Shown here: positions 1 to 64,000 of the stretch, one piece after another
How positions within the stretch are numbered: the first letter of the stretch is position 1
Layout: each line of letters opens with the position of its first letter
Assembly (NCBI GenBank): GCA_022729235.1
Contig: JALDAJ010000001.1
Coordinates: forward strand, 544,001 to 608,000
Direction: 5' to 3'
DNA: 64,000 nucleotides
From: Candidatus Nanohalarchaeota archaeon
Lineage (GTDB): Archaea > Nanohalarchaeota > Nanosalinia > Nanosalinales > Nanosalinaceae
Made by a program: the position numbers and the translations under genes
Notes under the pieces: model-generated
Told to the model about the DNA's origin: nothing
The model's database searches: none
Seen by the model: only the letters and a program-made list of their open reading frames with translations

Positions 1-701
1 GTCTGCTCCGAGGTCGCTATCAGGTACTTGTCCTCGTCCTCTATCTTGTAGAGCTGTTCTTCGAAGTCTTCAAGCTCCGCGGCAGCCTCCATCGGCTCGT
101 GTTTCAGCGTGTAAGGTGTCTGCATCGGGGTGTAACCCTTCTCCACGATGTGGTCCATTGCAAAATTAATCAGTGCCTGGTTAAGCCGGTAAAGGTCGCC
201 TTTCAGGTAGTAGGCTCTCTCACCTGCTATCTCCGCAGCTTTTTCTGTCTCCGCGAGGTCGTTTCTCTCTATGACGTCTGCGCCGAGCTCTGCATCGTTA
301 TCCTTGCCGTCTTCCGGCGCCCAGGTCTTTATCTCCACGTTGTCGTCCTCGTCTTCTCCCTGCGGCACCGAGTTGTGAACTATATTGCCTATTTTGAACC
401 TTATCTCGTCTCGCTCTTCTTGGAGTTGTTCAACTTCGTCTTCCAGAGTGCTTATGTCTTCTTTGACCTCCTTCATCCGCTCAATCTTGTCCGAGGCGTC
501 CTCACCTTCCTGTTTCAGCTCCGCGATTTTGTCTCCTACGCTATTTCTCTCCGCTCTAAGATCTTCCAGTTCCTGGAGTTTTTCACGCCACTTCTCATCG
601 AGTTCTACTACTTTATCGACCCTTTCCGGGTCCTTGTCCCTGTACTTTTCAGACTCCTTTATCTTCTCGGGTTCCTCGCGGAACGTCTCCATCTCAAGCA
701 T
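1..701 (-). CDS. serS: Seryl-tRNA synthetase (3' part runs off the window)
   Basis: Manual minus-strand translation from ATG at 701: MLEMETFREEPEKIKES...N-terminal coiled coil...GNIVHNSVPQGEDEDDN...GERAYYLKGD...LIATSEQ, typical of SerRS. Not in the ORF track because it is truncated at the edge. Confidence 0.93.
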   Translation of the reverse strand, partial: MLEMETFREEPEKIKESEKYRDKDPERVDKVVELDEKWREKLQELEDLRAERNSVGDKIAELKQEGEDASDKIERMKEVKEDISTLEDEVEQLQEERDEIRFKIGNIVHNSVPQGEDEDDNVEIKTWAPEDGKDNDAELGADVIERNDLAETEKAAEIAGERAYYLKGDLYRLNQALINFAMDHIVEKGYTPMQTPYTLKHEPMEAAAELEDFEEQLYKIEDEDKYLIATSEQ

Positions 702-833
702 AGAAAGCTACCTCTTGAAGATTAGTTGGATAGAAAGGGTTTAAACTATTGACAAACGTACCGACCGGAAAAACGTCCACCCTTCATTGGCACACCGCAG
801 AATTCAGTCTCCAGTGTTAAATACGTTTTCCGG

Positions 834-974
834 TTACTTGATGTCCTCAAGCACTTTTTCATATAGAAACGGTAGTACCTCTTCATCACTGAGTTCTCGC
901 GTGACTGGTTCCTCGCCATCTTCTCTTATTATCTCCGGTATGCGGTCGCGGACGAGTTTCGGTAAGTCAGTCAC
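834..974 (-). pseudogene. Truncated MazG-like NTP pyrophosphohydrolase (KLVRD-type), 46 aa
   Basis: GTG overlaps the NUDIX stop (GTGA). Translates MTDLPKLVRDRIPEIIREDGEEPVTRELSDEEVLPFLYEKVLEDIK*. The KLVRDxIPEII motif is present but the ORF stops before the EELAD catalytic helix. Confidence 0.7.
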
Positions 975-1387
975 TTGTTCTCACCCCACTCGTTAAATGC
1001 AAGATTCAGGCTTTCCCGGAGTTCGTCATGCATGCTCAGGTCGTCGAGCTCTGCTATTTCGACCCATCGATAATCGGTGTGCTCGTCTCCAAGCTCTACT
1101 TCGGTCTCGTCTGTCTCACATAGAAAAGTTGTTCCGAAAATCTGCTCGCCGCTGTCTCTGGTAAAGGTCCAGGAATAGATAGGCTTTATGACTTCAACTT
1201 CAATACCTGCTTCCTCTCGCACCTCTCTTTTCAGTCCTTCAACAGGATGTTCCCCGTAGTCGAAGCTTCCTCCTGGCACGTCCCAGTAGTTCTGTAGATG
1301 GGTTTCATCATTAGCTCTCTTTATAACCAAGATCTTTCCGTCATCCCGTATTATAACTGCCTTTCCTGCGGCGGTAATCTCAGGCAT
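971..1387 (-). CDS. NUDIX hydrolase (MutT-like)
   Basis: Nudix box PGGSFDYGEHPVEGLKREVREEAG; EHTDYRW. Confidence 0.9.
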   Translation of the reverse strand: MPEITAAGKAVIIRDDGKILVIKRANDETHLQNYWDVPGGSFDYGEHPVEGLKREVREEAGIEVEVIKPIYSWTFTRDSGEQIFGTTFLCETDETEVELGDEHTDYRWVEIAELDDLSMHDELRESLNLAFNEWGENK

Positions 1388-1390
1388 ATT

Positions 1391-2419
1391 CTACCTTAGC
1401 ATTCGGTTCAGGGCTCCTACTGCTTCAACTGGTTTTTCCCCAAAAGCGGTCTCGTGGCAGAGCATGAATCCGTTCGCACCCCGTTCTCTCCAGCGCTGGA
1501 TGTCGGATATCTCCGGTCTCAGCGGTACCGAGAATTGCTCTAGACCCTCGAGTAGTTGGGTTGCCATGACCCAGGGTGTGTCGTTCCTCTCCGCCGCGTC
1601 CACTATCTTCTCGCAGTTCTCCGGCATCTTCTCCCAGGGCTGCAGCAGCGCGAGATCGCCTCTAGCCACCATCACTGCGTCAGAAGCCTCTGCTATCTCG
1701 TGGGCGTTTTCCACACCACTCCCTGTCTCTATCTTCGAAACGACCGGAACCTTTTCTCCCGCTTCCTCCATGATCTCTCTAGCTTTCCTGACTTCTGAGG
1801 CTTCTGAGACGAAGCTCAGCAGTACAGCGTCAAAACTGTCGCTGTTCCTTGCTATGAACCTCAGGTCTTCCCTATCTTTCTCTGTCAGCGCGGACGGCTC
1901 GAACCTGTCGGACTGCGGCTGGACACCTCTCCGCGGGTTTATAGTTCCAGAGCTCTCCACGCGGCACCTGATTTCTTCGCCGGTGTTTTCCTTCGCAACA
2001 AGTATGACATCGCCATCGCCGATATAGATCCTGTCTCCTTCCTCGACCGCGTCGATGAGTTTCCGGGAGTCGACCGGTATCCTGAAGTTTTTCTCGTTGA
2101 AACTCGCCGCCGGATCTGCGAGCGTGAGGTTGTCTCCGTCCGGGACCTCCAGTCTGGTGTGGTGGCCGAGATCTTCTATCCGGACCTGTTCGCCGGCTAG
2201 GTCCGCTATTACGTCTATGTCTTTCCCGACTACTTCTCCAGCTCTCCTCATCATTTCTGAGAGCTGGGTCTGGAGTTCATGGTCTCCAAATGAGAATGTC
2301 AGTCTCACTCCGTCAGCTCCAGCATCGAACAGTTGCTGCGCGACGTGCGGAGTGTTTGAAGACGTAGCCTTGGTGAACCATATTGACGGCTTATCTTCGA
2401 GGAGATGTAGTCCTGACAT
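1391..2419 (-). CDS. Divergent pyruvate kinase-like protein lacking the C-terminal domain
   Basis: SKIE, MVARGDL, ATQLLE and ETAFG motifs, B-domain GDG; only 342 aa. Confidence 0.8.
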   Translation of the reverse strand: MSGLHLLEDKPSIWFTKATSSNTPHVAQQLFDAGADGVRLTFSFGDHELQTQLSEMMRRAGEVVGKDIDVIADLAGEQVRIEDLGHHTRLEVPDGDNLTLADPAASFNEKNFRIPVDSRKLIDAVEEGDRIYIGDGDVILVAKENTGEEIRCRVESSGTINPRRGVQPQSDRFEPSALTEKDREDLRFIARNSDSFDAVLLSFVSEASEVRKAREIMEEAGEKVPVVSKIETGSGVENAHEIAEASDAVMVARGDLALLQPWEKMPENCEKIVDAAERNDTPWVMATQLLEGLEQFSVPLRPEISDIQRWRERGANGFMLCHETAFGEKPVEAVGALNRMLR

Positions 2420-2459
2420 ATGATTGACATGTGGAAGAAATTGTTAAACCAATTCTGAT

Positions 2460-3107
2460 TTACCGCCTTGCGAGTAGCCGGATGATTATCTGGAGTAGCA
2501 TGATGAATACGCCCATGAATGCCACGTAGATTCCGATACCGTTCACGTATACTTCGGAGGACTGTGTTTTCAGTTCCCAGATTTCGTATACCAGGAGGAC
2601 TATGAATCCGAGTAGAGCGGAGATGAATGCGAGTAGCAGGATGGGAGGTACTACTGTTCCAAGGGCTCCGAGTACCAGGACTCCGATGAAGAAGAATGTT
2701 GCGTAGAGGTTCCAGGATGAGAAGTCTCTGCCTGTCCCGTAAACTACTGCGGCTGCCACTACTCCGATAAGAGTTGTCAGGAGAGCTGTTACTGCCACGG
2801 CAATTGCCTGGAGTTCAAGACTTACCATAGCCAGTAGTCCTGCTCCAAATGATGCGTAAGCAACCTGCAGAAGCACTACTCCTAAAACGGCGAGTTCCAT
2901 CTGGTCTCGCTTCAGACCGCGTTCAGCCAGATAATTTCCTGCGGTCAGCATGGCTCCGTATACAATTATTCCGGCAATCGGGATGCTGAAAGCAATACCT
3001 AGAAACAAAGCAACCGGAGTGTAAGCCAGCGCCCACATGAAAGCAAAGTTTACAAGTATCAGCGCCGCGCTGACACCGATACTTTTCAGCTCGTTGGTCT
3101 CCAGCAT
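2460..3107 (-). CDS. Bax inhibitor-1/YccA-like multi-pass membrane protein
   Basis: About 7 hydrophobic segments; DFSSW and C-terminal IYVAFMGVF..LLQI pattern. Confidence 0.65.
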   Translation of the reverse strand: MLETNELKSIGVSAALILVNFAFMWALAYTPVALFLGIAFSIPIAGIIVYGAMLTAGNYLAERGLKRDQMELAVLGVVLLQVAYASFGAGLLAMVSLELQAIAVAVTALLTTLIGVVAAAVVYGTGRDFSSWNLYATFFFIGVLVLGALGTVVPPILLLAFISALLGFIVLLVYEIWELKTQSSEVYVNGIGIYVAFMGVFIMLLQIIIRLLARR

Positions 3108-3230
3108 CCGTATACCTGTTTTCAGGACAGACCTTTTTAATCGGTGCGGCTGACCTGTCCAGGTTTCCCTCTGTCATAAGTGTAGTTCTGTAAAAAACGA
3201 CTTGGTTTCAGGTTGTGAAACTAGAGTTTC

Positions 3231-3644
3231 ATGAGTCTACTGGATAAGTTGAATCCTTTGAAGAGGAAAAAGAGTTACGAGCTACCGACGGGAGAAGTGA
3301 AGCCGGGTAGTGATTCGAGAGGAAACGGTCTGAGAAGAGATCAGTTTGAGATATTTGTGGATAGGTATCTTGATATACAGGAGAAAAACAGGGAGTATAT
3401 AGTGTCTCAACTTGAATCTGCTGAAAGCGGTTATGCGGAGCTGGAAGTTGAGTGGGACCGGTTAGAAGGAAAGGGAGAGTTAAACGCATACCTGGACGGT
3501 ACGATGGTTCTGACGACGGAAATCGGTGAACATGAGTTGGATGTTCTTGAGGAAAGCCATATAGCCAGGAGGAGGGAGGATGAAAACTCTGATTATCAGA
3601 GCAGAGAAGTTTCTCATTTTTTCAGAGATCTATCTCATATTTAA
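3231..3644 (+). CDS. Hypothetical protein
   Basis: 137-aa acidic ORF filling an intergenic gap. Confidence 0.6.
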   Translation: MSLLDKLNPLKRKKSYELPTGEVKPGSDSRGNGLRRDQFEIFVDRYLDIQEKNREYIVSQLESAESGYAELEVEWDRLEGKGELNAYLDGTMVLTTEIGEHELDVLEESHIARRREDENSDYQSREVSHFFRDLSHI

Positions 3645-3712
3645 TCAATTTTCTAGTGCTGTGATAGATTGTATTCGATGCGTACAAAAATGTGGTTTAC
3701 AAATCTGGATGT

Positions 3713-4324
3713 ATGAGGTCGCAGGATTTTCCCGGTACTTTTATCGTGGTAGAAGGTGCTGATGGAGCAGGTACAACAACTCAGGCTGAAAGACTGGCTG
3801 AGGAGCTCGGCGCTTACTACACTGCGGAGCACGGTGACAGGAGAGAGGAAGCGACGAAGATAGGTGAGAAAGTGGAGGAGATGATTTCCTCGGACAGTTA
3901 TTCCGCGGAGGCTATCGCCCTTGCGTTCGCCGCCGACAGGATGGTGCATCTTGAAGAAGTTGTGATCCCGAAACTTGAGAAGGGCAAAACCGTGGTCAGC
4001 GACCGCTACTATCATTCCTCGCTCGTTTACCAGCCTGCGCTTGGCGCAGATTTTGACTGGGTGATGGATGTTAACCGGTTCGCTGTTGTCCCTGATTTTA
4101 CAATCGTGCTTGACGTTTCCGCGGAGACAGGGATGTCCCGGATCGACTCCCGGGGCTCTGACGGGAACATCTTCGAGGAGATGAGCTTCCAGGAGGAGGT
4201 CGTGGAGCGTTACCGGGGACTACCTGATCAACTGGATGAGGACGTAGTTCTGGTCGACGGATCCGGGAGTAAGGAGGAAGTCTTCCAGGGAGTTCTTGAC
4301 AAAGTCCGCGGAGGTCTAGGTTAG
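3713..4324 (+). CDS. tmk: Thymidylate kinase
   Basis: FIVVEGADGAGTTTQ P-loop, FAADR, SDRYYHSSLVYQ; ATG at 3713 preferred. Confidence 0.92.
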   Translation: MRSQDFPGTFIVVEGADGAGTTTQAERLAEELGAYYTAEHGDRREEATKIGEKVEEMISSDSYSAEAIALAFAADRMVHLEEVVIPKLEKGKTVVSDRYYHSSLVYQPALGADFDWVMDVNRFAVVPDFTIVLDVSAETGMSRIDSRGSDGNIFEEMSFQEEVVERYRGLPDQLDEDVVLVDGSGSKEEVFQGVLDKVRGGLG

Positions 4325-4360
4325 CTTTTTATTTGAAGTTGTTCTGCTACTCGAATAGAG

Positions 4361-4933
4361 ATGTCCGAGAACCTTGAGGAGACAAACGCCGGTGTAAAGA
4401 AAAAAGGTAACTGGAAAGAGGTCGCAAAGTTCGGCCAGAAAGTGGAAGAGGTGATGGAGGAGAGCGATATCGATGAGAGTTCTGTTGAAGAGTTCCAGGA
4501 GTGGCGTCCGAAAACTGACGAGGCAGAGAACGATATGAAGAAGAAGACTGTCGAAAGGGCATCTATGAACGAGAAAAGAGTTGAAGAGGAGAGTAACGGG
4601 GTCAGGAATGACATAAAGGATGCTTCGGAGAAAGCCGCGGAAGCAGGTAAGAAAGCCGCGCATAGAGAGAACCCTGAACCTGAGATCAAGGAGGCGTCTA
4701 AAGGAGTGCTGAGACCTTTTTTTGCGAAGTCTATAGAGTACCTGCGTGACCTAGAGGAAGATATCTATTCAAAGATTATGTTGAAGTTCAACCCGTTCTA
4801 CCTTGATACAGAGGATTTAACCGTTGACTTCAGAGCCAAGAGGGACGGCGACTACGAGATGGATGTAAACGTTTCCGGGAACGGGGCGAGAGAAAAGATA
4901 AAGAGGGAATTAAGGGAAGAAGAGAATGGGTGA
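4361..4933 (+). CDS. Haloarchaeal DUF5828-like protein
   Basis: G.W..V...G, EWRPK, KT.E.AS and IM....PFYLD motifs recalled from the haloarchaeal family. Confidence 0.65.
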   Translation: MSENLEETNAGVKKKGNWKEVAKFGQKVEEVMEESDIDESSVEEFQEWRPKTDEAENDMKKKTVERASMNEKRVEEESNGVRNDIKDASEKAAEAGKKAAHRENPEPEIKEASKGVLRPFFAKSIEYLRDLEEDIYSKIMLKFNPFYLDTEDLTVDFRAKRDGDYEMDVNVSGNGAREKIKRELREEENG

Positions 4934-5861
4934 AATACTGACCGCGCTCGCCTTTGCGGCGGCAATTTTCATGGGTATTTCTATAGGTGCGTCAAGCATC
5001 GCGCCTGCTTTCGGACCCGTCAACTCTTCAGGCGCAGAGAATATCCTGCGTGCAGCTCTTCTGGGAGGTATCTTCGCTCTCATAGGTTCGGTGGTCCAGG
5101 GAAGGAATGTCACAGAGACCATCGGTTCCGGAATACTGATCGGAGAGATCACACTGCTTCAGGGAACAATCATACTTTTCATAGGTGCTGCGCTAGTGAT
5201 TATAAGCGTCCTGACTGATTACCCTATGCCAACCGCATTCACTGTAACCGGGGCTGTCATAGGCAGTGCTGTTGGCTTCGGTGACGCCCTCAACTATGAC
5301 ACTATCGCCATGATTATCGGGTACTGGGTGATGGTGCCTATAGTTGCGCTATTTATGAGCTACGGTATAGCGGTTGCTTTAAGGCATTTGATACCGAAAG
5401 AAGGGTCTGAGAGGTTTATCCAGGCATTGCTCCTGGTTTCCGGCGCCTACATGGCATATACCACTGGTGCCGGTTCGGTGGGGCTGGCAGTCGGTCCCCT
5501 ACAGTCGATGGACCTGGAGCTCAACGTCGTCCTCATCATAGGAGGGCTGGCGATTATGGCTGGTAGCTGGATGTACTCTCCCCGTATCATAAAGGCGGTT
5601 TCTCGTGACTACACCAATCTCGGTCCGAGGAGGTCTATCGCTGCACTCGGTACTGCGGCTGTCCTGGCACAGGTAGGAATCCAGATGGGTGCACCTATCT
5701 CCGCGAACCTGGCTATCATCGCCTCTGTTATAGGCTCGGGCATGGTGGAAGGAAAGTCCAACATGGAACGCGGCAAGATATTATTTACAGCAGTAGCCTG
5801 GGTCGGAGCGTTCTTTCTCTCAATAGCTCTAACAGCGGGGATAGGGCTGTTGATACAGTAG
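4926..5861 (+). CDS. Inorganic phosphate transporter (PiT family)
   Basis: Two PiT repeats (IGASSIAPAFGP..SG; GAGSVGLAVGP); GxPIS; hydrophobic. Confidence 0.85.
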   Translation: MGEILTALAFAAAIFMGISIGASSIAPAFGPVNSSGAENILRAALLGGIFALIGSVVQGRNVTETIGSGILIGEITLLQGTIILFIGAALVIISVLTDYPMPTAFTVTGAVIGSAVGFGDALNYDTIAMIIGYWVMVPIVALFMSYGIAVALRHLIPKEGSERFIQALLLVSGAYMAYTTGAGSVGLAVGPLQSMDLELNVVLIIGGLAIMAGSWMYSPRIIKAVSRDYTNLGPRRSIAALGTAAVLAQVGIQMGAPISANLAIIASVIGSGMVEGKSNMERGKILFTAVAWVGAFFLSIALTAGIGLLIQ

Positions 5862-5998
5862 ATGTGTATAGAGTTGTATAACTTATTTTAACTATCTGCT
5901 CTGCAGATAATTTATCCCGGTGAGGGCGTATCACAGAGACGGATAAAGAGTCTTTCGAGGATGGATATAAGACCTCTCTTGGAGAAAGGATAGAGGCT

Positions 5999-6667
5999 GT
6001 GTTCGAGCCGCGCCTAGATGCCAACATGTCCGATTTTCCAGGTGATACGGAGGGATGGAATGTTACTATCCTGAAGAACGGGAGTTCTTGGACACGTAGA
6101 ATGGAGGAAATTGAAGATGCGGTCGATCCAACAGTCGCGCAGATGTTGAAGGGTGAGCTTCATCAAGCCAAACAAAAGTATTCCTGCCTGACCGAAGCTA
6201 TTCTGAATGGCGAGATTGAAGGAGAAGACTTAGAGATTTCTTTAGAAGATACAAAGTCGGAGTATGCCCGGAAATTGATAGAACTGGAGTATATCCAGAA
6301 AGAACTGGAGAACGGCCGAGAAGTTGATTACCAGAATGATATAGATGTAAGCGATTCTGTTCTGGCAGAGGAGAATCCAGAGAAACTGGGTCGTATAATA
6401 AGCGGAGGTAAAACTGCTTTAGACACTAAAGACTGGATCGCCGGGTTACTCCGGTTGTCTGAGGAAGGCGGAGAGATGGTAGACGACTACAATCAGTTGA
6501 AGGAAGGACTCCTATCCCAGGATAACTTCATGGGTGATGTATACGATTCGCTCGATTGGAGCAGGAATAAGTTTGGAACAGGATTGAACGGTCAAAATGA
6601 ACTAGGATACGTAGAATTTGATCAGGAAGGTAATATCCGTGAATACGGGCTTAACTCCTTCCGGTAG
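5999..6667 (+). CDS. Hypothetical acidic protein
   Basis: 222-aa ORF; start uncertain. Confidence 0.55.
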   Translation: MFEPRLDANMSDFPGDTEGWNVTILKNGSSWTRRMEEIEDAVDPTVAQMLKGELHQAKQKYSCLTEAILNGEIEGEDLEISLEDTKSEYARKLIELEYIQKELENGREVDYQNDIDVSDSVLAEENPEKLGRIISGGKTALDTKDWIAGLLRLSEEGGEMVDDYNQLKEGLLSQDNFMGDVYDSLDWSRNKFGTGLNGQNELGYVEFDQEGNIREYGLNSFR

Positions 6668-6682
6668 ATATAGGTCTTGAGG

Positions 6683-7528
6683 TCACTCGTCCTCCATCAA
6701 ACCGCCGGGTTCTGAATAGGCGATACTGGACGTCTCTACTCCGAGAACTCCTTCTTCAAGTTCCACTTCTCGACAGCTCTCGATCGGTTCAACTTCGAAT
6801 ATATCTCCGGGCTCTAACCCATCTATCTGCTCAAAACGGTGTGGACTCATACTGAGTTCCAGTTCTTCAACTGCTGTCTCTGGTGCGAAACCGGTCATGT
6901 ATCCGCCGGTGCTCGCACCTCCTAGGCGCTGGGTAGATTCATTTATACCGGCACAGACGCTAAACCTCTGTCTCTCTATATCGGCGTGAAGGTAGCCTGA
7001 CTTCCTGATTTCCAGCTCCCCGAACTTGTTCTCGCCTTCCAACATCTCTACCTCTTCTTCCAGGGTCAGGTCGTATTCGGCGTCTACTGCCGCCGCATCA
7101 TAAGCTACGAGAAGTGCTAGTACCGCTCCTATCCCAGCGACTATCTTGAGAGCCTGATCCCGGTTAGGGATGTATTCTTGCTTATTGGTTAACGTGTATC
7201 CGATTGCAGAGAACAGCACTGCGGAAAACAGGAGTGATGCAAGTGTTCCATCAGAGGTTCTCAGGAACCTACCGTTGATGTAAATCAGGAAGCCTAAATA
7301 GGATCCTGCCGAAACAAGGTAGGAAACAAGCTTTACGCCGCGAGCCTCACGTGAAACGCCTGCAACAAGCGTGGATGCGAACACTGCGAACAGCACCGCG
7401 GCGATAGTGAACGGCGACAGGTCCTGTATGTATTCAAACCCGAAGTAAAGCACTGCGAGAACCGCGAAAAACGCGGAGGCGCCGTAGAATATGCGTGAGT
7501 AGTCAAAGTTTTCTGAAGCCATAAACAC
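6683..7528 (-). CDS. Membrane protein with about 5 TM helices and a C-terminal soluble domain
   Basis: Hydrophobic N-half, acidic C-half. Confidence 0.65.
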   Translation of the reverse strand: MFMASENFDYSRIFYGASAFFAVLAVLYFGFEYIQDLSPFTIAAVLFAVFASTLVAGVSREARGVKLVSYLVSAGSYLGFLIYINGRFLRTSDGTLASLLFSAVLFSAIGYTLTNKQEYIPNRDQALKIVAGIGAVLALLVAYDAAAVDAEYDLTLEEEVEMLEGENKFGELEIRKSGYLHADIERQRFSVCAGINESTQRLGGASTGGYMTGFAPETAVEELELSMSPHRFEQIDGLEPGDIFEVEPIESCREVELEEGVLGVETSSIAYSEPGGLMEDE

Positions 7529-7608
7529 AGATTATGCTTATCCGATTTTATAACTGGTGTAGTGTCCGGTTAAGACCGGATAAAAGATAGAGGGAAAAGA
7601 AAGAGTTC

Positions 7609-7824
7609 TTAGATAATGCCGTACTCGTTGAGGACTTTTCTCCAGAAGCTGTAAGCCAGAACTCCAGCCACCACGACAGCGATCCAGGAGACAGACATCG
7701 GGATATTATGAGGTCCGGACTGTAAGCTCCAGCCCATCACCGCCCGCAGAGCGTGACCGGCAAATACTATCGTGAAAATGACTGCAGAAAGAACCTCAAC
7801 CTGTTCATGCTCAAGTAGCTCCAT
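7609..7824 (-). CDS. Small 2-TM membrane protein
   Basis: FTIVFAGHALR..W....G...IP...SW pattern. Confidence 0.6.
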   Translation of the reverse strand: MELLEHEQVEVLSAVIFTIVFAGHALRAVMGWSLQSGPHNIPMSVSWIAVVVAGVLAYSFWRKVLNEYGII

Positions 7825-7866
7825 GTATGTAGAATTAGAGGATCCGAATATAAAGGGTAGTCAAGG

Positions 7867-9771
7867 TCAGAGCCCGGGCATCACGTCGGCAACTATCTCT
7901 CTTATCATCGATCTTATCTCTTCATCCTGGAGAAGTTCCTGGATGAAATCTCTTGCCCGCGCCATCTGAATATCTTCCCCTACCTCTTCAACCACTGCGT
8001 GAGCCTCCTCTACTTCGTGTTCTTCCAGCAGAAGCCGTTCGGCTTCGTCAATCTGTTGAACATGTTCTTCTTCCAGTTCATCTCTATCTCTTAGTCTTTC
8101 AATATTCTGGTAAGTATCCTCCGCCATTTTAATTCTCTGCAGGTCTTCCTGGCCCTCCTTTGTCTCTCTCAGTTCTTCTAGTGTATTCTGGAACTCTGCT
8201 TCGGTTATCTCTCCTTCAGCTACTTGACCGGCTTCTTCATATGCCTGATCAAATAAGTCTTGAACTTCTTCCGATCTTTCGTATGTAAGTTCGTCTTCCA
8301 GTTCTTCAGGAAGTCCGTCTCTCTGGATCTGGCGTTCCATTCTCGTGTCCATCATTCTCACTGTTCTATCGTCTGTTTCTGCATATTTGCTCTCGATTCT
8401 CTCAATCTGTCGGTAGTACTGCATAATTTCTTGCATCTCTTCCTGGTGCTGATGCATCTGGTCGTTTAACTGTGAAAGTTCTCTTTCCGCGGCTCCAGTC
8501 TCTCCCTGATTCAGGAGGTATTCTACCTCGCTTTTCTGACTGCTTATGTCTTCAGATCCTTCTATACCGGCTCTTTCCATCTGCTCGATTCTCTCCTCCA
8601 TTTCTCCAAGGTTTCGTTGGATTTCATAGCTTTCTACTATGTTCCTGGCTTCAGCGACTTCGTAGTCTTCTAGATGGTTCTGCACATCCACTCTCATTTC
8701 CTGGACCTCGTCCTCTGATAGATCAGTTCTTCTTTCCAGTCTGTCCAGCTCGTCAAGGATGCGGTCCTCCGATCTCTCCTTTTCCTGGTGAATGTCGCAA
8801 CTTACAGGAATCTCCTCCCATCCAGGAGGTATAGGGTCATCTTCTTCCAGTTCCTCGCAGCTCCCGTCAGGACCTGCCGCGAAACGTCCATGTTCTAAGC
8901 CTTCGGGATCTCCTGCTATAGCTATCATTTCTCCATCTTCTACGCTTGTATCTGCTTCCCTGTCAGTTCTCAGGTCTAGGTGCTCTTTTGAACCTCTTCT
9001 TATGTCTGAATCGATTCTATTCCAGTCACCGCCTTCTATACGGTAGAAGCTTACGTCGGCGTGTCTCCGTGTTATGAAAAGGTCGTTGCTTGAAACCCAT
9101 GCGCTGGAAACGTCCGCATCGATGTAAAGCTCGATAACATCGAGATTTTCACCGGAGACCTCTACAACGCTGTAAACGACGAGATCATCAGGTAAATCAT
9201 AGTCTGTTTCCTCTTCCAGCTCTACTACTACACCTCCCCTATCTCTTGTATCTCTGGCAGGTTGAACGGTTACTTCATGCCACGCGGATATGGACTCTCC
9301 CAGTAACACTCCCGGTCTTTCACGCAGTTCTTCTCCTGAAACTGTTATCTCCGCACCTGAATCATGATAATCAACTTCGAAACCTTCAACGTCTGGATCG
9401 AAAACTGGCTCGGGTTCTGGTTCGTCAACTACTTCTTCGCCAGTTACATTTATGTCTTCAGAAAGACCGGTCACGGTGTCCGCATCGGCATCCATTACTC
9501 TAACTCTTAGCCTCTCCTCCTCGCCCGTAACCCGGTGCTGGAAGTATGGATCTCCGGTTCTGTAAGACTGACCGTCTATCCGGAAAATAAACCTGTAGTT
9601 TTCTTCCACGTCTTCAGGAAGATCTACACGGCTCTCAAGGATCTCTCCTATCTCATACTTTTCCTGGTCAAAAACCAGCTCAAAATCTTCTTCCTCGACT
9701 TCTGCTGTTGCTGAAAGAGTTAAAGCCAGTATGAAGATTCCAAGTACGGCTATACGTATTTTATATCTCAC
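7867..9771 (-). CDS. Secreted protein with a PGF-pre-PGF-like domain and long helical/coiled-coil C-terminus
   Basis: Signal peptide MRYKIRIAVLGIFILALTLSATA; VYSVVEV...V...WV..N...VSFYR...G.W pattern; heptad-rich acidic C-half. Confidence 0.65.
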   Translation of the reverse strand: MRYKIRIAVLGIFILALTLSATAEVEEEDFELVFDQEKYEIGEILESRVDLPEDVEENYRFIFRIDGQSYRTGDPYFQHRVTGEEERLRVRVMDADADTVTGLSEDINVTGEEVVDEPEPEPVFDPDVEGFEVDYHDSGAEITVSGEELRERPGVLLGESISAWHEVTVQPARDTRDRGGVVVELEEETDYDLPDDLVVYSVVEVSGENLDVIELYIDADVSSAWVSSNDLFITRRHADVSFYRIEGGDWNRIDSDIRRGSKEHLDLRTDREADTSVEDGEMIAIAGDPEGLEHGRFAAGPDGSCEELEEDDPIPPGWEEIPVSCDIHQEKERSEDRILDELDRLERRTDLSEDEVQEMRVDVQNHLEDYEVAEARNIVESYEIQRNLGEMEERIEQMERAGIEGSEDISSQKSEVEYLLNQGETGAAERELSQLNDQMHQHQEEMQEIMQYYRQIERIESKYAETDDRTVRMMDTRMERQIQRDGLPEELEDELTYERSEEVQDLFDQAYEEAGQVAEGEITEAEFQNTLEELRETKEGQEDLQRIKMAEDTYQNIERLRDRDELEEEHVQQIDEAERLLLEEHEVEEAHAVVEEVGEDIQMARARDFIQELLQDEEIRSMIREIVADVMPGL

Positions 9772-9816
9772 AAATCAACTTGAGAGTTTGTTTTATTAAA
9801 AACCTGAGGAGGGATA

Positions 9817-9850
9817 TGGCGGGGGGGTGATTTGAACCCTTATCACGACT
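9817..9850 (-). repeat. Degenerate copy of the tRNA-Pro 3' end (att-like), outermost
   Basis: tggcgggggggtgatttgaacccttatcacgact vs 10773 tggcagggctgggatttgaacccttatcacggct. Confidence 0.75.
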
Positions 9851-9995
9851 GATTTAGTAAATCAGTCACGAATTAACGGTTTAATAAACGGCTAAGGCCG
9901 GATATTCAACCTATTAAGGCATGTTCTATGTCAGTATAGTTCGAAATAATCACGTGATTAACTCCTAATAGAACTCCTTGTAAAGCGAAACTTTC

Positions 9996-10217
9996 TCAGG
10001 GTAATAGGTCTTCAGTATTATCCGAATTAATTCCTTTTCTATCCATATACCATAATCCTGCTCTAGCAGCTATGCCTGCAACGATGAGACTTATAGCAAA
10101 TGTAGGGTCTCCACTAGCATCAAGCTCTCTACCTCTCCAACTTCCTTGTATAAGAACAATACCTAAAATTATAGGAACATAAGTCAGTCTTGTTATAGTG
10201 GTTTTGAGGAAGGACAT
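9996..10217 (-). CDS. Small 2-TM protein in AT-rich islet
   Basis: 73-aa ORF with two hydrophobic stretches. Confidence 0.45.
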   Translation of the reverse strand: MSFLKTTITRLTYVPIILGIVLIQGSWRGRELDASGDPTFAISLIVAGIAARAGLWYMDRKGINSDNTEDLLP

Positions 10218-10400
10218 AGTATTGTTTTGAAGTATGAAAATTATCGCTTAAAAATATTTGTGATGAGGGAGCTATTTTCTATCATAATATGGAGTTTACT
10301 TAGAATTAATAGCTCCAATCATAGTCTATATGAATAATATTTAGCCTCTGAACTTGTACATAGATATTTTGGATTCTAATACAAAATAGTTATCATTCTT

Positions 10401-10682
10401 TCATTTTGAGGTTGCAATCTTTAGTGTAAAAGCTATAGGTAGGATAAAAACGCCTATCATGGAAAAAACAAAGACAGCTATACCTAGATAGATATTAAGG
10501 TGCATGATAAGTCCACTTAACATTGCTAGAGCTATTATAGTCAAATGGTATTTGAAAGCATATTTGGAATGCTTTTTAGCGTATTCGCTTTCACTGATAA
10601 AATATATGGCGGCTGGAAGGATTACAGGAGCAAACCATATTGAAAAATGGCTAAGAATTGAAATCAGTTTTTCATTCTCCAT
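10401..10682 (-). CDS. DUF4870-like small membrane protein
   Basis: LSH.S..FAPVILP..IY.....Y.K.H.K.A..YH pattern; non-acidic, AT-rich. Confidence 0.7.
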   Translation of the reverse strand: MENEKLISILSHFSIWFAPVILPAAIYFISESEYAKKHSKYAFKYHLTIIALAMLSGLIMHLNIYLGIAVFVFSMIGVFILPIAFTLKIATSK

Positions 10683-10772
10683 GAATAATCAGACTTTTTT
10701 CATGATTTAAATAACCTGATTTCTAGCTTCCAGAGTTTTCGAGTTAGAGGTCTTGATACTGGTTAATTTGGT

Positions 10773-10795
10773 TGGCAGGGCTGGGATTTGAACCC
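10773..10795 (-). repeat. Exact 23-bp copy of the tRNA-Pro 3' end (att-like)
   Basis: tggcagggctgggatttgaaccc is identical to 11626-11648. Confidence 0.9.
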
Positions 10796-10871
10796 TTATC
10801 ACGGCTAGGGATGAGTTCCAAGGCGTAGTTATTTATTATTTTATGACATCATTATAAACTGTGATAAACTT

Positions 10872-11117
10872 ATGCCGACTGTCAGTGTAAACATCCCTGA
10901 GAAAATGAAGGAAAAGATGAAGGAACTGAGCGAGGAAGGGATGTATCAGAATGAATCTGAGTACATCCGTGAAGCTCTTAGGAACAAGATCATGTCTGAT
11001 ACTGGTTTGACTCCTGAAGAGGAAGAACTAGTTGTAGAAAGACTTCAAAGAATGGATGAAAGAGAGAAAAAGGGTAAAACTCTGGAAGAGCTGTCCGAGG
11101 AACTTGGTTTAGAATAG
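10872..11117 (+). CDS. Ribbon-helix-helix antitoxin (CopG/ParD-like)
   Basis: MPTVSVNIPEKM...G.Y.NESEYIREALR; abuts the toxin gene. Confidence 0.85.
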   Translation: MPTVSVNIPEKMKEKMKELSEEGMYQNESEYIREALRNKIMSDTGLTPEEEELVVERLQRMDEREKKGKTLEELSEELGLE

Positions 11118-11414
11118 ATGGAGTTAGTTGTAGAGCCTGAAGCTGAAGATGACTTGACGCAGTTTAAAGAAGAGCATCAGCAGTATGTATTGGAGCAGTT
11201 GAAAGAATTGAAACAAAGTCCTACTGGTCATGAAAGTTCTGATACCATCCGTGTTAAGGGAAGACCTGTGTTCAAATATAAGATGAAGGAGGGTGATAGA
11301 GGTGGTAAAGATTTTAGGGCTGTCTACGATATAATTGATAGTGAGGTCCGAGTTGTAGCTATTTTCCATAGAGATACAGGTTATGACAAGGAAGAGCTGT
11401 CTGAAAGGCTTTAA
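11118..11414 (+). CDS. RelE/ParE-family toxin
   Basis: MELVVEPEAEDDL...FRAVYDI....VRVVAIFHR...Y. Confidence 0.85.
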   Translation: MELVVEPEAEDDLTQFKEEHQQYVLEQLKELKQSPTGHESSDTIRVKGRPVFKYKMKEGDRGGKDFRAVYDIIDSEVRVVAIFHRDTGYDKEELSERL

Positions 11415-11500
11415 ACTCGTTTAAGTTATTTATCTATTTCTCTTTGGCGGAAAAAACTAGTTTTTTCTTTTCAGAAGGATTAATAATAGAAAAAATGCGT

Positions 11501-11625
11501 TAGCAGAGCTGGGATTTGAACCCCAGCCGCAAATCGGAGATTTGCTTGACGGCATCAAATCTTGGGCAGGGCCGCGATTTGAACTCACGCGAAAATCGAA
11601 GATTTTCTAAGTGGTTCTAAATCCA
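11501..11625. repeat. Two tandem 62-63 bp units, each a degenerate tRNA-Pro 3' end plus one hairpin
   Basis: Copies start at 11501 and 11564; hairpins GCAAATC-GGA-GATTTGC and GAAAATC-GAA-GATTTTC. Confidence 0.8.
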
Positions 11626-11698
11626 TGGCAGGGCTGGGATTTGAACCCAGGTCCGTACCGCCCCGGGGTACGATGATAGTCCACTACACTACCCCGCC
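11626..11698 (-). tRNA. tRNA-Pro(GGG)
   Basis: GGCGGGG...GTACC-CCGGGGC-GGTAC...CTGGG-TTCAAAT-CCCAG-CCCTGCC-A cloverleaf, 73 nt. Confidence 0.9.
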
Positions 11699-11855
11699 AA
11701 AATCACCTTACGCGATTTTGTGTGGATACAAAAACTCTCGCGAGTTTCGCACCCGCCGAACTTCTGAACTCGAAGACCTAGAGAGTCTTCTGTGACCAGC
11801 AACCTCGGAGAGGTTGCGGAGGTTCGATCATCATAAGGCATTCAAAGAATGCCTT
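11699..11855. repeat. Hairpin-doublet cluster upstream of tRNA-Pro with duplicated tRNA 5' end
   Basis: cccgcc repeated at 11693 and 11752; tgtggatac linker shared with the tRNA-Ser flank; further hairpins at 11769-11819 and 11835-11855. Confidence 0.75.
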
Positions 11856-11911
11856 CCAGTAGGATAGTCGCAGAGTAAAATTTTAAACGTGACCGCGGTC
11901 TTCTCGGATTC

Positions 11912-12295
11912 ATGAGACTCCTCTATATCTGCACCGGTAACTCGTTCAGGAGTCCGGTTGCTGAGGCGTTGACGAGGAAGTACCACCCAGACTGGGAAGT
12001 AGAGTCTGCGGGGACGGATGCTGTTGACCATGTCGCTGAAAATGCGAGGGTCTTGTTAGAGCAAGAAGAGGCTCTAGAATATGTGAAGCCGTCGCCGGAC
12101 CAGGTATCACAGCGAGCCGTCAGTGAGGCGGATTTGATTGTGGTGATGATGCCCTTGCATAAGGACTTCCTGCAGGAGAACTTTGACGCCGATGATAAGA
12201 TCGAGGTCTGGAGCATCGAGGACCCGATAAATCCGGGTGTGGAACCGGAGGAAGCTTTCAGGGAGATAAAGAAGAGAGTTGAGTCGATGGATTAG
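11912..12295 (+). CDS. Low-molecular-weight phosphatase/ArsC-fold protein
   Basis: CTGNSFRS P-loop, SAG, ADLIVVM, WSIEDP. Confidence 0.85.
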   Translation: MRLLYICTGNSFRSPVAEALTRKYHPDWEVESAGTDAVDHVAENARVLLEQEEALEYVKPSPDQVSQRAVSEADLIVVMMPLHKDFLQENFDADDKIEVWSIEDPINPGVEPEEAFREIKKRVESMD

Positions 12296-12302
12296 AGAGT
12301 GC

Positions 12303-14198
12303 TTATCCGAGTTCGGATTTCCCGGGAGGAAGCGCCCGGATAATATAATCCAGGTCTAGTTCATATCCGTCATCGTAGAGATGCGACTGTATTTTTTTCG
12401 CGACCTCTGACTTCTTTTCCTGCCCGGGCTTCAGATCTACTGCTGCAGGGCAGTTTTCTCTAATTGCATCTCCCGGTCCACATATAGGTACGTGGGTGCC
12501 GTTCTCCATCTCATACGGTCCTATAGACGCCTCAACGGATACATTCCTGAGGTACTCCCGATCACCTCTTATGACGAACGCACCTTTCTTCAGGTACTCG
12601 CCCGGCTCCGGCTCCTTCGTGACCTGTTCTGGCTCTACATAGTAAGCTGAGCCGGAGGTTATACCTGCCTTCCAGTTCCTGGAAAATGTCACTGCTGCCG
12701 CAGCCGCTTCTTCGAGTGTTTTCTCATCAGCTTCCTGCCCGTCCTTCACGACAACGCTGGGACCGCCTTCGAAGTCGGCGTGGAAGTAGAAATCGTTTGG
12801 TTCCATGTGTTTCTTGACCAGCATCTCGTTGGTCTGCGCGTCTCTACCGATTAACACAAGATATTCTCCTGAGGAGTAGAACCAGCGGTACTTCTCGAAC
12901 CACTGCTTGGAACGTTTATCGGACTTGTCCTCCATGGATTCTTCGACTTCCACAGTTTCCTTTTCCAGTTCTTCAAGCTTCTTCTCGGTCTCTTCAAGCG
13001 CTTCCCGGGCATTCTCCATCTTTTCCTCGGACGCCTTCGCCTTGTCGTAGTACCGTGATGCTGTCGCTTCAAGGTCTTCGAAAGGTTCTACGCGGATGTT
13101 CATATCGCCGACCTCGACTGTCACGAACTTTTCCTGTTGATTGAATCCTTTGATACGCTCTGCTTCATCATTTTCTGATTCCCTGATTCTTTCCTCGGTC
13201 TCGTCCCAGTCATGTTCTTCGATACCGCTCTCGATGCTATGCTTTATTGATTCCAGTAACTGGTAGTTCTTGTATATCATCTCCGCCTTCTCACGGTTCT
13301 CCTCGCTTGACTTCTCCAGTCCTTCTATCTTTCTCTCCTGCTGTTCCTTCTGTCTCTCCAGTCCCTGTTTTTTCTCCTCATAGACCGCCTGCTTCTTCTG
13401 TTTCTTTTCTTTATGCTCTCTGCGGTAGAAGTATTCGTCCAGTGCTTCTGAGAACGAGTCGAATCCTTCTCTCTCGTGATCGCCGTAATTCTCAAGCGGG
13501 AACGGTGCTGCCCGGACAGGTTTTTCTCCTTCCAGGTACATCACAGGATTGATTTCCGATTTCAGTATCTCGGAGATAACCTCCTTTACCTGATTCTTTT
13601 CCTCTCCTGAGAGATCTGCTACTTCCCTGTCTTTCTCTACACCTGCTCTTGCACAGATCTCTTCGGCGTAAGTCCCTCCGAGCGATAGATCGGATGCAAG
13701 TTTTCTCACGAGTTCACCATCTCCCATCAACTCGAAGTAATCTTCTTCTCGTGGATCGTTCGCGGGCTCCGGCGGGTGGTATTCCTCGCCCACCACTACG
13801 GCTCTATCGGCGTATTCCTCCTGCCTTACTGCACCTATCACTTTTCCGTCATCGATGAGAACTACATTTCCCTTGCCGAACATCTCCGCGACCAGTTTCT
13901 TGTCACCGCTCTCGATTTCCAGTATCCGGTCGAACCCGCGTTGCTCTATCGAGTCAACGCGTCCGAGGTGCTTCCTCAGCTCCATCGCAAATCCAGGTGG
14001 ACGCTCCGGGTTGTCGCGTTTGTACTTCGAGATAAAGGTGTATGAGGGACCGATTATCATCCGTTTCTTCTCGTCGCCCGGCACGTAAATCTCCAGCGTC
14101 AGTTCGTTATCGCGCTGGTACACCTGCTGTACGAAGCCTTCCTCCAGCTCCTTCAGCTCTTCCATCAGGATGGAAAGGTCGAGACTGGTTATCTCCAT
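12303..14198 (-). CDS. rqcH: Ribosome quality-control protein RqcH/NEMF (NFACT family)
   Basis: P.GFAMELRK, FDRI, EMFGKGN, WFEKYRWF, GRDAQTNE, FHAD..G. Confidence 0.92.
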   Translation of the reverse strand: MEITSLDLSILMEELKELEEGFVQQVYQRDNELTLEIYVPGDEKKRMIIGPSYTFISKYKRDNPERPPGFAMELRKHLGRVDSIEQRGFDRILEIESGDKKLVAEMFGKGNVVLIDDGKVIGAVRQEEYADRAVVVGEEYHPPEPANDPREEDYFELMGDGELVRKLASDLSLGGTYAEEICARAGVEKDREVADLSGEEKNQVKEVISEILKSEINPVMYLEGEKPVRAAPFPLENYGDHEREGFDSFSEALDEYFYRREHKEKKQKKQAVYEEKKQGLERQKEQQERKIEGLEKSSEENREKAEMIYKNYQLLESIKHSIESGIEEHDWDETEERIRESENDEAERIKGFNQQEKFVTVEVGDMNIRVEPFEDLEATASRYYDKAKASEEKMENAREALEETEKKLEELEKETVEVEESMEDKSDKRSKQWFEKYRWFYSSGEYLVLIGRDAQTNEMLVKKHMEPNDFYFHADFEGGPSVVVKDGQEADEKTLEEAAAAAVTFSRNWKAGITSGSAYYVEPEQVTKEPEPGEYLKKGAFVIRGDREYLRNVSVEASIGPYEMENGTHVPICGPGDAIRENCPAAVDLKPGQEKKSEVAKKIQSHLYDDGYELDLDYIIRALPPGKSELG

Positions 14199-14246
14199 AG
14201 AAGAAGTTTCGGGGATGAGCTACAAAAACGTAAGTCCGAAAGAAGC

Positions 14247-14783
14247 CTATTCAAACATCTCGATTCCTTCCTGCTGTCCGTCTCTTCCTTTCTGCTCGTT
14301 CTCGTACTGGTGCTTGAACTCGTCCACATCCTCCAGTTCGAAGTACTCCAGGAAGTGGTCGGTCACGTCCAGAATCGCGGTTCTGCCGTCCTTTTCTTTA
14401 CCCACAAAACCGCGTTTGACAAGCTCCTTGATGTGCTGGTATGCCCGGTTACCCCTGATCTCGACTATGTCTGCCTGCTCCACGGGTGCGTTGTAGGCTA
14501 CCAGAGAGAGCGTCCTCAGTTGACCTTCGTTAAGGTCCTGGTGTGGTGCGAGGTGTGATACGTGCTCCAGGTGATCCTTCTTCACTTTAAGTTCGTAGCC
14601 TTCAGGCGTCTCCACGAGCTCCAGTCCGCGGTGATCTTCGTCCAGTTCGTCTTGATACTCGTCTACAAGCATGTCAACGTAACCCATCGACCCGAGATCG
14701 AGTATGTCCGCAATCCGTTCGTTGTCTATCGGCTCGTCCGCGAGAAAAAGTGCTGCCTCTAACCTGGCTTTTTTGTCTTCCAT
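14247..14783 (-). CDS. scpB: Segregation and condensation protein B (kite)
   Basis: LEAALF, TLSLVAYNAPV.Q.DIVEIRG, T..FLEYF; start MEDKK at 14783. Confidence 0.92.
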   Translation of the reverse strand: MEDKKARLEAALFLADEPIDNERIADILDLGSMGYVDMLVDEYQDELDEDHRGLELVETPEGYELKVKKDHLEHVSHLAPHQDLNEGQLRTLSLVAYNAPVEQADIVEIRGNRAYQHIKELVKRGFVGKEKDGRTAILDVTDHFLEYFELEDVDEFKHQYENEQKGRDGQQEGIEMFE

Positions 14784-14814
14784 ATACGATTCTTTGGCTC
14801 TGGTATTGAAAAAC

Positions 14815-15528
14815 CTAGTTGGCAACTTCGTCTTCTGGCTTCACGTGTAGGTCGCCGAGGAACTCTTCCTGTATGCACTGCACTTTCTTGTCGTTTTCCA
14901 GGTGGAGAACGTGCATGAATTTCTCTATCCGCTCCTCATTGCTGTTTTCTTCAAGTAGCCGGGAGAACTCTATCTTATCCTTTGAGGACACCATGTTTCT
15001 TACCCGGGAGAAAAGCGAGTTTATCTTATCATTAAGCGTTTCTTCCTGCATCTCGAACTGCTGGTCTATCTCGTGGCGTTCCTCCTGCCTCTCTTCTCTC
15101 CTCTCCTTGACTTCTAGCGCGTCTTCAAGCGCGCCTTTCAACTCGTCAAGCTCCATCCTGCGTTTTGGTCGTGCCTTGACCGGCATCTCGAGTTCAGGTC
15201 CTGTTTCAAGACCGGGACCTTCATTTTCTTCCTCGAAGACATCATCGAGGTCGCCCTCGAAGTCCATAGGATTCTCCTGTGGTTCTTCCTCCTGTAATGG
15301 GTCTTCTCCGTCGATAGCCATCGACTTCATGTTCAATAATGCGGCGCATATCCTGATGGCACGCGCGGATACAGTTAAGTCTAGCTCCTGTAATTCTTCG
15401 ATGTATTCCCTGTATCGACTTGCCAGGACCGTGATATCGACATTATGCGGGTCCATGTCCCGGGTCAGAAGTTCAAGAGTCTCCTCCCAGGGCTGTTCCT
15501 TCAGTACCTGAGCTTCGTGCTGTTCCAT
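14815..15528 (-). CDS. scpA: Segregation and condensation protein A (kleisin)
   Basis: MDPHNVDI..LA..Y, A.LL.MKS, F..VLHL......C.QEEF.GD; start MEQHE at 15528. Confidence 0.9.
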   Translation of the reverse strand: MEQHEAQVLKEQPWEETLELLTRDMDPHNVDITVLASRYREYIEELQELDLTVSARAIRICAALLNMKSMAIDGEDPLQEEEPQENPMDFEGDLDDVFEEENEGPGLETGPELEMPVKARPKRRMELDELKGALEDALEVKERREERQEERHEIDQQFEMQEETLNDKINSLFSRVRNMVSSKDKIEFSRLLEENSNEERIEKFMHVLHLENDKKVQCIQEEFLGDLHVKPEDEVAN

Positions 15529-15556
15529 TATTTGGGCCCTCCTAGAGACCCTTCCC

Positions 15557-15616
15557 CCGCAAATTCCAAAGGAATTTGCTATAAGGAGCAACGTGTTGCC
15601 ACGATGCTCCGCCGCA
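15557..15616. repeat. 55-bp hairpin doublet flanked by a CCGCA duplication
   Basis: GCAAATTCC-AAA-GGAATTTGC and GGAGCA.CGTG-TTGC-CACG.TGCTCC; ccgca at 15557 and 15612. Confidence 0.6.
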
Positions 15617-15655
15617 TAGCAGAATTGGAGACAGGGATATTTAACTACAGGGGTC

Positions 15656-18190
15656 TTAAGCGTCTAGCTCGATGCTTCTGACCTTCGATACGCCGTCGCG
15701 CATTGATACCCCGTAGGCGCGTTCGGCGTGCCTGACTGTTATGTCGTTGTGGCTGATTACGATGAACTGGTTGTCGTCCGCGTAGTCCTTGAGTAGTTCG
15801 GAAAGTTTTTTGGAGTTGGTCTTGTCCAGCGCCGCATCTATCTCGTCCATGAGGTAGAACGGACTTTCTTCGTACTCCAGAATCGCGAAGACGAAGGCGA
15901 TGGCAGTAAGTGTTTTCTCTCCCCCTGACAGCGCCTGGATGATATGCGGTTCTTTCCCGGGAGGTTGCGCCCTGATCTTCAAGCCTTGCTCGATATCGCC
16001 GCCCTCAAGTACCAGTTCGCCGTTTCCGCCTCCGAATAATCGCTCGAAGATGTCGGTGAACGAGTTCTGTATCTCTTCTAGTGTGTCCATGAAGCAGTCC
16101 TGCTTTTCTTTTTCTATATCCTCTATCATGTCCTCTATCTCCAGCTTCTCCTGCCGTATCTCCGAGACTTTTTCCTTGAACTCCTCGTAGTCTTCCTTCT
16201 TCTCCTTGTATTCTTCTATGGCGCGCATGTTAACCGGTTGAAGGTCGTTCATCTTTCTAACAACCTTCCGCTTCTTTTTCTTCAAATCTTCGGGAGCGGA
16301 GTCGAGACCGGTCATCTCGTCCTCGTCGTAGTCGTATTCTTCCATTTCTTCCTTCACGTTGTCAAGCTCTGCCTTCATGTTCGCCTTTTTCGAGCCGGTA
16401 CCCTCTATCTTGGTCTTCAGTTTTTCTTTCTCGCTGTACTTCTCCTGCCGTTCCTCCCTCAGTTCTGAGAGGTCTTCCCGCAGCTGTTTTTTCTCGTTCT
16501 TCAGTTCTTCGTCGGTGGTCTGGTCCTCTTCTTTCCTTTCCTTCATCCTCTTCAGTTCGGCGATATCCTTCTGCAAGTCCTCTATCCCGTCTTCCAGGTC
16601 TTCTATCTCCTGTTTTTTCTTCTTCGGGTCGAGGTTAGAGGATAGCGATTTCTTCTTTCCACGTTTCCTTTTCTTCTTACCGCCTGTCATCGCCCCGCCC
16701 CGGGACATGATATCGCCGTCTAGTGTCACGACTCTCACACCGTTTATGTCCTTGACCGAGTCCAGGTCTTCCGCGATAAGGGTGTCGGAGAAGACGTAGT
16801 TGATTACTTTCTCGTATTCCGGGTCGTAATTAACGAGTTCGGCGGCGTAGTCTATGACACCTTTTCTTTTCTTCGCCATCTTCGACTTCGCGGACCGGGA
16901 TTTCTCCTTGAGCTTGTCAAGAGGTAGCATTGTCGCGCGCCCGATGTTCTCCCGTTTCAGGTAGTTGATAGCGTCCGTCGCCGCCTCCTTGTTCTCCACC
17001 ACTACGTTGTTCATGCGTCCGCCCGCGGCGGTGTCGATGGCGACCGCGAAACGGTTTTCCGCGGATATCAGGTCTTCGAATGTGCCGTGAATACGGTCGT
17101 CGTCAAGGTTGAGCACCGCGTTAACTGCTTTTGAGCCCCGTGACTTCCGGGACTGCATCTTCTCCAGTTCTTCGATAGTCTCCTCCAGGTCCTCTATCTT
17201 GTCCCTCTTGTTCTCTATCTGTCCTTTCTTCTTCTCTATCTTGTTCTCCAGGTGCTCGATGTCGGTATCTCCGCCCTGTTGTTCCTCGATTTCTTCTATC
17301 CTGTCCTGTTTCTCGTCGATTTCCGAGTCTATCTCCTCCAGCTCGTCTTCAAGCTCTTCTATCCGGTCCTGTTTCTCCGCGGTCTCGGTGTTGATGTTTG
17401 CTAACTGGTTTGACAGTGCGCGCTTCCTGACTTCGAGCACTGATGCCTCGAGCTTTTCCTTCCGCTCCTCCAGTTTCCTGTACTTCAGCGCGAGCTCTTT
17501 CTCTTCTTTCAGTTTCTTCAGGTATTCTTTTTTCTCGTTCAGTAGTATCTCCTGTTCCTGTAAACGCCGTTCAACCTCTTCCAGTTCTTCCTCTGCCTCC
17601 TCTTTCTTCTCGTCGAACTCCGCGACCCCGGAAAGCTCATCGATGACTCTCCGTCTTTCTAGATCACTCTGCTCCACTATCTCCGTGACCTTGCCCTGCC
17701 TTACGAAGTGGTAGCCGTCGGGGTCGATGTTTGCCTTCCTCGATATCTGGTCGATTTTCCTCTTTTTGCAGTTAGAGCCCTGGAACTTGTAAATCGAGCT
17801 CCCTGCCTGCGTCACCTTTCTCGCGACCTTGATCTCGTCAGCTTCCTCGTCTTCTTCCAGGAACTCGTCAAAAAGTCCGGAAGAGTTGTCTAGCGTGATG
17901 GTGACCTTTGCATAATCCGCGGGCTTGCCGTCCTCGCCACCGTTATATATCAGCTGTGTGAGTTTCTCCGCTCTCAGCTGTGAGGAGCGTTTTCCGAATA
18001 CGAAGCTTGTGGCGTCGATTATGTTGGACTTACCAGAGCCATTCTCGCCTATTATAGCAGTCATACCCTGGTAGAACGGTACCGCGGTCTTTCTCTGGAA
18101 TGACTTGAAACCCTTACAAGTTACCTTGTTGATCTGTGTATCGATTGTTCCCTTCTTCTCCTGTTCCTGGACCGTCTCTGCTTCTGCCAT
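15656..18190 (-). CDS. smc: SMC ATPase, short-arm (844 aa)
   Basis: GFKSF, GENGSGKSN, hinge with G.MTGG, VNMRAIEEY, LSGGEK, MDEIDAALD. Confidence 0.95.
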   Translation of the reverse strand: MAEAETVQEQEKKGTIDTQINKVTCKGFKSFQRKTAVPFYQGMTAIIGENGSGKSNIIDATSFVFGKRSSQLRAEKLTQLIYNGGEDGKPADYAKVTITLDNSSGLFDEFLEEDEEADEIKVARKVTQAGSSIYKFQGSNCKKRKIDQISRKANIDPDGYHFVRQGKVTEIVEQSDLERRRVIDELSGVAEFDEKKEEAEEELEEVERRLQEQEILLNEKKEYLKKLKEEKELALKYRKLEERKEKLEASVLEVRKRALSNQLANINTETAEKQDRIEELEDELEEIDSEIDEKQDRIEEIEEQQGGDTDIEHLENKIEKKKGQIENKRDKIEDLEETIEELEKMQSRKSRGSKAVNAVLNLDDDRIHGTFEDLISAENRFAVAIDTAAGGRMNNVVVENKEAATDAINYLKRENIGRATMLPLDKLKEKSRSAKSKMAKKRKGVIDYAAELVNYDPEYEKVINYVFSDTLIAEDLDSVKDINGVRVVTLDGDIMSRGGAMTGGKKKRKRGKKKSLSSNLDPKKKKQEIEDLEDGIEDLQKDIAELKRMKERKEEDQTTDEELKNEKKQLREDLSELREERQEKYSEKEKLKTKIEGTGSKKANMKAELDNVKEEMEEYDYDEDEMTGLDSAPEDLKKKKRKVVRKMNDLQPVNMRAIEEYKEKKEDYEEFKEKVSEIRQEKLEIEDMIEDIEKEKQDCFMDTLEEIQNSFTDIFERLFGGGNGELVLEGGDIEQGLKIRAQPPGKEPHIIQALSGGEKTLTAIAFVFAILEYEESPFYLMDEIDAALDKTNSKKLSELLKDYADDNQFIVISHNDITVRHAERAYGVSMRDGVSKVRSIELDA

Positions 18191-18241
18191 CGTGCAAAGA
18201 TTTTATCGGACTAGAATAAAAAAGACCGGTAAATAGGATTT

Positions 18242-18291
18242 TGTAATACAAATTAGGCGTAAATAGGGATTTTACCTGTTTTTGTATTACA
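18242..18291. repeat. 50-bp element TGTAATACA-N32-TGTATTACA, copy 1
   Basis: Same length and termini as 45154-45203. Confidence 0.75.
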
Positions 18292-18594
18292 TTATTCTGC
18301 TAGTTCGTATCTCTCGTCTGTTACTACTATTTCATCTCCAGGCTCCGCTCCTTCAAGTGAAGGGATTAACGGCTCGCCTTCAGCGAAGCAGCTTTCTGGT
18401 ATAGTTAAAGTCTCTCCTGTTTCTGAAAACTGTACTGCCGAATTTATGCCTTGCTCACATGACTCTATTTGGCTCTGCGTGGCCATTTCTTCTAAATTAC
18501 TTTGAGTAGAGCCCATGAAGAAAATATTGGCTGCTATAAATCCGCCGACCAGTACTATACCAGCTACAAATAAACCGATAATTAACCTTGACAT
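18292..18594 (-). CDS. Small N-terminally anchored (possibly pilin-like) protein
   Basis: Single N-terminal TM, two Cys in an acidic domain. Confidence 0.55.
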   Translation of the reverse strand: MSRLIIGLFVAGIVLVGGFIAANIFFMGSTQSNLEEMATQSQIESCEQGINSAVQFSETGETLTIPESCFAEGEPLIPSLEGAEPGDEIVVTDERYELAE

Positions 18595-18637
18595 GTAATC
18601 AAACATTCTTATCCTGGTTTAAGTACTCTGGCATTGA

Positions 18638-18946
18638 TTATTCGATTTTCCCGACCTCCTCCTTTCTCAGCACGTACCTGACGAACACGAATATCAGCAG
18701 GGCGATTATCAGGAAGTCGATTAATGTGGCGAGGAAGCTTCCGACCCGGAGCTCAATGTTCATGACTGCGAAGGTCCACGCCTCCCACTCCTCTCCCGGT
18801 AGGAACACCTCTATAACAGGCATGATGATGTCGTCCACAGTCGAGCTGACCAAGTCCTGTACCGCGACGCCTATGATAAACGCTATCGCGAGCCCGAGGA
18901 CGCCGTACTCTTCAAGAAACTCCGTGAACTCTTCTACTATTCCCAT
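18638..18946 (-). CDS. mscL: Large-conductance mechanosensitive channel
   Basis: EF.EFL....VLGLAIAFIIG.A..DLV.S.VDDIIMP; GSFL..LIDFLIIA. Confidence 0.9.
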   Translation of the reverse strand: MGIVEEFTEFLEEYGVLGLAIAFIIGVAVQDLVSSTVDDIIMPVIEVFLPGEEWEAWTFAVMNIELRVGSFLATLIDFLIIALLIFVFVRYVLRKEEVGKIE

Positions 18947-18978
18947 GCTAGGGGGTGCCGGGAGCGGTTGAAAACTAT

Positions 18979-20289
18979 TTATGGCGTCAACCGGTCAGGT
19001 GTTCTCGGGAACAGGATGGACTCCTGCACGTTGTCGAGTTCCGCGACCTGTTTTACCAGGCGGTCGATTCCGAGTCCATAGCCCCCGTGCGGCGGCATAC
19101 CGAACTTGAACGCCTCCAGGTAGAACGTGAAGTTCTCCGGGTCGACGTTCTGTTTCTCCATGTACTCCATCAGCGTGTCAAAGTCGTGCTGTCTCTGTCC
19201 GCCAGAGGAGAGTTCGAGACCCTTGTATATCAGGTCGAATTTCCGTGACGCGATTTCATCGCCTTCCACGTCCTGCATGTAGTAGAACTTCTCTCCGGGA
19301 TAGCCCACGACGAAGAACGCAGGGTGTCCTTTCTCCTCGAAGTAATCACCGAGCAGTTTCTCGCCTTTCGTGTCGAGGTCGCCCTCGTCGTCCGGTACGT
19401 GGTCGAACTCTTCTTCCAGTATTTCCCGTGCCTCTTCAAACGTGATACGCGGGAAGTCCTCCTCAGGTACTTCCAGCTCCACTCCGAGAATGTCAAGGTC
19501 GTCAGCGGCGCGTTTCTTGAGTTCTTTCAGCGTGTATTTCAAAGACTGTTCTTGGACGTCCATGACGTCGTCGTGATCTTCTATGAAGGCGAATTCGACG
19601 TCGAACATCGAAATTTCTGATACGTGCCTGGATGTCGCAAAGTCTTCCGCCCTGAACGCCGTACCGGTCTCGTACACGCGGTCGAAACCTGCTGCCATCA
19701 GCATCTGCTTGTAGAGCTGTGGTGACTGTGATAGAAACGCTTCATCACCGTAGTATACTACCGGGAAGAGTTCTGCTCCTCCTTCTGCCCCGCCTTTAGA
19801 TATGAGAGGTGTCTGGATGCGGATGAATTTGTTCTGGTCAAACCACTCCTCCATTGCTTCGACTAAGTGGGATTTGAGGGAGAAAACAGCATGTATCTCC
19901 GGTCTTCTGAGATCCATGAAACGGTTGTCCAGTCTTGTCGCGAGGTCAGAGTCTATATCCTTGGAGACCTCCATGGGAAGCGGCGACTCCGCCTCTCCTA
20001 TTATCTCGAGTTCTTCAGGCTTTAATTCCCTGTCGCCGGGCGCCTGCTGGTTCTCTTCTATTACATCTCTAACATAGATAACGTCCTCTCTGCCGATTTC
20101 CTGCGCTTTCTCGAACAGTTCCTCGTCATCGTCTTCTTTGAAGGTTGCCTGGATGGTTCCTTCACGGTCGCGCAGGATAATGAATGTGAGTCCGCCAAGA
20201 TCTCTTATCTCGTGAGCCCACCCTGCTACTGATACTTTTTCACCGTCCATGTCAGGTGTTATGTTGTGTGTGTATGTTCTTTCTGTCAT
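18979..20289 (-). CDS. aspS: Archaeal-type aspartyl-tRNA synthetase, probably non-discriminating
   Basis: [43 protein letters not shown]. Confidence 0.95.
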
Positions 20290-20380
20290 TAAACGCCACA
20301 ATCAACTGCTGTTCAATCAATTTTTTAACAGCTTCGAGATGTGAGATGAATTTTTCAACAACGACTTCTAACTAACGGAT

Positions 20381-20896
20381 ATGGTTCTCAACCGTCAACA
20401 GGTAGAGGAAAAGATAGAAGAGGAAAACCTGGTCGAAGACTACCCGCACCTCGAGACCCAGATAACCCAGAACGGGTTTGACCTGACCGCAGGCGAGATA
20501 CACAGGTTCAAAGGTCCCGGGAAGCTCGACTTCTCAAATTCTGAACGAAAGCTCCCGGAAACTGAGGCTGTGGTGCCGGAGAAAAAGGATGAAAGTGATG
20601 ACTACGGCTGGTGGGTGCTGGAGCCTGGTGTATACAAAGTAGTTGCGAACGAGAAAGTTAACCTGCCCAACGACATGATGGCGTTCACTTTTCCACGCTC
20701 CTCACTGCTACGGATGGGTGTCTTCATCCAGAACGCGGCATGGGAGGCAGGCTTCTCTGGTACTGGAGAGTTTCTTCTGCAGGTGAACAACCCGGAGGGT
20801 GTTGAAATCAAGGAGAACGCGCGCGTCAACCAGATAGTGTTCCAGGAGATGGACGAGGTCGACGAGGGTTACGACGGCAGGTATCATGAGGCATAA
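20381..20896 (+). CDS. Trimeric dUTPase/dCTP deaminase family protein
   Basis: NGFDLT, PRSSLLRMG, WEAGFSG, QIVF, Y.GRY. Confidence 0.88.
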   Translation: MVLNRQQVEEKIEEENLVEDYPHLETQITQNGFDLTAGEIHRFKGPGKLDFSNSERKLPETEAVVPEKKDESDDYGWWVLEPGVYKVVANEKVNLPNDMMAFTFPRSSLLRMGVFIQNAAWEAGFSGTGEFLLQVNNPEGVEIKENARVNQIVFQEMDEVDEGYDGRYHEA

Positions 20897-21024
20897 AAAG
20901 CTCTTCTGGCTGCTTATGTCTAGATGATGAGGAACTATTTCTGATTCCCGATAAAAAGGGAGATGATGAGAACGAACACCTCTGAGTCACTTTTAATAAC
21001 AGGCGAGCGAAATCCATTCTTACA

Positions 21025-21405
21025 ATGGCTCCGGAAGAGGACCAGTTATATGTCCGTGTAGACGGGTACAAAATTCTCCTGCAGGATTTGGAGGCGGTGA
21101 GACAGATAGTGCAGAATATCAACGAGTCCGCCGAAGTCCTGAGACAGGTCCGCGATGTCAAGGAGAAGACTATCGACACTATATACGAGAACCTGGACAG
21201 GATGAACGAGAAACTGGAGGACGTCCACATGGAGATGCCGGAGGTCGACGCCGCGGCGGGAGCAGGAAACCTGGAAATACAGCCCTCAGTTGAAATCGAC
21301 ACTGAGGAACGTGAAGAAAGAAACGAAATCGATGAATCCGTTGAGGAACTGCACGGCGAGCTGGAGAACCTCCAGGACGAGCTGAGTAATCTCGGCGGAG
21401 AATAG
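21025..21405 (+). CDS. Hypothetical coiled-coil protein
   Basis: LYVRVD.Y followed by heptad helices. Confidence 0.65.
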   Translation: MAPEEDQLYVRVDGYKILLQDLEAVRQIVQNINESAEVLRQVRDVKEKTIDTIYENLDRMNEKLEDVHMEMPEVDAAAGAGNLEIQPSVEIDTEEREERNEIDESVEELHGELENLQDELSNLGGE

Positions 21406-21464
21406 ACTTTTTTGTAAAGTCGCTGGCAGTATTTTTAAACGGGCTTCTCTAATTTTGAGGTACG

Positions 21465-21866
21465 ATGTTACTTGGACCGGAGTTTGCAGATTTAGGTCTT
21501 GCTGTTTTCAGGGTTATCGTCGGAGCTGTATTCGTTTCTCATGCTCTACCGAAGCTCAAGGATCCTGAAGGGACGCGCGAGTTCTTCGCGTCTGTCGGTC
21601 TACCGGACTCTATGTACCTGGTCTACCTCGCTCTAGGAATAGAGATTATCGCGGGAACGCTCCTCGCTATCGGTCTTTTCACGCAGATGGCTGCGCTGAC
21701 GCTTGTGGCGTTTATGGGCGTTGCGAGTTACGTCGCGATTGAGAAGATGGGCAAGGAATTCGAGGGCGGATACGAGGTTGACTTACTGCTTCTAGGAGCA
21801 ACGTTCATGTACTACCTTAACGGTCCTGGAAAGTATGCTCTGGACGCTATAGTCAGGCATGGCTGA
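21465..21866 (+). CDS. DoxX family membrane protein
   Basis: R...G.VF..H...K, E...G..L..GL.T, GGYE, GPGKYALD. Confidence 0.9.
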   Translation: MLLGPEFADLGLAVFRVIVGAVFVSHALPKLKDPEGTREFFASVGLPDSMYLVYLALGIEIIAGTLLAIGLFTQMAALTLVAFMGVASYVAIEKMGKEFEGGYEVDLLLLGATFMYYLNGPGKYALDAIVRHG

Positions 21867-21950
21867 CTTTTATACCTGTGAAAACGGCTGTTAGAGTTTA
21901 CTGTAGAGCATAAGTGGTTAGAGTTCCGGGAAAGTATTCTTCGAGAATTA

Positions 21951-22505
21951 TTACTCTAGAAGCTCTGTCTTCCTGACTTCCAGCTCTCTGAATGGGTAAA
22001 TCTTGTTCGCCCTGTCTCTTATCTCTTCCTGCAGTTCATCGGTGAAGATTGACTCCATAAACTTGTCGTAGTCTGCGCTCTCCGCACCCTCGTCTATCGC
22101 ATCGTTGATTTCCTGTCTCGCTGCCTGGAGAGTATTGCTGGAAGTGTTGTTGACTGTTGCACCTACTACTTTGACCCGGACCTTTCTGTCGTCCTTTGTA
22201 GTAGTGTCGTGTACGAGATCCATTCGGTCTGATCTCTTGCGGACCATTCTGGAGACGAACTCTTTCGAGCATTCCATACCTGCTATTTCGGTGAAAGCCT
22301 TGTTGCCCTCGACATCCGTAACTTTCAGGGATACGTCAACGTAGTACTTGCTAGCTCCGTCCATAAGGTCGGTCAGGTCTTCGCTGACAGTTCTTCCGAT
22401 TACCTGTGATTCTTTCTCTGCAGGCGTCTCCCCGACCTCTTCAACATCGAAGATGTCAGGTACCTGGAGCTCGTACCAGTTTTTCTGTATAACAGCCTTT
22501 GCCAT
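21951..22505 (-). CDS. rps3ae: Ribosomal protein S3Ae (eS1)
   Basis: K.WY...P..F, GRTV...L.DL, KIYP.R..EVRK. Confidence 0.92.
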   Translation of the reverse strand: MAKAVIQKNWYELQVPDIFDVEEVGETPAEKESQVIGRTVSEDLTDLMDGASKYYVDVSLKVTDVEGNKAFTEIAGMECSKEFVSRMVRKRSDRMDLVHDTTTKDDRKVRVKVVGATVNNTSSNTLQAARQEINDAIDEGAESADYDKFMESIFTDELQEEIRDRANKIYPFRELEVRKTELLE

Positions 22506-22604
22506 GGTTTCTCTCACGGGTCAAAACTTTATAAACAGTATGATACTTGAGAGGTGTTTTTACCAGAGAATGTTTTTATAACTTTTGTCACTCATTGGTC
22601 GCAT

Positions 22605-23555
22605 ATGAATGAGTCGGAGGCGGAAGCTGTTGAAAAACAGCTTGAAGTCGAGCGCGTAGTTAGTATGGGTACACCTGCGGAAGTTATAAGCGAGGGAGCA
22701 TCGCTAAAGCCGGGTGACAGTGTTCCGCAGGATAGAATTGGCATCGAACCGCCTGCTGAGACCCTGAGATCTCTTAATAAGGCTCAAGATAATTATGAGG
22801 AATATGCGAAATGGCTTGGTGAAGATTCGTATAGTATAGGGGGTGTTTCCGGTGCAGTTAATTTCTTGGCAGGATCTTCTATCGCAGTTTTAGCTGTGAG
22901 CCCGTCTATGGGGGCGGTATACGGGGGAGCGTCGCTGTTAACATTTACGACCTCCGCTGCCATAGCCGATCGTAGACTGGGGGCTCATGGGGAAGAGATT
23001 GAACTGGCTGAGAGGAAGCTTCACGCTGACACGGGAGTTGAGGGCAGAGATATAACCAGTACCGGCTTTCCGGAATATGTTGAGCTGCCGGGGGGTATAG
23101 ACGAACTATGCGCTGATTTAGAGCAGTCAACGGTCAGCCCTGTCAGCGCTATACTATATGAAGAAGGAGGCTTTGCTGTAACCCATCACGGTTCGGCGAG
23201 TTCTAAAGGTTCTAGCGGTTACGAAGTTGAGGATGCCAGGACTGCGGCTAAGCTGTTTGAGGATTCTTTAAGATACCTAGAATATGATATAGAAGGGCTT
23301 GAAGGATACGAGGAAGGTGTTTTAGTAAGCGCTGTATTTATGGAGGATGAACCGATAGAATATAGGGGCAGAGAGTTTCCTTCACAGTTTTCCGTTACAG
23401 ATATTTCAGGAGATAAGCCGAGAGAGGTTTTCACTCTGTACTCTGAAGCTGATAGAGGTCAAGCTTCAAGATTTCTTAAAGGTCTAGATAGCGCTCCAGA
23501 GCTGACGTCCCACGATGTGGAGAATAAGGTACCCGAGGGTTACGGCTGGTTATAG
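22605..23555 (+). CDS. Hypothetical acidic protein with a Gly/Ala/Ser-rich hydrophobic hairpin
   Basis: Long ORF antisense to the surrounding cluster; start MNESE preferred. Confidence 0.6.
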   Translation: MNESEAEAVEKQLEVERVVSMGTPAEVISEGASLKPGDSVPQDRIGIEPPAETLRSLNKAQDNYEEYAKWLGEDSYSIGGVSGAVNFLAGSSIAVLAVSPSMGAVYGGASLLTFTTSAAIADRRLGAHGEEIELAERKLHADTGVEGRDITSTGFPEYVELPGGIDELCADLEQSTVSPVSAILYEEGGFAVTHHGSASSKGSSGYEVEDARTAAKLFEDSLRYLEYDIEGLEGYEEGVLVSAVFMEDEPIEYRGREFPSQFSVTDISGDKPREVFTLYSEADRGQASRFLKGLDSAPELTSHDVENKVPEGYGWL

Positions 23556-23569
23556 ACCCGATACTTGCT

Positions 23570-24946
23570 TTACTTTCTGTCTTGAACTTTTCTCGTTATT
23601 TCGTCTAGAAACTCTTCTTTCTCTTCTTGAGGTATCTTGGCGCCTGCTGCGACGTTGTGGCCGCCTCCTTCTCCACCGATTTCCTCGCATATTTCTTCTA
23701 TTATCTCCCCGAGGTTGAGACCGGCTTCTACTGCTTCTTTCGTGGCGCGTGAGGATACTTTCAGCTTGTCTTTCTCCGCCTCCGCGATACCCATGACCAC
23801 TGGAACGTCCGAGAAGATGCCGTTACTCATGGCTATCGTGGTTACTGTTCCTATGAATTCTTCGTCAATCTTGCTGCCGGCATCTATGAGTCCTATGGTG
23901 TCGTCTTCTCTAATAACGTCGGTGCTGTCTTTATTCTCCTCTACGACTCTAAGAGCGGCAGATATCTTTCTACCGTAGCGTCTGGACATCTTCTCCGCGA
24001 GTTCGAGGTCGTTTTCCAGAAGTATCTTGATACCTTTTCCTGCCTCTCCCATTCTTCCGCAGGCATTGATTATGGTGGAGAACTCGTCTATGCCATGCCC
24101 GTTTTCGAGTATGTAGACGTTTTGGAGCAGGTTTTCGGCGTCATATCCGTGTTTGATGAGACCGTGTATCAGTTTCTTCTCTTCCTCCTCTGTAAGGTCT
24201 TCAAGCGTCTTGAAGTCGCCGTTGTCCCTGATATCGAGGTCCAGGGATTTGAGGAACTGTATAGCACCGCTCTCGTTGTTGGTTATGCCGTCGAGATACG
24301 GATCAGATGTGTACATCAGCGACTTGTGGAGTGGCTTGGTCGAGCGCCCGTACAGGTCGAGTCCTTTCCTCTTCGTTATCAGGTCGCGCTCCTCGGCCCT
24401 TTCCAGCAAGTCCTTGTTCAGTCCCAGAAATTCGCCGTCCTGTTTCTGGACGTCGCCCGTTGCGCCGATGAGGGCGTACGTGACGAGGTCGTAGTTGTCC
24501 TCGTCCACTGCTTCCGCCAGAAGGTAGGTCATGCCCGCGGCGCTTATAGCCTCCCCGCCGTCGTGCCCGAGAAAGTGCGGGTTGAGGTGGATGATATTTT
24601 CGTCGTCAGTTCTCTCTGCCTGGGGTGAGTGGTGGTCTGATATTATTACTTCCTTGTCCGTTTTTTCAAGTATCAGCTCGTGTATGGCGCCTGACTTACC
24701 AGAGCCGATGTCCACGAATAACAGGAGCTCCTCGTCCTCCTCCGCGATTCTTTCCACGTCTTCCTCGTAGAGCTGTTTCAGTATCTCGAACTCGAAGTCT
24801 TTATCCAGTCGGTTAAGGAGTTCGTGGGCGATAGAAGTCGCGCAGATGCCGTCTGCGTCGTACTGTCCGATCAGCCGGATTTTCCCGTCAAAGTTCCTGA
24901 TTTTCTCCGCTGCTACTTCTGCTTCTTCGAGAATATCTTCGACCAT
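23570..24946 (-). CDS. DHH-family RecJ-like nuclease
   Basis: DADG, DIGSG, DHH, G..GD.Q, NACGR, GGGH..AAGA; conserved position next to rps15. Confidence 0.92.
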   Translation of the reverse strand: MVEDILEEAEVAAEKIRNFDGKIRLIGQYDADGICATSIAHELLNRLDKDFEFEILKQLYEEDVERIAEEDEELLLFVDIGSGKSGAIHELILEKTDKEVIISDHHSPQAERTDDENIIHLNPHFLGHDGGEAISAAGMTYLLAEAVDEDNYDLVTYALIGATGDVQKQDGEFLGLNKDLLERAEERDLITKRKGLDLYGRSTKPLHKSLMYTSDPYLDGITNNESGAIQFLKSLDLDIRDNGDFKTLEDLTEEEEKKLIHGLIKHGYDAENLLQNVYILENGHGIDEFSTIINACGRMGEAGKGIKILLENDLELAEKMSRRYGRKISAALRVVEENKDSTDVIREDDTIGLIDAGSKIDEEFIGTVTTIAMSNGIFSDVPVVMGIAEAEKDKLKVSSRATKEAVEAGLNLGEIIEEICEEIGGEGGGHNVAAGAKIPQEEKEEFLDEITRKVQDRK

Positions 24947-24978
24947 GTAACTACACTGCTGTCGAAGTTTATTTGAAC

Positions 24979-25413
24979 TTATTCTCTGACGTACTTCCAG
25001 TCCTCAGGGATGTTTCCTTCTCCGCGGTGATAGTCCGCGAGCCTCCTGATCTTGGCTTCCGTAAGTTCCAGCTGTCGCTCTGACTGCGTGTCGTTCTCGT
25101 TCTCCTCCATGTGTTCGCTGAGTGATTCTGCCTTTTCGACAAGGTTATGGAGGTCTTCAGGTATCTCGGGCGCTACTTCTTCTTCCTCGAGTATGTCGGT
25201 GATTTTTTTCCCGGTGATCTCTCTTACTGAGGGGATTCCGTACTCGTCCCTGAGATCCATGCCGATTTCTGAAGGAGCGAGCCCGTCTTCTCTAAGTTTG
25301 ACGACCAGGTCGATAACTTCCTGTTCATCGTAGTCAACCCAGCGCGGTACTTTCTTGGAAACAGGTTTATCCGAACCTGAGCTTCCTCTGTCGTCGGAGT
25401 GCATGCGTGCCAT
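24979..25413 (-). CDS. rps15: Ribosomal protein S15 (uS15)
   Basis: MARMH...GSSGS, PS.IG..LRD.YGIP, PEDL, E.KIRRL..Y; GGTGA SD upstream. Confidence 0.95.
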   Translation of the reverse strand: MARMHSDDRGSSGSDKPVSKKVPRWVDYDEQEVIDLVVKLREDGLAPSEIGMDLRDEYGIPSVREITGKKITDILEEEEVAPEIPEDLHNLVEKAESLSEHMEENENDTQSERQLELTEAKIRRLADYHRGEGNIPEDWKYVRE

Positions 25414-25646
25414 CCGGTTCACCTGCTGGAGATGTATCTTGCTGTCATAAGAATGGTTTTGGTGTATCTTGCAAGTTCGCGGTATACTTCGATTCTCATT
25501 GTTTATCACGTTGCCGATCCGGTTAAGCCCTCGTATCCGGACTTCACCGGTCTACGACCACAATAGAAAGGAAATCTTTTAAAGGAATATCTGTGAGGCT
25601 CTGTTCTCCCCGTCGTTTAAAATTGATTCGCGCCGAATAATTGCCT

Positions 25647-26099
25647 ATGACTGACCTGAGAAAACCTGATACGCGTATATATTATCTCTGGAACCTTGAA
25701 ATCGTTCTTTTAACGCTCTTTCTGGGTGCTGGAACCTTATTTTTCGTTGATGTTGCCTGGGCATTAACCGTGTCTGGCGCGGTTTTGCTGTTAGGACTGC
25801 CTTATACGTATCTCAGGTTCAGGGCATGGGGTTTCGAGTTGAGAGATGACCATCTCTACCTGGAGCATGGAGTCCTTAAAAAGGTGCGTTCCATGGTGCC
25901 TCATGTCAGGATACAGCACGTTGACACGCAGAGAGGGCCTGTAGCCAGGATTTTAGGGATATCTAATGTAGTCGTTTACACCGCAGGTTCCCGTGGAAGA
26001 GATGTTATTATCCCGGGACTTCTCCGTGAAGATGCTGGTGATATGCAGGAAAAGCTCCGTGATGTCGCTATCGAATCCGGAAGTAGTGACGCGGTATGA
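25647..26099 (+). CDS. YdbS-like bacterial PH-domain membrane protein
   Basis: 2 TM; VP..RIQHVD..RGP..R..G. Confidence 0.85.
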   Translation: MTDLRKPDTRIYYLWNLEIVLLTLFLGAGTLFFVDVAWALTVSGAVLLLGLPYTYLRFRAWGFELRDDHLYLEHGVLKKVRSMVPHVRIQHVDTQRGPVARILGISNVVVYTAGSRGRDVIIPGLLREDAGDMQEKLRDVAIESGSSDAV

Positions 26100-27502
26100 A
26101 GCTATCCAGGATATCTATCATCTATAGAAGTTTCCAGAGTCTCACTGCCATAATACTACTTGCGCTGATATTTGGAGGAGGTCTCACAGGGAGCGGTCTG
26201 TCCGCGGTGGCGGCATGGATTTTCTTCACGCTTTTCCTGGTCTCTGCGGTTGTTAGCTGGCAGTACCTGGTCTGGAGAAACTACGACTACTTCCTGGAAG
26301 AAGGCAGTCTTGACATATCCCATGGGGTTATCAGCAGGAAGAGGAGAGAGATTCCCTGGGGAAGGGTTCAGAACGTTGACATCTCCCGCACACTGGTCCA
26401 GCGCTTTTTAGGTATAGCAAAGGTCAACTTCGAGACCGCAGGCGGTGGTGCGACCGAGGCAAGTCTGCGCTATGTACGTTATGAGCGGGCGCAGGAGATC
26501 CAGAGAAAGGTGAGGCGGTTGAAACGGGAGGCAGAGACGGAGGAGGAGAGCCAGGAGGATTACATGTCGGAATTACTTTTTGAACTGGGCTTCAGAGAGC
26601 TGGTGTTGATGTCGTTTTTCTCGGTTAACCTTGGGATAGTATTTACTGCGCTGGTTGTGGTATCGGTCCTCGGTTCGACCGGTGTTCTAACCGGAGTCGG
26701 GACTCTTGCCATCTACGTTATCACACTACTGGTACTGGCGGGGCTATGGGTTTCGAGGGCTGCTACAACTTTCGCGAGGTTCTTCGACTTTAAACTGCAT
26801 AGGTCAGAGGACGCGCTGGAGTACGAGCACGGACTTTTCAACAGGGAGAGTGGTTCTATCCCGCTGGACAAGGTACAGTCGCTGAAGCTAGAGGAGAACC
26901 CTCTGAAACGGTTTTTCAACTATTCAACACTAAAAGTCGAGACCGCAGGTTACTCGCCTGTTACTGCTGCGGAGAAAGGTTCCGAGGTCGCTATACCGCT
27001 CGCCACTAGGCAGAGATCAATCGAGTTCGCGAGAAAGATACGTGACTTTGAAGACCTGGATTATACGAGGATTCCGCGTCGGGCGAGGAGGCGCTACATA
27101 GGTCGGTACTCTATCGGTCTCTCTGTTCTCCTCGCCCTTGGTTTCGCGGTCGACCATTACGTATACAGTGTCAACTACTGGTTACTCCTGTCCCTGGTAC
27201 CGCTTATCCCGGTTGCCGCGCATTACAAGCGGAAGAACCGCGGATACAGCCTTGGAGAAGAGCATCTCTTCACGGTGAATGGTTTCTGGAACCGCACTAC
27301 CGCTGTTGTTCCTTACTACCGGATGCAGAACCTTATCCAGTCGGAAACGATTCTCCAGAGACGGTGGAGGCTCGCCACGCTAACTTTCGACACCGCCGGG
27401 ACCTCGATACTGGATACGGGTATCAAGGTCGTTGATGGTGGACGTCAAGAGGTAAAGGAGCTGAGAGAAGAGGTTTATGATAGTTTCAGGGGGTCGCTGT
27501 GA
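26096..27502 (+). CDS. YdbT-like membrane protein with three bPH_2 repeats
   Basis: Repeated IP..RVQ.V....L.R..G/ETAGG units; overlaps the upstream partner (ATGA). Confidence 0.85.
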   Translation: MKLSRISIIYRSFQSLTAIILLALIFGGGLTGSGLSAVAAWIFFTLFLVSAVVSWQYLVWRNYDYFLEEGSLDISHGVISRKRREIPWGRVQNVDISRTLVQRFLGIAKVNFETAGGGATEASLRYVRYERAQEIQRKVRRLKREAETEEESQEDYMSELLFELGFRELVLMSFFSVNLGIVFTALVVVSVLGSTGVLTGVGTLAIYVITLLVLAGLWVSRAATTFARFFDFKLHRSEDALEYEHGLFNRESGSIPLDKVQSLKLEENPLKRFFNYSTLKVETAGYSPVTAAEKGSEVAIPLATRQRSIEFARKIRDFEDLDYTRIPRRARRRYIGRYSIGLSVLLALGFAVDHYVYSVNYWLLLSLVPLIPVAAHYKRKNRGYSLGEEHLFTVNGFWNRTTAVVPYYRMQNLIQSETILQRRWRLATLTFDTAGTSILDTGIKVVDGGRQEVKELREEVYDSFRGSL

Positions 27503-27503
27503 G

Positions 27504-28076
27504 TTATTTGTACCGCCCGCGTTTTTCTACTTCTTCCAGTCTTTCAAGAACTTCTCCGCTCTTCGTGTATTTTTTGTAGCCTTCGAGGAATTTTTCCCAC
27601 GCCGCATCCGCGATTTCTGGGTGTGAGCTTTCCAGAACTTGCTTCAGGAGGTGGATGTCGACCGCCCTGTCTTCGATGCGCTGGGAGCGCTCCGCCAGTC
27701 CAAAGTCTATGAGGTAGAGCTTGTCTGATAGCATCGCGTTCCTTGTTGTCAGGTCGCCGTGGATGATGTCTGCTTCGTGGAGCTTGGCTGTGTTCTCTCC
27801 CAGATCCTCCATTGCGTCCAGATTGTCTTCGAGCACGTCCTTCAGCTGGTCGCCGTCGATTTTCTCGATCTCCAGCACGTGGTCTTCTACCTGTTCCACT
27901 TCTGGTACGGAAACGTTGTTTTTCCGTGCTTCTTTCATGATGCGGGCTTCTTTCTCTGTCCGTTCTTTTCTTATCTTCTGGTCGATTTCTCCTGCTCTAT
28001 AGCTCTTTGGCTCCCGTTTCTTGACTACTTTGTCGTTGATCTCCAGCGTTGCCTCCGCACCTTTGAACGTCTCCAT
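27504..28076 (-). CDS. bud32: KEOPS kinase/ATPase Bud32
   Basis: GAEA, RT..EA, HGDLTT.N, IDFGL, RGRY. Confidence 0.93.
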   Translation of the reverse strand: METFKGAEATLEINDKVVKKREPKSYRAGEIDQKIRKERTEKEARIMKEARKNNVSVPEVEQVEDHVLEIEKIDGDQLKDVLEDNLDAMEDLGENTAKLHEADIIHGDLTTRNAMLSDKLYLIDFGLAERSQRIEDRAVDIHLLKQVLESSHPEIADAAWEKFLEGYKKYTKSGEVLERLEEVEKRGRYK

Positions 28077-28108
28077 GGTAGAAGGTAGAGGGGTTAATCT
28101 TCATTAGT

Positions 28109-29692
28109 TTAGTTTCTGTACGCGTGGGTTGCGTATTCTCTAACCATTCTGTGGGTGTTGAAGTAGGATGCGTTAATAGCTATGCAGTGCTTCATCACTT
28201 CCAGCCAGTCCTCGCGCTCGTTGTGATAGAGATCCATGATATGTCCGAGCTTGAGGTAAAGGGATTTTGAGTCTATCCTGTTTTCGTCTTCTCCCTCCAC
28301 GTAGTCCTCTCCTATAGCCCAGCCTGTTACGTCTTCTATATGTCCTTCAAGCCACCAGCCGTCAAGTGTGGAGAGCTGTGGAGTTCCGTTGTGCGCCGCC
28401 TTCATCCCTGAGGTTCCTGAGGCTTCCTGTCCCCGTTTAGGATTGTTCAGCCATAGGTCGCATCCGGATATCAGTTTCATTGCATCCTCCATGCCGTAGT
28501 CTTCGATGAAATGGACGGTCACGTTCTCCAGTACCTCCCCGTTTTTCAGTATCTTTTCTATCAGTTTTTTGCCCTCATGGTCGTCAGGGTGTGCCTTACC
28601 TCCGTATACGAGCTGGAGTCCGCCGTGCTCCTTCGCGATCCTCTCAAGTTCTTCGGTTTCATTGAATATGAGTGTAGGTCTCTTGTACGCGGTGCTTCGC
28701 CGGGCGAAACCTACTGTGAATACGTCCGGATCTAGTTCTTTCCCGGTATGTTCTATCAGACTGTTTTTCGCCCCTTTTTTGGCGTTCCAGAGTTTTTGGT
28801 CAGGTATCTTCAGCGCTTTTGAAAGATGCCGCGGGTTTTTACGCCATCCGTGCATGTATTCATCGTACAGGTCTTTGAGAGGTTCTGCTGTCCATGTCTT
28901 CGAGTGCACGCCGTTTGTGACTCGGCTGAACTTATGTTCCGGGAACATATCCTCTGATACGTCTCCGTGTTTATCTGAGACAGCGTTAATATAGCAGGAG
29001 TTTTCCAGCGCCAGTTCTGTGGTGTTAAGGCGCTCTCCTATATCCAAGTTCTCCAGGACTTTTTCACTTAGGATGTCCATAACCAGTTCTTTCTCGAACA
29101 CGTCATGTCCTGCAGGTACGGGTGTGTGGGTTGTGAATACGTGTTCGCCTTCGGCTTCAAGACCTAGAAGGGCGGAGTGTCCTTCGTTCATGTGGAAATA
29201 ATCTGGTTTTATATCGCATTCTTCCAGTATTCTGGTTCCGCCGATACCCAGTAGTACTTCCTGGCTTAACCTTAGTTTCTCTCCGCCAGGATATAGTTGC
29301 GATGTTAAGGACTTGGCGTACTCTGAGTTTGTCTCTAGCCCGGTATCCAGGAAGTATATGTCAACCTCGCCTTTTTCTCCGTTCCAGCTAAACTTCCATG
29401 CCTTAACATCTACCTGTTCGCCTTTTACCTTGACTGATACAGTTTTTCCCGTGTCTTCCAGTATTTCATAAGGGTTCCAGTCCTGTTCTTCTTCTCTCTG
29501 CCAGTAGTCTTCCAGAACCTGTTTGAAGTAACCGTTTCTGTAGAGAAGAGTTACTGCGGTGAAGTCGAGTCCGAGGTCGGCAGCTGACTTGATAGTGTCT
29601 CCTGCAAGTATACCTAGACCTCCGCTGTAGGTTTTTATCTCCGGTTTGATTCCTATCTCCATCGAGAAGTACGCGACTTTTGAACTCATCAC
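28109..29692 (-). CDS. glgP: Alpha-glucan phosphorylase
   Basis: YFSME, YSGGLG.LAGD, NEGH, FARR...YKR, EASGTSGMK. Confidence 0.93.
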   Translation of the reverse strand: MMSSKVAYFSMEIGIKPEIKTYSGGLGILAGDTIKSAADLGLDFTAVTLLYRNGYFKQVLEDYWQREEEQDWNPYEILEDTGKTVSVKVKGEQVDVKAWKFSWNGEKGEVDIYFLDTGLETNSEYAKSLTSQLYPGGEKLRLSQEVLLGIGGTRILEECDIKPDYFHMNEGHSALLGLEAEGEHVFTTHTPVPAGHDVFEKELVMDILSEKVLENLDIGERLNTTELALENSCYINAVSDKHGDVSEDMFPEHKFSRVTNGVHSKTWTAEPLKDLYDEYMHGWRKNPRHLSKALKIPDQKLWNAKKGAKNSLIEHTGKELDPDVFTVGFARRSTAYKRPTLIFNETEELERIAKEHGGLQLVYGGKAHPDDHEGKKLIEKILKNGEVLENVTVHFIEDYGMEDAMKLISGCDLWLNNPKRGQEASGTSGMKAAHNGTPQLSTLDGWWLEGHIEDVTGWAIGEDYVEGEDENRIDSKSLYLKLGHIMDLYHNEREDWLEVMKHCIAINASYFNTHRMVREYATHAYRN

Positions 29693-29734
29693 AGAACTAT
29701 TTTTGAGAGTTGTCTTAACAATTTAATCTGTTTT

Positions 29735-31390
29735 TCAGCCCTCTTCAGACTGCAAGTATCTTCTGACCTCTAAAAGATTTCTCCTTCTCAGCTCCTCGCG
29801 GTACTCTCTGTCGTTTAGGATTCCTCGGAGATGTTCTTCCAGGAGGTCTGCTGAGAGTATGTCTGGTACTGATACGTAGGATGCTCCATTGTGGAGGTGT
29901 TTTTCTGCTTCCTCGGGTTCCTCGGTACGGAGTATTTTTTCTGCATCAGTTTCCAGTTCAAGGATTTTCTCTGATACAGGTCCAAACGGTGCTGTAGAGA
30001 GTATGATGTCGGCCTTCCTGTAGTCCGCTTTCTCCCATGTCTCTCTGTCGATAGCGTTTCCGTATACGTAGTTCTCACCTTTTTCGCGTGCTTCGGCGAT
30101 TTTCTCCGGGTCGTTGTCTATCGTTATGAACGGTTTTTCCTGGTCTTTCAGGGTTTCGATAAGTTTTTTGCCCTGTATGTCGTATCCCAGTACTATAACG
30201 TGGTTCTCCAGTTCACCGTCCTTGTTTGTTGATGGCGTTATCTTTCTATTAGTCGTGTCAAACAGACTGTACTTTGAAAGTATATCGTATGTTCTGTTCC
30301 GGTATAGAGTGGTGTAGGAAGAGGTTATCATCGTGAAAGTTGCTGCCAGTATTATCCCCTGGAACATCGGTTCTGTCATCATCCCGGTCAAGTAGGCCTG
30401 TATAGCTATTATCAGTGAGAACTCGCTTATCTGGTCAAGGCTGAGACCGGTTATGTAGGATGTCCTGGAGTCATAGCCCTGGTGTATAAGCGCAGTAGCG
30501 ATCAGGAATGGCTTGAGTACCATGGTAAATATTATCAGCAGGGCTGCAAGTAGGAGAGTCTCGGCTCCGGGGAATGTAACAAGCGCGCCAAGGGTCACGA
30601 AGAATACAGCGGAGAAGAAGTCCTTTATCGAGCCCATGGTGTCGATTATCTCCAGGTTATGCGGGAACTTTGCTACCGCTATTCCTGCGGCGAAAGCGCC
30701 TATAGCTATCGAGAACCCTAGGTAGTCGGTCAGTGCTATGAAACCGACCAGGAAGGAGAGACCGGTAAGCATCAGCAGTTCTGTAGAGCCTTCTGCCTGC
30801 CTTGCTATGAAGTCGAAGATGTAACGTCTCACGATGAAAGCTGCCGTGAGGATTGCTATGCCGTATAGAAGAGTGTGACCTACTTCTGAGTATGTGAAGA
30901 CAGGTGTGGAGAGTATGATTATCGCTATGACGGCGAGTATGTCCTGGAACAGGTTTATGGATTCGGAGATTCTGCCGTGTATAAGCTCATAGTTCCGTTC
31001 CTTTTCAAGTAATTCAAGCCCTACCAGTGAGGAACTGAGTGTGGCTGCTATACTGAAGTAGAATGAATGCAGCAGTTCAAATCCCAGTATATAGGCAAAG
31101 ATGAAGCTGATTACGCCTATAACCAGTATCTGTATCGAGGTTGCGGCACGGGTCTCGGCTTCCAGTTTACGGAGTTTCTGGGGGTCGAACTTCAGCCCGA
31201 ATATGAACACTAGGAATGCTATACCGAGCTGGGCGAGTTCCAGCAGGTTAGAGTAGTCTATGAAGTAGCTTGAGGTTATACCGGCTACGATGTATGCAGG
31301 TATAGCGGGTTGGTTGAACCTGTTAGCGATGAACAGGGTTATCGAGGATGCAAGGAAGATGATTGTAAGCGAAGAGATGATTTCGCTCAT
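29735..31390 (-). CDS. CPA2 cation:proton antiporter with C-terminal RCK/TrkA-N domain
   Basis: LFQD, GAFAAG, DFF..VFF..LG, QISEFS, HVIVLGY. Confidence 0.9.
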   Translation of the reverse strand: MSEIISSLTIIFLASSITLFIANRFNQPAIPAYIVAGITSSYFIDYSNLLELAQLGIAFLVFIFGLKFDPQKLRKLEAETRAATSIQILVIGVISFIFAYILGFELLHSFYFSIAATLSSSLVGLELLEKERNYELIHGRISESINLFQDILAVIAIIILSTPVFTYSEVGHTLLYGIAILTAAFIVRRYIFDFIARQAEGSTELLMLTGLSFLVGFIALTDYLGFSIAIGAFAAGIAVAKFPHNLEIIDTMGSIKDFFSAVFFVTLGALVTFPGAETLLLAALLIIFTMVLKPFLIATALIHQGYDSRTSYITGLSLDQISEFSLIIAIQAYLTGMMTEPMFQGIILAATFTMITSSYTTLYRNRTYDILSKYSLFDTTNRKITPSTNKDGELENHVIVLGYDIQGKKLIETLKDQEKPFITIDNDPEKIAEAREKGENYVYGNAIDRETWEKADYRKADIILSTAPFGPVSEKILELETDAEKILRTEEPEEAEKHLHNGASYVSVPDILSADLLEEHLRGILNDREYREELRRRNLLEVRRYLQSEEG

Positions 31391-33069
31391 TTTTTATCCC
31401 TCCAGTGAATCCTTTCAAGTTCGCCTCTAACTTCTTCCCTGAAAAGTTCAGAGTCCTTAATCAGTAGTTCTAGGTAGTCGGATAGTCTATCGCCGGAGAG
31501 AACGTTCTTCATCATGACGTAGTGTGCTCCCGTCTCGTAGAGTTTAGCGGCGTCCTCGAAGTTCTTTGCCTTGACGAAAGCAGTCGCGTCGCGCTGCTTG
31601 TCCTGCAGTATCTTCTGGTTCAGCTCGAAGGAGGGTGCAGCAGAGACCACTATAGAAGCGTTCTTTAGTGCCGCGGATTTCCTGATTTCTCCGTGCATGA
31701 AGTCGCCGTAGATGTACTCGATGTTCCGCTCGCTTAAATCATCTGATTTTCGTGGGTCATCATCCACAACTACAACCGTGCCGAATTCCCTTCTCAGCAG
31801 AGGAATGGCATCTCTCGTTAGCTCATCGTACCCGACCACCACTGCGTGGTCCTCGAACTCCTTGAGCTCTACGTCCTGTTTATCCTCGGACTCAAACCTT
31901 TCCAGATAAGGTCTGGCGCGCTGGTATATCTGCTGGTTGTAGTTGATAAGATAGGACGAGGTGCTCATCGTCAGTAGAGCCATCAGGCTGAGATAGCCGA
32001 GTATGTCATTTCCTACGAAGCCCTGTGTGACCGCGAGCGCACCTACAACCAGTGAGAATTCGCTTACCTGTGTCATGTTGATGCTTCCGAGGAATGATGT
32101 CTTAGGTGTGAATTTCTCCCTGTCGATTAGGTAGAACATGATGATGAAGTTACCAATCATTAATACTGCTGATGCGAATACAGCTTCTTTCCAGTAGGTG
32201 AACAGGTTACTTGTTGTTAGCTGTAGTCCGATGCTTGAGAAGAATATTACCATGAAGAAGTCTGTCAGCGGTCTTATGCGCTCCTTGAGCTCCTCTCTGT
32301 AAGGTATCTGACCTAGCCCGAGTCCTGCCAGGAATGCCCCGACTTCTACGGAGAGGTCAAGGTACAGGCTGAGGGAGATGAAGACGAAAGCCAGGGCGAT
32401 ACCATGTATGAAGAATGCGTGCTGGCTCTCTGCAACCTTCTTGAACAGGTCAGGGAGAACGTAGCGGGAGAGCAGGAATGTGAGACCTCCGATAAGACTC
32501 ATCATGACGAATATCTTGACAAGAGTAGTGCCGACAACCTGTGGATCTGTAAGAGTTCCCGCGCTAAATAATGCGAGAATTATGACCAGGTAGATATCCT
32601 GGAGTATCAGGACACCGACATCGATTTTACCGGGTAAACTGGTTATCTCATCCTTGTCGGTCAAGAGCTTGACGATGACCGGCGTGGCGCCGAAGACAGT
32701 ACATAGCGCGATGACGATAGTCTCTATCATCGTAAAACCGAGAACTAGCGGAACGATGAATGCGAGAGAGGTCTGGAGTATGGTCTGGAGTATAGCGATA
32801 TTGGTGACAGGTCTAAGTATCTCCTTTATCTCTTCAAGGTTCATCTCGATACCAAGGAGGAACAGCAGGAAACCGAGACCGAGTTCGGACATCAGCTCTA
32901 TCAGCTGCGACTCCGTGACCACGTTAAGCATCACCGGACCGAGAACAAGCCCTGTTGCGATGTAAGCTATGATAGTCGGCTGGTTGGTCTTCCTTGCGAA
33001 GAAGGCTAGCAACGTAGCGGTGATAAGCAAAAGCGCAAAGTCCGTAGCTAGAGCTGTTTCAACCGCCAT
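31387..33069 (-). CDS. CPA2 cation:proton antiporter with RCK domain (tandem paralog)
   Basis: ILQD, GAFLAG, DFF..IFF, QVSEFS, HAVVVGY. Confidence 0.9.
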   Translation of the reverse strand: MAVETALATDFALLLITATLLAFFARKTNQPTIIAYIATGLVLGPVMLNVVTESQLIELMSELGLGFLLFLLGIEMNLEEIKEILRPVTNIAILQTILQTSLAFIVPLVLGFTMIETIVIALCTVFGATPVIVKLLTDKDEITSLPGKIDVGVLILQDIYLVIILALFSAGTLTDPQVVGTTLVKIFVMMSLIGGLTFLLSRYVLPDLFKKVAESQHAFFIHGIALAFVFISLSLYLDLSVEVGAFLAGLGLGQIPYREELKERIRPLTDFFMVIFFSSIGLQLTTSNLFTYWKEAVFASAVLMIGNFIIMFYLIDREKFTPKTSFLGSINMTQVSEFSLVVGALAVTQGFVGNDILGYLSLMALLTMSTSSYLINYNQQIYQRARPYLERFESEDKQDVELKEFEDHAVVVGYDELTRDAIPLLRREFGTVVVVDDDPRKSDDLSERNIEYIYGDFMHGEIRKSAALKNASIVVSAAPSFELNQKILQDKQRDATAFVKAKNFEDAAKLYETGAHYVMMKNVLSGDRLSDYLELLIKDSELFREEVRGELERIHWRDKK

Positions 33070-33070
33070 A

Positions 33071-33640
33071 TCAGAAGATTTTCTCTATCTCATTTTTATT
33101 GATAGGTCCTTCCCGGTGGATCATGATATCTCCATCAACTACTTCCACGATGGTCGAAGTCGGCGACTCCTGGAGCTCGCCCACATCGATGATATAGTCG
33201 ACATTCTCCCTCAACTCTGGACTGATGTCCTCAACCCGGTAAGAGGTCTCTTCCCCCGAGATATTCGCGCTGGTCGCGGTTATTGGTCCTGCCTCTGCGA
33301 GTTCTGAGGCGACTTCTTCCGAAGAGATGCGGAACACGAACTTCTCATTCAGGTTGTCCGGCACTTTATCCTTCTTCTCCGCGACGAGAGTTAGAGGACC
33401 GGGCATGAACTCTTCTATAATCTTCCTCTCTGTATCGCTCAGTTTGGCGTATCTCTCAGCGGTTTCAAGGCTGTCTACGATAGCGGTCAGACCTTTCGAC
33501 CGCGGTCTCTGCTTAACAGTGTACACCTTGTCGACCGCGTCCTCGTTCAATGCGTCCGCCGCGATCCCATAGGCAGTCTCAGTAGGGGCGATGACGAGCC
33601 CGCCGTCCTCTATGACTTCTTTTGCTTTCTTGGTGCTCAC
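33071..33640 (-). CDS. L-threonylcarbamoyladenylate synthase, short YrdC/TsaC type
   Basis: PTET.YG, K.R, PGPLTL, TSANISG, ST; no SUA5 C-terminal domain. Confidence 0.92.
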   Translation of the reverse strand: MSTKKAKEVIEDGGLVIAPTETAYGIAADALNEDAVDKVYTVKQRPRSKGLTAIVDSLETAERYAKLSDTERKIIEEFMPGPLTLVAEKKDKVPDNLNEKFVFRISSEEVASELAEAGPITATSANISGEETSYRVEDISPELRENVDYIIDVGELQESPTSTIVEVVDGDIMIHREGPINKNEIEKIF

Positions 33641-33654
33641 GAGGAGAGAGCGTT

Positions 33655-34605
33655 TTATTCAAAGTTATATTCCTTGTCCTGGCGAGTGGAGGAGTAGATT
33701 TCGAAAAGCACCTGTTCATCTCTGCTAAGTTCATCGTAATCTACCTCGCCTGCCCTGACCTGCCTGTATTTTTCTTCGCTCAGAACTTTTTCCGGGCTTA
33801 CGTAGAACTCCGGTTCGTGGAACTGTATATGTGATTTATTTCCGTCACAGACTGCGTCGAATGTGTTTCCGTGGTATACAAGGTTTCCGAAGAGATCTTC
33901 TTTTGAATGAGATATGAAGTCTGCGTTTGGAACTATTGCCTCTAGTCTACTGTCAGGCTCGTTTCTCTTATCATTGTACTCCATTATTGTGGCTTCTGCT
34001 GTTTCTGCATCTTCTTCGAGCATCCCCCATGTTTCGTCCCAGCTCTTACCTGATCGAATCATGGTCTCTCTAAGGACTTCTTTTACTTCATTTTCCAGTT
34101 CACTATAGGCTTGCTGGTCTAATGAACCGACTGCTGATTCTACGAGTGTGTCGTTCTCGGGCAATTTATTTGCTATTTCTCTCAAAGGATGGTTTTCTGG
34201 TAGGTCCTGTAACGTGTCTTTATGAGCTACTACCTGTTTTGTGTCACTGTTATCTATTTGGGCGGTGACATTTCTTCCGGTTGTCGTCATATAATCTCCT
34301 GCTTCGGTAAGGACTATGGGATCTCCAGCTCCGAGTGTTTCTTCAAGAGGTTCGACTAGATCGAAGTATTTCATCTGGAAATAATCTGCGAAAGTGTCTT
34401 GAGGATGATTCGGATGAGTATTTATGTCAAACTGCAGGACTGCATCTTCTTCAGCAATAGCACGTATCTCGTCAGGCACCTCCTCCATAGCAGACTCGGG
34501 CTCAGAGGCGGCTCCGCCAAATATGCTAGAAAGTCTCAGACTAATGCCCTTTGAGGCGGTCTCTTTCATGAACTCTCTTCGAGTTCTATCGGAACCATCA
34601 AACAT
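33655..34605 (-). CDS. Hypothetical protein with an N-terminal RRxF motif
   Basis: 316-aa acidic ORF beginning MFDGSDRTRREFMK. Confidence 0.6.
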   Translation of the reverse strand: MFDGSDRTRREFMKETASKGISLRLSSIFGGAASEPESAMEEVPDEIRAIAEEDAVLQFDINTHPNHPQDTFADYFQMKYFDLVEPLEETLGAGDPIVLTEAGDYMTTTGRNVTAQIDNSDTKQVVAHKDTLQDLPENHPLREIANKLPENDTLVESAVGSLDQQAYSELENEVKEVLRETMIRSGKSWDETWGMLEEDAETAEATIMEYNDKRNEPDSRLEAIVPNADFISHSKEDLFGNLVYHGNTFDAVCDGNKSHIQFHEPEFYVSPEKVLSEEKYRQVRAGEVDYDELSRDEQVLFEIYSSTRQDKEYNFE

Positions 34606-34642
34606 GAATTGTTATTATCAGGTAGTAAATATAAGTCTTTCG

Positions 34643-35617
34643 TTATTTCCACGTAACCTCTGCCTCGTCAGGCCTCCACTTCGGCTTCTTTCCACTTTCT
34701 TCGATAACTGTTTCACGGCCTGCCTGTAGTTCAAGTAGTCCTTGGTGGGCAATCATCGCGCCGTTGTCCATGCAGTACTCTGGAGGAGGTACGTAAGCTT
34801 CTGCGCCCCGCTGTTCGCACATCGTCTCTATCATATCTCTCAGGCGGGAGTTCATCGCGACTCCTCCAGTCAGCAGCGCCTCGTCACTCTCCTCCTGCGC
34901 CATCGCCCGCTCCAGCGCCTCCACAACCGCTGAATATGCGTGTTCCTGGAAGCTGTTCGCGATTACCTCATCCTCCTCACTGTTCACTTTTCTTTCACAC
35001 TCAGTAACTAGTCCAGAAAACGAGAAGTCCATCCCCTTGATGGGGTATGTCAGTTCGATTATATCATCCGTCTTTTCTGCAAGTTTTTCAATCTCTGGTC
35101 CTCCTGGGTGAGGGTAGCCCATCTTTCTCGCGAGCTTGTCAAGCGCGTTCCCGAGCGCGATGTCTAGCGTCTCGCCTATCACACGGTATCTTCCGGAACG
35201 GAGCTCTAGTATCTGTGAGTTCCCTCCGGACAGGTATAGCGTGGTCGGGTCTTCCGCTCCGGTTGTCCTCGTCCCGATGGAGATGTGCGCGAGGCAGTGG
35301 TTGACGCCTACAAGTTTAGTGTCGTACCTCTTTGAGAGTGCTCGCGCCATAACCGCACCTACATCCAGGCACTGAGGGATTCCTGGTCCCTGGGCGAACG
35401 CAACTGCGTCTATCTCCTCTAGATCAATACCCGACTTCTGTTCTACCTGGTTGAGAAGATGCATAGCTTTCTGGTAGTGGTGCTCCGCCGCTTTCCGTGG
35501 ATGTATTCCTCCTTCCTCCGGCTCGAACATCGACTTTACATTCGCGTGTATCTCGTCTTCGTCAACTATTCCGATGCCGAGCGTGTGCGCAGTTGACTCT
35601 ATTCCCAGGACTTTCAT
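34643..35617 (-). CDS. kae1: tRNA N6-threonylcarbamoyltransferase Kae1
   Basis: LGIESTAHT, GIHP, NHC.AH, SGGN, DFSFSG, DNGAMIA. Confidence 0.96.
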   Translation of the reverse strand: MKVLGIESTAHTLGIGIVDEDEIHANVKSMFEPEEGGIHPRKAAEHHYQKAMHLLNQVEQKSGIDLEEIDAVAFAQGPGIPQCLDVGAVMARALSKRYDTKLVGVNHCLAHISIGTRTTGAEDPTTLYLSGGNSQILELRSGRYRVIGETLDIALGNALDKLARKMGYPHPGGPEIEKLAEKTDDIIELTYPIKGMDFSFSGLVTECERKVNSEEDEVIANSFQEHAYSAVVEALERAMAQEESDEALLTGGVAMNSRLRDMIETMCEQRGAEAYVPPPEYCMDNGAMIAHQGLLELQAGRETVIEESGKKPKWRPDEAEVTWK

Positions 35618-35661
35618 GGTAGAAGGATAGTGCTGGAAAAGTTAAAAGAGAAAGCCGTGGT

Positions 35662-35964
35662 TTAAGCTTCTACGGGCTCGGCTGTTTCAGTGTCTTGTCT
35701 GATTTGCTGATCAAGCTTGTAGAGCTGTTTGACTATTTCTGAATCCTGGTTTAGCCGGTATAGCTGTGTCTTCCCGTACTTCCGAGTCTCTTCTACGGCA
35801 TCTATCTCCTCTATCTTGTCCCAGGAGCGGTGGACTGTTGATTCGGCTATTCCGGCTGTCTCTGCTAGATCCTTCTTCGAGTAGTCCATGCTTGGGTGCT
35901 CCATAAGTACGTCTAGAACCTTCAGAACTGCCGATTCTCCAAATACTTTTTCTAAGGGTGTCAT
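35662..35964 (-). CDS. Winged HTH protein (putative antitoxin or regulator)
   Basis: FG.S...KVLD.L, DYSKKDLAE.AGI...T, G...LY.LN.DS. Confidence 0.75.
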   Translation of the reverse strand: MTPLEKVFGESAVLKVLDVLMEHPSMDYSKKDLAETAGIAESTVHRSWDKIEEIDAVEETRKYGKTQLYRLNQDSEIVKQLYKLDQQIRQDTETAEPVEA

Positions 35965-36073
35965 CGTCCTACATAAACACTTGTAGCATACACTTTTAAA
36001 CTCTTGTCTATGGGTCTTTCAAGCTCCTATTAATGAAAGTTTTATTAGGTTGGGTTGAGAATAGGTTTCTAGA

Positions 36074-36365
36074 ATGGATGAACTATCGGATAAAAAGAGG
36101 AAAGCTGCACTTATCGAGGGTATGGTTCGTAGAAGACAGTGGAAAATGAGTTATAAGACCGTAGAGGATACTATATCCAAGCTTCCCAATCGTGAGAAGA
36201 AAAAGGCACTGGAAATTATAGATGAACTGGTTAATGAGGGATGGGCGGAGTACCAATAAGGGCGGGGACTGTGTTTCACTTAATTCTTCAAGAAAGTCAG
36301 AGATCAGAAAGTTTCTTGAGGAGTACAGCGAGATGGAGGTGTGGATGCTGGATTCCCTTTTCTAG
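36074..36365 (+). pseudogene. Frameshifted small protein (about 96 aa if one base is removed near 36255)
   Basis: Removing one A from TAC CAA TAA gives EYHKGGDCVSLNSSRKSEIRKFLEEYSEMEVWMLDSLF*; span 292 = 3n+1. Confidence 0.6.
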
Positions 36366-36383
36366 TATCAGTCTGTGAAGGTT

Positions 36384-36944
36384 TTAGAGTCCTTTCAGGA
36401 ACGCCTGCAGTTTTCCCAGGGCGTCATGTCTGTGGGAGTTCCGGTCCTTATAGTCCGGGTCTTCTCCCCATGTCCTGTCGTGGTCTTTCGGCAGGAATAA
36501 CGGGTCGTATCCGAACCCTCCGTCTCCTCTCGGCTCGACTATCTCACCGCGGGCTTTCCCAGTGAAGACTCTGATATCATCTCTTTCTGGCAGGTACAGG
36601 GCTATAGCTGCGCGGAATTCAGCTTTTGTATCGTCGTCGAGAAGCTTCATTATGTTTTCTTTTCCTACTTTGCGGTCGAAGAACGCTGTCTGTGGTCCGG
36701 GGAAACCGTTGAGAGAGTCTATGAAAAGTCCTGAGTCATCGGCGATTAGAAATGCGTCGTCTTCGATATCTGATTTCTCCAGCGCCTGCTCGACCTTAGA
36801 CTCTGCGATTTCCTCGATTGAATCGATGCTGGGTTCTACAGTCTCTATGTCCAGCTGTTTGACTTCAAAGTTGTCAGGTAGAATGTTGCGTGCGTGCTCC
36901 ACTTTCCCGCTGTTGCCAGTCGCAAAGTAGAGTCGGGTTGACAT
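36384..36944 (-). CDS. rdgB: Non-canonical purine NTP pyrophosphatase (Ham1/RdgB)
   Basis: ATGN.GK, ADDSGL...L.GFPG, GFGYDP.F, SHR. Confidence 0.93.
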   Translation of the reverse strand: MSTRLYFATGNSGKVEHARNILPDNFEVKQLDIETVEPSIDSIEEIAESKVEQALEKSDIEDDAFLIADDSGLFIDSLNGFPGPQTAFFDRKVGKENIMKLLDDDTKAEFRAAIALYLPERDDIRVFTGKARGEIVEPRGDGGFGYDPLFLPKDHDRTWGEDPDYKDRNSHRHDALGKLQAFLKGL

Positions 36945-36945
36945 G

Positions 36946-37095
36946 TTATCCGTGCTTGGTGTATCCGCACTTTCCGCAGCTTACGCGGTCTTCGTGTTCT
37001 GCGAGGAAGCTTCCGCACCTTGGACATTTTTCGCCTTCGTAACTGCCGTCTTCGCTGTATTTCTCCCAGAGCTGTACCTTGTCGTGCTTTGCCAT
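36946..37095 (-). CDS. rps27ae: Ribosomal protein S27ae (eS31)
   Basis: CPRCG..LAEH.DR..CGKCGYT; GGTGA SD; start MAKHD. Confidence 0.92.
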
Positions 37096-37144
37096 TAAGC
37101 TATCACCTTGTGGTTGGTTAAGTCGAGAAAACTTGTTTTCGTCA

Positions 37145-38227
37145 TTACTCTTCAACTCTGGTCTCTAACCAGTCAATGAATGTTGTGCGGTTTTTGTTGT
37201 CTTTTTCTGCTTCGAGTGCTGCTTCGTAGTCTGGTTCGTCGAGTTCTTCGAGCGCGTCTTTGGCGTCGCTGATTGTGTTGTCGACGATGTCCTCGTAGTC
37301 GGCTCCGCTTGATGTCTCGTCCTCGTCTTTTGTCTCTTCTTCGTCTCCAGTTTCTTCTTCCTCTTCTGCTTCTTCAACATCTTCGTCTTCCGTCTCTGGT
37401 TCGTCCTCGACTTCCTCAGGTTCTGTTTCTTCGGCTTCTTCCTTGATTTCGTCTCCTCTTTCCTCGAATACGTCTCTTACTTCGTTTTTGGAGATATCTT
37501 CGGTTTCTACTTCGAGTTCTTCCATTGCTTCTTCGATTCCTGCCGAGGTCATGTCGTCTGCTTCCACTACTACTCTTTCGATTCTTTCTTCCTGTGGAAG
37601 TGTCTCACCGTGGTCAATGACCTCATGTAGTATCTCTTCTTCGACGTCGACGTCCCGGTGTTTGAACTCTGGCATAGATTCCATTATTCTTACCTTGACG
37701 CCGATTGCGCCGGGCTTTGTTTTTGCGAGTTCGTATGCCTCGTCAACGTTCTCTTTGGAAGTATTTCCACATCTTTTCACGTAGCCGAACGAGAATTTTT
37801 CTGTCCGCCCTCTGTTACCTGATAGTTTGCCGGCGATTTCGATTTCTGCCCCTATGACTCCTGACTCCTTCATCCTGCGGAGGTAGGTGTATCCTACTCT
37901 CTTTGTTCTTCCGCCTTTTTCGAGCCATGAAGCCATCGATTTTGCGACTATCTCTGCGTCCCCGTCAGGATTCTCTATCTCGTTTACTTCTATCTGCGGG
38001 TTTTCAAATCCGAATTCTTCCTCCATATCCGCGGTGAGTTCACGAATCCGGGATCCGCCTCTTCCGATTACGAGTCCTGGTCTCTGTGCGTATACGACTA
38101 TCTTTGTTGATGTAGGTGTTCTTACGATTTCGGAGCGTGAGTATCCTGCTCCTTCTAGCTCTTCTTCCAGGTATTCATGCATCCTTACCTTTCTAGCGCC
38201 TTTGTCGATGAACTGTTTTTCCTGCAT
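37145..38227 (-). CDS. rps3: Ribosomal protein S3 (uS3) with long acidic C-terminal extension
   Basis: [30 protein letters not shown]. Confidence 0.95.
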
Positions 38228-38640
38228 TATCGTTCACCTACGATTATCTTTACGTGTGCTGCTTTCATGGTTCTTCCACGGTGTCTTTTCGGTGTTCTAA
38301 ACTCTCTGCCCTGGTTGGTTATGAACTCCTGGATTTCCAGTTCGTCAATGTTCAGTCCTTCGTTTTCCGCGTTGTTCTTCGCGTTCCTTATGACGCCGAG
38401 TACTGCTTCTGCTGCCTTTACAGGGTAGCGTGCTTCTCCCTGTCCGGGTTTGTGTCCTGCACCTGAAAACTTTGTGTATGGTACAGGAAGCTCTTTTTCG
38501 ATTACTCGTTCAAGTTTGTTCTCCGCTTTCTCCACGGAGTCTTCTTTCACGAAGCGCCCGATTTCGGTTACGTCCTTCCAGGACACTCTTAGGTTGTGTC
38601 CTTCTGCTCTTGCCTGGTGTGGCTGTGTTTCTAGCGTCAT
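38227..38640 (-). CDS. rpl22: Ribosomal protein L22
   Basis: VS.K...EI, RYPVKAA, NA..NAE..GL; start MTLET. Confidence 0.93.
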   Translation of the reverse strand: MTLETQPHQARAEGHNLRVSWKDVTEIGRFVKEDSVEKAENKLERVIEKELPVPYTKFSGAGHKPGQGEARYPVKAAEAVLGVIRNAKNNAENEGLNIDELEIQEFITNQGREFRTPKRHRGRTMKAAHVKIIVGER

Positions 38641-38650
38641 TTTATCGTCT

Positions 38651-39034
38651 TTACTTGAGCGGTACGTGCTGTGAGGACCGTGTTGCTCCGAGTCCTGGTG
38701 CACTGTGCTGTACTTCTTTCCGGGTTTTTGCGAACTCTCCCAGGTAGTGTCCCAGCATCTCTTTTTCGATGTCTACTGGGACGAAGTCCTGTCCGTTGTA
38801 TACGTGGACTGTTTTACCTACCATTTCTGGTACTACTATCATCGACCTGAAATGCGTCTTGACCGAGTCCTTATCTTCAAGGTCTTCAAGTATTTTTTTC
38901 TCCTCTCTTCTAAGTCCTCTTTCGAGTTTCCTTTTCCCTCTTGAGTTAAGAAGTTCTGCAAACTCGTCTAGAGTCATTTCCTGTAGTTCTTCGAGCTTGT
39001 GTCCTCTGAACTTCCATTCCTCGTCATTACTCAT
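38651..39034 (-). CDS. rps19: Ribosomal protein S19 (uS19)
   Basis: KTH.R.M..VPEMVG, YNG..F, M.GHYLGEF..TRK, GATRSS..VPLK. Confidence 0.96.
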   Translation of the reverse strand: MSNDEEWKFRGHKLEELQEMTLDEFAELLNSRGKRKLERGLRREEKKILEDLEDKDSVKTHFRSMIVVPEMVGKTVHVYNGQDFVPVDIEKEMLGHYLGEFAKTRKEVQHSAPGLGATRSSQHVPLK

Positions 39035-39092
39035 CTCGAAAACACCTCTGATGTTTTCTGGGTTCTTGAAACTCTACGAGTTTTACTCATCT
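39027..39092 (-). mobile_element. Putative 56-bp hairpin-doublet insertion with 10-bp target duplication TTACTCATCT
   Basis: Direct repeats at 39027-39036 and 39083-39092 flank two hairpins. Confidence 0.7.
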
Positions 39093-39802
39093 GAATCACC
39101 TGAACTCTTCTTGTTACCTGTTCTCCGTGCAGAGATGCTTCCTACCTTGCTACCTGGTGAGGCGTGGCGCGAAACTGTCTTCGGCTGTCCTGGCTTTGCA
39201 GAACCTCCGAATGGGTGGTCGACCGCGTTCATTGCTACTGCGGAAACCGTTGGGTACTTCTTGCCTCTTGCCTTCATCGCCTTGCTCTTATTTCCTGCCT
39301 TGACGAATGGTTTGTCTTTTCTTCCGCCACCTGCAACCTTTCCGACAGTGGCTCTGCAGTTAGCATCCATCTTCTTGAACTCTTTACTTGGTAGCCTTAT
39401 TCTTACACCGTCTTTCTCATGTGTTACAACGAAAGCGTATGTTCCAGAAGATCTAACGAGTTTACCTCCGTCATTCGGCTGTAATTCGATGTTGTGAATC
39501 GGTACTCCTTCAGGGATTTCCCCGAGTGGTAGTACGTTTCCTTCTTCGATTGGTGCGGAGATTCCGACTTCGATCTCGTCTCCGACGTGAAGGTTTTCAG
39601 GAGCAAGGATGTTTCTTACGTCACCGTCCTCGAACTCCACTGCTGCTACCGGCGCGGTTCTTGCGGGATCGTGGACTATATCTACGACTGTCCCTGTCGT
39701 TTCGGCGTTCTTGTGCTCCACATCGCCCTTACCCCTGTGGGTCTTGGCCTGCCACGTGGAGCTTCCTTTTCCTCTTCTCTGTTGTCTGATTGGTGATCCC
39801 AT
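39083..39802 (-). CDS. rpl2: Ribosomal protein L2
   Basis: HDPAR.AP, GGKLVRSSG, AMNAVDHPFGG. Confidence 0.97.
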   Translation of the reverse strand: MGSPIRQQRRGKGSSTWQAKTHRGKGDVEHKNAETTGTVVDIVHDPARTAPVAAVEFEDGDVRNILAPENLHVGDEIEVGISAPIEEGNVLPLGEIPEGVPIHNIELQPNDGGKLVRSSGTYAFVVTHEKDGVRIRLPSKEFKKMDANCRATVGKVAGGGRKDKPFVKAGNKSKAMKARGKKYPTVSAVAMNAVDHPFGGSAKPGQPKTVSRHASPGSKVGSISARRTGNKKSSGDSDE

Positions 39803-39815
39803 CTTGGTAACCTCT

Positions 39816-40085
39816 CTAAATCATGCCGAGCCGGGTCGCGACATCCATCGCGTCGTCTTCCGCGCTCAGCCTGACGAAAGCCTTTTTCTTGGCCTGTGGT
39901 GTGATAGTAGTGTTTACTTTTTTAACCGTGACACCGAACAGTTCTTCGACCGCGTCTTCTACCTGGTTCTTGTTCGCGTCGATGTCAACCATCAGTACAA
40001 GCGTATTATCCTCGTCTACCTTGTCCATCGCTTTCTCTGTGAGGTGCGGGTTCTCGATTATGTTCCATGCCTGTTCTTCTTCCAT
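39816..40085 (-). CDS. rpl23: Ribosomal protein L23
   Basis: P..TEKA, NTLV..V, KVNT, KKA.VRL. Confidence 0.95.
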   Translation of the reverse strand: MEEEQAWNIIENPHLTEKAMDKVDEDNTLVLMVDIDANKNQVEDAVEELFGVTVKKVNTTITPQAKKKAFVRLSAEDDAMDVATRLGMI

Positions 40086-40091
40086 TGTTTA

Positions 40092-40847
40092 TCAATCCAC
40101 GAAGAGCTGTTCTTCTCGGAGTTTTTCGAGAGCTTCGTCGCTCCAGACGATAAGCCTTCCTGGTTGTGTGCCGGGTGCTAGAAGCTCTGCGTTAAGGTTT
40201 TCCACGCGGACTGTTTCGACTCCAGGAAGGTTGTTCGATGCCTGGAATACTCCGTTGTCGTCCGCGACAACTAGTAGAGGACCAACCTTTCTCTTGTATT
40301 TTCTTCCCCTATTGGCTCCTCTGCCGGCTCTTACTTTCTTCTCGCTGACACGTTCGAGTTCTTCTTCGAGCCCGAGGTCTTCAAGTGCCTCTTTCAGTTC
40401 TGCAGTCTTTTCTATTCCCTCGATATCTTCTACTATAGGCAGGTTGCCGTCGTATTCGTGTCTTTCCTGTACAAGTTCGGCGTCGTTTGATGCTGCGATT
40501 CCGGACCTGATGGCTTTTCTTCTCTCTTTGTCGTTGATTTCTTCGTCCCAGTCTTTCTTCGCTTTAGGTCCGTGCGCTCTTCTACCGCCTCTGGTGTTCG
40601 GTGATTCCGCGCCGATTCCAGAGATCTGGCTTCCTCTTCTGAATACGATTTTCCGCGGTGTCCTTGACTGTCCGCGCCCTTTCTGTCCTCTGTACGCGTT
40701 GTTTCTTTTCTTCCAGTACGTTACGTGCTGTAGCCCTGCTTCTTCTGCGTGACCGTATGGTTGACGGTTCTTGGACTGGATGGATAATACTGCGCGCTTT
40801 ATGATATCCGGTCTTACTCTTTCGTTGAACTGCTCTGGTAGCTCCAT
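40092..40847 (-). CDS. rpl4: Ribosomal protein L4
   Basis: RPDII.RAV, RQPYG, GGRRAH.P, RAG.G..RGR, LAPG..PGRL. Confidence 0.95.
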   Translation of the reverse strand: MELPEQFNERVRPDIIKRAVLSIQSKNRQPYGHAEEAGLQHVTYWKKRNNAYRGQKGRGQSRTPRKIVFRRGSQISGIGAESPNTRGGRRAHGPKAKKDWDEEINDKERRKAIRSGIAASNDAELVQERHEYDGNLPIVEDIEGIEKTAELKEALEDLGLEEELERVSEKKVRAGRGANRGRKYKRKVGPLLVVADDNGVFQASNNLPGVETVRVENLNAELLAPGTQPGRLIVWSDEALEKLREEQLFVD

Positions 40848-40854
40848 TTTCTAT

Positions 40855-41826
40855 TCACCTGTCGATGTGTGTTATCTCTGGTTCTCCTGGGTTTTTGTCT
40901 TTCCTGAGTGCGGTTCTCAGCCTTACGAGTCTCTTTTCCGGTCCTGGAACAGAGCCCTTGATTATTATGTAGTTAGAATTGACTTCTCCATAGTTCTTGA
41001 ACCCGCCTTCGCGCTGAACTTCTTCCGGGTCCTCTCCGTGGTCGATTATCCTCTTGTTGAGCTCTGTTCTATTGTTAAAGCCCTGTTGTCCGGGCAGTGG
41101 AACTCTCCATGAAAGTTTGTCAGGGTGCCACGGTCCGACGTTTCCCGCCTTTCTCCTCTTCTTCTGGGTCTTGTGACCGAGCTTCTTGATTCCGTAACGC
41201 TTGACAGGTCCTTCGACCCCTTTACCTTTGGTTACTGCGACTACGTCCGAGTACTCTCCGGGCTCGAAAACGTCCGAGAACTCGATTTCCTTTCCAATCA
41301 TTTCTTCCGCGTATTCCAGCTGTTCTTCTACGTCTCCGCCGAGCGCTACTTCAAAGTTCTCCGCTTTCTTCTTGGAGAGTCCTGCCTCCTGGGGCTGTGT
41401 GTGGACAAGTAGGCGGACCTCTGTAAGTTCGTCTTTGATTTCTTTAGCTGCTTCGAGGTTGTCCATATTTCCTTCTTTCGGAACGTCAGTTGCTCTCTGT
41501 AGCTCTTTTGCGGGCGAGTCTGTCCAGACCTCGGTGAAGACCTGTTTGCCCGTGTTGATGTCTTCAGTGTAGAAGCGTGCACCGTAAACTCTGAGGGGCG
41601 GTGCTTCTAGTATCGTTACTGGTGTCGCGATTTCCTGACCCTGCGTGGCACCTTCTGTATCGTCTATCATCAGGACTCTGCTCATCCCTACCTTGTAGCC
41701 CGCGAATCCGAGCGGTTTCAGTTCACCTGTTTCTTCCCACGTATCTATCTCTGGGTAGATCCTTTCCGCCCTTACCTTGGGCTTGTATCCGAGTGATCCG
41801 CTTCTTGGTACGCTTGGGTCTGACAT
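40855..41826 (-). CDS. rpl3: Ribosomal protein L3
   Basis: PR.GSL, GFAGYKVGM, TKGKG..GPVKR.G, G..GPW.P, KGSVPG. Confidence 0.97.
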   Translation of the reverse strand: MSDPSVPRSGSLGYKPKVRAERIYPEIDTWEETGELKPLGFAGYKVGMSRVLMIDDTEGATQGQEIATPVTILEAPPLRVYGARFYTEDINTGKQVFTEVWTDSPAKELQRATDVPKEGNMDNLEAAKEIKDELTEVRLLVHTQPQEAGLSKKKAENFEVALGGDVEEQLEYAEEMIGKEIEFSDVFEPGEYSDVVAVTKGKGVEGPVKRYGIKKLGHKTQKKRRKAGNVGPWHPDKLSWRVPLPGQQGFNNRTELNKRIIDHGEDPEEVQREGGFKNYGEVNSNYIIIKGSVPGPEKRLVRLRTALRKDKNPGEPEITHIDR

Positions 41827-41840
41827 AGTTGATTATTCAC

Positions 41841-41984
41841 CTCGAAACTGCCTGGCAGTTTCTGCGATTGCATGAACTCCTCAGGAGTTCAGCAAGTTCC
41901 ATAGGCCTCGCAAGAGGCTTGTCCATCCGAGAACTCGAAACTCCATATAGGAGTTTCTGCGACCCCGGAACCTTAGGCTCCGGG
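41841..41984 (-). repeat. Five-hairpin cluster in the rpl3 leader, including two CTCGAAACT...AGTTTCTGCGA units
   Basis: Units at 41841-41867 and 41934-41962; other hairpins at 41873, 41905 and 41964. Confidence 0.75.
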
Positions 41985-42054
41985 CATCTAGATGGTAATT
42001 CAACAGTCACAACCAAGTTTTATAAAGGGAGCGATAGGGTGATTAGAAGCGCAA

Positions 42055-42249
42055 CTATGTATTGTAATCCAGGATGTCTTCGGCTATCTTTCTGAACTCC
42101 TCGCTGTCTAAATCTTCTATCTCTTCCCTGACTTCTTCCTCGGGAAGGTCGGCGAGCATGTCCTCTATCTCTTCCTGAAGTTTCTCCTCTATCTCCGCGT
42201 CGCCGGTGTTCGTCCTTGAGAACTCGTGCCGTATTTTTTCTAGGGACAT
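42055..42249 (-). CDS. Small acidic hypothetical protein
   Basis: 64-aa ORF directly after rtcB. Confidence 0.5.
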   Translation of the reverse strand: MSLEKIRHEFSRTNTGDAEIEEKLQEEIEDMLADLPEEEVREEIEDLDSEEFRKIAEDILDYNT

Positions 42250-42263
42250 GTATTCTACTGTAG

Positions 42264-45110
42264 CTAACCCTTTATGTTCGCGATGGGTGTTGTGCGCACG
42301 ACTTTCTCTCCGATTCCGAGTTCGTCGGAGACCTTGATTACCTCGTCCACGTCCTTGTAGGCGCCCGGCGCCTCCTCCGCGACGGTTGAGCCTGAGGCAG
42401 CCTTCACGTAGACTCCGTCGCGCTCTAGCTCCTGCATTAAGCGTTCGCCGTAGTAGTCCTGCTTCGCCTGCGTTCTTGACATGAGCCTTCCGGCGCCGTG
42501 TGCCGTAGAGCCGAACGATATCTCAAGCGATTCCTGTCCGCCAGACAGGATGTAGCTGGAGGTTCCCATAGTTCCTGGGATGAGGACGGGCTGTCCGACG
42601 TCTTGATACACGTCTGGCACCTCTTCACGCCCAGCAGGCATCGCTCTAGTCGCGCCTTTACGGTGTACCAGAAGCTCCTTCTCCTCTCCGTCGACTTCAT
42701 GCATCTCTTTCTTGGCGATGTTGTGGCACACGTCGTACACCAGGTCTACGGTTACGTCTTCAGCGATGAGGTTGAGCGCTTCCCTGACGGCCTCCGTCAT
42801 GGCCTGCCTGTTTGCCCACGCGAAGTTGGCGGCGGCGTTCATCGCGTTCCAGTAGTCCTGGCCGAGCCTATCTCCGAGTGGTGCGTAGATCAGCTCCTTA
42901 TCAGGTATGGCATCAACTATTTCAGGGTAGTTCTCCTCGAACTTTCTGAGGTACTCGGTGCAGGTCTGGTGGCCCAGTCCCCGTGACCCGGAGTGAATCA
43001 TAACTACTATCTGGTCTTCTTCCAGGCCGTATGCCTCCGCCTTTTCATCGCTGTATACATCCTCGACTTTTTGAACCTCGAGGAAGTGGTTTCCGCTTCC
43101 AAGGGAGCCGAGCTGACCGACTCCTCTCTTTTTGGCTTTTTCTGGCACTTTGCTGGCATCTCCGTCCAGGCGACCGTTTTCCTCGCACCGTTCCAGGTCT
43201 TCCTCCTTTGCGTGTCCGTTCTCCAGCATCCATTCCATTCCTTTCTCCAGTATCTTTTCCAGGTCGTCGCGGTCGATTTCCAGGTATCCTCTACCACCAA
43301 GTCCGGTAGGTACCTTACTGAAGAGGACGTTTGCAAGTTGCTGTTCCTTGCCCTCTATGTCTTCGTAGGTCAGGCTGGTTCTGAGAACTCTTACTCCGCA
43401 GTTAGATACTATAAACTGGTTTGAAATGAAATTGTGTGCTTCATGTTTTACTCCGATGTCATAAACCTTTTCTTTTCCTGTTTTTTCTATGTGCTTAACT
43501 GTTGCTTTCACTGCTAGATTGTCTTTCACTTCTATATCTTCTGTGAATTCCTCGTAGCCGGGGAATTCTTTGGGCGGTCTTGAAGTGGTTTTCCTGCCCG
43601 AGTATATGCTTCTCTCTATAAACCTGTTGTTGATATCAAATCTCTGCTTTAGTTCCTTAGGTGCTACATTATTTTCATAGAGTTCAACGCATTTCTCTGC
43701 GATTTTCTCTCTTCTCTCAATAGCTTTCTGCTTGGTCTTAAGGTACTGTGTTGCTTTAACTGCTTTCTTCTGTTTCTCAAGGTTGTATCTGTATCCGATT
43801 CTGGTGAAGAACCGGATCAGGTTTTCAGAGTCATTTTTTATTCCGAGTCGGAACCTGATAACTTCTCCATTTTTGTTCTCGTTTGTTTCAAATTCTTCGA
43901 TCTGGTTTGTTTCTATGTCCATCTGTTTCAGGACTCTCTTGATTTCCTGCATAAACTTTCTTCCGGATTCCCTGGCTTCAATGTTCTTGTTCTGTGATAC
44001 CTTGGGACAGTAAAGATTTTTGTCATGCTGCGCTTTAGGAGAACTCATTTCTGCACCGAAAAAGGCGGATAGATAAAGTGCGACCTGCCAGTCTGCAAGT
44101 TCTGAGAGTTGCTCTGGTGTTGTGAACTCTTCTTTCGTCTTAGTTCCTTCAGGAACTCCGATTTTGGTCAGTAGTTTCCTGAAGGCCTTCGATGTTGACT
44201 TGATACTGTATTCGGTTCTCTGGAATTCTCTGTCTTTTACCTCGTGTTTTCTTTCTCTTGAATAGATGGGGGAGGGCTTGAATCCGAGTTCTTCGATGTC
44301 TTTCTGTATCTGCTTCAGGTCTTTTTCCTTACCGTAGAAAGTAGTTTCTCCGTGATTGTTGAAAGACCCGTCACCTGTGTGGAATCCTGCCAGCTTCAGC
44401 AAGATGTTGAACTCTCTGTCAGTAGTTTTCAACGGCAGTAAATCTCTTTTCTCCAGCGCCTGCACGAGCTGCTGGCTCTCGTCTTTGAAATCTTCTCTCG
44501 TGAGAACCTCTTTTTCTTTAGGGTCTTCGTCAGGAAGGCCCTTGAACGGTCGTAGGTATACTTGTGATCCTTCAGAGATCTTATCAAGTTTTTTCATACC
44601 TTCCGTTGTAAGGAAAGGATGGTCTCCTGTTGCCTTGATTTTCTCGCCAGTTTCTGTTTCGACTTTGTATACTTCTTTTTCTTCTTTTTCTGTGAATAAC
44701 TGGATTCGTGACTCGACGGGTTTCTCGGCGGTTACAACCGCCTTTTCTTTATGGAAGTTATTCTTTAGTTTTTCAATCTCTGTAGATCTCCCGAACTCCA
44801 ACAAAACCTCTGAATCGCCCGTTAAGCAGTTTATATCATAGCCGATTCCTCCGGGGCTTATAACTCCGTTTTCAGTGTCTACAGCTGCGACTCCTCCGAT
44901 AGGGAAGCCGTAGCCCTGGTGGCCGTCTGGCATCACGATAGAGTATTTCTGGATGCCGGGCAGTGTCGCAACGTTTTTCACCTGTTCCAGGGTGTCGTCC
45001 TGTTTGATTTCTTCCAGCAGTTCTTCTGAGGCGTAAACTCTGCCAGGGACGTTCATTTTTCCCTCCTTCGGGATTTCGTAGACGTTCTCTGATACTTTGT
45101 TTAGTTCCAT
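42264..45110 (-). CDS. rtcB: RNA ligase RtcB (intein-containing)
   Basis: MPD.H.GYGFPIG, GYDIN|CG, GSGNHFLE, HSGSRG, HN, HRKGA, HGAGR. Confidence 0.96.
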   Translation of the reverse strand: MELNKVSENVYEIPKEGKMNVPGRVYASEELLEEIKQDDTLEQVKNVATLPGIQKYSIVMPDGHQGYGFPIGGVAAVDTENGVISPGGIGYDINCLTGDSEVLLEFGRSTEIEKLKNNFHKEKAVVTAEKPVESRIQLFTEKEEKEVYKVETETGEKIKATGDHPFLTTEGMKKLDKISEGSQVYLRPFKGLPDEDPKEKEVLTREDFKDESQQLVQALEKRDLLPLKTTDREFNILLKLAGFHTGDGSFNNHGETTFYGKEKDLKQIQKDIEELGFKPSPIYSRERKHEVKDREFQRTEYSIKSTSKAFRKLLTKIGVPEGTKTKEEFTTPEQLSELADWQVALYLSAFFGAEMSSPKAQHDKNLYCPKVSQNKNIEARESGRKFMQEIKRVLKQMDIETNQIEEFETNENKNGEVIRFRLGIKNDSENLIRFFTRIGYRYNLEKQKKAVKATQYLKTKQKAIERREKIAEKCVELYENNVAPKELKQRFDINNRFIERSIYSGRKTTSRPPKEFPGYEEFTEDIEVKDNLAVKATVKHIEKTGKEKVYDIGVKHEAHNFISNQFIVSNCGVRVLRTSLTYEDIEGKEQQLANVLFSKVPTGLGGRGYLEIDRDDLEKILEKGMEWMLENGHAKEEDLERCEENGRLDGDASKVPEKAKKRGVGQLGSLGSGNHFLEVQKVEDVYSDEKAEAYGLEEDQIVVMIHSGSRGLGHQTCTEYLRKFEENYPEIVDAIPDKELIYAPLGDRLGQDYWNAMNAAANFAWANRQAMTEAVREALNLIAEDVTVDLVYDVCHNIAKKEMHEVDGEEKELLVHRKGATRAMPAGREEVPDVYQDVGQPVLIPGTMGTSSYILSGGQESLEISFGSTAHGAGRLMSRTQAKQDYYGERLMQELERDGVYVKAASGSTVAEEAPGAYKDVDEVIKVSDELGIGEKVVRTTPIANIKG
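43401..44828 (-). mobile_element. Intein with LAGLIDADG homing endonuclease, 476 aa
   Basis: Starts CLTGD after GYDIN; block B ATGDHPF; LAGFHTGDG; VYDI.V...HNF; ends VSN before extein Cys; lower GC. Confidence 0.93.
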
Positions 45111-45153
45111 GTTATCTCCTTGGCGGGTAAGCTTTTTACAAACTGAGGGGCTT

Positions 45154-45203
45154 TGTAATACAGATTAAGGATTAATCGGGTTATAAGGTGTTTTTGTATT
45201 ACA
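45154..45203. repeat. 50-bp element TGTAATACA-N32-TGTATTACA, copy 2
   Basis: Ungapped match to 18242-18291. Confidence 0.75.
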
Positions 45204-45617
45204 TCAGATGTCCAGCACGGTTTCGATAACCCATTCGCCGTCTCCGTGTTCGACTTTCATCTCGTTGTAGGTCGGTCCCTTGACATCGAGATATGAGCCG
45301 CCGGGGTCGATGGTGTCGGTAAGTATGTCTGCTGTGAGTCGGTACCCTTTGTCTGTTTCTTCTATATCGGCGTTTTCGGCTTCACAGACTATGACTCCTT
45401 CGGTGTCTTGAAGGAATATCAGCTCGTCCATGAAGTCAAACAGCAGCGCCTCCAGGTTCTCTGACTCTACCTCTATATCGTAACCTACCTGTCCGGTCTC
45501 GCCGTCGCCGACGACCGCCCCAAAACCTTTTACTGCCTCGGAGAAGACACCTTCCAGTGTTTCTCCTGTGGCGCGGAACTTGATATCTGCGGTGTGTTCA
45601 AGTATCTCGTACGGCAT
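45204..45617 (-). CDS. Archease
   Basis: EHTAD, LL.DF..EL, VKG.TY, LDI; adjacent to rtcB. Confidence 0.93.
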   Translation of the reverse strand: MPYEILEHTADIKFRATGETLEGVFSEAVKGFGAVVGDGETGQVGYDIEVESENLEALLFDFMDELIFLQDTEGVIVCEAENADIEETDKGYRLTADILTDTIDPGGSYLDVKGPTYNEMKVEHGDGEWVIETVLDI

Positions 45618-45618
45618 C

Positions 45619-46206
45619 TCAGTTGAACCTCTCTGGAAACAGCTTTTCCAGGATTTCGTCTACAAGCTGGTTTTGTTCCTCGATACTTAATTCAGTGTTG
45701 TCCATTATGATGTCGTAGATATCCCTCTCTTCCGGGTTGATGCCGTAGTAGTCCTCGTAGCGCTGGTAGTCCTCTGTATCCCGTTTCTCCACTATCTCTT
45801 CCGCCTCTTCTGGATCGTAACCATCACGTTCCGCTGTCCTTTTAGCTCTCTCGGAGAGATCTGCCTCCACGTAAATTCTGAGATCTGAGTAGTCGCCGAG
45901 CGCCCATGATGGAAGCCTGCCGTCTATCACACAAGATTTCTTGAGACCTCTCTCCAGGGTTCTCCGGTCGATTTCCAGGTCAATTTCTTTCTCCGCCTCT
46001 TCTGACAGTTCGTGATCTTCAAGCCCGCGTTCCTCCGCTACCTGGTAGAAAACGTCGCTGGCAGAGAAATGTTCTATACCGAGTCTTTGCGCTATGTGTT
46101 CTGCAATAGTTCCCTTTCCCGCGCCTGCAGGACCGTCTACTGTGATGACGATATCTGATTCTTTCTCCCGGTCACTGTTCTGGAATTCTTCTATGTAACT
46201 TCCCAT
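45619..46206 (-). CDS. cmk: Cytidylate kinase (archaeal type)
   Basis: DGPAGAGKGT, D.EID, DGRL, RY..YYGI. Confidence 0.88.
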   Translation of the reverse strand: MGSYIEEFQNSDREKESDIVITVDGPAGAGKGTIAEHIAQRLGIEHFSASDVFYQVAEERGLEDHELSEEAEKEIDLEIDRRTLERGLKKSCVIDGRLPSWALGDYSDLRIYVEADLSERAKRTAERDGYDPEEAEEIVEKRDTEDYQRYEDYYGINPEERDIYDIIMDNTELSIEEQNQLVDEILEKLFPERFN

Positions 46207-46230
46207 GTCCTCGGATTCTCTCGCGGTATT

Positions 46231-46467
46231 TTATTCGTTCTGGTCAATCCACTTTTTGGCGCGGGAAATCATCTCTTCTTTCAGTCCGATGAAGACTCCG
46301 CCGTTCTTACCGCCGACAAACGTGTTCTCTCCCGGCTCTATTATCTCGTTGAGTTCCTCGTGTTCGACGTCGATGTGGACGTTCTGCGACCCCGAGTCCT
46401 CGTCTTTTTTATGGACGTAAACTTTGGCGTCTTCCAGCTCAATCTTGGACTTGTGTGGTCCTGCCAT
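46231..46467 (-). CDS. Small hypothetical protein
   Basis: 78 aa; HIDVEH..LN.II and GGK.GG.FIGLK motifs look conserved. Confidence 0.65.
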   Translation of the reverse strand: MAGPHKSKIELEDAKVYVHKKDEDSGSQNVHIDVEHEELNEIIEPGENTFVGGKNGGVFIGLKEEMISRAKKWIDQNE

Positions 46468-46501
46468 GAAGAATTATTAGTTGTAGAGTATGAAGAATGT
46501 T

Positions 46502-46726
46502 CGCCGGGACTGTTCGAAGACTCTAGAGTTCCTGCATTGTGACCGGTGTTGCCGGTCGACCACCGGAGGTGGTCACTATGATCGAACTTGGTAAAGTTCG
46601 CCGGGACTGGGTTCGAAAATCAAAAGATTTTCTGCAACTCGAAACCAGAACTTGGTTTCTCGGATTTGAACCCTGAACTTCTCGTGAGAGATGTGAGGAT
46701 AATCAAATCCAGCAAGGCGTCAAAGA
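46502..46726. repeat. Partial tRNA-Ser 3'-end copies interleaved with hairpins
   Basis: cgccgggactg at 46502 and 46599; ggatttgaaccc at 46662; hairpins at 46583, 46612 and 46638. Confidence 0.75.
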
Positions 46727-46815
46727 CGCCGGGACTGGGATTTGAACCCAGGAGGGCCGTCACAGCCCACTGGTTCTCAAGACCAGCGCGATCAGCCAGA
46801 CTCCGCCATCCCGGC
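46727..46815 (-). tRNA. tRNA-Ser(TGA)
   Basis: GCCGGGA acceptor, CTGGT-CTTGAGA-ACCAG anticodon arm, long variable arm, CTGGG-TTCAAAT-CCCAG, G discriminator. Confidence 0.93.
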
Positions 46816-46923
46816 AGATTATAAATCTGCTGTGGATACAGAAACTCTTATGAGTTCCGAAGATTGTAAAATCTTCAGGACGTAGAAGATCCGTAGTGGA
46901 TCTTCGAGTTTCGCATCCCGGCA
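46816..46923. repeat. Nested hairpin doublets upstream of tRNA-Ser with duplicated 5' end
   Basis: catcccggca at 46807 and 46914; inner gagtt duplication at 46852 and 46906. Confidence 0.75.
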
Positions 46924-47000
46924 ATAAGTCTAGTAGAAGTTAGCTGCTGGAAGATTTAAATTAGAGGAGGTTTTTTAGCCCGGAAAAAGAAATCTGGCTT

Positions 47001-47369
47001 ATGAAGGATGTTAAAAGAACAGAGGCGGTTATCGGTCTTACCTTTGCGTTTCTAGTTGTTCTGGGCTCTATAACTCTTTTCGGGGATATGGGTTACTACG
47101 TTATCTGGAGTTACGTTGGGCTAGTATTTTTGTCTGGATTCCTATCTTATGCAGTCGCTTTTAGGTTGACTGGAGATATAGTGAGAAGTGTCTACGCTTT
47201 TTTAGCTAGTTTGGTCGCAGTTATCTCTGTTTCAGTATTCTATGGGCGGATGATTCTCGCTGAACCTTTCTATATAGATTTTGTGGCGTTTGTAACTTCC
47301 GCGGTCTTACTAGGTGCGGTAATAACAGGAGGTCTAGGAGCCTACTTGTTTTCTAGATGGAGAATGTAG
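47001..47369 (+). CDS. Hypothetical 4-TM membrane protein
   Basis: Hydrophobic 122-aa ORF. Confidence 0.6.
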   Translation: MKDVKRTEAVIGLTFAFLVVLGSITLFGDMGYYVIWSYVGLVFLSGFLSYAVAFRLTGDIVRSVYAFLASLVAVISVSVFYGRMILAEPFYIDFVAFVTSAVLLGAVITGGLGAYLFSRWRM

Positions 47370-47379
47370 TAAAGAAGAA

Positions 47380-47688
47380 TCACTCAGTCAGCTCGATTTC
47401 GATGTCGACGCCTTCCGGGACGTGGACACGCATGACCTGGCGTAGTGCGCGTTCGCTTTCCTTGATGTCGATCAGGCGGTTGTGGACGTGCATCTCGTAG
47501 CGTTCGATTGTCTCGCTTCCTTCTCCGTCGGGAGCTTTTCTAGTCGGGATCTCTAGAACGTTTGTTGGTAGAGGTACTGGTCCTGAAACTGTAGCGTTGT
47601 ACTCCTTCCCGATCTCTACTACTTCTTCCGCCAGTTCGTCAATCTTTCCCTGGTCGGTGCTCCGTAGTTTTACACGTGCCTTCTGCAT
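47380..47688 (-). CDS. rps10: Ribosomal protein S10
   Basis: GPVPLPT, RK.PDGEG, YEM.VH.RLID. Confidence 0.96.
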   Translation of the reverse strand: MQKARVKLRSTDQGKIDELAEEVVEIGKEYNATVSGPVPLPTNVLEIPTRKAPDGEGSETIERYEMHVHNRLIDIKESERALRQVMRVHVPEGVDIEIELTE

Positions 47689-47728
47689 AGCAATCTAGTT
47701 GGAGTTAAATCTTATAAATGGTGCAGAG

Positions 47729-48082
47729 CTACGGCAGATATCTTTCTCTGTTGTTTTCTTTCCATACTTGGTAAGTACGTTGGGGTATTGAGGTTCCTGC
47801 AAGCATTGCAGATCCTCTAAGTAAAGCGGAAGAGGTTCCAACGGCTAGACTGGTCTTAAGATATCCTTTTGCAGCAGATGCTCCTGTTATTATTGCACCC
47901 CAGTATGCCAGATTGTTCGCTAATTCGATACCTGCCTCTTTGACATCCATATTTTCTATCTCATCTCGCACTATGTCTGAGTATGTAGAATCTGTTTCTA
48001 GGGCTTCATGAGACGATATCTGTGATTCAAGCAGTTCTTCCCAGGATTCCTCTCCTGCTTTTTCAAGATAAACGGGGTCCAT
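47729..48082 (-). CDS. Hypothetical protein
   Basis: Acidic N-terminus, Ala/Gly/Ser-rich hydrophobic hairpin. Confidence 0.55.
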   Translation of the reverse strand: MDPVYLEKAGEESWEELLESQISSHEALETDSTYSDIVRDEIENMDVKEAGIELANNLAYWGAIITGASAAKGYLKTSLAVGTSSALLRGSAMLAGTSIPQRTYQVWKENNRERYLP

Positions 48083-48155
48083 AAGGAAGATTTAGAGGAT
48101 GGTATCGACTATTAGAATTTGTTCGGAAGAATGTAGGTCTCGGAGTAGAATAAGC

Positions 48156-48611
48156 CTATATCTGGTCTGGAGAGTCAATTTCTATTTCTCCGTCCGGGTC
48201 AGTCTCTATCTCTATTGTTATACCATACTCGTCTGGGTTATATTCCATTCCAACTTCTTTGTGAAGCTCGCGAAGACGTCTATCTATCTCCAGTTCGTCG
48301 TCCACAGTCTCGCCATCGTAAGCTTCAAGTTTCTCGTCGATAGTTACAGAGGCGTCAAAATCTTCTGTCTGTCCGTACTGCTTTCTGGTTATTTCTGCTT
48401 CGCGTCTATGAGCGTATATTGCTCCGCCTGTACACACTACCGTGTTCAGTATCCAAATTCCTGCGGAATCTCCGTTCAGAAGTCTTTCTATAGCTACTAT
48501 ACTTGAGCCTGCGGCACCAACTCCTAATACGACTTCTGCTAAGGAATTAGGAGCGTAGTTTGTAGGTAAATACTCGAAGTAATTGTCAATAGGCTTACTT
48601 CCATTGTTCAT
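48156..48611 (-). CDS. Hypothetical protein
   Basis: Two weak TM segments and an acidic C-terminus. Confidence 0.55.
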   Translation of the reverse strand: MNNGSKPIDNYFEYLPTNYAPNSLAEVVLGVGAAGSSIVAIERLLNGDSAGIWILNTVVCTGGAIYAHRREAEITRKQYGQTEDFDASVTIDEKLEAYDGETVDDELEIDRRLRELHKEVGMEYNPDEYGITIEIETDPDGEIEIDSPDQI

Positions 48612-48658
48612 TTTAACCAGATAAATAGAAATAGAAAGTAGGGGAAAGGAGAAGAAAC

Positions 48659-49927
48659 TTAGTTCTTCTCTTCGACGCTTAGAGCCATTCCGGCTCCGAC
48701 TGTCTGTCCCATGTCCCTGATCGCGAAACGGCTCATCTGTGGGATTTCGTCGTTTTCTTCGATGACGAGTGGCTGCTGTGGTGTAATCTCCACGATCGCT
48801 GCCTGTCCCTGCTTGATGTAGTCAGGGTCTTCCTCGACTGTTTCGCCGGTCTTAGGGTTCATGGTCTTCTTCAGGTCTGTGAAGGTGCATGAAACCTGTG
48901 CTGTGTTAACGTGGAATACCGGCGTGTACCCTTCGCTGATGACGTTAGGGTGGTTGAGGACGATGACCTGCGCCTCGAAGGAGTCAACGACTGTCGGAGG
49001 ATTGTCTGCTGGTCCTGCAACGTCTCCTTTCTTGACATCGTCTGTTCCTACTCCTCTGGTGTTCCATCCGATGTTGTCCCCTGGCTCTGCAGATTCAACT
49101 TCTTCGTGGTGCATCTCGATTGTCTTAACTTCTCCGCCTACACCTGCGGGCTGGAATGTGAGGTCGTCTCCCTGGGAAATCTCTCCTGTCTCAACACGTC
49201 CTACGGATACAGCTCCGATTCCGGAGATGTTGTAGACGTCCTGGATAGGAATTCTTGTTGGGAGGTCGACAGCTCTTTCAGGTTCTTCGAAGTCGTCTAG
49301 AGCGTCGACAAGGGTTGGTCCGTCGTACCATCCTGTCTCGTCGCTCTCTGTTGCGACGTTCTCTCCTTCGAATGAGGAGATAGGTACGAAGTCGATGTCA
49401 GATGGATCGTATCCTACACCTTGAAGCATCTGGGATACTTCGTCCTTGATGTCGTTGTATGCTCCTTCCTCGTAGTCTTCGAGATCCATCTTGTTGATGG
49501 CGACAGCCAGCTGGTCGATTCCAAGGGTCTTTGCAAGGTATGCGTGCTCCTTGGTCTGCGGCTGGATACCGTCGTCAGCAGCTACGACCAGTACGCCTGC
49601 ATCCGCCTGGGATGCTCCTGTGATCATGTTTTTGATGAAGTCGCGGTGTCCGGGAGCGTCGATGATTGTGAAGTAGTAGTTGTCAGAGTCGAACTCCTGG
49701 TGTGCAAGGTCGATTGTTACTCCTCTTTCACGTTCTTCCTCGATGGTGTCCATCGCGAACGCGAAGGAGAATGTTTCCTTGCCTGCTTCTTCTGCTGCTT
49801 CTTCTAGCTTCCTCATCTCTTCTTGTGGAAGGTTTTCAGTCTCCCACAGTAGTCGTCCGATTGTGGTGGACTTTCCGTGGTCGACGTGACCGATAAATAC
49901 TAGGTTAATGTGTGGTTTGTCTGCCAT
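48659..49927 (-). CDS. tuf: Elongation factor 1-alpha
   Basis: [37 protein letters not shown]. Confidence 0.98.
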
Positions 49928-50031
49928 AGTTTTTGCACCTGCGTATATACCGGAATTAACCGGTTAAACTTTAAAAAGGGTGTCATATACTTGTTCTTAA
50001 ACGATATTAAAGTTTATGACTTAAGAGTTAC

Positions 50032-50385
50032 ATGATGGCTGAAGATCGGGTCCAGCGAGGTAATGTCGAGTATGGTGAACAGAGTGTAGTTTCGGAGAGA
50101 GAATTTTTTGACAGAAACACTCCTGACTCCGTAGGAACGCTAAAATATGAATTTACTGGGGAAAACGGACTTTGCTGTAGACTGACTCTTTTCGATGATG
50201 GCAGGGCTAATTTCTCTTATGAATGGGGTGCTTTGGATGTAGATGATTCGGTATCTCTTAAAAGAGGTAACGATTTAGCTGATAGTTATGGATGGAGATA
50301 TGCTACAGACCAGTTAGATGATGACGACAGAGGACTGCTGGAAGACTTAGCATATGAGATTTTTGAAAATGAGATACTTAGATAA
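50032..50385 (+). CDS. Hypothetical protein
   Basis: Acidic 117-aa ORF between fusA and tuf. Confidence 0.55.
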   Translation: MMAEDRVQRGNVEYGEQSVVSEREFFDRNTPDSVGTLKYEFTGENGLCCRLTLFDDGRANFSYEWGALDVDDSVSLKRGNDLADSYGWRYATDQLDDDDRGLLEDLAYEIFENEILR

Positions 50386-50422
50386 TAACCTTTTCCGCAG
50401 ATACTAGAAAAGAGGGAGGAGT

Positions 50423-52612
50423 TTACTCCTCTCCTGGGCTTGGCATCTCCTGTTTCATGCCTTTTCTCTCGCGGATGTCCATGATCTTTTCTTCCTGGAG
50501 GTTCATCGGTAGTGGTTCGAATACCACATCCTTCGGGTTGAAGAATCCTTTTCCTCCGGTCGCGGATTTCAGGTCGGCTTCGAACCCGAATGATTCATCC
50601 ACAGGTAGTTTGCATGTGAGGACTGCTGAGTCTCCTTCCTCATCCATGTCCATCACGTCACCACGTCTGTTAGAAATCTCTGTCATCGCGTCTCCCATGG
50701 TTGGGGAGGGTGTATCTATCCTGACTACTCTTACAGGTTCGATGAGCTGTGGGGATGCCTGGAGGAAGGATTTTGTTATAGCGTCTTTTGTTGCAGGAAT
50801 CATCTGTGCTGGACCTCTGTGGATTGCATCTTCGTGCAGCTTCGCGTCATGAAGCTTGACCTTGAGACCGATAACCGGTTCCGCTGCAAGTGGTCCTTCA
50901 TCGCAGAACTCTTGGAACGCGTCTACTAAGTACTCCTTGATCTCTCTGAGGTTTTTGATACCTCTGGAGTCATTGATGAAAAGGTTCTCTTCGTAGACTT
51001 CCATGATGTTGTCTGCTTCATCCTTGTCCATTCCTGCATCTACAAGCGCGTCTCTTATCTCGTGTTGTTCATCTGCCTGCATTTTGACTTCTTCGTAGTC
51101 TTCCTTGATGAACTTGCGGACGTCTTCGTCGAGTGGTTCGACTGAAATCTCGAGCTTGTTGTGCCGGTTTGGTGACTTACCTACTACTTCGGGCCCGTCA
51201 TCGTCGATTCCTTCCCTGAATACGACAATCGGTTCGGAGACATCGATGTCGATTCCTTTCTCGTCAAGGTGGCGCTCGATTTTTGCCTCGATGTGTAGTT
51301 CACCGAGTCCGGAGACTAGAGTTTCTCCAGTCTCTTCGTCGATGTCGACCTTGATGGTGTTGTCCTCCTTTGCCCGCTTTCTCAAGGTTTCGATGAGTTT
51401 CGGCAGGTCTGAGGTGCGTTTTGGTTCGATAGACTTTGTGACGACAGGTTCGAACACGTGTTCGATTTGCTCGAAAGGTTCGATTTCGTCTTCTCCTGAA
51501 AGTACGAATGTTTCTCCTGTCGAGAAGTCAGGTCCTGTGATCGCGGCGATGTTGCCCGCGGGAACTGAGTCAACTGTCAGTTTTCTCGGTCCAGAGTAGA
51601 TACCTACCTGCTGCGCTCGCTCGGTTTTCTGCGAGCCGATGCCGTAGAGTTCGTCTCCTTCACTGACTGTTCCGGAGAACAGTCTTGCCGTAGCAATGGT
51701 TCCTGCGTGCTCATCATCTTCTACGTTAGTCACCACTCCGATTAATGGTCCGTCCTGGTCCTGGTCTGCCATTGACTCTCCAACTTCTGTATCAGGTTCT
51801 CCGGGCCATACAGCAGGAATCCTGTAGTCTGCTGATGTCTGTGGGTCTTCGAGGTGTTTTACTACCATGTCAAGAACTACTTCTTCAATCGGTGCGTCTT
51901 GGGATAGTCCTTCGTGGTCTCCCTCGTTCACCCTGTCGATTATTTCCTGGAAGCTGATCCCGGTTTCTTGCATGTAAGGAACTGAGATAGCCCAATTCTT
52001 GAGGGCGGAACCGAACGCTACTGTTCCGTCGTTTACAGCCATCTTCCATTCTTCCGCGGTCTCTTCATCCGCGTATTTTCTTAGCGCGGTGTTAACTTCT
52101 CTTATGATTTTTGTAAAACGTTCCTGCATCTCTTCAGGTGTTAACTGCATCTCTTCGATAAGTCGGTCTACCTTGTTGATGAATAGTACTGGCTTAACTC
52201 CTTCCTGGAGCGCCTGCTTCATGACGGTCTCGGTCTGGGGCATGACTCCGTCGACCGCGTCTACAAGTACTACTACGCCGTCAACCGCACGCATCGCGCG
52301 TGTAACGTCGCCACCGAAGTCAACGTGCCCGGGAGTATCGATAAGGTTGATCAAGTAGTCATCGCCGTCAAATTCGTGGACCATCGAGATGTTCGCGGAG
52401 TAGATAGTGATACCTCTTTCCGCTTCCTGGTCGTCGAAGTCCATGAAGCGCTGGTCTCCAGCAAGCTTCTCCGAAATCATGCCTGCTCTCGCAAGCAGGT
52501 TGTCTGTTAGCGTTGTTTTTCCGTGGTCGATGTGCGCTGCGATGGCGATGTTCCTGATTTGTTCCGGGTCGTTGATGACCTCTTTTATGGCGTCAAGCTC
52601 TTTGTCGCTCAT
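50423..52612 (-). CDS. fusA: Elongation factor 2
   Basis: AHIDHGKTT, RGITI, DTPGHVDF, NKVD, GELH, diphthamide loop HEDAIHRG. Confidence 0.98.
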   Translation of the reverse strand: MSDKELDAIKEVINDPEQIRNIAIAAHIDHGKTTLTDNLLARAGMISEKLAGDQRFMDFDDQEAERGITIYSANISMVHEFDGDDYLINLIDTPGHVDFGGDVTRAMRAVDGVVVLVDAVDGVMPQTETVMKQALQEGVKPVLFINKVDRLIEEMQLTPEEMQERFTKIIREVNTALRKYADEETAEEWKMAVNDGTVAFGSALKNWAISVPYMQETGISFQEIIDRVNEGDHEGLSQDAPIEEVVLDMVVKHLEDPQTSADYRIPAVWPGEPDTEVGESMADQDQDGPLIGVVTNVEDDEHAGTIATARLFSGTVSEGDELYGIGSQKTERAQQVGIYSGPRKLTVDSVPAGNIAAITGPDFSTGETFVLSGEDEIEPFEQIEHVFEPVVTKSIEPKRTSDLPKLIETLRKRAKEDNTIKVDIDEETGETLVSGLGELHIEAKIERHLDEKGIDIDVSEPIVVFREGIDDDGPEVVGKSPNRHNKLEISVEPLDEDVRKFIKEDYEEVKMQADEQHEIRDALVDAGMDKDEADNIMEVYEENLFINDSRGIKNLREIKEYLVDAFQEFCDEGPLAAEPVIGLKVKLHDAKLHEDAIHRGPAQMIPATKDAITKSFLQASPQLIEPVRVVRIDTPSPTMGDAMTEISNRRGDVMDMDEEGDSAVLTCKLPVDESFGFEADLKSATGGKGFFNPKDVVFEPLPMNLQEEKIMDIRERKGMKQEMPSPGEE

Positions 52613-52715
52613 TTTAGTTTAAACCTCGATTTATGTTGAAAGAAAGAGTTACAAGATTTAAAAGGGCATCGTGAAAGTGCTTGCTGAATAGAATATAGTA
52701 AGTAAATGAGGGAGC

Positions 52716-53345
52716 TTACCGTGCTCCTTCTGCCTCGCGTTCTCTGCGTTCTTTCTCTCTGACTGCTCTGATTTCCGAGCTTTCGTTTGCGGCTTCCATT
52801 ATCTCGTTCGCAAGTGTTTCGACCGCGTCGCTTGAGGAAGCAAGTCTGTTCTCGTACGCTCCCTGTACAAGTAGCCTGATCGCGAGGTCTACACGTCTCT
52901 GTGGGCTTACAAGTACTGCTTTCCGTGCTCTTACACCACCGCGTTGATAGGTAACTACTTCCTCTGTTGGAGCAGAGTTCTCGATAGCATCAACCAGGAC
53001 TTGAATAGGGTTCTCTCCTGTCTCGTCTTCGATAGTCTCGAAGATTTCCTCTATCATGTTCCAGAGTTTCTGGCTGTCTCCGGTGTTGTGTCCGGAGTCC
53101 ACCAGGTGTTTTCCACCCCTGTGTCCTGCGACGTACATCCTGTTGAGGAGTCTTTCAACTACTGGTGTGTCCGCCTTGTAGAACTGTCTTTCTGTGTGTC
53201 TTCCGCGGGAGCGTGGTGCAAGAATGTTTTCGAGATTGAGGTATCTTACTAGTCCATCGTCCTCGATTTCTACTTCTTCAGCATCCCATCTCCCGAAGGT
53301 TAGTATTTCGTCGTTGATTTCGATAGCTGCAGGATTGTCAGTCAC
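52716..53345 (-). CDS. rps7: Ribosomal protein S7
   Basis: VERL.N, NP.QVLV.AIEN.AP, SPQRRVD.A; GTG start at 53345 after GGTGA. Confidence 0.95.
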   Translation of the reverse strand: MTDNPAAIEINDEILTFGRWDAEEVEIEDDGLVRYLNLENILAPRSRGRHTERQFYKADTPVVERLLNRMYVAGHRGGKHLVDSGHNTGDSQKLWNMIEEIFETIEDETGENPIQVLVDAIENSAPTEEVVTYQRGGVRARKAVLVSPQRRVDLAIRLLVQGAYENRLASSSDAVETLANEIMEAANESSEIRAVREKERREREAEGAR

Positions 53346-53352
53346 TCGAAAA

Positions 53353-53775
53353 TCACCGCGTTGGTTTCTCCGCGTCGCCTTCAACGAGTTGCTCAAGTGA
53401 GACGCCGTTGACTTTTACGACTTTGTACCGGACGGTTGGGATATCTCCTTTCGGTCCTCCCTTTGCGCCTCCGATTCCTTCGATGAGTACTTCGTCGTGC
53501 TCGTCGATGAAGTCGATTGCACCGTCTCCTGGTACGAACGCGGTGAGTTGTTTACCGTTTTTGATCAGTTGCACGCGCACACATTTTCTCAGTGCGGAGT
53601 TCGGCTGTTTTGCCTCGATAACGCGTTTTTCAAGGACGATTCCGCGACCCTGTGGTGAGCCTTCTAGCGGGTCAGCTTTCTCCTTGAGATTCTCCATTCT
53701 GCGCTTGTAGTCGATGTCGCTCCAGCGCTGTTCCTGGCGCTTTTTCCGAAGCTTGCGTGCGTTGTAAAGTCCCAT
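53353..53775 (-). CDS. rps12: Ribosomal protein S12
   Basis: [23 protein letters not shown]. Confidence 0.97.
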
Positions 53776-53824
53776 GTTCAGTGCCTCGAAGTTAAACTTT
53801 TTATATACCCTGTAGTGTCAAAGG

Positions 53825-53998
53825 TTAGTTCTGTTCTCCAGGTTCTTCTCCTGAAGCCTTCTCTGGCATCGGCCCGCTGTAACCACAATTTCTACATATC
53901 CAGTCATTTATGTTGCCGTGGGAGAAAACAGTTGTCCCGGTGGTATCTGGTTTCACGTTCTTTGAGCCGCATTCCGGGCAGGAACGTTTGTTTGACAT
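53825..53998 (-). CDS. CPxCG zinc-finger microprotein, 57 aa
   Basis: Manual translation MSNKRSCPECGSKNV...WICRNCGYSGPMPE...; below the ORF-track cutoff. Confidence 0.75.
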   Translation of the reverse strand: MSNKRSCPECGSKNVKPDTTGTTVFSHGNINDWICRNCGYSGPMPEKASGEEPGEQN

Positions 53999-54035
53999 GA
54001 AGAAATTATGTGGGGGTTCATGGTATTGTGTTTTT

Positions 54036-54458
54036 CTATTCTACAGTGACTTCATCGACGTCGTGTGTTCTTGCGAGGATGTTGCGGATGGATTCTATCT
54101 TGTTACCGTTTTTTCCTACTACTCTGCCCTTGTTTTCGCGTGAGACCTGGATTTCGACCTCTTTTTCTTCTCCGTTCTCTTCTACGTCGACCCCTCTTAT
54201 ATCTGCTGATAGTATGTTGTTGAGGAACTTGCCGATGTTGTCGCTGTACTCGTAAACTTTGATGTCCTTGTTGAGTTTTCTCTGAACCTTCTGGACTATT
54301 TTTCCGCCTTTTCCTATTGCCATCCCTGCTTTTCCTTCAGGGACTACGAAGTAGGCTTCGTCTTCTTTTATAACGCAGTCTACTGTGTCGACTCCGGTGA
54401 CGTTTTCGAAGATGTTGATCGCCCGGAGCATGTCTGTGTCGTAGGTTACATTTCCCAT
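54036..54458 (-). CDS. nusA: Archaeal NusA (KH domains)
   Basis: FE..TG....DC, G.AIGKGG, G..VGKNG. Confidence 0.93.
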   Translation of the reverse strand: MGNVTYDTDMLRAINIFENVTGVDTVDCVIKEDEAYFVVPEGKAGMAIGKGGKIVQKVQRKLNKDIKVYEYSDNIGKFLNNILSADIRGVDVEENGEEKEVEIQVSRENKGRVVGKNGNKIESIRNILARTHDVDEVTVE

Positions 54459-54523
54459 GCTGTTATCCTTGTTATCTATGCCTGAGAAGGCTTGTTTTAT
54501 AAAGGGTTTGTGGTTTCATGGCT

Positions 54524-55633
54524 TTACTCACTGCTGAATCCTGCCTTGAGGTCGATCATACCTGTTCCAACAGGTACCGACTGGCCAACTATTATATTTT
54601 CAACGATTCCTTCAAGTTCGTCTGTTTCTCCCTGGAGTGTTCCCTGGATGAGGTGTTTCTTCGTCTCCTCGAATGCGGATCTTGCCAGTATCGACTTCTT
54701 GTTCCCGACGATTCCGTAACGGGTGGTTCCGTTGAGTTCTCCTTCTTTGGTCATCATATCTGCGAGTAGCATGATGTGCCTGTCATCGACGCTGATTCCC
54801 TGGGCTGCCAGTGTTTCGTTTATCTCTTCTATAATCTGGTGTCTTAGTGCTTCTACTCCCAGGACTTTTTTGACTTCGAAGAGGTCGTTCGAGACGGTGC
54901 GGTTCTCATCTACTTCCTCTATCTTGAGTGTTTTCCTCAGGGAGGTTCCTGCAGTCTGCAGTCTCCATTCATCATTTTCTTCCTGGATAACGACCTGTTC
55001 GATTCCTTTTATCCCTTTTATCCGGGTTTCCTCTGCCTTTTCCTTTATGTCCTGTAGGTCTCTCAAGTCGTAGTCTTCTTCTGAAGAAGCGATTACGAGT
55101 TCGTTGTCTCCGGCTATCTCGATTTTCGCCTTTTTCGCTTTTTCCTGCACCCTGGATTTAACGTCTTCCATGTCAACGTCGTAGTCATCCAGTAGGTCGG
55201 CATTTAGGTTATAGGAGACTTCGAGTTGCATTATGTCGATAGTATCCTTTCTAACCAGGTCTTCCAGTGTTACTTCTCTGAGTTTCCTTGCGACTTTCTT
55301 TGCATCTTCTTCGCTACTGTAGTCTTCTTTCAGGTATACATCCATGGACGGTGTGTCAGGGTTGCGCCTGGCGTCCACGATTTCGATGAGGCGCGGAAGT
55401 CCTGCAGTAAGTGATACCTGTGCAGCTCCTGCTGCGTGGTATGTTTCCATTGTCAGCTGTGTAGCGGGTTCCGCGAGTGACTGTGCTGCAACGAGACCTA
55501 TGGCTTCTCCCGGCTCGTACTGCATCTTCTCGTATCTTTCCTCTAGTTTTTCCTGTGTTTCAGCCTCTACTCCTAGTTCCCTGTATCTTGGAGGTAGTTC
55601 CTGTGCGCGATCTTTCCAGCTTATCTCGTTCAT
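54524..55633 (-). CDS. rpoA2: RNA polymerase subunit A'' (Rpo1C)
   Basis: PGEA.G..AAQS..EPATQ, GLPRL.E, RH..L.AD.MT, AFE; start MNEIS after GAGGTGA. Confidence 0.96.
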   Translation of the reverse strand: MNEISWKDRAQELPPRYRELGVEAETQEKLEERYEKMQYEPGEAIGLVAAQSLAEPATQLTMETYHAAGAAQVSLTAGLPRLIEIVDARRNPDTPSMDVYLKEDYSSEEDAKKVARKLREVTLEDLVRKDTIDIMQLEVSYNLNADLLDDYDVDMEDVKSRVQEKAKKAKIEIAGDNELVIASSEEDYDLRDLQDIKEKAEETRIKGIKGIEQVVIQEENDEWRLQTAGTSLRKTLKIEEVDENRTVSNDLFEVKKVLGVEALRHQIIEEINETLAAQGISVDDRHIMLLADMMTKEGELNGTTRYGIVGNKKSILARSAFEETKKHLIQGTLQGETDELEGIVENIIVGQSVPVGTGMIDLKAGFSSE

Positions 55634-55646
55634 TTTTCGATCACCT

Positions 55647-58115
55647 CTAGTCCGTCTGTATCTCGGTGGATAGTATTCCTCTGTCGGATTTTTGTGGGTC
55701 AACACCGTCTTCTCCTGCCCTGAACTGGATAATCTCTCCCTCTGCGTTCCTGACGGTCTGGTCGTACTCGACTTTCAGGTCTTGCAGAGAGTTTGATACA
55801 CGGCGATACATGTATCCCGATGTTTTTGTTCTCAGCGACTTGTCCATCAGCGCCTTTCTCTGTGACATCTGGTGGAAGAACAGTTCCTGTGCGTCGAGTC
55901 CTTCAAGTATGCTTGAGGAAACGAAACCGTGTGCTTTAGGTGATAACTCTCCTTTCTTGAAGTGTGACGTTGTTCGTCCCTTGTATCCTCTGTTGATTCG
56001 CTGATCTCTTACAGAGTTCTGTCCCAGAAGACCTGCCATGGTTGTAACGTTCTGCATGGAACCTCTTGCTCCGGAGTCGGCCATGACCAGTGCGCTTGAG
56101 TCTTCATCTATCTCGTCTTCTATTATACTTCCTATATCTGTGAATACTTCGTTCAGGGTTGTCGTGATCTTGATTTCCCGGGTTTCCTCCAGGGTCTTTC
56201 CGGTTATAGCCTCCATCTCATCTCCCCTGTATCTTTCGATGACCTCTTCGGCGTTTCCTACTGTGTTCTGGATAAGTTCATTGATTTCTTCGGTTGCTTC
56301 GTCAGGTATCTCCAGGTCGTCGAGGCTGATTGAGAACCCTCTCCGTGTGAGGTAGACCGAGCCTATCCTTGAAACACGGTTCAGGAATTCTGAGACTTTG
56401 TCGCTCCCGTACTCAATATTGAGTTGCTGTATGATTTCTCCTCCGTAGTCTCCGAGTGCGTCTTCGTCCAGTACCCCCTTCACGAGTTGACCGTCTTCGA
56501 TCACCAATTCGTTGTCTTCTCCCTCGTTTATTGTCAGTGAGATGTCGTCTGGTATGAAGAGCGATACCAGGTCTTCTCCCTTTATAGTTTCCTGGTCAGG
56601 AAGAGATTTTTCGTGTTCTCCTGCCTCTGCGAGCAGGTTGAACGCTTCTTCCTGTGTTAGTTCAGTATCCCCGCGTGTCAGTAGGTACAGTCCTGACACG
56701 TAGTCCTGAAGCATGCCTAGAATCGGTGCTCCCATCTTCGGTGACTTGGCGTGTTCCTGCACCTTCATCAGTTCTTCTGCTTCCGCCCTTGCTTCCTCTG
56801 TCTGTGGCACGTGGAGGTTCATCTCGTCGCCGTCGAAGTCTGCGTTGTATGGTGCGCAGACGTTCGGGTTGATACGGAAGGTGCGTTGAGGTAGTACGCG
56901 CACCCGGTGTGCCATGATAGACATCCTGTGTAGAGATGGTTGTCGGTTGAATAGTACGACATCTTCGTCCTGGAGGTGCCGTTCGATTTTCCATCCTTCT
57001 CCAGGTTCTATCATTTCGAGTAGTTCTTCCTTGTTTTCCTCCGTTATCCTTCTTCTCCTCCCGTCAGGGTGGAAAACGTAGTTCGCGCCGGGATGTTCTT
57101 CAGGTCCGTTTTCGACCGCTTCGATCATTTCGTCGTAGTTTCTTTCATTGACTTTTCTGGCGATAGAGAGTTTCTGCGCTATTTCTTTGGGCACCCCGAC
57201 CTCGTTGATCCCTATGTTCGGGTCTGGTGATATCACTGTTCTTGCGGAGAAGTTGACACGTTTTCCTATCAGGTTCTGTCGGAACCGTCCTTCCTTACCC
57301 TGGACGCGCTCGATAAGCGACTTGAGGCTTCTTCCTGATCTGTGCCGTGCCGGTGGTACGCCAGACATGTCGTTGTAGAATAGTGTTGATACGTGGTACT
57401 GCAGTAGCTCCCAGAGGTCGTCGATAATGAACTCCGGTGCCTCGATTTCGATGTTGTTCTGCAGTCTCTTGTTAATCCTGATAATATCGACTAGTTTGTG
57501 TGTGATGTCGTCCTCACTTCTTTCACCTGTTTCCAGTGTGATGGAGGGTCTCATCGTTACAGGTGGTACCGGTACGTGTGTCAGGACGAGGTTCTTGGGG
57601 TCGCTTCCTTCGACACCCAGTACTGCCGCGTTTTCTTCCGGTATCATCGCCAGTCTTTCCCTTATTTCATCCGGCTTGATCTCGTTTCCTCCTTCGTAGA
57701 AGCTGTACGGCTTGTCGAGATCGATATCTTCCTGTTCTTCCCCGCATTCCGGGCATTCAGTCTTCAGGTTGCTTTTTCTGAGAGACTTGTCTTCATCCTT
57801 GATAAGCAGTGACTGGCATTCTGTACAGGTGAATCTGAGTAGGTTCCTGACTTTTTTGGTGTATAGTACGTGTACTACCGGTCTTGAAAGCCGGATTATA
57901 CCGAAGTGTCCCTGGCATTCTCTTATTCTCCCGCCGCATGTCTGGCAGGTCATTCCTGGGTCGATTACACCCAGTGCAGGGTCCATAACCCCGTCTTCAA
58001 CAGGGAATCCGTCTGCGTCGTATACTTCTGCCTTGTTGATTTCTTTTACAGCTATTTCCTGGAGTTTTTCCGAGCTTAGGATTCCGAAGTCAAGTTTTTC
58101 GATCTTTTTTGTCAT
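55647..58115 (-). CDS. rpoA1: RNA polymerase subunit A' (Rpo1N)
   Basis: NADFDGDEMN, GKRV.FSAR, NRQPSLH. Confidence 0.98.
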   Translation of the reverse strand: MTKKIEKLDFGILSSEKLQEIAVKEINKAEVYDADGFPVEDGVMDPALGVIDPGMTCQTCGGRIRECQGHFGIIRLSRPVVHVLYTKKVRNLLRFTCTECQSLLIKDEDKSLRKSNLKTECPECGEEQEDIDLDKPYSFYEGGNEIKPDEIRERLAMIPEENAAVLGVEGSDPKNLVLTHVPVPPVTMRPSITLETGERSEDDITHKLVDIIRINKRLQNNIEIEAPEFIIDDLWELLQYHVSTLFYNDMSGVPPARHRSGRSLKSLIERVQGKEGRFRQNLIGKRVNFSARTVISPDPNIGINEVGVPKEIAQKLSIARKVNERNYDEMIEAVENGPEEHPGANYVFHPDGRRRRITEENKEELLEMIEPGEGWKIERHLQDEDVVLFNRQPSLHRMSIMAHRVRVLPQRTFRINPNVCAPYNADFDGDEMNLHVPQTEEARAEAEELMKVQEHAKSPKMGAPILGMLQDYVSGLYLLTRGDTELTQEEAFNLLAEAGEHEKSLPDQETIKGEDLVSLFIPDDISLTINEGEDNELVIEDGQLVKGVLDEDALGDYGGEIIQQLNIEYGSDKVSEFLNRVSRIGSVYLTRRGFSISLDDLEIPDEATEEINELIQNTVGNAEEVIERYRGDEMEAITGKTLEETREIKITTTLNEVFTDIGSIIEDEIDEDSSALVMADSGARGSMQNVTTMAGLLGQNSVRDQRINRGYKGRTTSHFKKGELSPKAHGFVSSSILEGLDAQELFFHQMSQRKALMDKSLRTKTSGYMYRRVSNSLQDLKVEYDQTVRNAEGEIIQFRAGEDGVDPQKSDRGILSTEIQTD

Positions 58116-58128
58116 TATTTGTTCACCT

Positions 58129-59931
58129 CTATTCCTCCTCTTCGAGCTCGATTTCAGTATCCATCATCATGGATTTTAGCTCGTTGAGCAGTAGCAGGAA
58201 TGCGTGAGGCACCTGCGAGTCTTCAAGTTTTTCTGAGTCGCATGCGGGGCAGTAGTCGCGGTTTTCTTCGTGATCGTGGATTCCTATCTCCCCACACTTT
58301 TCACATACTTTTATCTCGGTGTTATCCGCCCCGAACCGTTCCTTGAGCAGTAGTGAGGCTCCGTGTCCTACGAAGACATCTTTTTCCATCTCTCCGAGTC
58401 GGAGTCCACCTTCCTGGCTTCTTCCCTCGGTAGGCTGTTTTGTGAGGAGGGTGACGGGACCTCTTGCACGTCCGTGTATCTTGTCCGCGACCTGGTGGTC
58501 GAGTTTGAGGTAGTATCCTGGTCCTATGAGTATATCGGCTTCCATTTCTTCTCCTGTTACTCCGTTGTACATCGTTTCCTTGCCGTGTTTCTCAAACCCT
58601 ATTTCTTCCAGTTGTTCTTTTATGTCGTCCTTGTCTTCATTGTGGAAAGCTGTCCCGTCAACAGGTTCGCCTCGTAGTGCGCCGGCTTTACCAGCTATTA
58701 GTTCGATCAGCTGTGACACGGTCATACGGCTGGGGATGGCGTGTGTTGATAGTATAACGTCAGGTGTGATTCCCTGTCTTGTGAAAGGCATGTTTTCCTC
58801 GGGGACCGTCATCCCGATAACTCCTTTCTGTCCGTGCCGGGTTGCGAACTTGTCTCCGAGTCCTGGTACACGGTACTCTCTTAGTTTTAGTTTAAGCAGT
58901 TTGTCTCCGTCTCCGGTCTCTGAAACCATGACCTTGTCTATTCGTCCTTGTTCCCCGTGTCTTACGCTGAGCGAGGTCTCTCTTCTCTCTGCAAGCCCCA
59001 TCTTGACCTCTTCTCCACCTCCGCTTCCAAGGAATTTTGGTGGTGAGGTCTTTCCTACTAGGACATCATCGGCTTCGACATCTGTTTCAGGGTTGACGAT
59101 ACCGTCGTCATCGAGGTGGTTGTATGCCTCTTCATTTCTGTATCCTCTGACATCTTTATCCGGTATCTCGATTTCGTCTTTCTGTCCTCCCCAGAAACGC
59201 TGTGCCTCTGTCTTGTATGTCCGCATGTAGGTGGAGCGCGCCAGACCTCTGTCGATTGAGTCCTGATTCATTATGATGGCGTCCTCGATGTTGTAACCAT
59301 CAAATGATGCGAGTGCGATTATCATGTTCTGTCCGATAGGGTGATTTCCTACAAGTGTATCATTTGTCTGTGTGTCAACGATAGGTTGCTGACCGTAGGT
59401 CAGGACGTTTGCGTTCGTGTCGAATCTCTGGTGGAACTCACGTGAGTACATCCCGATTCCCTGCCCGCTCATCTTTGCCCCGAAGTTAACACGGTCTCCT
59501 CTGTTGTTCTCCGGGTAGACTACTAGCGAGGCGGAGAGCCCGTGCGTTATCGCAGGATCTACCTCCATATGGGTGTGGTCCTCTGTTACTTCTTCCTCGT
59601 TCATCGCAACGTACAGGTTTTCTTCTTCCTCGGCGTCGATGTATTCGATTATACCTTCTTCCTCAAGATCTCTGAGTGTTATCTCTCCTTCATCCAGTTT
59701 CTCCCTTTGCTTGTCGGTCAGTCTTGGTTCTCCGTCTTCAACTATGATCAGAGGTCTCAGAACTCGTCCGGAGTCTGTGTTAATCCTGAGTTCGTCTTTG
59801 TCATCAGCATAGTAGACAGAGATTTCTTCATCGATTTCTCCAGATCTTCTTTTATCTATCAGGGATTCTCTAATTTCTTTAGAATCTTCTATTTCGTCGA
59901 TAATTTCGCCGTCAAGGAAAACCTTTGTCAT
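58129..59931 (-). CDS. rpoB1: RNA polymerase subunit B' (Rpo2C)
   Basis: GYNIEDA, GDKF..RHGQKG, PSRMT, GGLR.GEME. Confidence 0.97.
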   Translation of the reverse strand: MTKVFLDGEIIDEIEDSKEIRESLIDKRRSGEIDEEISVYYADDKDELRINTDSGRVLRPLIIVEDGEPRLTDKQREKLDEGEITLRDLEEEGIIEYIDAEEEENLYVAMNEEEVTEDHTHMEVDPAITHGLSASLVVYPENNRGDRVNFGAKMSGQGIGMYSREFHQRFDTNANVLTYGQQPIVDTQTNDTLVGNHPIGQNMIIALASFDGYNIEDAIIMNQDSIDRGLARSTYMRTYKTEAQRFWGGQKDEIEIPDKDVRGYRNEEAYNHLDDDGIVNPETDVEADDVLVGKTSPPKFLGSGGGEEVKMGLAERRETSLSVRHGEQGRIDKVMVSETGDGDKLLKLKLREYRVPGLGDKFATRHGQKGVIGMTVPEENMPFTRQGITPDVILSTHAIPSRMTVSQLIELIAGKAGALRGEPVDGTAFHNEDKDDIKEQLEEIGFEKHGKETMYNGVTGEEMEADILIGPGYYLKLDHQVADKIHGRARGPVTLLTKQPTEGRSQEGGLRLGEMEKDVFVGHGASLLLKERFGADNTEIKVCEKCGEIGIHDHEENRDYCPACDSEKLEDSQVPHAFLLLLNELKSMMMDTEIELEEEE

Positions 59932-59946
59932 TTTGTTATCACCTTT

Positions 59947-61404
59947 TTACTGGGCTTCAAGCCCTTCTTCCTCAAGTTTTGCTCTAAGTGAGTTTTTCTC
60001 CATATCGTTCATTCCCGTGGAAACGTTCGCGCTCATAGCGAGATACGTTCTCAGTCCGATGTTCATACCCTCCGGTGTCTTGATAGGGTCGATGCGTCCC
60101 CACTGTGTCGGGTGCAGGTCACGCGCCTCGAAGTGCTGTCTCTCGCTTGAAAGAGGTGAGACAACATTTCTGAGGTGTGAAAGAGTCTTGATCCTGTTGT
60201 CTCTGTCAAGTCTCTGGCATACTCCTGTTCTACCTCCTACCCAGTTACCTGTCGCCATAGCTCCCATAATCTGCTTGCTGAGGGTGTCTGAGACGATTGT
60301 GGACTGGAGAGATGGTAGGCGTCCACGTTTCGCGCTCTTCCTGAAGTTGTACTTCATGCGGGCGAGCAGACCCCATTTCCCGAGGAACACTGACCTGAAC
60401 TGCATCTCCAGCAGTTCTCCCGCCAGGTTGAGCCTCTTGTTTGCGTAATGGTCCATGTCGTCTTCATTGATGTCGCCCTTTCCTAACGCGATGGTGTTTC
60501 GTATCATGTTTGCGAGGAACTCTGCCTTTTCCTCGCGGTACTCAGGTTCCTGCCCTAGGTGTGGTAGCAGGTAGTCGTCTAGTATGCTTTCTACACGTTC
60601 TTCGACATCCGATGTGATTCCTGCCTGGTTCGCCACGTATTCGTAGGCTTCTTCCTGGTTGCTCGCATCTGTTTCGTACATGTTCAGGTAGACATCGCTC
60701 GCGTACTCTTCTCCAATAGCCTGTACGATTTCACGGTCAGTCTCGTACCCGAGTGCCCTGATAAGTGCGACTGCCGGTGTTTTCTTCACGTTAGCGAACG
60801 AGATGTTGACGATGTCGTCATCGCGTCTGAGAACGTGTCGCTGTACGTAGCCTGCCTGTTCGGAGTTGATACGGCAGACCTGTTCTCCGTCGTCATCCTG
60901 GTAGATGGGCTTGTTGTCTGCCATCTCTTCCATGCAGATAAGCGTTTTCTCGGAGCCGTTGACTATAAAGTATCCGCCAGGGTCTTCAGGGTCTTCTCCT
61001 GCATCTCTTAACTCCTCGTCGTCCATGTCTGAGGTCCAGCACAGGTCGCCTCCGATCATTACAGGTATCTGACCTATCGTTACTTCCTCAGATTCCTGCT
61101 GTACTCCCTCGAAAATCGGTGTCATCGTGACCTTGATCTCTGAGGAATAAGTGAGGTCTCGCATCCGTGCTTCTTTCGGAAGCACCTTTCTTACGGACCC
61201 GTCTGCCTCGTTGATATGAGGTCTCTTGATATTTACGTCTACTATCTTGATAACCAGTTCCTCTCCTTCCGGGAGGTCGGGTTTAATCTCGCCTACCTCG
61301 TTTAGAATAGCCTGTATCCTGTCTTCAACAAAACGGTTGTAGGAGTCGATCTGGTGTTTAACCATGTTCTGCTCGATGAGCTGGGAGAGGAATTCTTCTT
61401 TCAC
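59947..61404 (-). CDS. rpoB2: RNA polymerase subunit B'' (Rpo2N)
   Basis: SYN.F, GGYFIVNG.E, DHY.NKR, RDLHPTQWG, TPEG; GTG start. Confidence 0.96.
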   Translation of the reverse strand: MKEEFLSQLIEQNMVKHQIDSYNRFVEDRIQAILNEVGEIKPDLPEGEELVIKIVDVNIKRPHINEADGSVRKVLPKEARMRDLTYSSEIKVTMTPIFEGVQQESEEVTIGQIPVMIGGDLCWTSDMDDEELRDAGEDPEDPGGYFIVNGSEKTLICMEEMADNKPIYQDDDGEQVCRINSEQAGYVQRHVLRRDDDIVNISFANVKKTPAVALIRALGYETDREIVQAIGEEYASDVYLNMYETDASNQEEAYEYVANQAGITSDVEERVESILDDYLLPHLGQEPEYREEKAEFLANMIRNTIALGKGDINEDDMDHYANKRLNLAGELLEMQFRSVFLGKWGLLARMKYNFRKSAKRGRLPSLQSTIVSDTLSKQIMGAMATGNWVGGRTGVCQRLDRDNRIKTLSHLRNVVSPLSSERQHFEARDLHPTQWGRIDPIKTPEGMNIGLRTYLAMSANVSTGMNDMEKNSLRAKLEEEGLEAQ

Positions 61405-61460
61405 TCGAAAACACCTCGGGTGTTTTCTGCGAGTCCAGAATCTCTTTTAGATTCGTTCAT
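61401..61460 (-). mobile_element. Putative 56-bp hairpin-doublet insertion at the rpoB'' start, encoding a 19-codon leader ORF
   Basis: ATGAACGAA at 61460 vs GTGAAAGAA at 61404; two hairpins; shares CAGAAAACA...GAGGTGTTTTCGAG with the rps19 copy. Confidence 0.65.
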
Positions 61461-61467
61461 GATTGAT

Positions 61468-61704
61468 TCAGCCTTCGATTACGACTCTGTAATAAGTGGT
61501 TTTTCCTGCAGTAGGGCTTTCACGCTCGATCTCAATCACGTCACCGACCTCCGCGTCCATCTGTTTAAGCGCGGCATCAGTCCTCTCGATTCTCGGTAAA
61601 TCCTCTTTTTGCGTACCGTATCTCTCAAAAACCTCTTCGGCTTCATCCTCGTCGAGTTTCCGGTGTTCGGGAACTGCTCGGTGGTCTGTGATGTCAATGG
61701 CCAT
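61468..61704 (-). CDS. rpoH: RNA polymerase subunit H (Rpo5)
   Basis: H..VPEH, LP.I...D, GDVIEI.R.SPTAG...YYR.V. Confidence 0.96.
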   Translation of the reverse strand: MAIDITDHRAVPEHRKLDEDEAEEVFERYGTQKEDLPRIERTDAALKQMDAEVGDVIEIERESPTAGKTTYYRVVIEG

Positions 61705-61797
61705 GTTATCCCTTTGTCGATAGAAGCTACATTCTACTAGACTCGGGTAACCTTTAAATAGGTGGTGACCAGTTACCGAAAGGTATTAAAAAGGGTT

Positions 61798-62469
61798 CTA
61801 GATGTGGAAGTTTACCGCTCTAGAGCCTCTCATACTGGATATGTTTTCTCCGACAATTACATGGTCCAGTACAGTTATTCCGACCTTTTTCGCCGCCTCA
61901 ATTAACTGCTCTGTAACTTCGATATCTTGATCGGTTGCTTCATCACGTCTTGAAGGATGATTATGGGCGAGGACTACGGCTGCCGCGTTTGTCTTCACAC
62001 CTTTCCTCAATACTTCCTGGAAATCGATCTTCACCGAATCTACTCCGCCAGCAAACTCTTTTTCACCAAGCAACTCGTTTCCCGAGGATAGGTAGAAAAC
62101 ACGTAGCTTTTCCTCTTCAAGATACTTCATGTCCTCGACACGCGCTTTAACATCGGAAAGACTCTCCAGTTTCTCCCGTTCCTCTCTCTGCATCCTCCTC
62201 GCCAGCTCCCCGACCGCCTTCAGCTGCCCGGCTTTAACACGGGAGATGCCCTCGAATCCTTGCAGGTCTTCCAGCGACCTGTTTCCGAGTTCCGCCAGTG
62301 AGTAGTTGCGAAGTATCTCGCTCGAAAGCTCCTTCACGTTTTTCCCTTGAATCCCGGTTCTTAGAACTAGTGAAAGAAGTTCAACTTCTGTAAGAAGTTC
62401 TGCGCCATGTTCCTCAAGTTTTTCTCTTGGTCGCTCACTCTGAGGCAACTCTTTGATAGTATAGTCCAT
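61798..62469 (-). CDS. radC: RadC/UPF0758 JAB-domain protein
   Basis: ERPREKL, ELL..VLRTG, HNHPS, LDHVIVG. Confidence 0.92.
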   Translation of the reverse strand: MDYTIKELPQSERPREKLEEHGAELLTEVELLSLVLRTGIQGKNVKELSSEILRNYSLAELGNRSLEDLQGFEGISRVKAGQLKAVGELARRMQREEREKLESLSDVKARVEDMKYLEEEKLRVFYLSSGNELLGEKEFAGGVDSVKIDFQEVLRKGVKTNAAAVVLAHNHPSRRDEATDQDIEVTEQLIEAAKKVGITVLDHVIVGENISSMRGSRAVNFHI

Positions 62470-62537
62470 ATATTAGGCTTTGATTCTTGCGGTAGTTAAA
62501 GGTTACAGCTAAAAAATTCGTGTCTAACTCAGTGGTC

Positions 62538-63323
62538 ATGGAAGAACTTGTCGAAAACCCGGACGTCTCCACTGCGCGTGATATAATAGAGGAGTACGTC
62601 GCGCGGAAGTACACGCTCCAGATCAACGGTTTATGTAGCGTGAACTACCAGGGTCGTGCGAAGTCCAAGCTGGATCGAGGAGAGCGTATCGTAATCGTGA
62701 AGCAGTGCTCCGCGCTGCTGGTACACGGTCCGGAAAACTACCAGCCGAAGAACTGGCAGCCCGAGGTTGATTCCTGGAGCGTTGAGGTCGATGATGAGAA
62801 CGATGAACTCGTGCTGGAGGCGAGGCGTTCCAATCCGGAGGAGCTTGTGGAGATACGGTTCGAGGAGATAGATCTTGTTACCGTGAACAAGATGGTTGAT
62901 AAGTCCGAGCTGAAGATAAGGGGTCACGAAGTTGATATTCATGAGTCGATAGAGGACGACCCTGAGCTTGTGGAAGAAGGGCTCACGGTCATCGAGCGTG
63001 AACGGGAGACTCCTGCCGGTTTCATAGACGTCTTCGCGAGGGACGAGGACGACAACTACGTGGTTATAGAGGTCAAGCGCAACCCGGACTACAACACTGT
63101 CCTCCAGCTACAGCGTTACGTGGACGAGATAGAGGACGAGTTCCGCGGCGATATACGCGGGATATTGGTTGCGCCGAAGATGACGGAGAAAGTCCTCGCG
63201 TATCTTGAGGAGCGCGACCTCGAGTTCGTCGAGGTCGAGATGGAGGACGTCATCGCCTCGTACGAAGCTATTGACAGGTCGCAGAAAGGATTGAGCGACT
63301 TCGGTCCTGAATACGAGACCTAA
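62538..63323 (+). CDS. nucS: Endonuclease NucS/EndoMS
   Basis: Y.GRA.S.L..G.R, P.NWQP, E..T..G.ID, EVKR, QL.RY. Confidence 0.93.
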   Translation: MEELVENPDVSTARDIIEEYVARKYTLQINGLCSVNYQGRAKSKLDRGERIVIVKQCSALLVHGPENYQPKNWQPEVDSWSVEVDDENDELVLEARRSNPEELVEIRFEEIDLVTVNKMVDKSELKIRGHEVDIHESIEDDPELVEEGLTVIERERETPAGFIDVFARDEDDNYVVIEVKRNPDYNTVLQLQRYVDEIEDEFRGDIRGILVAPKMTEKVLAYLEERDLEFVEVEMEDVIASYEAIDRSQKGLSDFGPEYET

Positions 63324-63348
63324 CTCCTGTTTATTCAAAAGTTGCGAG

Positions 63349-63999
63349 CTATTCTTCCTGTAGTTCCCAGTGTTTTAAGCTCGGTGAAAGATCTCTAGTA
63401 TAGCCTTCTGACGGCCAGGTTCTGTGAGAGCTATCAAAGACTCCTACTCTAGTTAGAAGTCTTCCTATCCGACCTCTTTCAGCCCATTCATAGCCTGTGT
63501 CTAGGGCTCTACTATTAGTCCTCTCAAGGTAGTCTTTCTTAGAGAGTAGGGCTTCTCTTTTGTCTCCTACTACCTCATTCCCGGCGTCAAGACCTGTTAC
63601 GTCCCTGAATTTCTGTATTTTATCTCGGTCTTTATCTTCTAGTACTTCTTCTGCAAGGGCTTCGGGACTTATCGGGAAACCGGTGGGGTTCGCATCTTTC
63701 AGATTCCATGCCTCTAGAGCTATCTGTTCAGTTAACCAACGGGCAGGTCTCAGAAGGTCTTCAAATCCTTCTTCGTATCCAACGTCTTGGAGATAGTTTA
63801 TGACTTCATCCTCATATCCTTCCTCGTGCATGTTTTCATCTATTATACGTTTGTGGATGTCCAGCGCGTCCTGCAAATGATATGCATGTTTTTCAGCGGT
63901 CTCTATGTCGTCCCAGAAATCTTCAAATCCGACATCTTTGATTCTTGTACTCCAACCATAGTCTGGAAAATTACGTTCTGACCAGGAAAATTGGCTCAT
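63349..63999 (-). CDS. Hypothetical protein
   Basis: 216-aa acidic ORF at the window edge; start may lie further out. Confidence 0.55.
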   Translation of the reverse strand: MSQFSWSERNFPDYGWSTRIKDVGFEDFWDDIETAEKHAYHLQDALDIHKRIIDENMHEEGYEDEVINYLQDVGYEEGFEDLLRPARWLTEQIALEAWNLKDANPTGFPISPEALAEEVLEDKDRDKIQKFRDVTGLDAGNEVVGDKREALLSKKDYLERTNSRALDTGYEWAERGRIGRLLTRVGVFDSSHRTWPSEGYTRDLSPSLKHWELQEE

Positions 64000-64000
64000 A

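Follow-up and report, generated by a model that had tools for sequence, protein, structure and literature searches.

Bacterial REP/BIME (REPIN) sequences are short extragenic palindromes that often come as inverted pairs, can number in the tens per genome and are frequently intercistronic. The mycobacterial interspersed repetitive units (MIRUs) are intercistronic operon units of ~50–100 bp, in which a small ORF overlaps the flanking stop and start codons; we know of no MIRU reported in tRNA introns or ribozyme genes. The haloarchaeal PATE, or IS200/IS605-derived, miniature elements are small and non-autonomous, have subterminal hairpins, depend on the Y1 TnpA transposase and are related to tnpB-bearing insertion sequences. 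Integrative elements that target tRNA genes have a T-loop class of att sites. Transposed tRNA introns of Thermoproteales resemble one another in sequence across isotypes, implying that they were gained at the DNA level, and a review gives their mechanism as unknown (PMC4090602).

Here, we analyzed a window of 64,000 nucleotides from a Candidatus Nanohalarchaeota archaeon (contig JALDAJ010000001.1, positions 544,001–608,000), together with the whole genome (G000) and those of its relatives. The hairpin module found there resembles REP/BIME in being short, palindromic, often paired in inverted orientation and intercistronic, but differs in its archaeal host, in the lack of a RAYT/Y1 match in the 21 genomes searched, in that copies follow the direction of transcription, are placed at start codons and contribute both a Shine-Dalgarno site and a start codon, and in the presence of further copies within RNase P RNA and tRNA introns. 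The small ORF overlapping a flanking stop and start is shared with MIRUs, however, there is no sequence relation, and MIRUs form mainly tandem arrays rather than paired hairpins. Unlike the Thermoproteales introns, the intron module is also found outside tRNA genes and has filled and empty sites between relatives; unlike the situation for PATE, neither Y1 TnpA nor TnpB was found above cut-off in G000. Likeness to integrative elements is confined to the tRNA-flanking repeats, which run from the T-loop to the tRNA 3′ end, are tandem and bracket cargo cassettes, but units down to ~45–60 nt carry the hairpin only, and no integrase lies within the arrays.

Results

Abundance and architecture of the hairpins

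All hairpins named in a sequence-only reading of the window are present at the coordinates given there, and the inverted pairing, the unit size of 50–59 nt and the nesting that it described are all seen. A home-made ORF caller set the gene boundaries, so that the counts are approximate. Perfect hairpins (stem ≥7, loop 3–9) number 198 in the 129,294 nt of intergenic sequence, compared with 51 ± 6 in 100 dinucleotide shuffles, and those that start with GAA (GAA...TTC-closed) come to 59, compared with 1.2 ± 1.0 (maximum 4), while just 12 of 268 perfect hairpins in coding DNA start in this way. The motif is thus well above the level of shuffled DNA, against which the same reading had suggested that it be judged.

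The hairpins are organized as a two-hairpin module of ~50–57 nt (hp1 followed by hp2). Read on the transcribed strand, the frame of the 3′ hairpin is conserved, with GAAR-stem-YTTC between Y-GCA and GAG, and symmetric copies read CGAA-stem-TTCTG...CAGAA-stem-TTCGA. The GCAA...TTGC hairpin previously set apart as type B exists, but only as a minor variant with 6 intergenic copies. The junction copies form a sequence family, rather than being grouped by their structure only, as had been supposed; no near-identical full-length copy pairs were found, the best matches being 92% over 25–26 nt. Nor is the family a feature of essential genes: it occurs genome-wide in transcribed non-coding sequence, including gene junctions, introns of tRNAs, RNase P RNA and the flanks of rRNAs.

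Junction and leader copies

Junction copies are located at ATGA-type stop/start overlaps between cistrons, and provide the Shine-Dalgarno site as well as a new start codon (GTG or ATG). A mini-ORF of 18–19 codons, whose stop overlaps the new start (ATGA, GTGA or TAATG), is present in 7 of 10 filled sites (one of the 7 read by eye), and the size difference between filled and empty sites is 2 mod 3 in 7 of 10. The junction, leader and spacer copies in the window are:

61405–61460, minus strand: rpoH/rpoB (N-terminal part) junction doublet; hp1 GAATCT/AGATTC, a linker, and GAAAACACC-cga-GGTGTTTTC between GCA and GAG (sequence read; gene identities confirmed)
61401–61460, minus strand: rpoH/rpoB mini-ORF of 19 codons, from the ancestral ATG to a TGA that overlaps the new GTG start (GTGA) (translated)
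39030–39090, minus strand: rpl2 to rps19 junction doublet (sequence read)
41836–41895, minus strand: rpl3 leader doublet #2; hp1 GAACTCC/GGAGTTC, and GAAACTGCC..GGCAGTTTC between GCA and GAG (comparison of 12 family genomes)
41929–41992, minus strand: rpl3 leader doublet #1, within the apical loop of an ancestral leader hairpin (comparison of 12 family genomes)
15559–15579, no strand assigned: type-B hairpin GCAAATTCC/GGAATTTGC in the smc/scpA spacer (sequence read)

The rpoH/rpoB doublet carries the Shine-Dalgarno sequence GAGGTG and the new GTG start, and its insert is present in 1 of 18 genomes, G000; the same junction is without it in all 17 relatives, including the same-genus genome G001. 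In the rpl2/rps19 doublet the rpl2 stop codon lies inside hp1, and GAGGTG occupies the hp2 loop and 3′ arm, immediately followed by ATG. G001 shares this doublet and its position, hp1 differing by a compensatory change, and there are U·G/G·U wobbles that pair on the sense strand only. Among the 12 family genomes compared, rpl3 leader doublet #2 is confined to G000, and doublet #1 is shared by G000, G001 and G005, whose hp1 stems vary yet still pair; it was not seen in the 8 other genomes whose locus covers that part of the leader, the locus of G010 being cut off. The smc/scpA spacers of G000 and G001 gave no alignment.

Filled and empty sites among relatives

Of 70 genomes of the phylum, 52 have a match to a covariance model, R1, at E ≤ 0.01; its E-values are rough, and its training copies were chosen partly by their flanks. 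Copy number ranges from 0 to 30 per genome and is patchy inside genera, e.g., 0–7 in genus g2 and 0–9 in genus g28. Twenty hairpin-bearing spacers are syntenic with G001, a draft assembly, and 10 of these are empty there, measuring −16 to 29 nt versus 52–135 nt in G000; 4 of the 20 are longer in that genome, and in one case the extra length is a 54-nt doublet lodged within the arm of a hairpin. The differences in spacers between genomes consist of complete 50–59 nt units, cleanly bounded. Some copies are conserved at orthologous sites in relatives (rps19, rpl3 leader #1, RNase P RNA 3′ doublet); the sequence-only reading had named such conservation, if unaccompanied by empty alleles, as speaking against its proposal.

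The empty sites in relatives hold a single copy of the short flanking repeat, which is the pattern by which that reading had proposed to recognize a non-autonomous insertion element, and this part of it is borne out. At four junctions of two ribosomal-operon genes (14 genomes each) the site is filled, patchily, in 8, 3, 5 and 3 genomes; the inserts are homologous across genera, and the same ~52-nt sequence family recurs at different junctions. This pattern could reflect one old insertion and several precise losses. Inserts are flanked by short repeats of 3–6 nt, in one case ~18 nt, so that the repeats expected from duplication of the target are present, but they coincide with ATG/TGA start and stop codons that selection needs anyway, and are for this reason weak evidence for target-site duplication. 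Just one sequencing run contains the locus, and it is probably the assembly's own source. We propose that copies are gained and lost between genus-level relatives of Nanohaloarchaeota-type genomes.

Copies in stable RNAs

Introns in at least seven tRNAs of five isotypes have this module as their body, and it also lies in RNase P RNA, the 16S leader, the 23S trailer and the rRNA processing stems. A second covariance model, R2, trained on 22 mRNA-junction copies only, matches the introns of tRNA-Arg-GCG (E 8.3e-4), Thr-UGU (1.5e-3), Leu-GAG (0.032) and Arg-UCU (0.063), as well as many tRNA trailers, the 23S trailer and RNase P RNA; in a strand check, 20 of 22 non-training matches were in sense to the associated stable-RNA gene. 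Comparison of G000 and G001 places the Arg-UCG and Arg-UCU introns in G000 only, and the Gly-UCC and Leu-UAG introns in G001 only. In RNase P RNA one doublet is kept in both genomes, a 53-nt doublet is found in G001 only and a 50-nt insert in G000 only; the 3′ doublet is conserved with compensatory changes and sense-strand wobble pairs, and at one position a type-B hairpin is replaced by a GAAG hairpin in G001.

Repeats flanking tRNA-Pro and tRNA-Ser

Two tRNA loci in the window combine the module with longer repeats:

11625–11699, minus strand: tRNA-Pro(GGG)
11764–11825, minus strand: tRNA-Pro(GGG) 5′-flank doublet; type-B hp1 GCAACCTC/GAGGTTGC, and GAAGAC..GTCTTC between CA and GAG (R2 E 0.0049, outside the R2 training set)
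11565–11624, minus strand: tRNA-Pro trailer unit 1; hairpin GAAAATC/GATTTTC, then a decayed tRNA-Pro 3′-end copy (T-arm and acceptor strand) (R2 E 0.0035)
11503–11564, minus strand: tRNA-Pro trailer unit 2; type-B hairpin GCAAATC/GATTTGC, then a second tRNA 3′-end copy (sequence read)
10773–10797, minus strand: third tRNA-Pro 3′-end copy (sequence read)
46725–46816, minus strand: tRNA-Ser(UGA)
46598–46680, minus strand: copy of the tRNA-Ser(UGA) T-arm and acceptor end, split after TTCAAATCC by a 49-nt doublet (46613–46661) (R2 E 5.4e-4)
46501–46540, minus strand: second partial tRNA-Ser 3′-end copy, preceded by an imperfect GAA-type hairpin (sequence read)
46857–46910, no strand assigned: 54-nt symmetric doublet nested in the leader hairpin upstream of tRNA-Ser (sequence read)

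The direct repeats beside both genes, previously taken for target duplications of the element, reproduce the 3′ end of the tRNA itself, spanning T-loop to discriminator base. These longer repeats are att-like tRNA 3′-end copies, a phenomenon separate from the hairpin module. For 10 of 35 tRNAs, the terminal 12 nt (T-stem 3′ strand and acceptor strand) are found again, with ≤1 mismatch, 43–143 nt further downstream on that strand. Units also occur in tandem, and some repeats bracket toxin-antitoxin cassettes (RHH + ParE, HEPN + MNT), e.g., the RHH + ParE cassette at 10872–11414 (plus strand), which lies between the third tRNA-Pro copy and trailer unit 2. Several trailers have the doublet within the att-like copy, where it would be a later insertion, and an element near-identical to the split tRNA-Ser(UGA) copy also follows tRNA-Ser(GGA) at genome position 227.8 kb. 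Compared by eye, the tRNA-Pro leader hairpin corresponding to that of tRNA-Ser is without the nested doublet. The genome has two PF00589 integrase-family genes, one of them beside tRNA-Thr.

Search for a mobilizing enzyme

The Y1 HUH transposase family (Y1_Tnp, PF01797; Y1/RAYT) had no match in any of the 21 genomes searched, while the positive control matched 6 of 14 named genomes; the RAYT link drawn from the REP/BIME-like architecture thus finds no support in these genomes. In G000, TnpB and DDE_Tnp_1 gave sub-threshold matches only and RVT_1 none, and no mobilizing enzyme was found among these four families within the genomes stated. EndA and an intein-bearing RtcB are encoded in G000.

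Discussion

Our data argue that the hairpin family is probably a real non-autonomous, MITE-like insertion module of ~50–57 nt with two hairpins, which would be mobile at the DNA level and would depend on an enzyme acting in trans. Plain DNA transposition, however, does not explain the strong sense bias, and the orthologous copies conserved with compensatory changes and sense-strand wobbles also fit selection at the RNA level.

These last points also favour an immobile family of functional RNA hairpins, acting between cistrons as signals for processing, stability or coupling and, in stable RNAs, as structural expansions. Such hairpins would form and erode at their own sites and would be alike through shared constraints, namely SD–anti-SD GGUG/CACC pairing and stop/start overlaps. 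The compensatory changes at rps19, rpl3 leader #1 and the RNase P RNA 3′ doublet agree with this reading, and the 2 mod 3 size bias and mini-ORF overlaps show selection on translation. We nevertheless consider it rather unlikely, given the whole-unit differences with clean boundaries, the single ~52-nt family shared by different junctions and genera, the doublets nested in other hairpins or inserted into RNase P RNA and tRNA T-loop copies, and an rpoB junction that works without the insert in 17 of 18 genomes.

The sense orientation and the location in transcribed structured RNA would both be explained by a mobile bulge-helix-bulge-type, intron-like element moving via RNA, either through the tRNA splicing endonuclease and RtcB ligase, both encoded here, or through transcription-linked recombination. 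The intron bodies, RNase P RNA and rRNA processing stems speak for such a route, which we rate as improbable: G000 has no RVT_1 reverse transcriptase match, the borders of junction and leader copies are without a canonical bulge-helix-bulge motif (by eye and in folds), and the single EndA frame of 198 aa resembles what we take to be the narrow-specificity homotetramer type. It is very unlikely that all repeats are tyrosine-integrase scars at tRNA genes, i.e., att sites and remnants of element arms; the recurring tRNA 3′ ends, tandem units, bracketed cassettes and PF00589 genes suit this origin, but it covers the tRNA-flanking repeats only, the junction, leader, intron and RNase P copies having no tRNA-like repeats, and in several trailers the doublet appears to be the later arrival. 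A REP/BIME (REPIN) family mobilized by RAYT, for which the short, palindromic, extragenic and often inverted copies would speak, is hardly credible with no PF01797 match in 21 genomes despite a working control and no TnpB match over cut-off in G000.

For the insertion module, we envisage that it has spread through Nanohaloarchaeota-type genomes and that copies survive only where the host RNA tolerates an insertion. One class of tolerated sites would be the stop/start overlaps between cistrons, where the copy supplies a Shine-Dalgarno site in the hp2 loop and 3′ arm and a GTG or ATG start. The old start codon would now open the 18–19-codon mini-ORF, with its stop overlapping the new start, and the downstream gene may still be translated through termination-reinitiation, the ribosome melting hp2, so that translation would be coupled across the insert. 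Structured RNAs would provide the other class, in their loops and junctions. Within tRNA anticodon loops the module makes up the body of a bulge-helix-bulge intron, which is presumably spliced; further sites of this class are RNase P RNA, the leader of 16S and the trailer of 23S rRNA, hairpins in mRNA leaders and T-loops in att-like copies of tRNA 3′ ends.

Abundance and anatomy of the hairpin family

The genome is a single contig of 1,027,595 nt (G+C 48.5%), of which the window comprises bases 544001–608000. With genes assigned by a home-made ORF caller (1130 genes, 87% coverage), the 129,294 nt of intergenic DNA hold 198 perfect hairpins (stem ≥7, loop 3–9), compared with 51 ± 6 in 100 dinucleotide shuffles. 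Intergenic hairpins that start with GAA number 59, against 1.2 ± 1.0 (maximum 4) in 100 such shuffles, and in coding DNA a GAA start is seen in only 12 of 268 hairpins. A sequence-only reading had proposed a REP/BIME-like family of intergenic hairpins, often in inverted pairs. Many short extragenic palindromes, often paired in this way, are indeed present and are commoner than in shuffled intergenic DNA (59 GAA-closed hairpins vs 1.2 expected); all hairpins that it named are found in the sequence, and the flanking genes are those it stated, i.e., SMC, ScpA, ribosomal proteins L2, S19 and L3, RpoH, and the N-terminal part of RpoB.

The flanks set the orientation of the hairpin, which reads (Y)-GCA/GAAR-stem-loop-stem-YTTC/GAG on one strand and CTC/GAAR...YTTC/TGC on the other (slashes mark hairpin borders). 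The usual unit is a pair of about 49–57 nt, here called a doublet: in one form a variable first hairpin (hp1) is followed by the GCA...GAG hairpin (hp2), and in a symmetric form CGAA-stem-TTCTG is followed, after a linker of 2–10 nt, by CAGAA-stem-TTCGA. A weak outer helix at hp2 is seen at positions −4:+1 (paired in 44 of 50 copies), −5:+2 (21 of 50) and −6:+3 (16 of 50), counts that carry a flank selection bias; the flank pattern without a pairing requirement gave 91 matches vs 69–73 in controls, too small a difference to be informative. The GCAA...TTGC hairpins that had been set apart as a second type do exist, but as a minor variant with six intergenic copies, and at one RNase P RNA position occupied by this variant the same-genus draft genome (G001) has a GAAG hairpin instead.

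Rfam assigned no family to the hairpins, the window yielding only two tRNAs at gathering score and the rpl3 leader no match at E ≤ 1. A search for near-identical donor copies of the module found none. Two structural identities for hp2 were rejected: as a K-turn, its GA after the 3-nt GCA bulge faces UC in Watson–Crick pairs and, by eye, forms no sheared G·A, and as a complete bulge-helix-bulge it has perfect stems and no second bulge. The GTTRRRY-type ends of integron attC sites are not seen in the copies, nor do these carry the CCA expected of primer-binding sites.

A covariance model of hp2 with 8-nt flanks (R1) was built from 50 copies, partly picked by their flanks, which makes its counts somewhat circular. 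At E ≤ 0.1 it gives 49 matches in the source genome, 32 in the same-genus draft and 4–27 in 11 other genomes of the family, and at E ≤ 0.01 at least one match in 52 of 70 genomes of the phylum, with 0 to 30 each and a patchy distribution within genera. A viral contig collection gave four exact matches, about chance level by a rough estimate. Viruses as carriers were rejected: three of these contigs hold the seeded match only and one a single extra match (E 0.0066), whereas archaeal genomes hold many.

Filled and empty sites in related genomes

The same-genus draft was compared in full (35 contigs, 1,072,872 nt). Among 51 spacers between coding sequences that contain GAA hairpins in the source genome, 20 have both flanks syntenic in the draft, and 10 of these 20 are empty there, measuring −16 to 29 nt vs 52–135 nt in the source genome; relatives thus contain the empty sites for which the sequence-only reading had proposed to look. 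The size differences at the 10 sites are 53, 68, 53, 59, 110, 56, 55, 50, 84 and 87 nt. Four of the 20 spacers are larger in the draft; in one of these four, a hairpin common to both genomes has a nested 54-nt doublet in its 5′ arm. The flanking repeats of the inserts measure 3–6 nt, in one case about 18 nt, and are single-copy in the draft, but they coincide with ATG/TGA codons.

At the rpoH/rpoB junction, 17 of 17 relatives have a short form (AAGGTGA, six bases, ATG), and the 56-nt doublet occurs in the source genome only. The rpl3 leader contains two doublets and also the following hairpin:

Window 41896–41928, minus strand: rpl3 upstream leader hairpin, GGACAAGCCTC-loop-GAGGCCTATGG

The leader hairpin is recognizable, with changed bases, in 12 of 12 family genomes, has a conserved TTTATAAAA promoter box upstream, and may serve in autoregulation of the ribosomal-protein operon. 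Doublet 1 lies in the apical loop of an ancestral leader hairpin and is present in three genomes, in which the hp1 stems differ yet pair; doublet 2 is found in the source genome only. The leader adjoins the gene of the tRNA-splicing ligase RtcB (window 42264–45110, minus strand), which is 948 aa long because of an intein (Intein_splicing domain between the RtcB segments).

Within the ribosomal operon, a comparison of two genes and four junctions in 14 genomes each showed one junction filled in 8 of 14, including the source genome and excluding the same-genus draft, where it is empty; the inserts of distant genera at this junction are, by eye, about 85% similar. At the remaining three, inserts occur in 3, 5 and 3 of 14 genomes. 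Such a pattern needs old insertions with several precise losses, unless one sequence family has inserted repeatedly at like sites. The locus is present in one DNA run, whose contigs run through both the rpl3 leader and the rpoB junction with zero differences; their only breaks are in the repeated tRNA-Ser trailer. Since this run is probably the assembly's own source, they give no independent support.

Junction copies and translation

Junction inserts sit at stop/start overlaps, with ATG(A) followed by CGAA... at the left border and ...TTCG followed by AGTG-A or AGTA-ATG at the right. The hp2 loop and 3′ arm contain GAGGTG or GGTGA, 7–9 nt upstream of the new start codon. At 7 of the 10 filled-vs-empty sites (six found by script, one by eye) the ancestral start codon opens a mini-ORF of 18–19 codons that ends on the new start, stop and start codon sharing bases as ATGA, GTGA or TAATG; at the rpoB junction the mini-ORF was confirmed by translation of the sequence. 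Size differences equal 2 mod 3 at 7 of the 10 sites, which is the value that the mini-ORF/overlap arrangement requires.

The downstream gene would, on this arrangement, be translated by termination–reinitiation, the terminating ribosome opening hp2. The junction copies would also illustrate how a selfish insert can offset its own harm: it brings both a ribosome-binding site and a start codon, together with a stop/start overlap. In their arrangement at junctions the doublets resemble MIRU elements. A study of archaea describes translation coupling at ATGA/TGATG overlaps (PMC6728339).

Copies in tRNA genes, RNase P RNA and rRNA flanks

ARAGORN detects 35 tRNAs in the source genome, 20 of which have introns of 30–203 nt, placed at positions 37–42. 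In the predicted folds the anticodon stem is accompanied by a short helix (3–5 bp) and a 3-nt 3′ bulge, and at the 5′ site hp1 and hp2 take part in a three-way junction; placement and borders agree with those of archaeal bulge-helix-bulge introns (position ~37/38, 4-bp helix, 3-nt bulges). Genes for EndA and RtcB are encoded in the genome. Seven introns from five isotypes (three Arg, Thr, Lys, Leu and Gln) start with CCTCAAG-stem-GAGGA and continue with GA/GAAR-hairpin/GA. As an exact search, the 5′ pattern gives six matches in the source genome, all six in tRNA introns, vs none for a control pattern; outside this genome and one other of the family set (G005) the search is noisy, GA-rich coding DNA matching pattern and control alike.

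A second covariance model, R2, was trained on 22 mRNA-junction and leader copies only. It recovers the introns of tRNA-Arg-GCG (E 8.3e-4), Thr-UGU (1.5e-3), Leu-GAG (0.032) and Arg-UCU (0.063). Beyond introns it picks up tRNA trailers and leaders, a dozen in all, together with the 23S trailer (0.026) and RNase P RNA (0.092). Of its 22 non-training matches, 20 have the same orientation as the associated gene.

Intron presence differs between the source genome and the same-genus draft, and in both more than half of the detected tRNAs have introns. ARAGORN reports 35 tRNAs in the former and 31 in the latter, and the Rfam tRNA model 30 in the former. Each genome lacks tRNA calls that are present in the other (only in the draft, for instance, are tRNA-Asn and Lys-CUU called), and interruptions therefore probably hide several tRNA genes from the finders. 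Hidden or split tRNAs were rejected as a source of the tRNA-like pieces, as a T-arm scan and RF00005 add none to the 35 of ARAGORN.

RNase P RNA (genome 267625–268108) is 484 nt long vs 288 positions in the model, being expanded by several inserts of about 40–55 nt each. Its score of 79.8 bits is under the Rfam gathering score of 84, so that it would go unnoticed in standard annotation. Between conserved core segments lies a 51-nt doublet, which the same-genus draft keeps with a compensated hp1; a 50-nt insert is missing from the draft, and the draft has an extra 53-nt doublet after the P4 5′ strand. Intron-type doublets also lie 30–75 nt upstream of 16S rRNA and 37–90 nt downstream of 23S rRNA, the latter branching from the predicted processing stem. 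The inserts would explain both the sub-threshold score of RNase P RNA and why two tRNA finders detect only 30–35 tRNAs.

Repeats at tRNA flanks and adjoining islands

For 10 of the 35 tRNAs, the last 12 nt (≤1 mismatch) are repeated 43–143 nt downstream, with two such repeat units at Lys, Pro-GGG, Ser-UGA and Gly-UCC. The 3′ end of tRNA-Pro(GGG) has a third copy at window 10773–10797, which brackets a toxin–antitoxin cassette:

Window 10872–11414, plus strand: RHH (CopG-like) + ParE toxin–antitoxin pair, bracketed by tRNA-Pro(GGG) 3′-end copies (10773–11624)

The surrounding window 5264–11876 has no counterpart in the syntenic region of the draft (6.6 kb vs 0.9 kb), and G+C at 10001–12000 is 39.5% vs about 49% elsewhere in the window. 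Downstream of tRNA-Pro(UGG), tRNA-Pro 3′-end copies likewise bracket HEPN+MNT and RHH+ParE cassettes; a defence-type array at genome 156137–159626 comprises PIN, RHH+ParE and MNT nucleotidyltransferase+HEPN cassettes, separated by copies at 156523 and 158731.

Such copies of tRNA 3′ ends are the signature of integration at the tRNA T-loop. The direct repeats near tRNAs, which had been read as bracketing and belonging to the hairpin element, hence derive from att-like tRNA ends. Like tRNA-targeting integrative elements, these flanks show a far-end direct repeat of the 3′ part of the tRNA; unlike them, they have no integrase inside, the arrays containing none and the two PF00589 genes lying at 841 kb and 863 kb. 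Several att-like copies have a 49–50-nt doublet inside the pseudo-T-loop, after TTCAAATCC.

At tRNA-Thr(GGU), an adjoining stretch of low G+C (genome 830000–862000, 37–45% vs 48.5% for the genome) is probably an integrated element; one 472-aa integrase-family frame comes immediately after the tRNA and another integrase-family frame lies at 841 kb, and a search for an attR repeat of this island found none. Copies of tRNA 5′ ends and abutting hairpins occur upstream of other tRNAs:

Genome 716146–716260: tRNA 5′-end copy upstream of tRNA-Tyr, followed by a GAAACC hairpin
Genome 248390–248466: tRNA 5′-end copy upstream of tRNA-Leu(UAG)
Genome 931200–931275: tRNA 5′-end copy upstream of tRNA-Leu(GAG), which shares one leader with tRNA-Leu(UAG)
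Genome 91935–91952: GAAACTG/CAGTTTC hairpin abutting the first base of tRNA-Val(GAC)
Genome 700686–700703: GAAACTT/AAGTTTC hairpin abutting the first base of tRNA-Ser(CGA)

At both tRNA-Val(GAC) and tRNA-Ser(CGA), the TTTAAAA promoter box that usually lies near −30 is missing.

Mobilising enzyme and known systems

The sequence-only reading had likened the family to REP/BIME repeats, which are linked to RAYT transposases, and this identity fails its defining test: the Y1 HUH transposase domain (PF01797) is found in 0 of 21 genomes at E ≤ 0.01, with the control positive in 6 of 14 named genomes. A miniature element derived from IS200/IS605 (PATE) found no support either, with no PF01797 match and no PF07282 match above cut-off; for TnpB (PF07282), the source genome gave only three zinc-ribbon-like matches, all under cut-off. 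The same genome has no RVT_1 match, and a search for a parent DDE transposase, limited to PF01609, gave one sub-threshold 44-residue fragment (genome 31204–31332).

In behaviour the doublet family resembles MITEs or REP-type small repeats, and its role as the body of tRNA introns links the module to the "intron transposition" of Thermoproteales. The latter is described as unexplained in a review (PMC4090602), and a 2026 preprint treats the arrival route of archaeal tRNA introns as still open. The literature searched, a limited set of main texts, contained no description of the hairpin-doublet family.

Implications for the origin of tRNA introns

A reading that we advance tentatively, and to which we give somewhat less than even weight, is that a mobile hairpin-pair element, active to this day, gave rise to this lineage's tRNA introns as copies of itself and inserts outside tRNA genes as well. 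The same module is seen in the intron bodies of at least five isotypes, in RNase P RNA and rRNA processing stems, and as a self-compensating stop/start "coupling cassette"; for each of these settings, relatives differ in which sites are filled and which are empty. If the reading is true, the element would be mobilised by an enzyme, of the host or acting in trans, whose kind has so far had no known connection with such elements. One module occurs both within tRNA genes and elsewhere, and its gains and losses can be followed in alignable genomes, which makes the origin of these introns testable by comparison and experiment. The lineage would, if the reading holds, be the first in which archaeal tRNA-intron gain can be directly observed from both sides, donor family and arrival sites.

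Follow-up and report, generated by a model that had tools for sequence, protein, structure and literature searches.

The rpl2–rps19 junction and its 56-bp insert

The window, a 64,000-nt stretch of DNA analysed as a whole, carries the genes for ribosomal proteins L2 and S19 one after the other on its minus strand, with a spacer of 48 nt between the rpl2 stop and the rps19 start (Table 1). Read on that strand, rpl2 closes with ...GGT GAT TCA GAT GAG TAA and rps19 opens with ATG AGT AAT GAC. Both ends contain the same 10-mer, AGATGAGTAA (TTACTCATCT on the plus strand), which occurs exactly twice in the 64-kb window, its copies lying 56 nt apart, as the original prediction from the sequence had claimed. 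Shuffling leads one to expect 0.20 copies per window, and two or more copies anywhere arose in 1 of 100 shuffles; when the test was restricted to the flanks of the element, a 10-mer common to both was reached in 1 of 500. The perfection of the duplication is no proof of a recent event, since selection on coding sequence acts on both copies. Among public data the insert was matched by DNA contigs of one soda-lake study and by no RNA run; one identical contig (n = 1) carries it and a variant without it did not appear, which is uninformative on polymorphism.

The upstream copy supplies an ATG that overlaps the end of rpl2 and follows, after 5 nt, a GGTGA Shine-Dalgarno motif within the final rpl2 codons; the same GGTGA stands before the rps19 ATG at the empty site of a relative, G005. 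This ATG opens a mini-ORF of 19 codons, MSKTRRVSRTQKTSEVFSR, whose TGA overlaps the rps19 ATG. Both the overlapping start and the leader ORF had been predicted, and both were confirmed on the minus strand. RNA folding gave a minimum free energy (MFE) of −21.5 kcal/mol (z = −2.1; 5 of 200 shuffles were equally stable) and two hairpins. The second carries GAGGUG 8 nt upstream of the rps19 AUG, with the GGUG part paired within its stem, so the fold bears out the earlier proposal of a partly sequestered motif in front of the new start codon. We regard GAGGUG as a genuine Shine-Dalgarno sequence because it is complementary to the 3' end of the genome's own 16S rRNA, GGAUCACCUCC.

Table 1. Positions of the features of the window that are discussed in the text
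Feature	Positions	Strand	Basis and remarks
Family copy abutting the 5' end of tRNA-Pro(ggg)	11693..11754	-	Model match; no mini-ORF
rps19 (ribosomal protein S19)	38651..39034	-	ORF list; Pfam PF00203, E 3.5e-27
Downstream copy of the 10-nt duplication, AGATGAGTAA	39027..39036	-	rps19 start codon and codons 2-3
19-codon mini-ORF, MSKTRRVSRTQKTSEVFSR	39031..39090	-	ATG 39090-39088 overlaps rpl2 end; TGA 39033-39031 overlaps rps19 ATG 39034-39032 as ATGA
46-nt element core, between the duplication copies	39037..39082	-	R1 76.6 bits, R2 61.7 bits; covariance-model match spans 39032-39090
Hairpin 2, GAAAACAUC-AGA-GGUGUUUUC	39038..39058	-	RNA fold; covariation; carries GAGGUG (39048-39043)
Hairpin 1, AAACUC-GUA-GAGUUU	39069..39083	-	RNA fold; covariation in family
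rpl2 (ribosomal protein L2)	39083..39802	-	ORF list; Pfam PF03947/PF00181; L2 E 1.8e-43; stop TAA 39085-39083
Upstream copy of the 10-nt duplication, AGATGAGTAA	39083..39092	-	Mini-ORF ATG and rpl2 stop
GGTGA, original Shine-Dalgarno within final rpl2 codons	39096..39100	-	5 nt before mini-ORF ATG; complementary to 16S 3' end
Two tandem family copies (41838-41897, 41932-41987), rpl3 leader	41838..41987	-	Model matches; no coupled mini-ORF in either
Family copy, rpoH–rpoB	61402..61460	-	83.6 bits (R1); mini-ORF MNESKRDSGLAENTRGVFE, TGA overlapping rpoB GTG start

To compare this junction among relatives, we located rps19 in 39 of 41 related genomes and took 30 loci from 30 genomes, the genome of the window (G000) included. 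Two of these junctions were unreadable (L010 stops at a contig end and L016 is N-masked), which left 28; for L019, L024 and L035 the gaps (11, 12 and 3 nt) were determined by inspecting the sequence. Short gaps, from −8 to +17 nt, were found at 23 of the 28 readable junctions. A two-hairpin spacer of 48–65 nt is present at four (G000, G001 of the same genus, G006 and G022), and the remaining junction, in G011, has a 319-nt gap that holds another ORF.

The direct overlap predicted for relatives lacking the 56 bp exists. In G005 the junction reads ATGAGTAA (more fully, GGTGACAATGATGAGTAATGAC), where the rps19 start contains the rpl2 TAA, exactly as predicted for an empty site; the filled junction of G000 reads GGTGATTCAGATGAGTAA[46 nt]AGATGAGTAATGAC. 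The S19 protein of G005 is 83% identical to that of G000, as close as that of the congener G001. A further overlapped junction, ATGAGTGA, occurs in G008, and G002 is empty where its congener G022 is filled. The lineage as a whole, then, does not share the spacer, and the overlapped arrangement is found in it. Either the spacer has been inserted into an overlapped junction, or it has been precisely lost elsewhere, which recombination between the direct repeats would allow.

A dispersed family of two-hairpin repeats

The 56-base insert is one copy of a dispersed two-hairpin repeat family with units of about 46–60 nt. A similarity search of its own genome returned partial matches to hairpin 2, pointing to copies at rpoH–rpoB and S28e–L24e that have a near-identical architecture. 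Because MAFFT did not bring six copies into structural register, a covariance model, R1, was seeded with three co-linear copies, and Infernal was used for realignment. R1 gave 33 matches in G000 at E ≤ 10. Its successor R2, for which 26 realigned copies were used (21 of them from G000, 5 from relatives), gave 47 matches in G000 at E ≤ 1, or 38 in this 1.03-Mb nanohaloarchaeal genome once overlaps and opposite-strand duplicates were removed. Across a set of 70 genomes that is identical for the order and the phylum, so that its scope is the Nanohaloarchaeota, R2 had at least one match in 50 at E ≤ 0.01 (with a maximum of 45 per genome) and a match in 44 at E ≤ 1e-4, while 20 had none at E ≤ 0.01. 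Four of the five families within the phylum contain the repeat. A search of Rfam with window positions 38000-42500 returned no match at E ≤ 1.

The two palindromic hairpins of the family are related to each other, with arms GAAAAYC/GRTTTTC. In the alignment, the outer arms CGAAAAYC ... GRTTTTCG are mutually inverted, yet each also pairs with its own inner arm. The bases of the stems (GAAA...UUUC) and the flanks GCAGAAA and UUUCGAGUG are conserved, and the upper stems vary freely. Within the 26 aligned copies, which are related and whose alignment was fitted to the model, standard pairs occupy 96.1% of pair cells, compared with 74.3% after shuffling; both sides change in 14 of the 16 stem pairs, and 79 compensatory cells were observed where 21.3 were expected, a number reached in none of 500 shuffles. 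Sliding the partner by 1–3 columns lowers pairing to 25–67%. Both stems covary strongly, which points to selection on the structure and makes the repeat a candidate for inclusion in Rfam as a structured RNA. That diverged copies keep near-perfect stems speaks for structural selection in situ, for which a purely selfish element would have no need.

In G000, 19 copies lie between co-directional ORFs, and a further 28 such copies were found in relatives. Assigned by Pfam, the G000 junctions include S28e–L24e, S6e–aIF2-gamma, S17–L14, L14–L24, an unnamed gene–L5, S5–L30 and S9–RpoN, together with Spt5–L11, L11–L1, L1–L10, L2–S19 and RpoH–RpoB. Others are TopoVI-B–A, KH–TopoVI-B, RPA–RadA and PheRS alpha–beta, and the remaining three pairs have unnamed partners; the flanking genes are mostly subunits of one complex. 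Eleven matches in G000 lie no more than 200 nt from a predicted tRNA, with 8 of the 35 tRNAs involved, and one weak match is inside the predicted intron of tRNA-Thr(tgt). Two copies stand in tandem in the rpl3 leader, where the rpl3-proximal one ends in GAGGTG, 11 nt upstream of the rpl3 ATG. The family occupies transcribed non-coding DNA of Nanohaloarchaeota, namely cistron junctions, leaders and tRNA flanks.

Occupancy of the junctions is patchy between genomes, even within genera. Among 28 readable rpl1–rpl10 junctions, 10 are filled and 18 short; rpl11–rpl1 is filled (at least 50 nt) in 6 genomes. Within the S10-like operon, L2–S19 is occupied in four genomes, L22–S3 in six, and L23–L2, L4–L23 and S19–L22 in two each. 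One same-genus pair reads GATAAC-TAATG-[54 nt]-TAATG-GTGCAG in G002 (filled) and GATAAC-TGATG-GTGCAA in G022 (empty). Flanking duplications of at least 10 nt were seen at 2 of the 19 G000 junction copies, with 10 nt at L2–S19 and 11 nt, GTGGTGTAAAA, at L14–L24; both of these copies have a 46-nt core, and the L14–L24 site is empty in G001. The other junction copies duplicate only 4–6 nt (ATGA, TAATG or RTGAA). These short duplications may merely be stop/start overlaps demanded by selection, which on its own would require them because an insertion into an overlap must duplicate that overlap to keep both genes.

A search for the Y1 (RAYT/IS200-type) transposase family PF01797 gave no match in G000, a genome that is 95% complete, whereas the same search matched 6 of 14 control genomes. 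The DDE family PF01609 (21.4 bits) and the TnpB family PF07282 (20.4 bits) were hit by fragments, both below the cut-offs. No transposase partner was found in G000 among these three Pfam families.

Coupled mini-ORFs at the junctions

We asked at each junction copy whether a reading frame starts between −8 and +20 nt from the upstream stop and ends a few nucleotides from the downstream start, and compared the result with shuffled spacers; the strict criterion called for an ATG start and a stop at −3 to +4 from the downstream start. In G000, 14 of 19 junction copies were coupled by the strict criterion (1.8 expected) and 17 of 19 by the lenient one (3.8 expected). Among relatives, where 28 of 30 copies were testable and two had no flank in the locus, 24 of 28 were coupled by either criterion (1.0 expected for the strict and 3.5 for the lenient). 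As the copies are related, P-values from such shuffles overstate the significance, and the gene calls behind all these counts are crude ORF calls. The coupled frame is absent from 2–5 of the 19 G000 junction copies and from 4 of the 28 in relatives. None of the 19 remaining G000 matches (leaders, tRNA-adjacent copies and 3' regions) has a mini-ORF that counts as coupled in this way, and most of them have no long ORF on one or both sides.

Double-length fills of 100–112 nt retain one open frame, of 32–36 codons. Across copies, hairpin 1 is read in all three frames (MSENRRFS, MRKSKIF and MKIRDF), so that openness and coupling at the ends are what is kept, and not the peptide. Taken by itself, the open frame of the rpl2–rps19 copy is nothing unusual: its start and stop sit in the duplicated flanks, and 34–47% of spacer shuffles remain open. 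The significance of the open frame rests on the family, not on this copy, and it is at the level of the family that the claim of preserved translational coupling finds support.

Proposed mechanism, alternatives and related elements

The best explanation, and in our view a probable one, is that a dispersed structured repeat inserted into the overlap between the rpl2 stop and the rps19 start and that its mini-ORF relays coupling between the two genes. The 56-bp insertion would consist of the 46-nt core and a 10-nt target duplication, AGATGAGTAA. Surviving junction copies nearly always keep a single frame open all the way between the stop of the upstream gene and the start of the downstream one, and they place a Shine-Dalgarno sequence in hairpin 2. 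We envisage that ribosomes ending rpl2 re-initiate at the duplicated AUG with the help of the old GGUGA Shine-Dalgarno sequence, that translation of the 19 codons melts both hairpins, and that termination at the UGA overlapping the rps19 AUG is followed by re-initiation there, aided by the GAGGUG that hairpin 2 half sequesters. Since its GGUG part is paired in that hairpin, independent initiation at rps19 may be disfavoured in this model until the relay ribosome melts the stem, which would be the translational control switch suggested in the original prediction. The peptide itself would have no function.

A study of Haloferax volcanii and Escherichia coli states that an intergenic distance of about 20 nt nearly abolishes termination-reinitiation (PMC10666635). 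A spacer of 48 nt should on that account uncouple rps19 from rpl2 unless it is bridged, and the mini-ORF would relay termination-reinitiation coupling over a distance that would otherwise break it. A more far-reaching proposal, which we put forward only tentatively and think has clearly less than an even chance of being right, is that these repeats are phylum-wide, self-propagating 'translational relay cassettes', which spread without a resident transposase and have been co-opted so that a downstream cistron is translated strictly in dependence on the one before it. Such a unit of about 50 nt of structured RNA would bring its own start, stop-free frame, Shine-Dalgarno sequence and stop and could therefore settle exactly in the stop/start overlaps of essential operons, with hairpin 2 masking the Shine-Dalgarno sequence until a ribosome reads through.

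A different reading treats the family chiefly as a regulatory or processing RNA module of the host, selected at the junctions of stoichiometric complexes, and the rpl2–rps19 insert as adaptive instead of a tolerated parasite. Such a module might enforce coupling (hairpin 2 would mask the Shine-Dalgarno sequence, and the downstream cistron would be translated only by ribosomes arriving from upstream), stabilise the transcript or provide a cleavage site. In its favour, the stems stay paired through many compensatory changes, and at 16 of the 19 junction copies in G000 the flanking genes serve translation, transcription or DNA metabolism, some of these pairs encoding subunits of the same complex (TopoVI B–A, PheRS alpha–beta, RpoH–RpoB and L11–L1–L10). 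The copies beside 8 of 35 tRNAs and in the rpl3 leader, the presence in four of the five families and the failure to find a transposase partner also speak for it. We nonetheless consider this reading unlikely, given that occupancy varies even within genera (4 of 28 at rpl2–rps19 and 10 of 28 at rpl1–rpl10), that the plain overlap works in the closest relatives and that 20 of the 70 genomes have no match.

Three other accounts are far less probable. Tandem duplication or slippage at the junction, which would leave the hairpins and the open frame as accidents, could produce the perfect 10-nt direct repeat and agrees with a frame that 34–47% of shuffles of this copy would keep open. The 46-nt core, however, is not duplicated from local sequence; it matches R2 with 61.7 bits (E 6e-10) and resembles the rpoH–rpoB and S28e–L24e copies. 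Such an origin is already contradicted by the matches to R1 and R2, and we give it very little weight. We rate equally low the idea that the element mimics rRNA and that L2, S19 or a neighbouring ribosomal protein binds it to regulate its own synthesis: a structured RNA that overlaps a translation start in a ribosomal-protein operon might be just that, but this one is not conserved at rpl2–rps19 (4 of 28), has no match in Rfam and recurs between TopoVI, PheRS and RPA–RadA genes and beside tRNAs. It is barely credible that the element belongs to the archaeal bulge-helix-bulge intron type and is removed from the mRNA, restoring the overlapped junction. Direct repeats at both ends would permit scarless removal, one weak copy sits inside the predicted tRNA-Thr(tgt) intron, and the alignment shows that below hairpin 2 some copies can pair CUC with GAG, leaving a 3-nt GCA bulge; yet the rpl2–rps19 copy has no lower helix, and splicing would leave the strong selection for an open, coupled frame without purpose. 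On inspection, the MFE and centroid structures are two plain hairpins with no pair of 3-nt bulges 4 bp apart, and this candidate was dropped.

The reading we prefer, an inserted structured repeat whose mini-ORF relays coupling, makes the element an archaeal variant of an already known kind of intercistronic repeat. Its closest known system is the mycobacterial interspersed repetitive unit (MIRU), reported by Supply et al. in 1997, and from the likeness of layout the repeat family would appear to work as MIRUs do. MIRUs are described in reviews as repeats of 40–100 bp dispersed in operon spacers, which appear to insert at start codons, have an internal ORF coupled at −4 nt, and show short direct repeats when filled and empty sites are compared (PMC12548453, PMC3184786). 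The nanohaloarchaeal units are likewise dispersed between operon genes and co-oriented (19 copies in G000 and 28 in relatives), and by the strict criterion the ORF of the unit overlaps the flanking stop and start in 14 of 19 G000 copies and 24 of 28 in relatives. MIRUs, however, are bacterial (Actinobacteria) whereas the present family occurs in DPANN archaea, and homology is unlikely given the different domain. The present family also differs in having two strongly covarying AU-rich hairpins, with a Shine-Dalgarno sequence in the second, in lying beside tRNAs and in leaders as well, and in showing only occasional double copies where MIRUs are known for tandem copy-number variation.

MITEs are small, multi-copy elements without a transposase, with inverted termini, target-site duplications and filled and empty sites, and one of them, Chunjie, is reported to lie inside an operon without disturbing it (PMC3184786). 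The present family resembles MITEs such as Nezha and Chunjie in its size (46–60 nt), its number (38 copies in G000, with matches in 50 of 70 genomes), its want of an internal transposase and its empty sites in relatives. It differs in that no autonomous partner was found among the three Pfam families searched in G000, its 'inverted termini' belong to two separate hairpins, of which they form the outer arms, its duplication is not demonstrably of fixed length (10 and 11 nt in 2 of 19 copies and 4–6 nt otherwise), and its stems are kept by compensatory change instead of decaying. The REP2 elements of Neisseria, in contrast to the present family, also carry a promoter and head genes and have no relay ORF bridging two coupled cistrons.

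REP and BIME elements are short palindromic hairpins present in many copies in transcribed intergenic DNA, often in operons, and REPs are tied to a Y1 (RAYT) transposase gene; we know of no coupled ORF in REPs. The present family shares with them the short palindromic hairpins and the many copies in transcribed intergenic DNA, but it has a coupled ORF and PF01797 was not found in G000. The REP/RAYT, autoregulatory-leader and bulge-helix-bulge readings each fail a defining feature. Huber et al. are said to have dealt, in 2019 and 2023, with termination-reinitiation coupling at ATGA and TGATG overlaps. The empty sites seen here are classic overlaps of −8, −4 and −1, and the element recreates overlaps at both its ends; what differs is that a spacing of 48 nt is bridged by a mini-cistron, a two-step relay that the accessible text of those studies does not describe (PMC10666635). 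A search of the literature on Nanohaloarchaeota, DPANN and archaea, largely confined to journals outside subscription, found no description of such an element.

If the relay-cassette proposal is true, archaea would for the first time be seen to have an equivalent of MIRUs, and the 'bicistronic design' of synthetic biology would have a natural form in these units. The repeat colonises the most constrained non-coding sites of a reduced 1-Mb genome, the overlaps in ribosomal-protein and RNA-polymerase operons, and such colonisation would be possible because the element carries what hands ribosomes on. Since close relatives carry filled and empty versions of one and the same junction, the family offers a natural test bed for the archaeal coupling distance rule. 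For annotation, some 20 mini-ORFs of 16–35 codons per genome derive from the element, which also accounts for several of the GTG starts in essential genes and for what look like 'long intergenic spacers' within operons.

Gene starts at the 3' ends of elements

The GTG start codon of rpoB is supplied by the 3' end of the element between rpoH and rpoB (TTTCGAGTGA). Further essential genes, namely rpl11, rpl1, rpl14 and a radA-like gene, also have a GTG start codon that lies at the 3' end of an element. The S10-like operon leader has two tandem copies, neither of which holds a mini-ORF (an open frame inside the element that begins at the stop of the preceding gene and ends on the start of the next), and the proximal copy ends in GAGGTG, 11 nt upstream of the rpl3 ATG.

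Family copies and the S3 gene in the window
Feature	Position	Strand	Remark
Copy between rpoH and rpoB	61402-61460	-	best score in the family
S10-like operon leader, upstream of rpl3	41838-41897, 41932-41987	-	two copies in tandem
Copy at tRNA-Pro(ggg)	11693-11754	-	abuts the tRNA gene
Copies at tRNA-Ser(tga)	46615-46659, 46853-46910	+	one on each side
Ribosomal protein S3 gene	37145-38227	-

Variant, double-length and other junction spacers

At the L14-L24 junction, a variant spacer was found in which the L14 stop region contributes part of hairpin 1 (GTAAAATCAT/ATGATTTTAC; loci L108 of the source genome G000, L128 of G034 and L123 of G030) and the final L14 codons and stop are repeated (RTGGTGTAA...) directly before the L24 start. 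Genomes from two separate families carry this variant, each copy matching its own local sequence.

Double-length spacers of 100–112 nt, with three to four hairpins, lie at rpl11-rpl1 (L067, G001), rpl1-rpl10 (L070, G004; L091, G015) and L14-L24 (L116, G006). Even so, each keeps one frame of 32–36 codons open between the stop codon of the preceding gene and the start codon of the following one. The rpl2-rps19 junction of G011 (L020) holds a different type of insertion, as its 319-nt gap carries an additional open frame that ends in TAATG on the rps19 start. Separately, S3 has an extremely acidic, long C-terminal extension, comprising approximately the last 130 of its 360 residues.

Copies at tRNA genes

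Across G000, eight of the 35 predicted tRNA genes have element hits within 200 nt (11 such hits). Because the hairpins are palindromic, the orientation of some copies is ambiguous. ARAGORN predicted introns of 30–203 nt in 20 of the 35 genes genome-wide; the predicted intron of tRNA-Thr(tgt) contains one weak element hit (genome positions 721864-721908).
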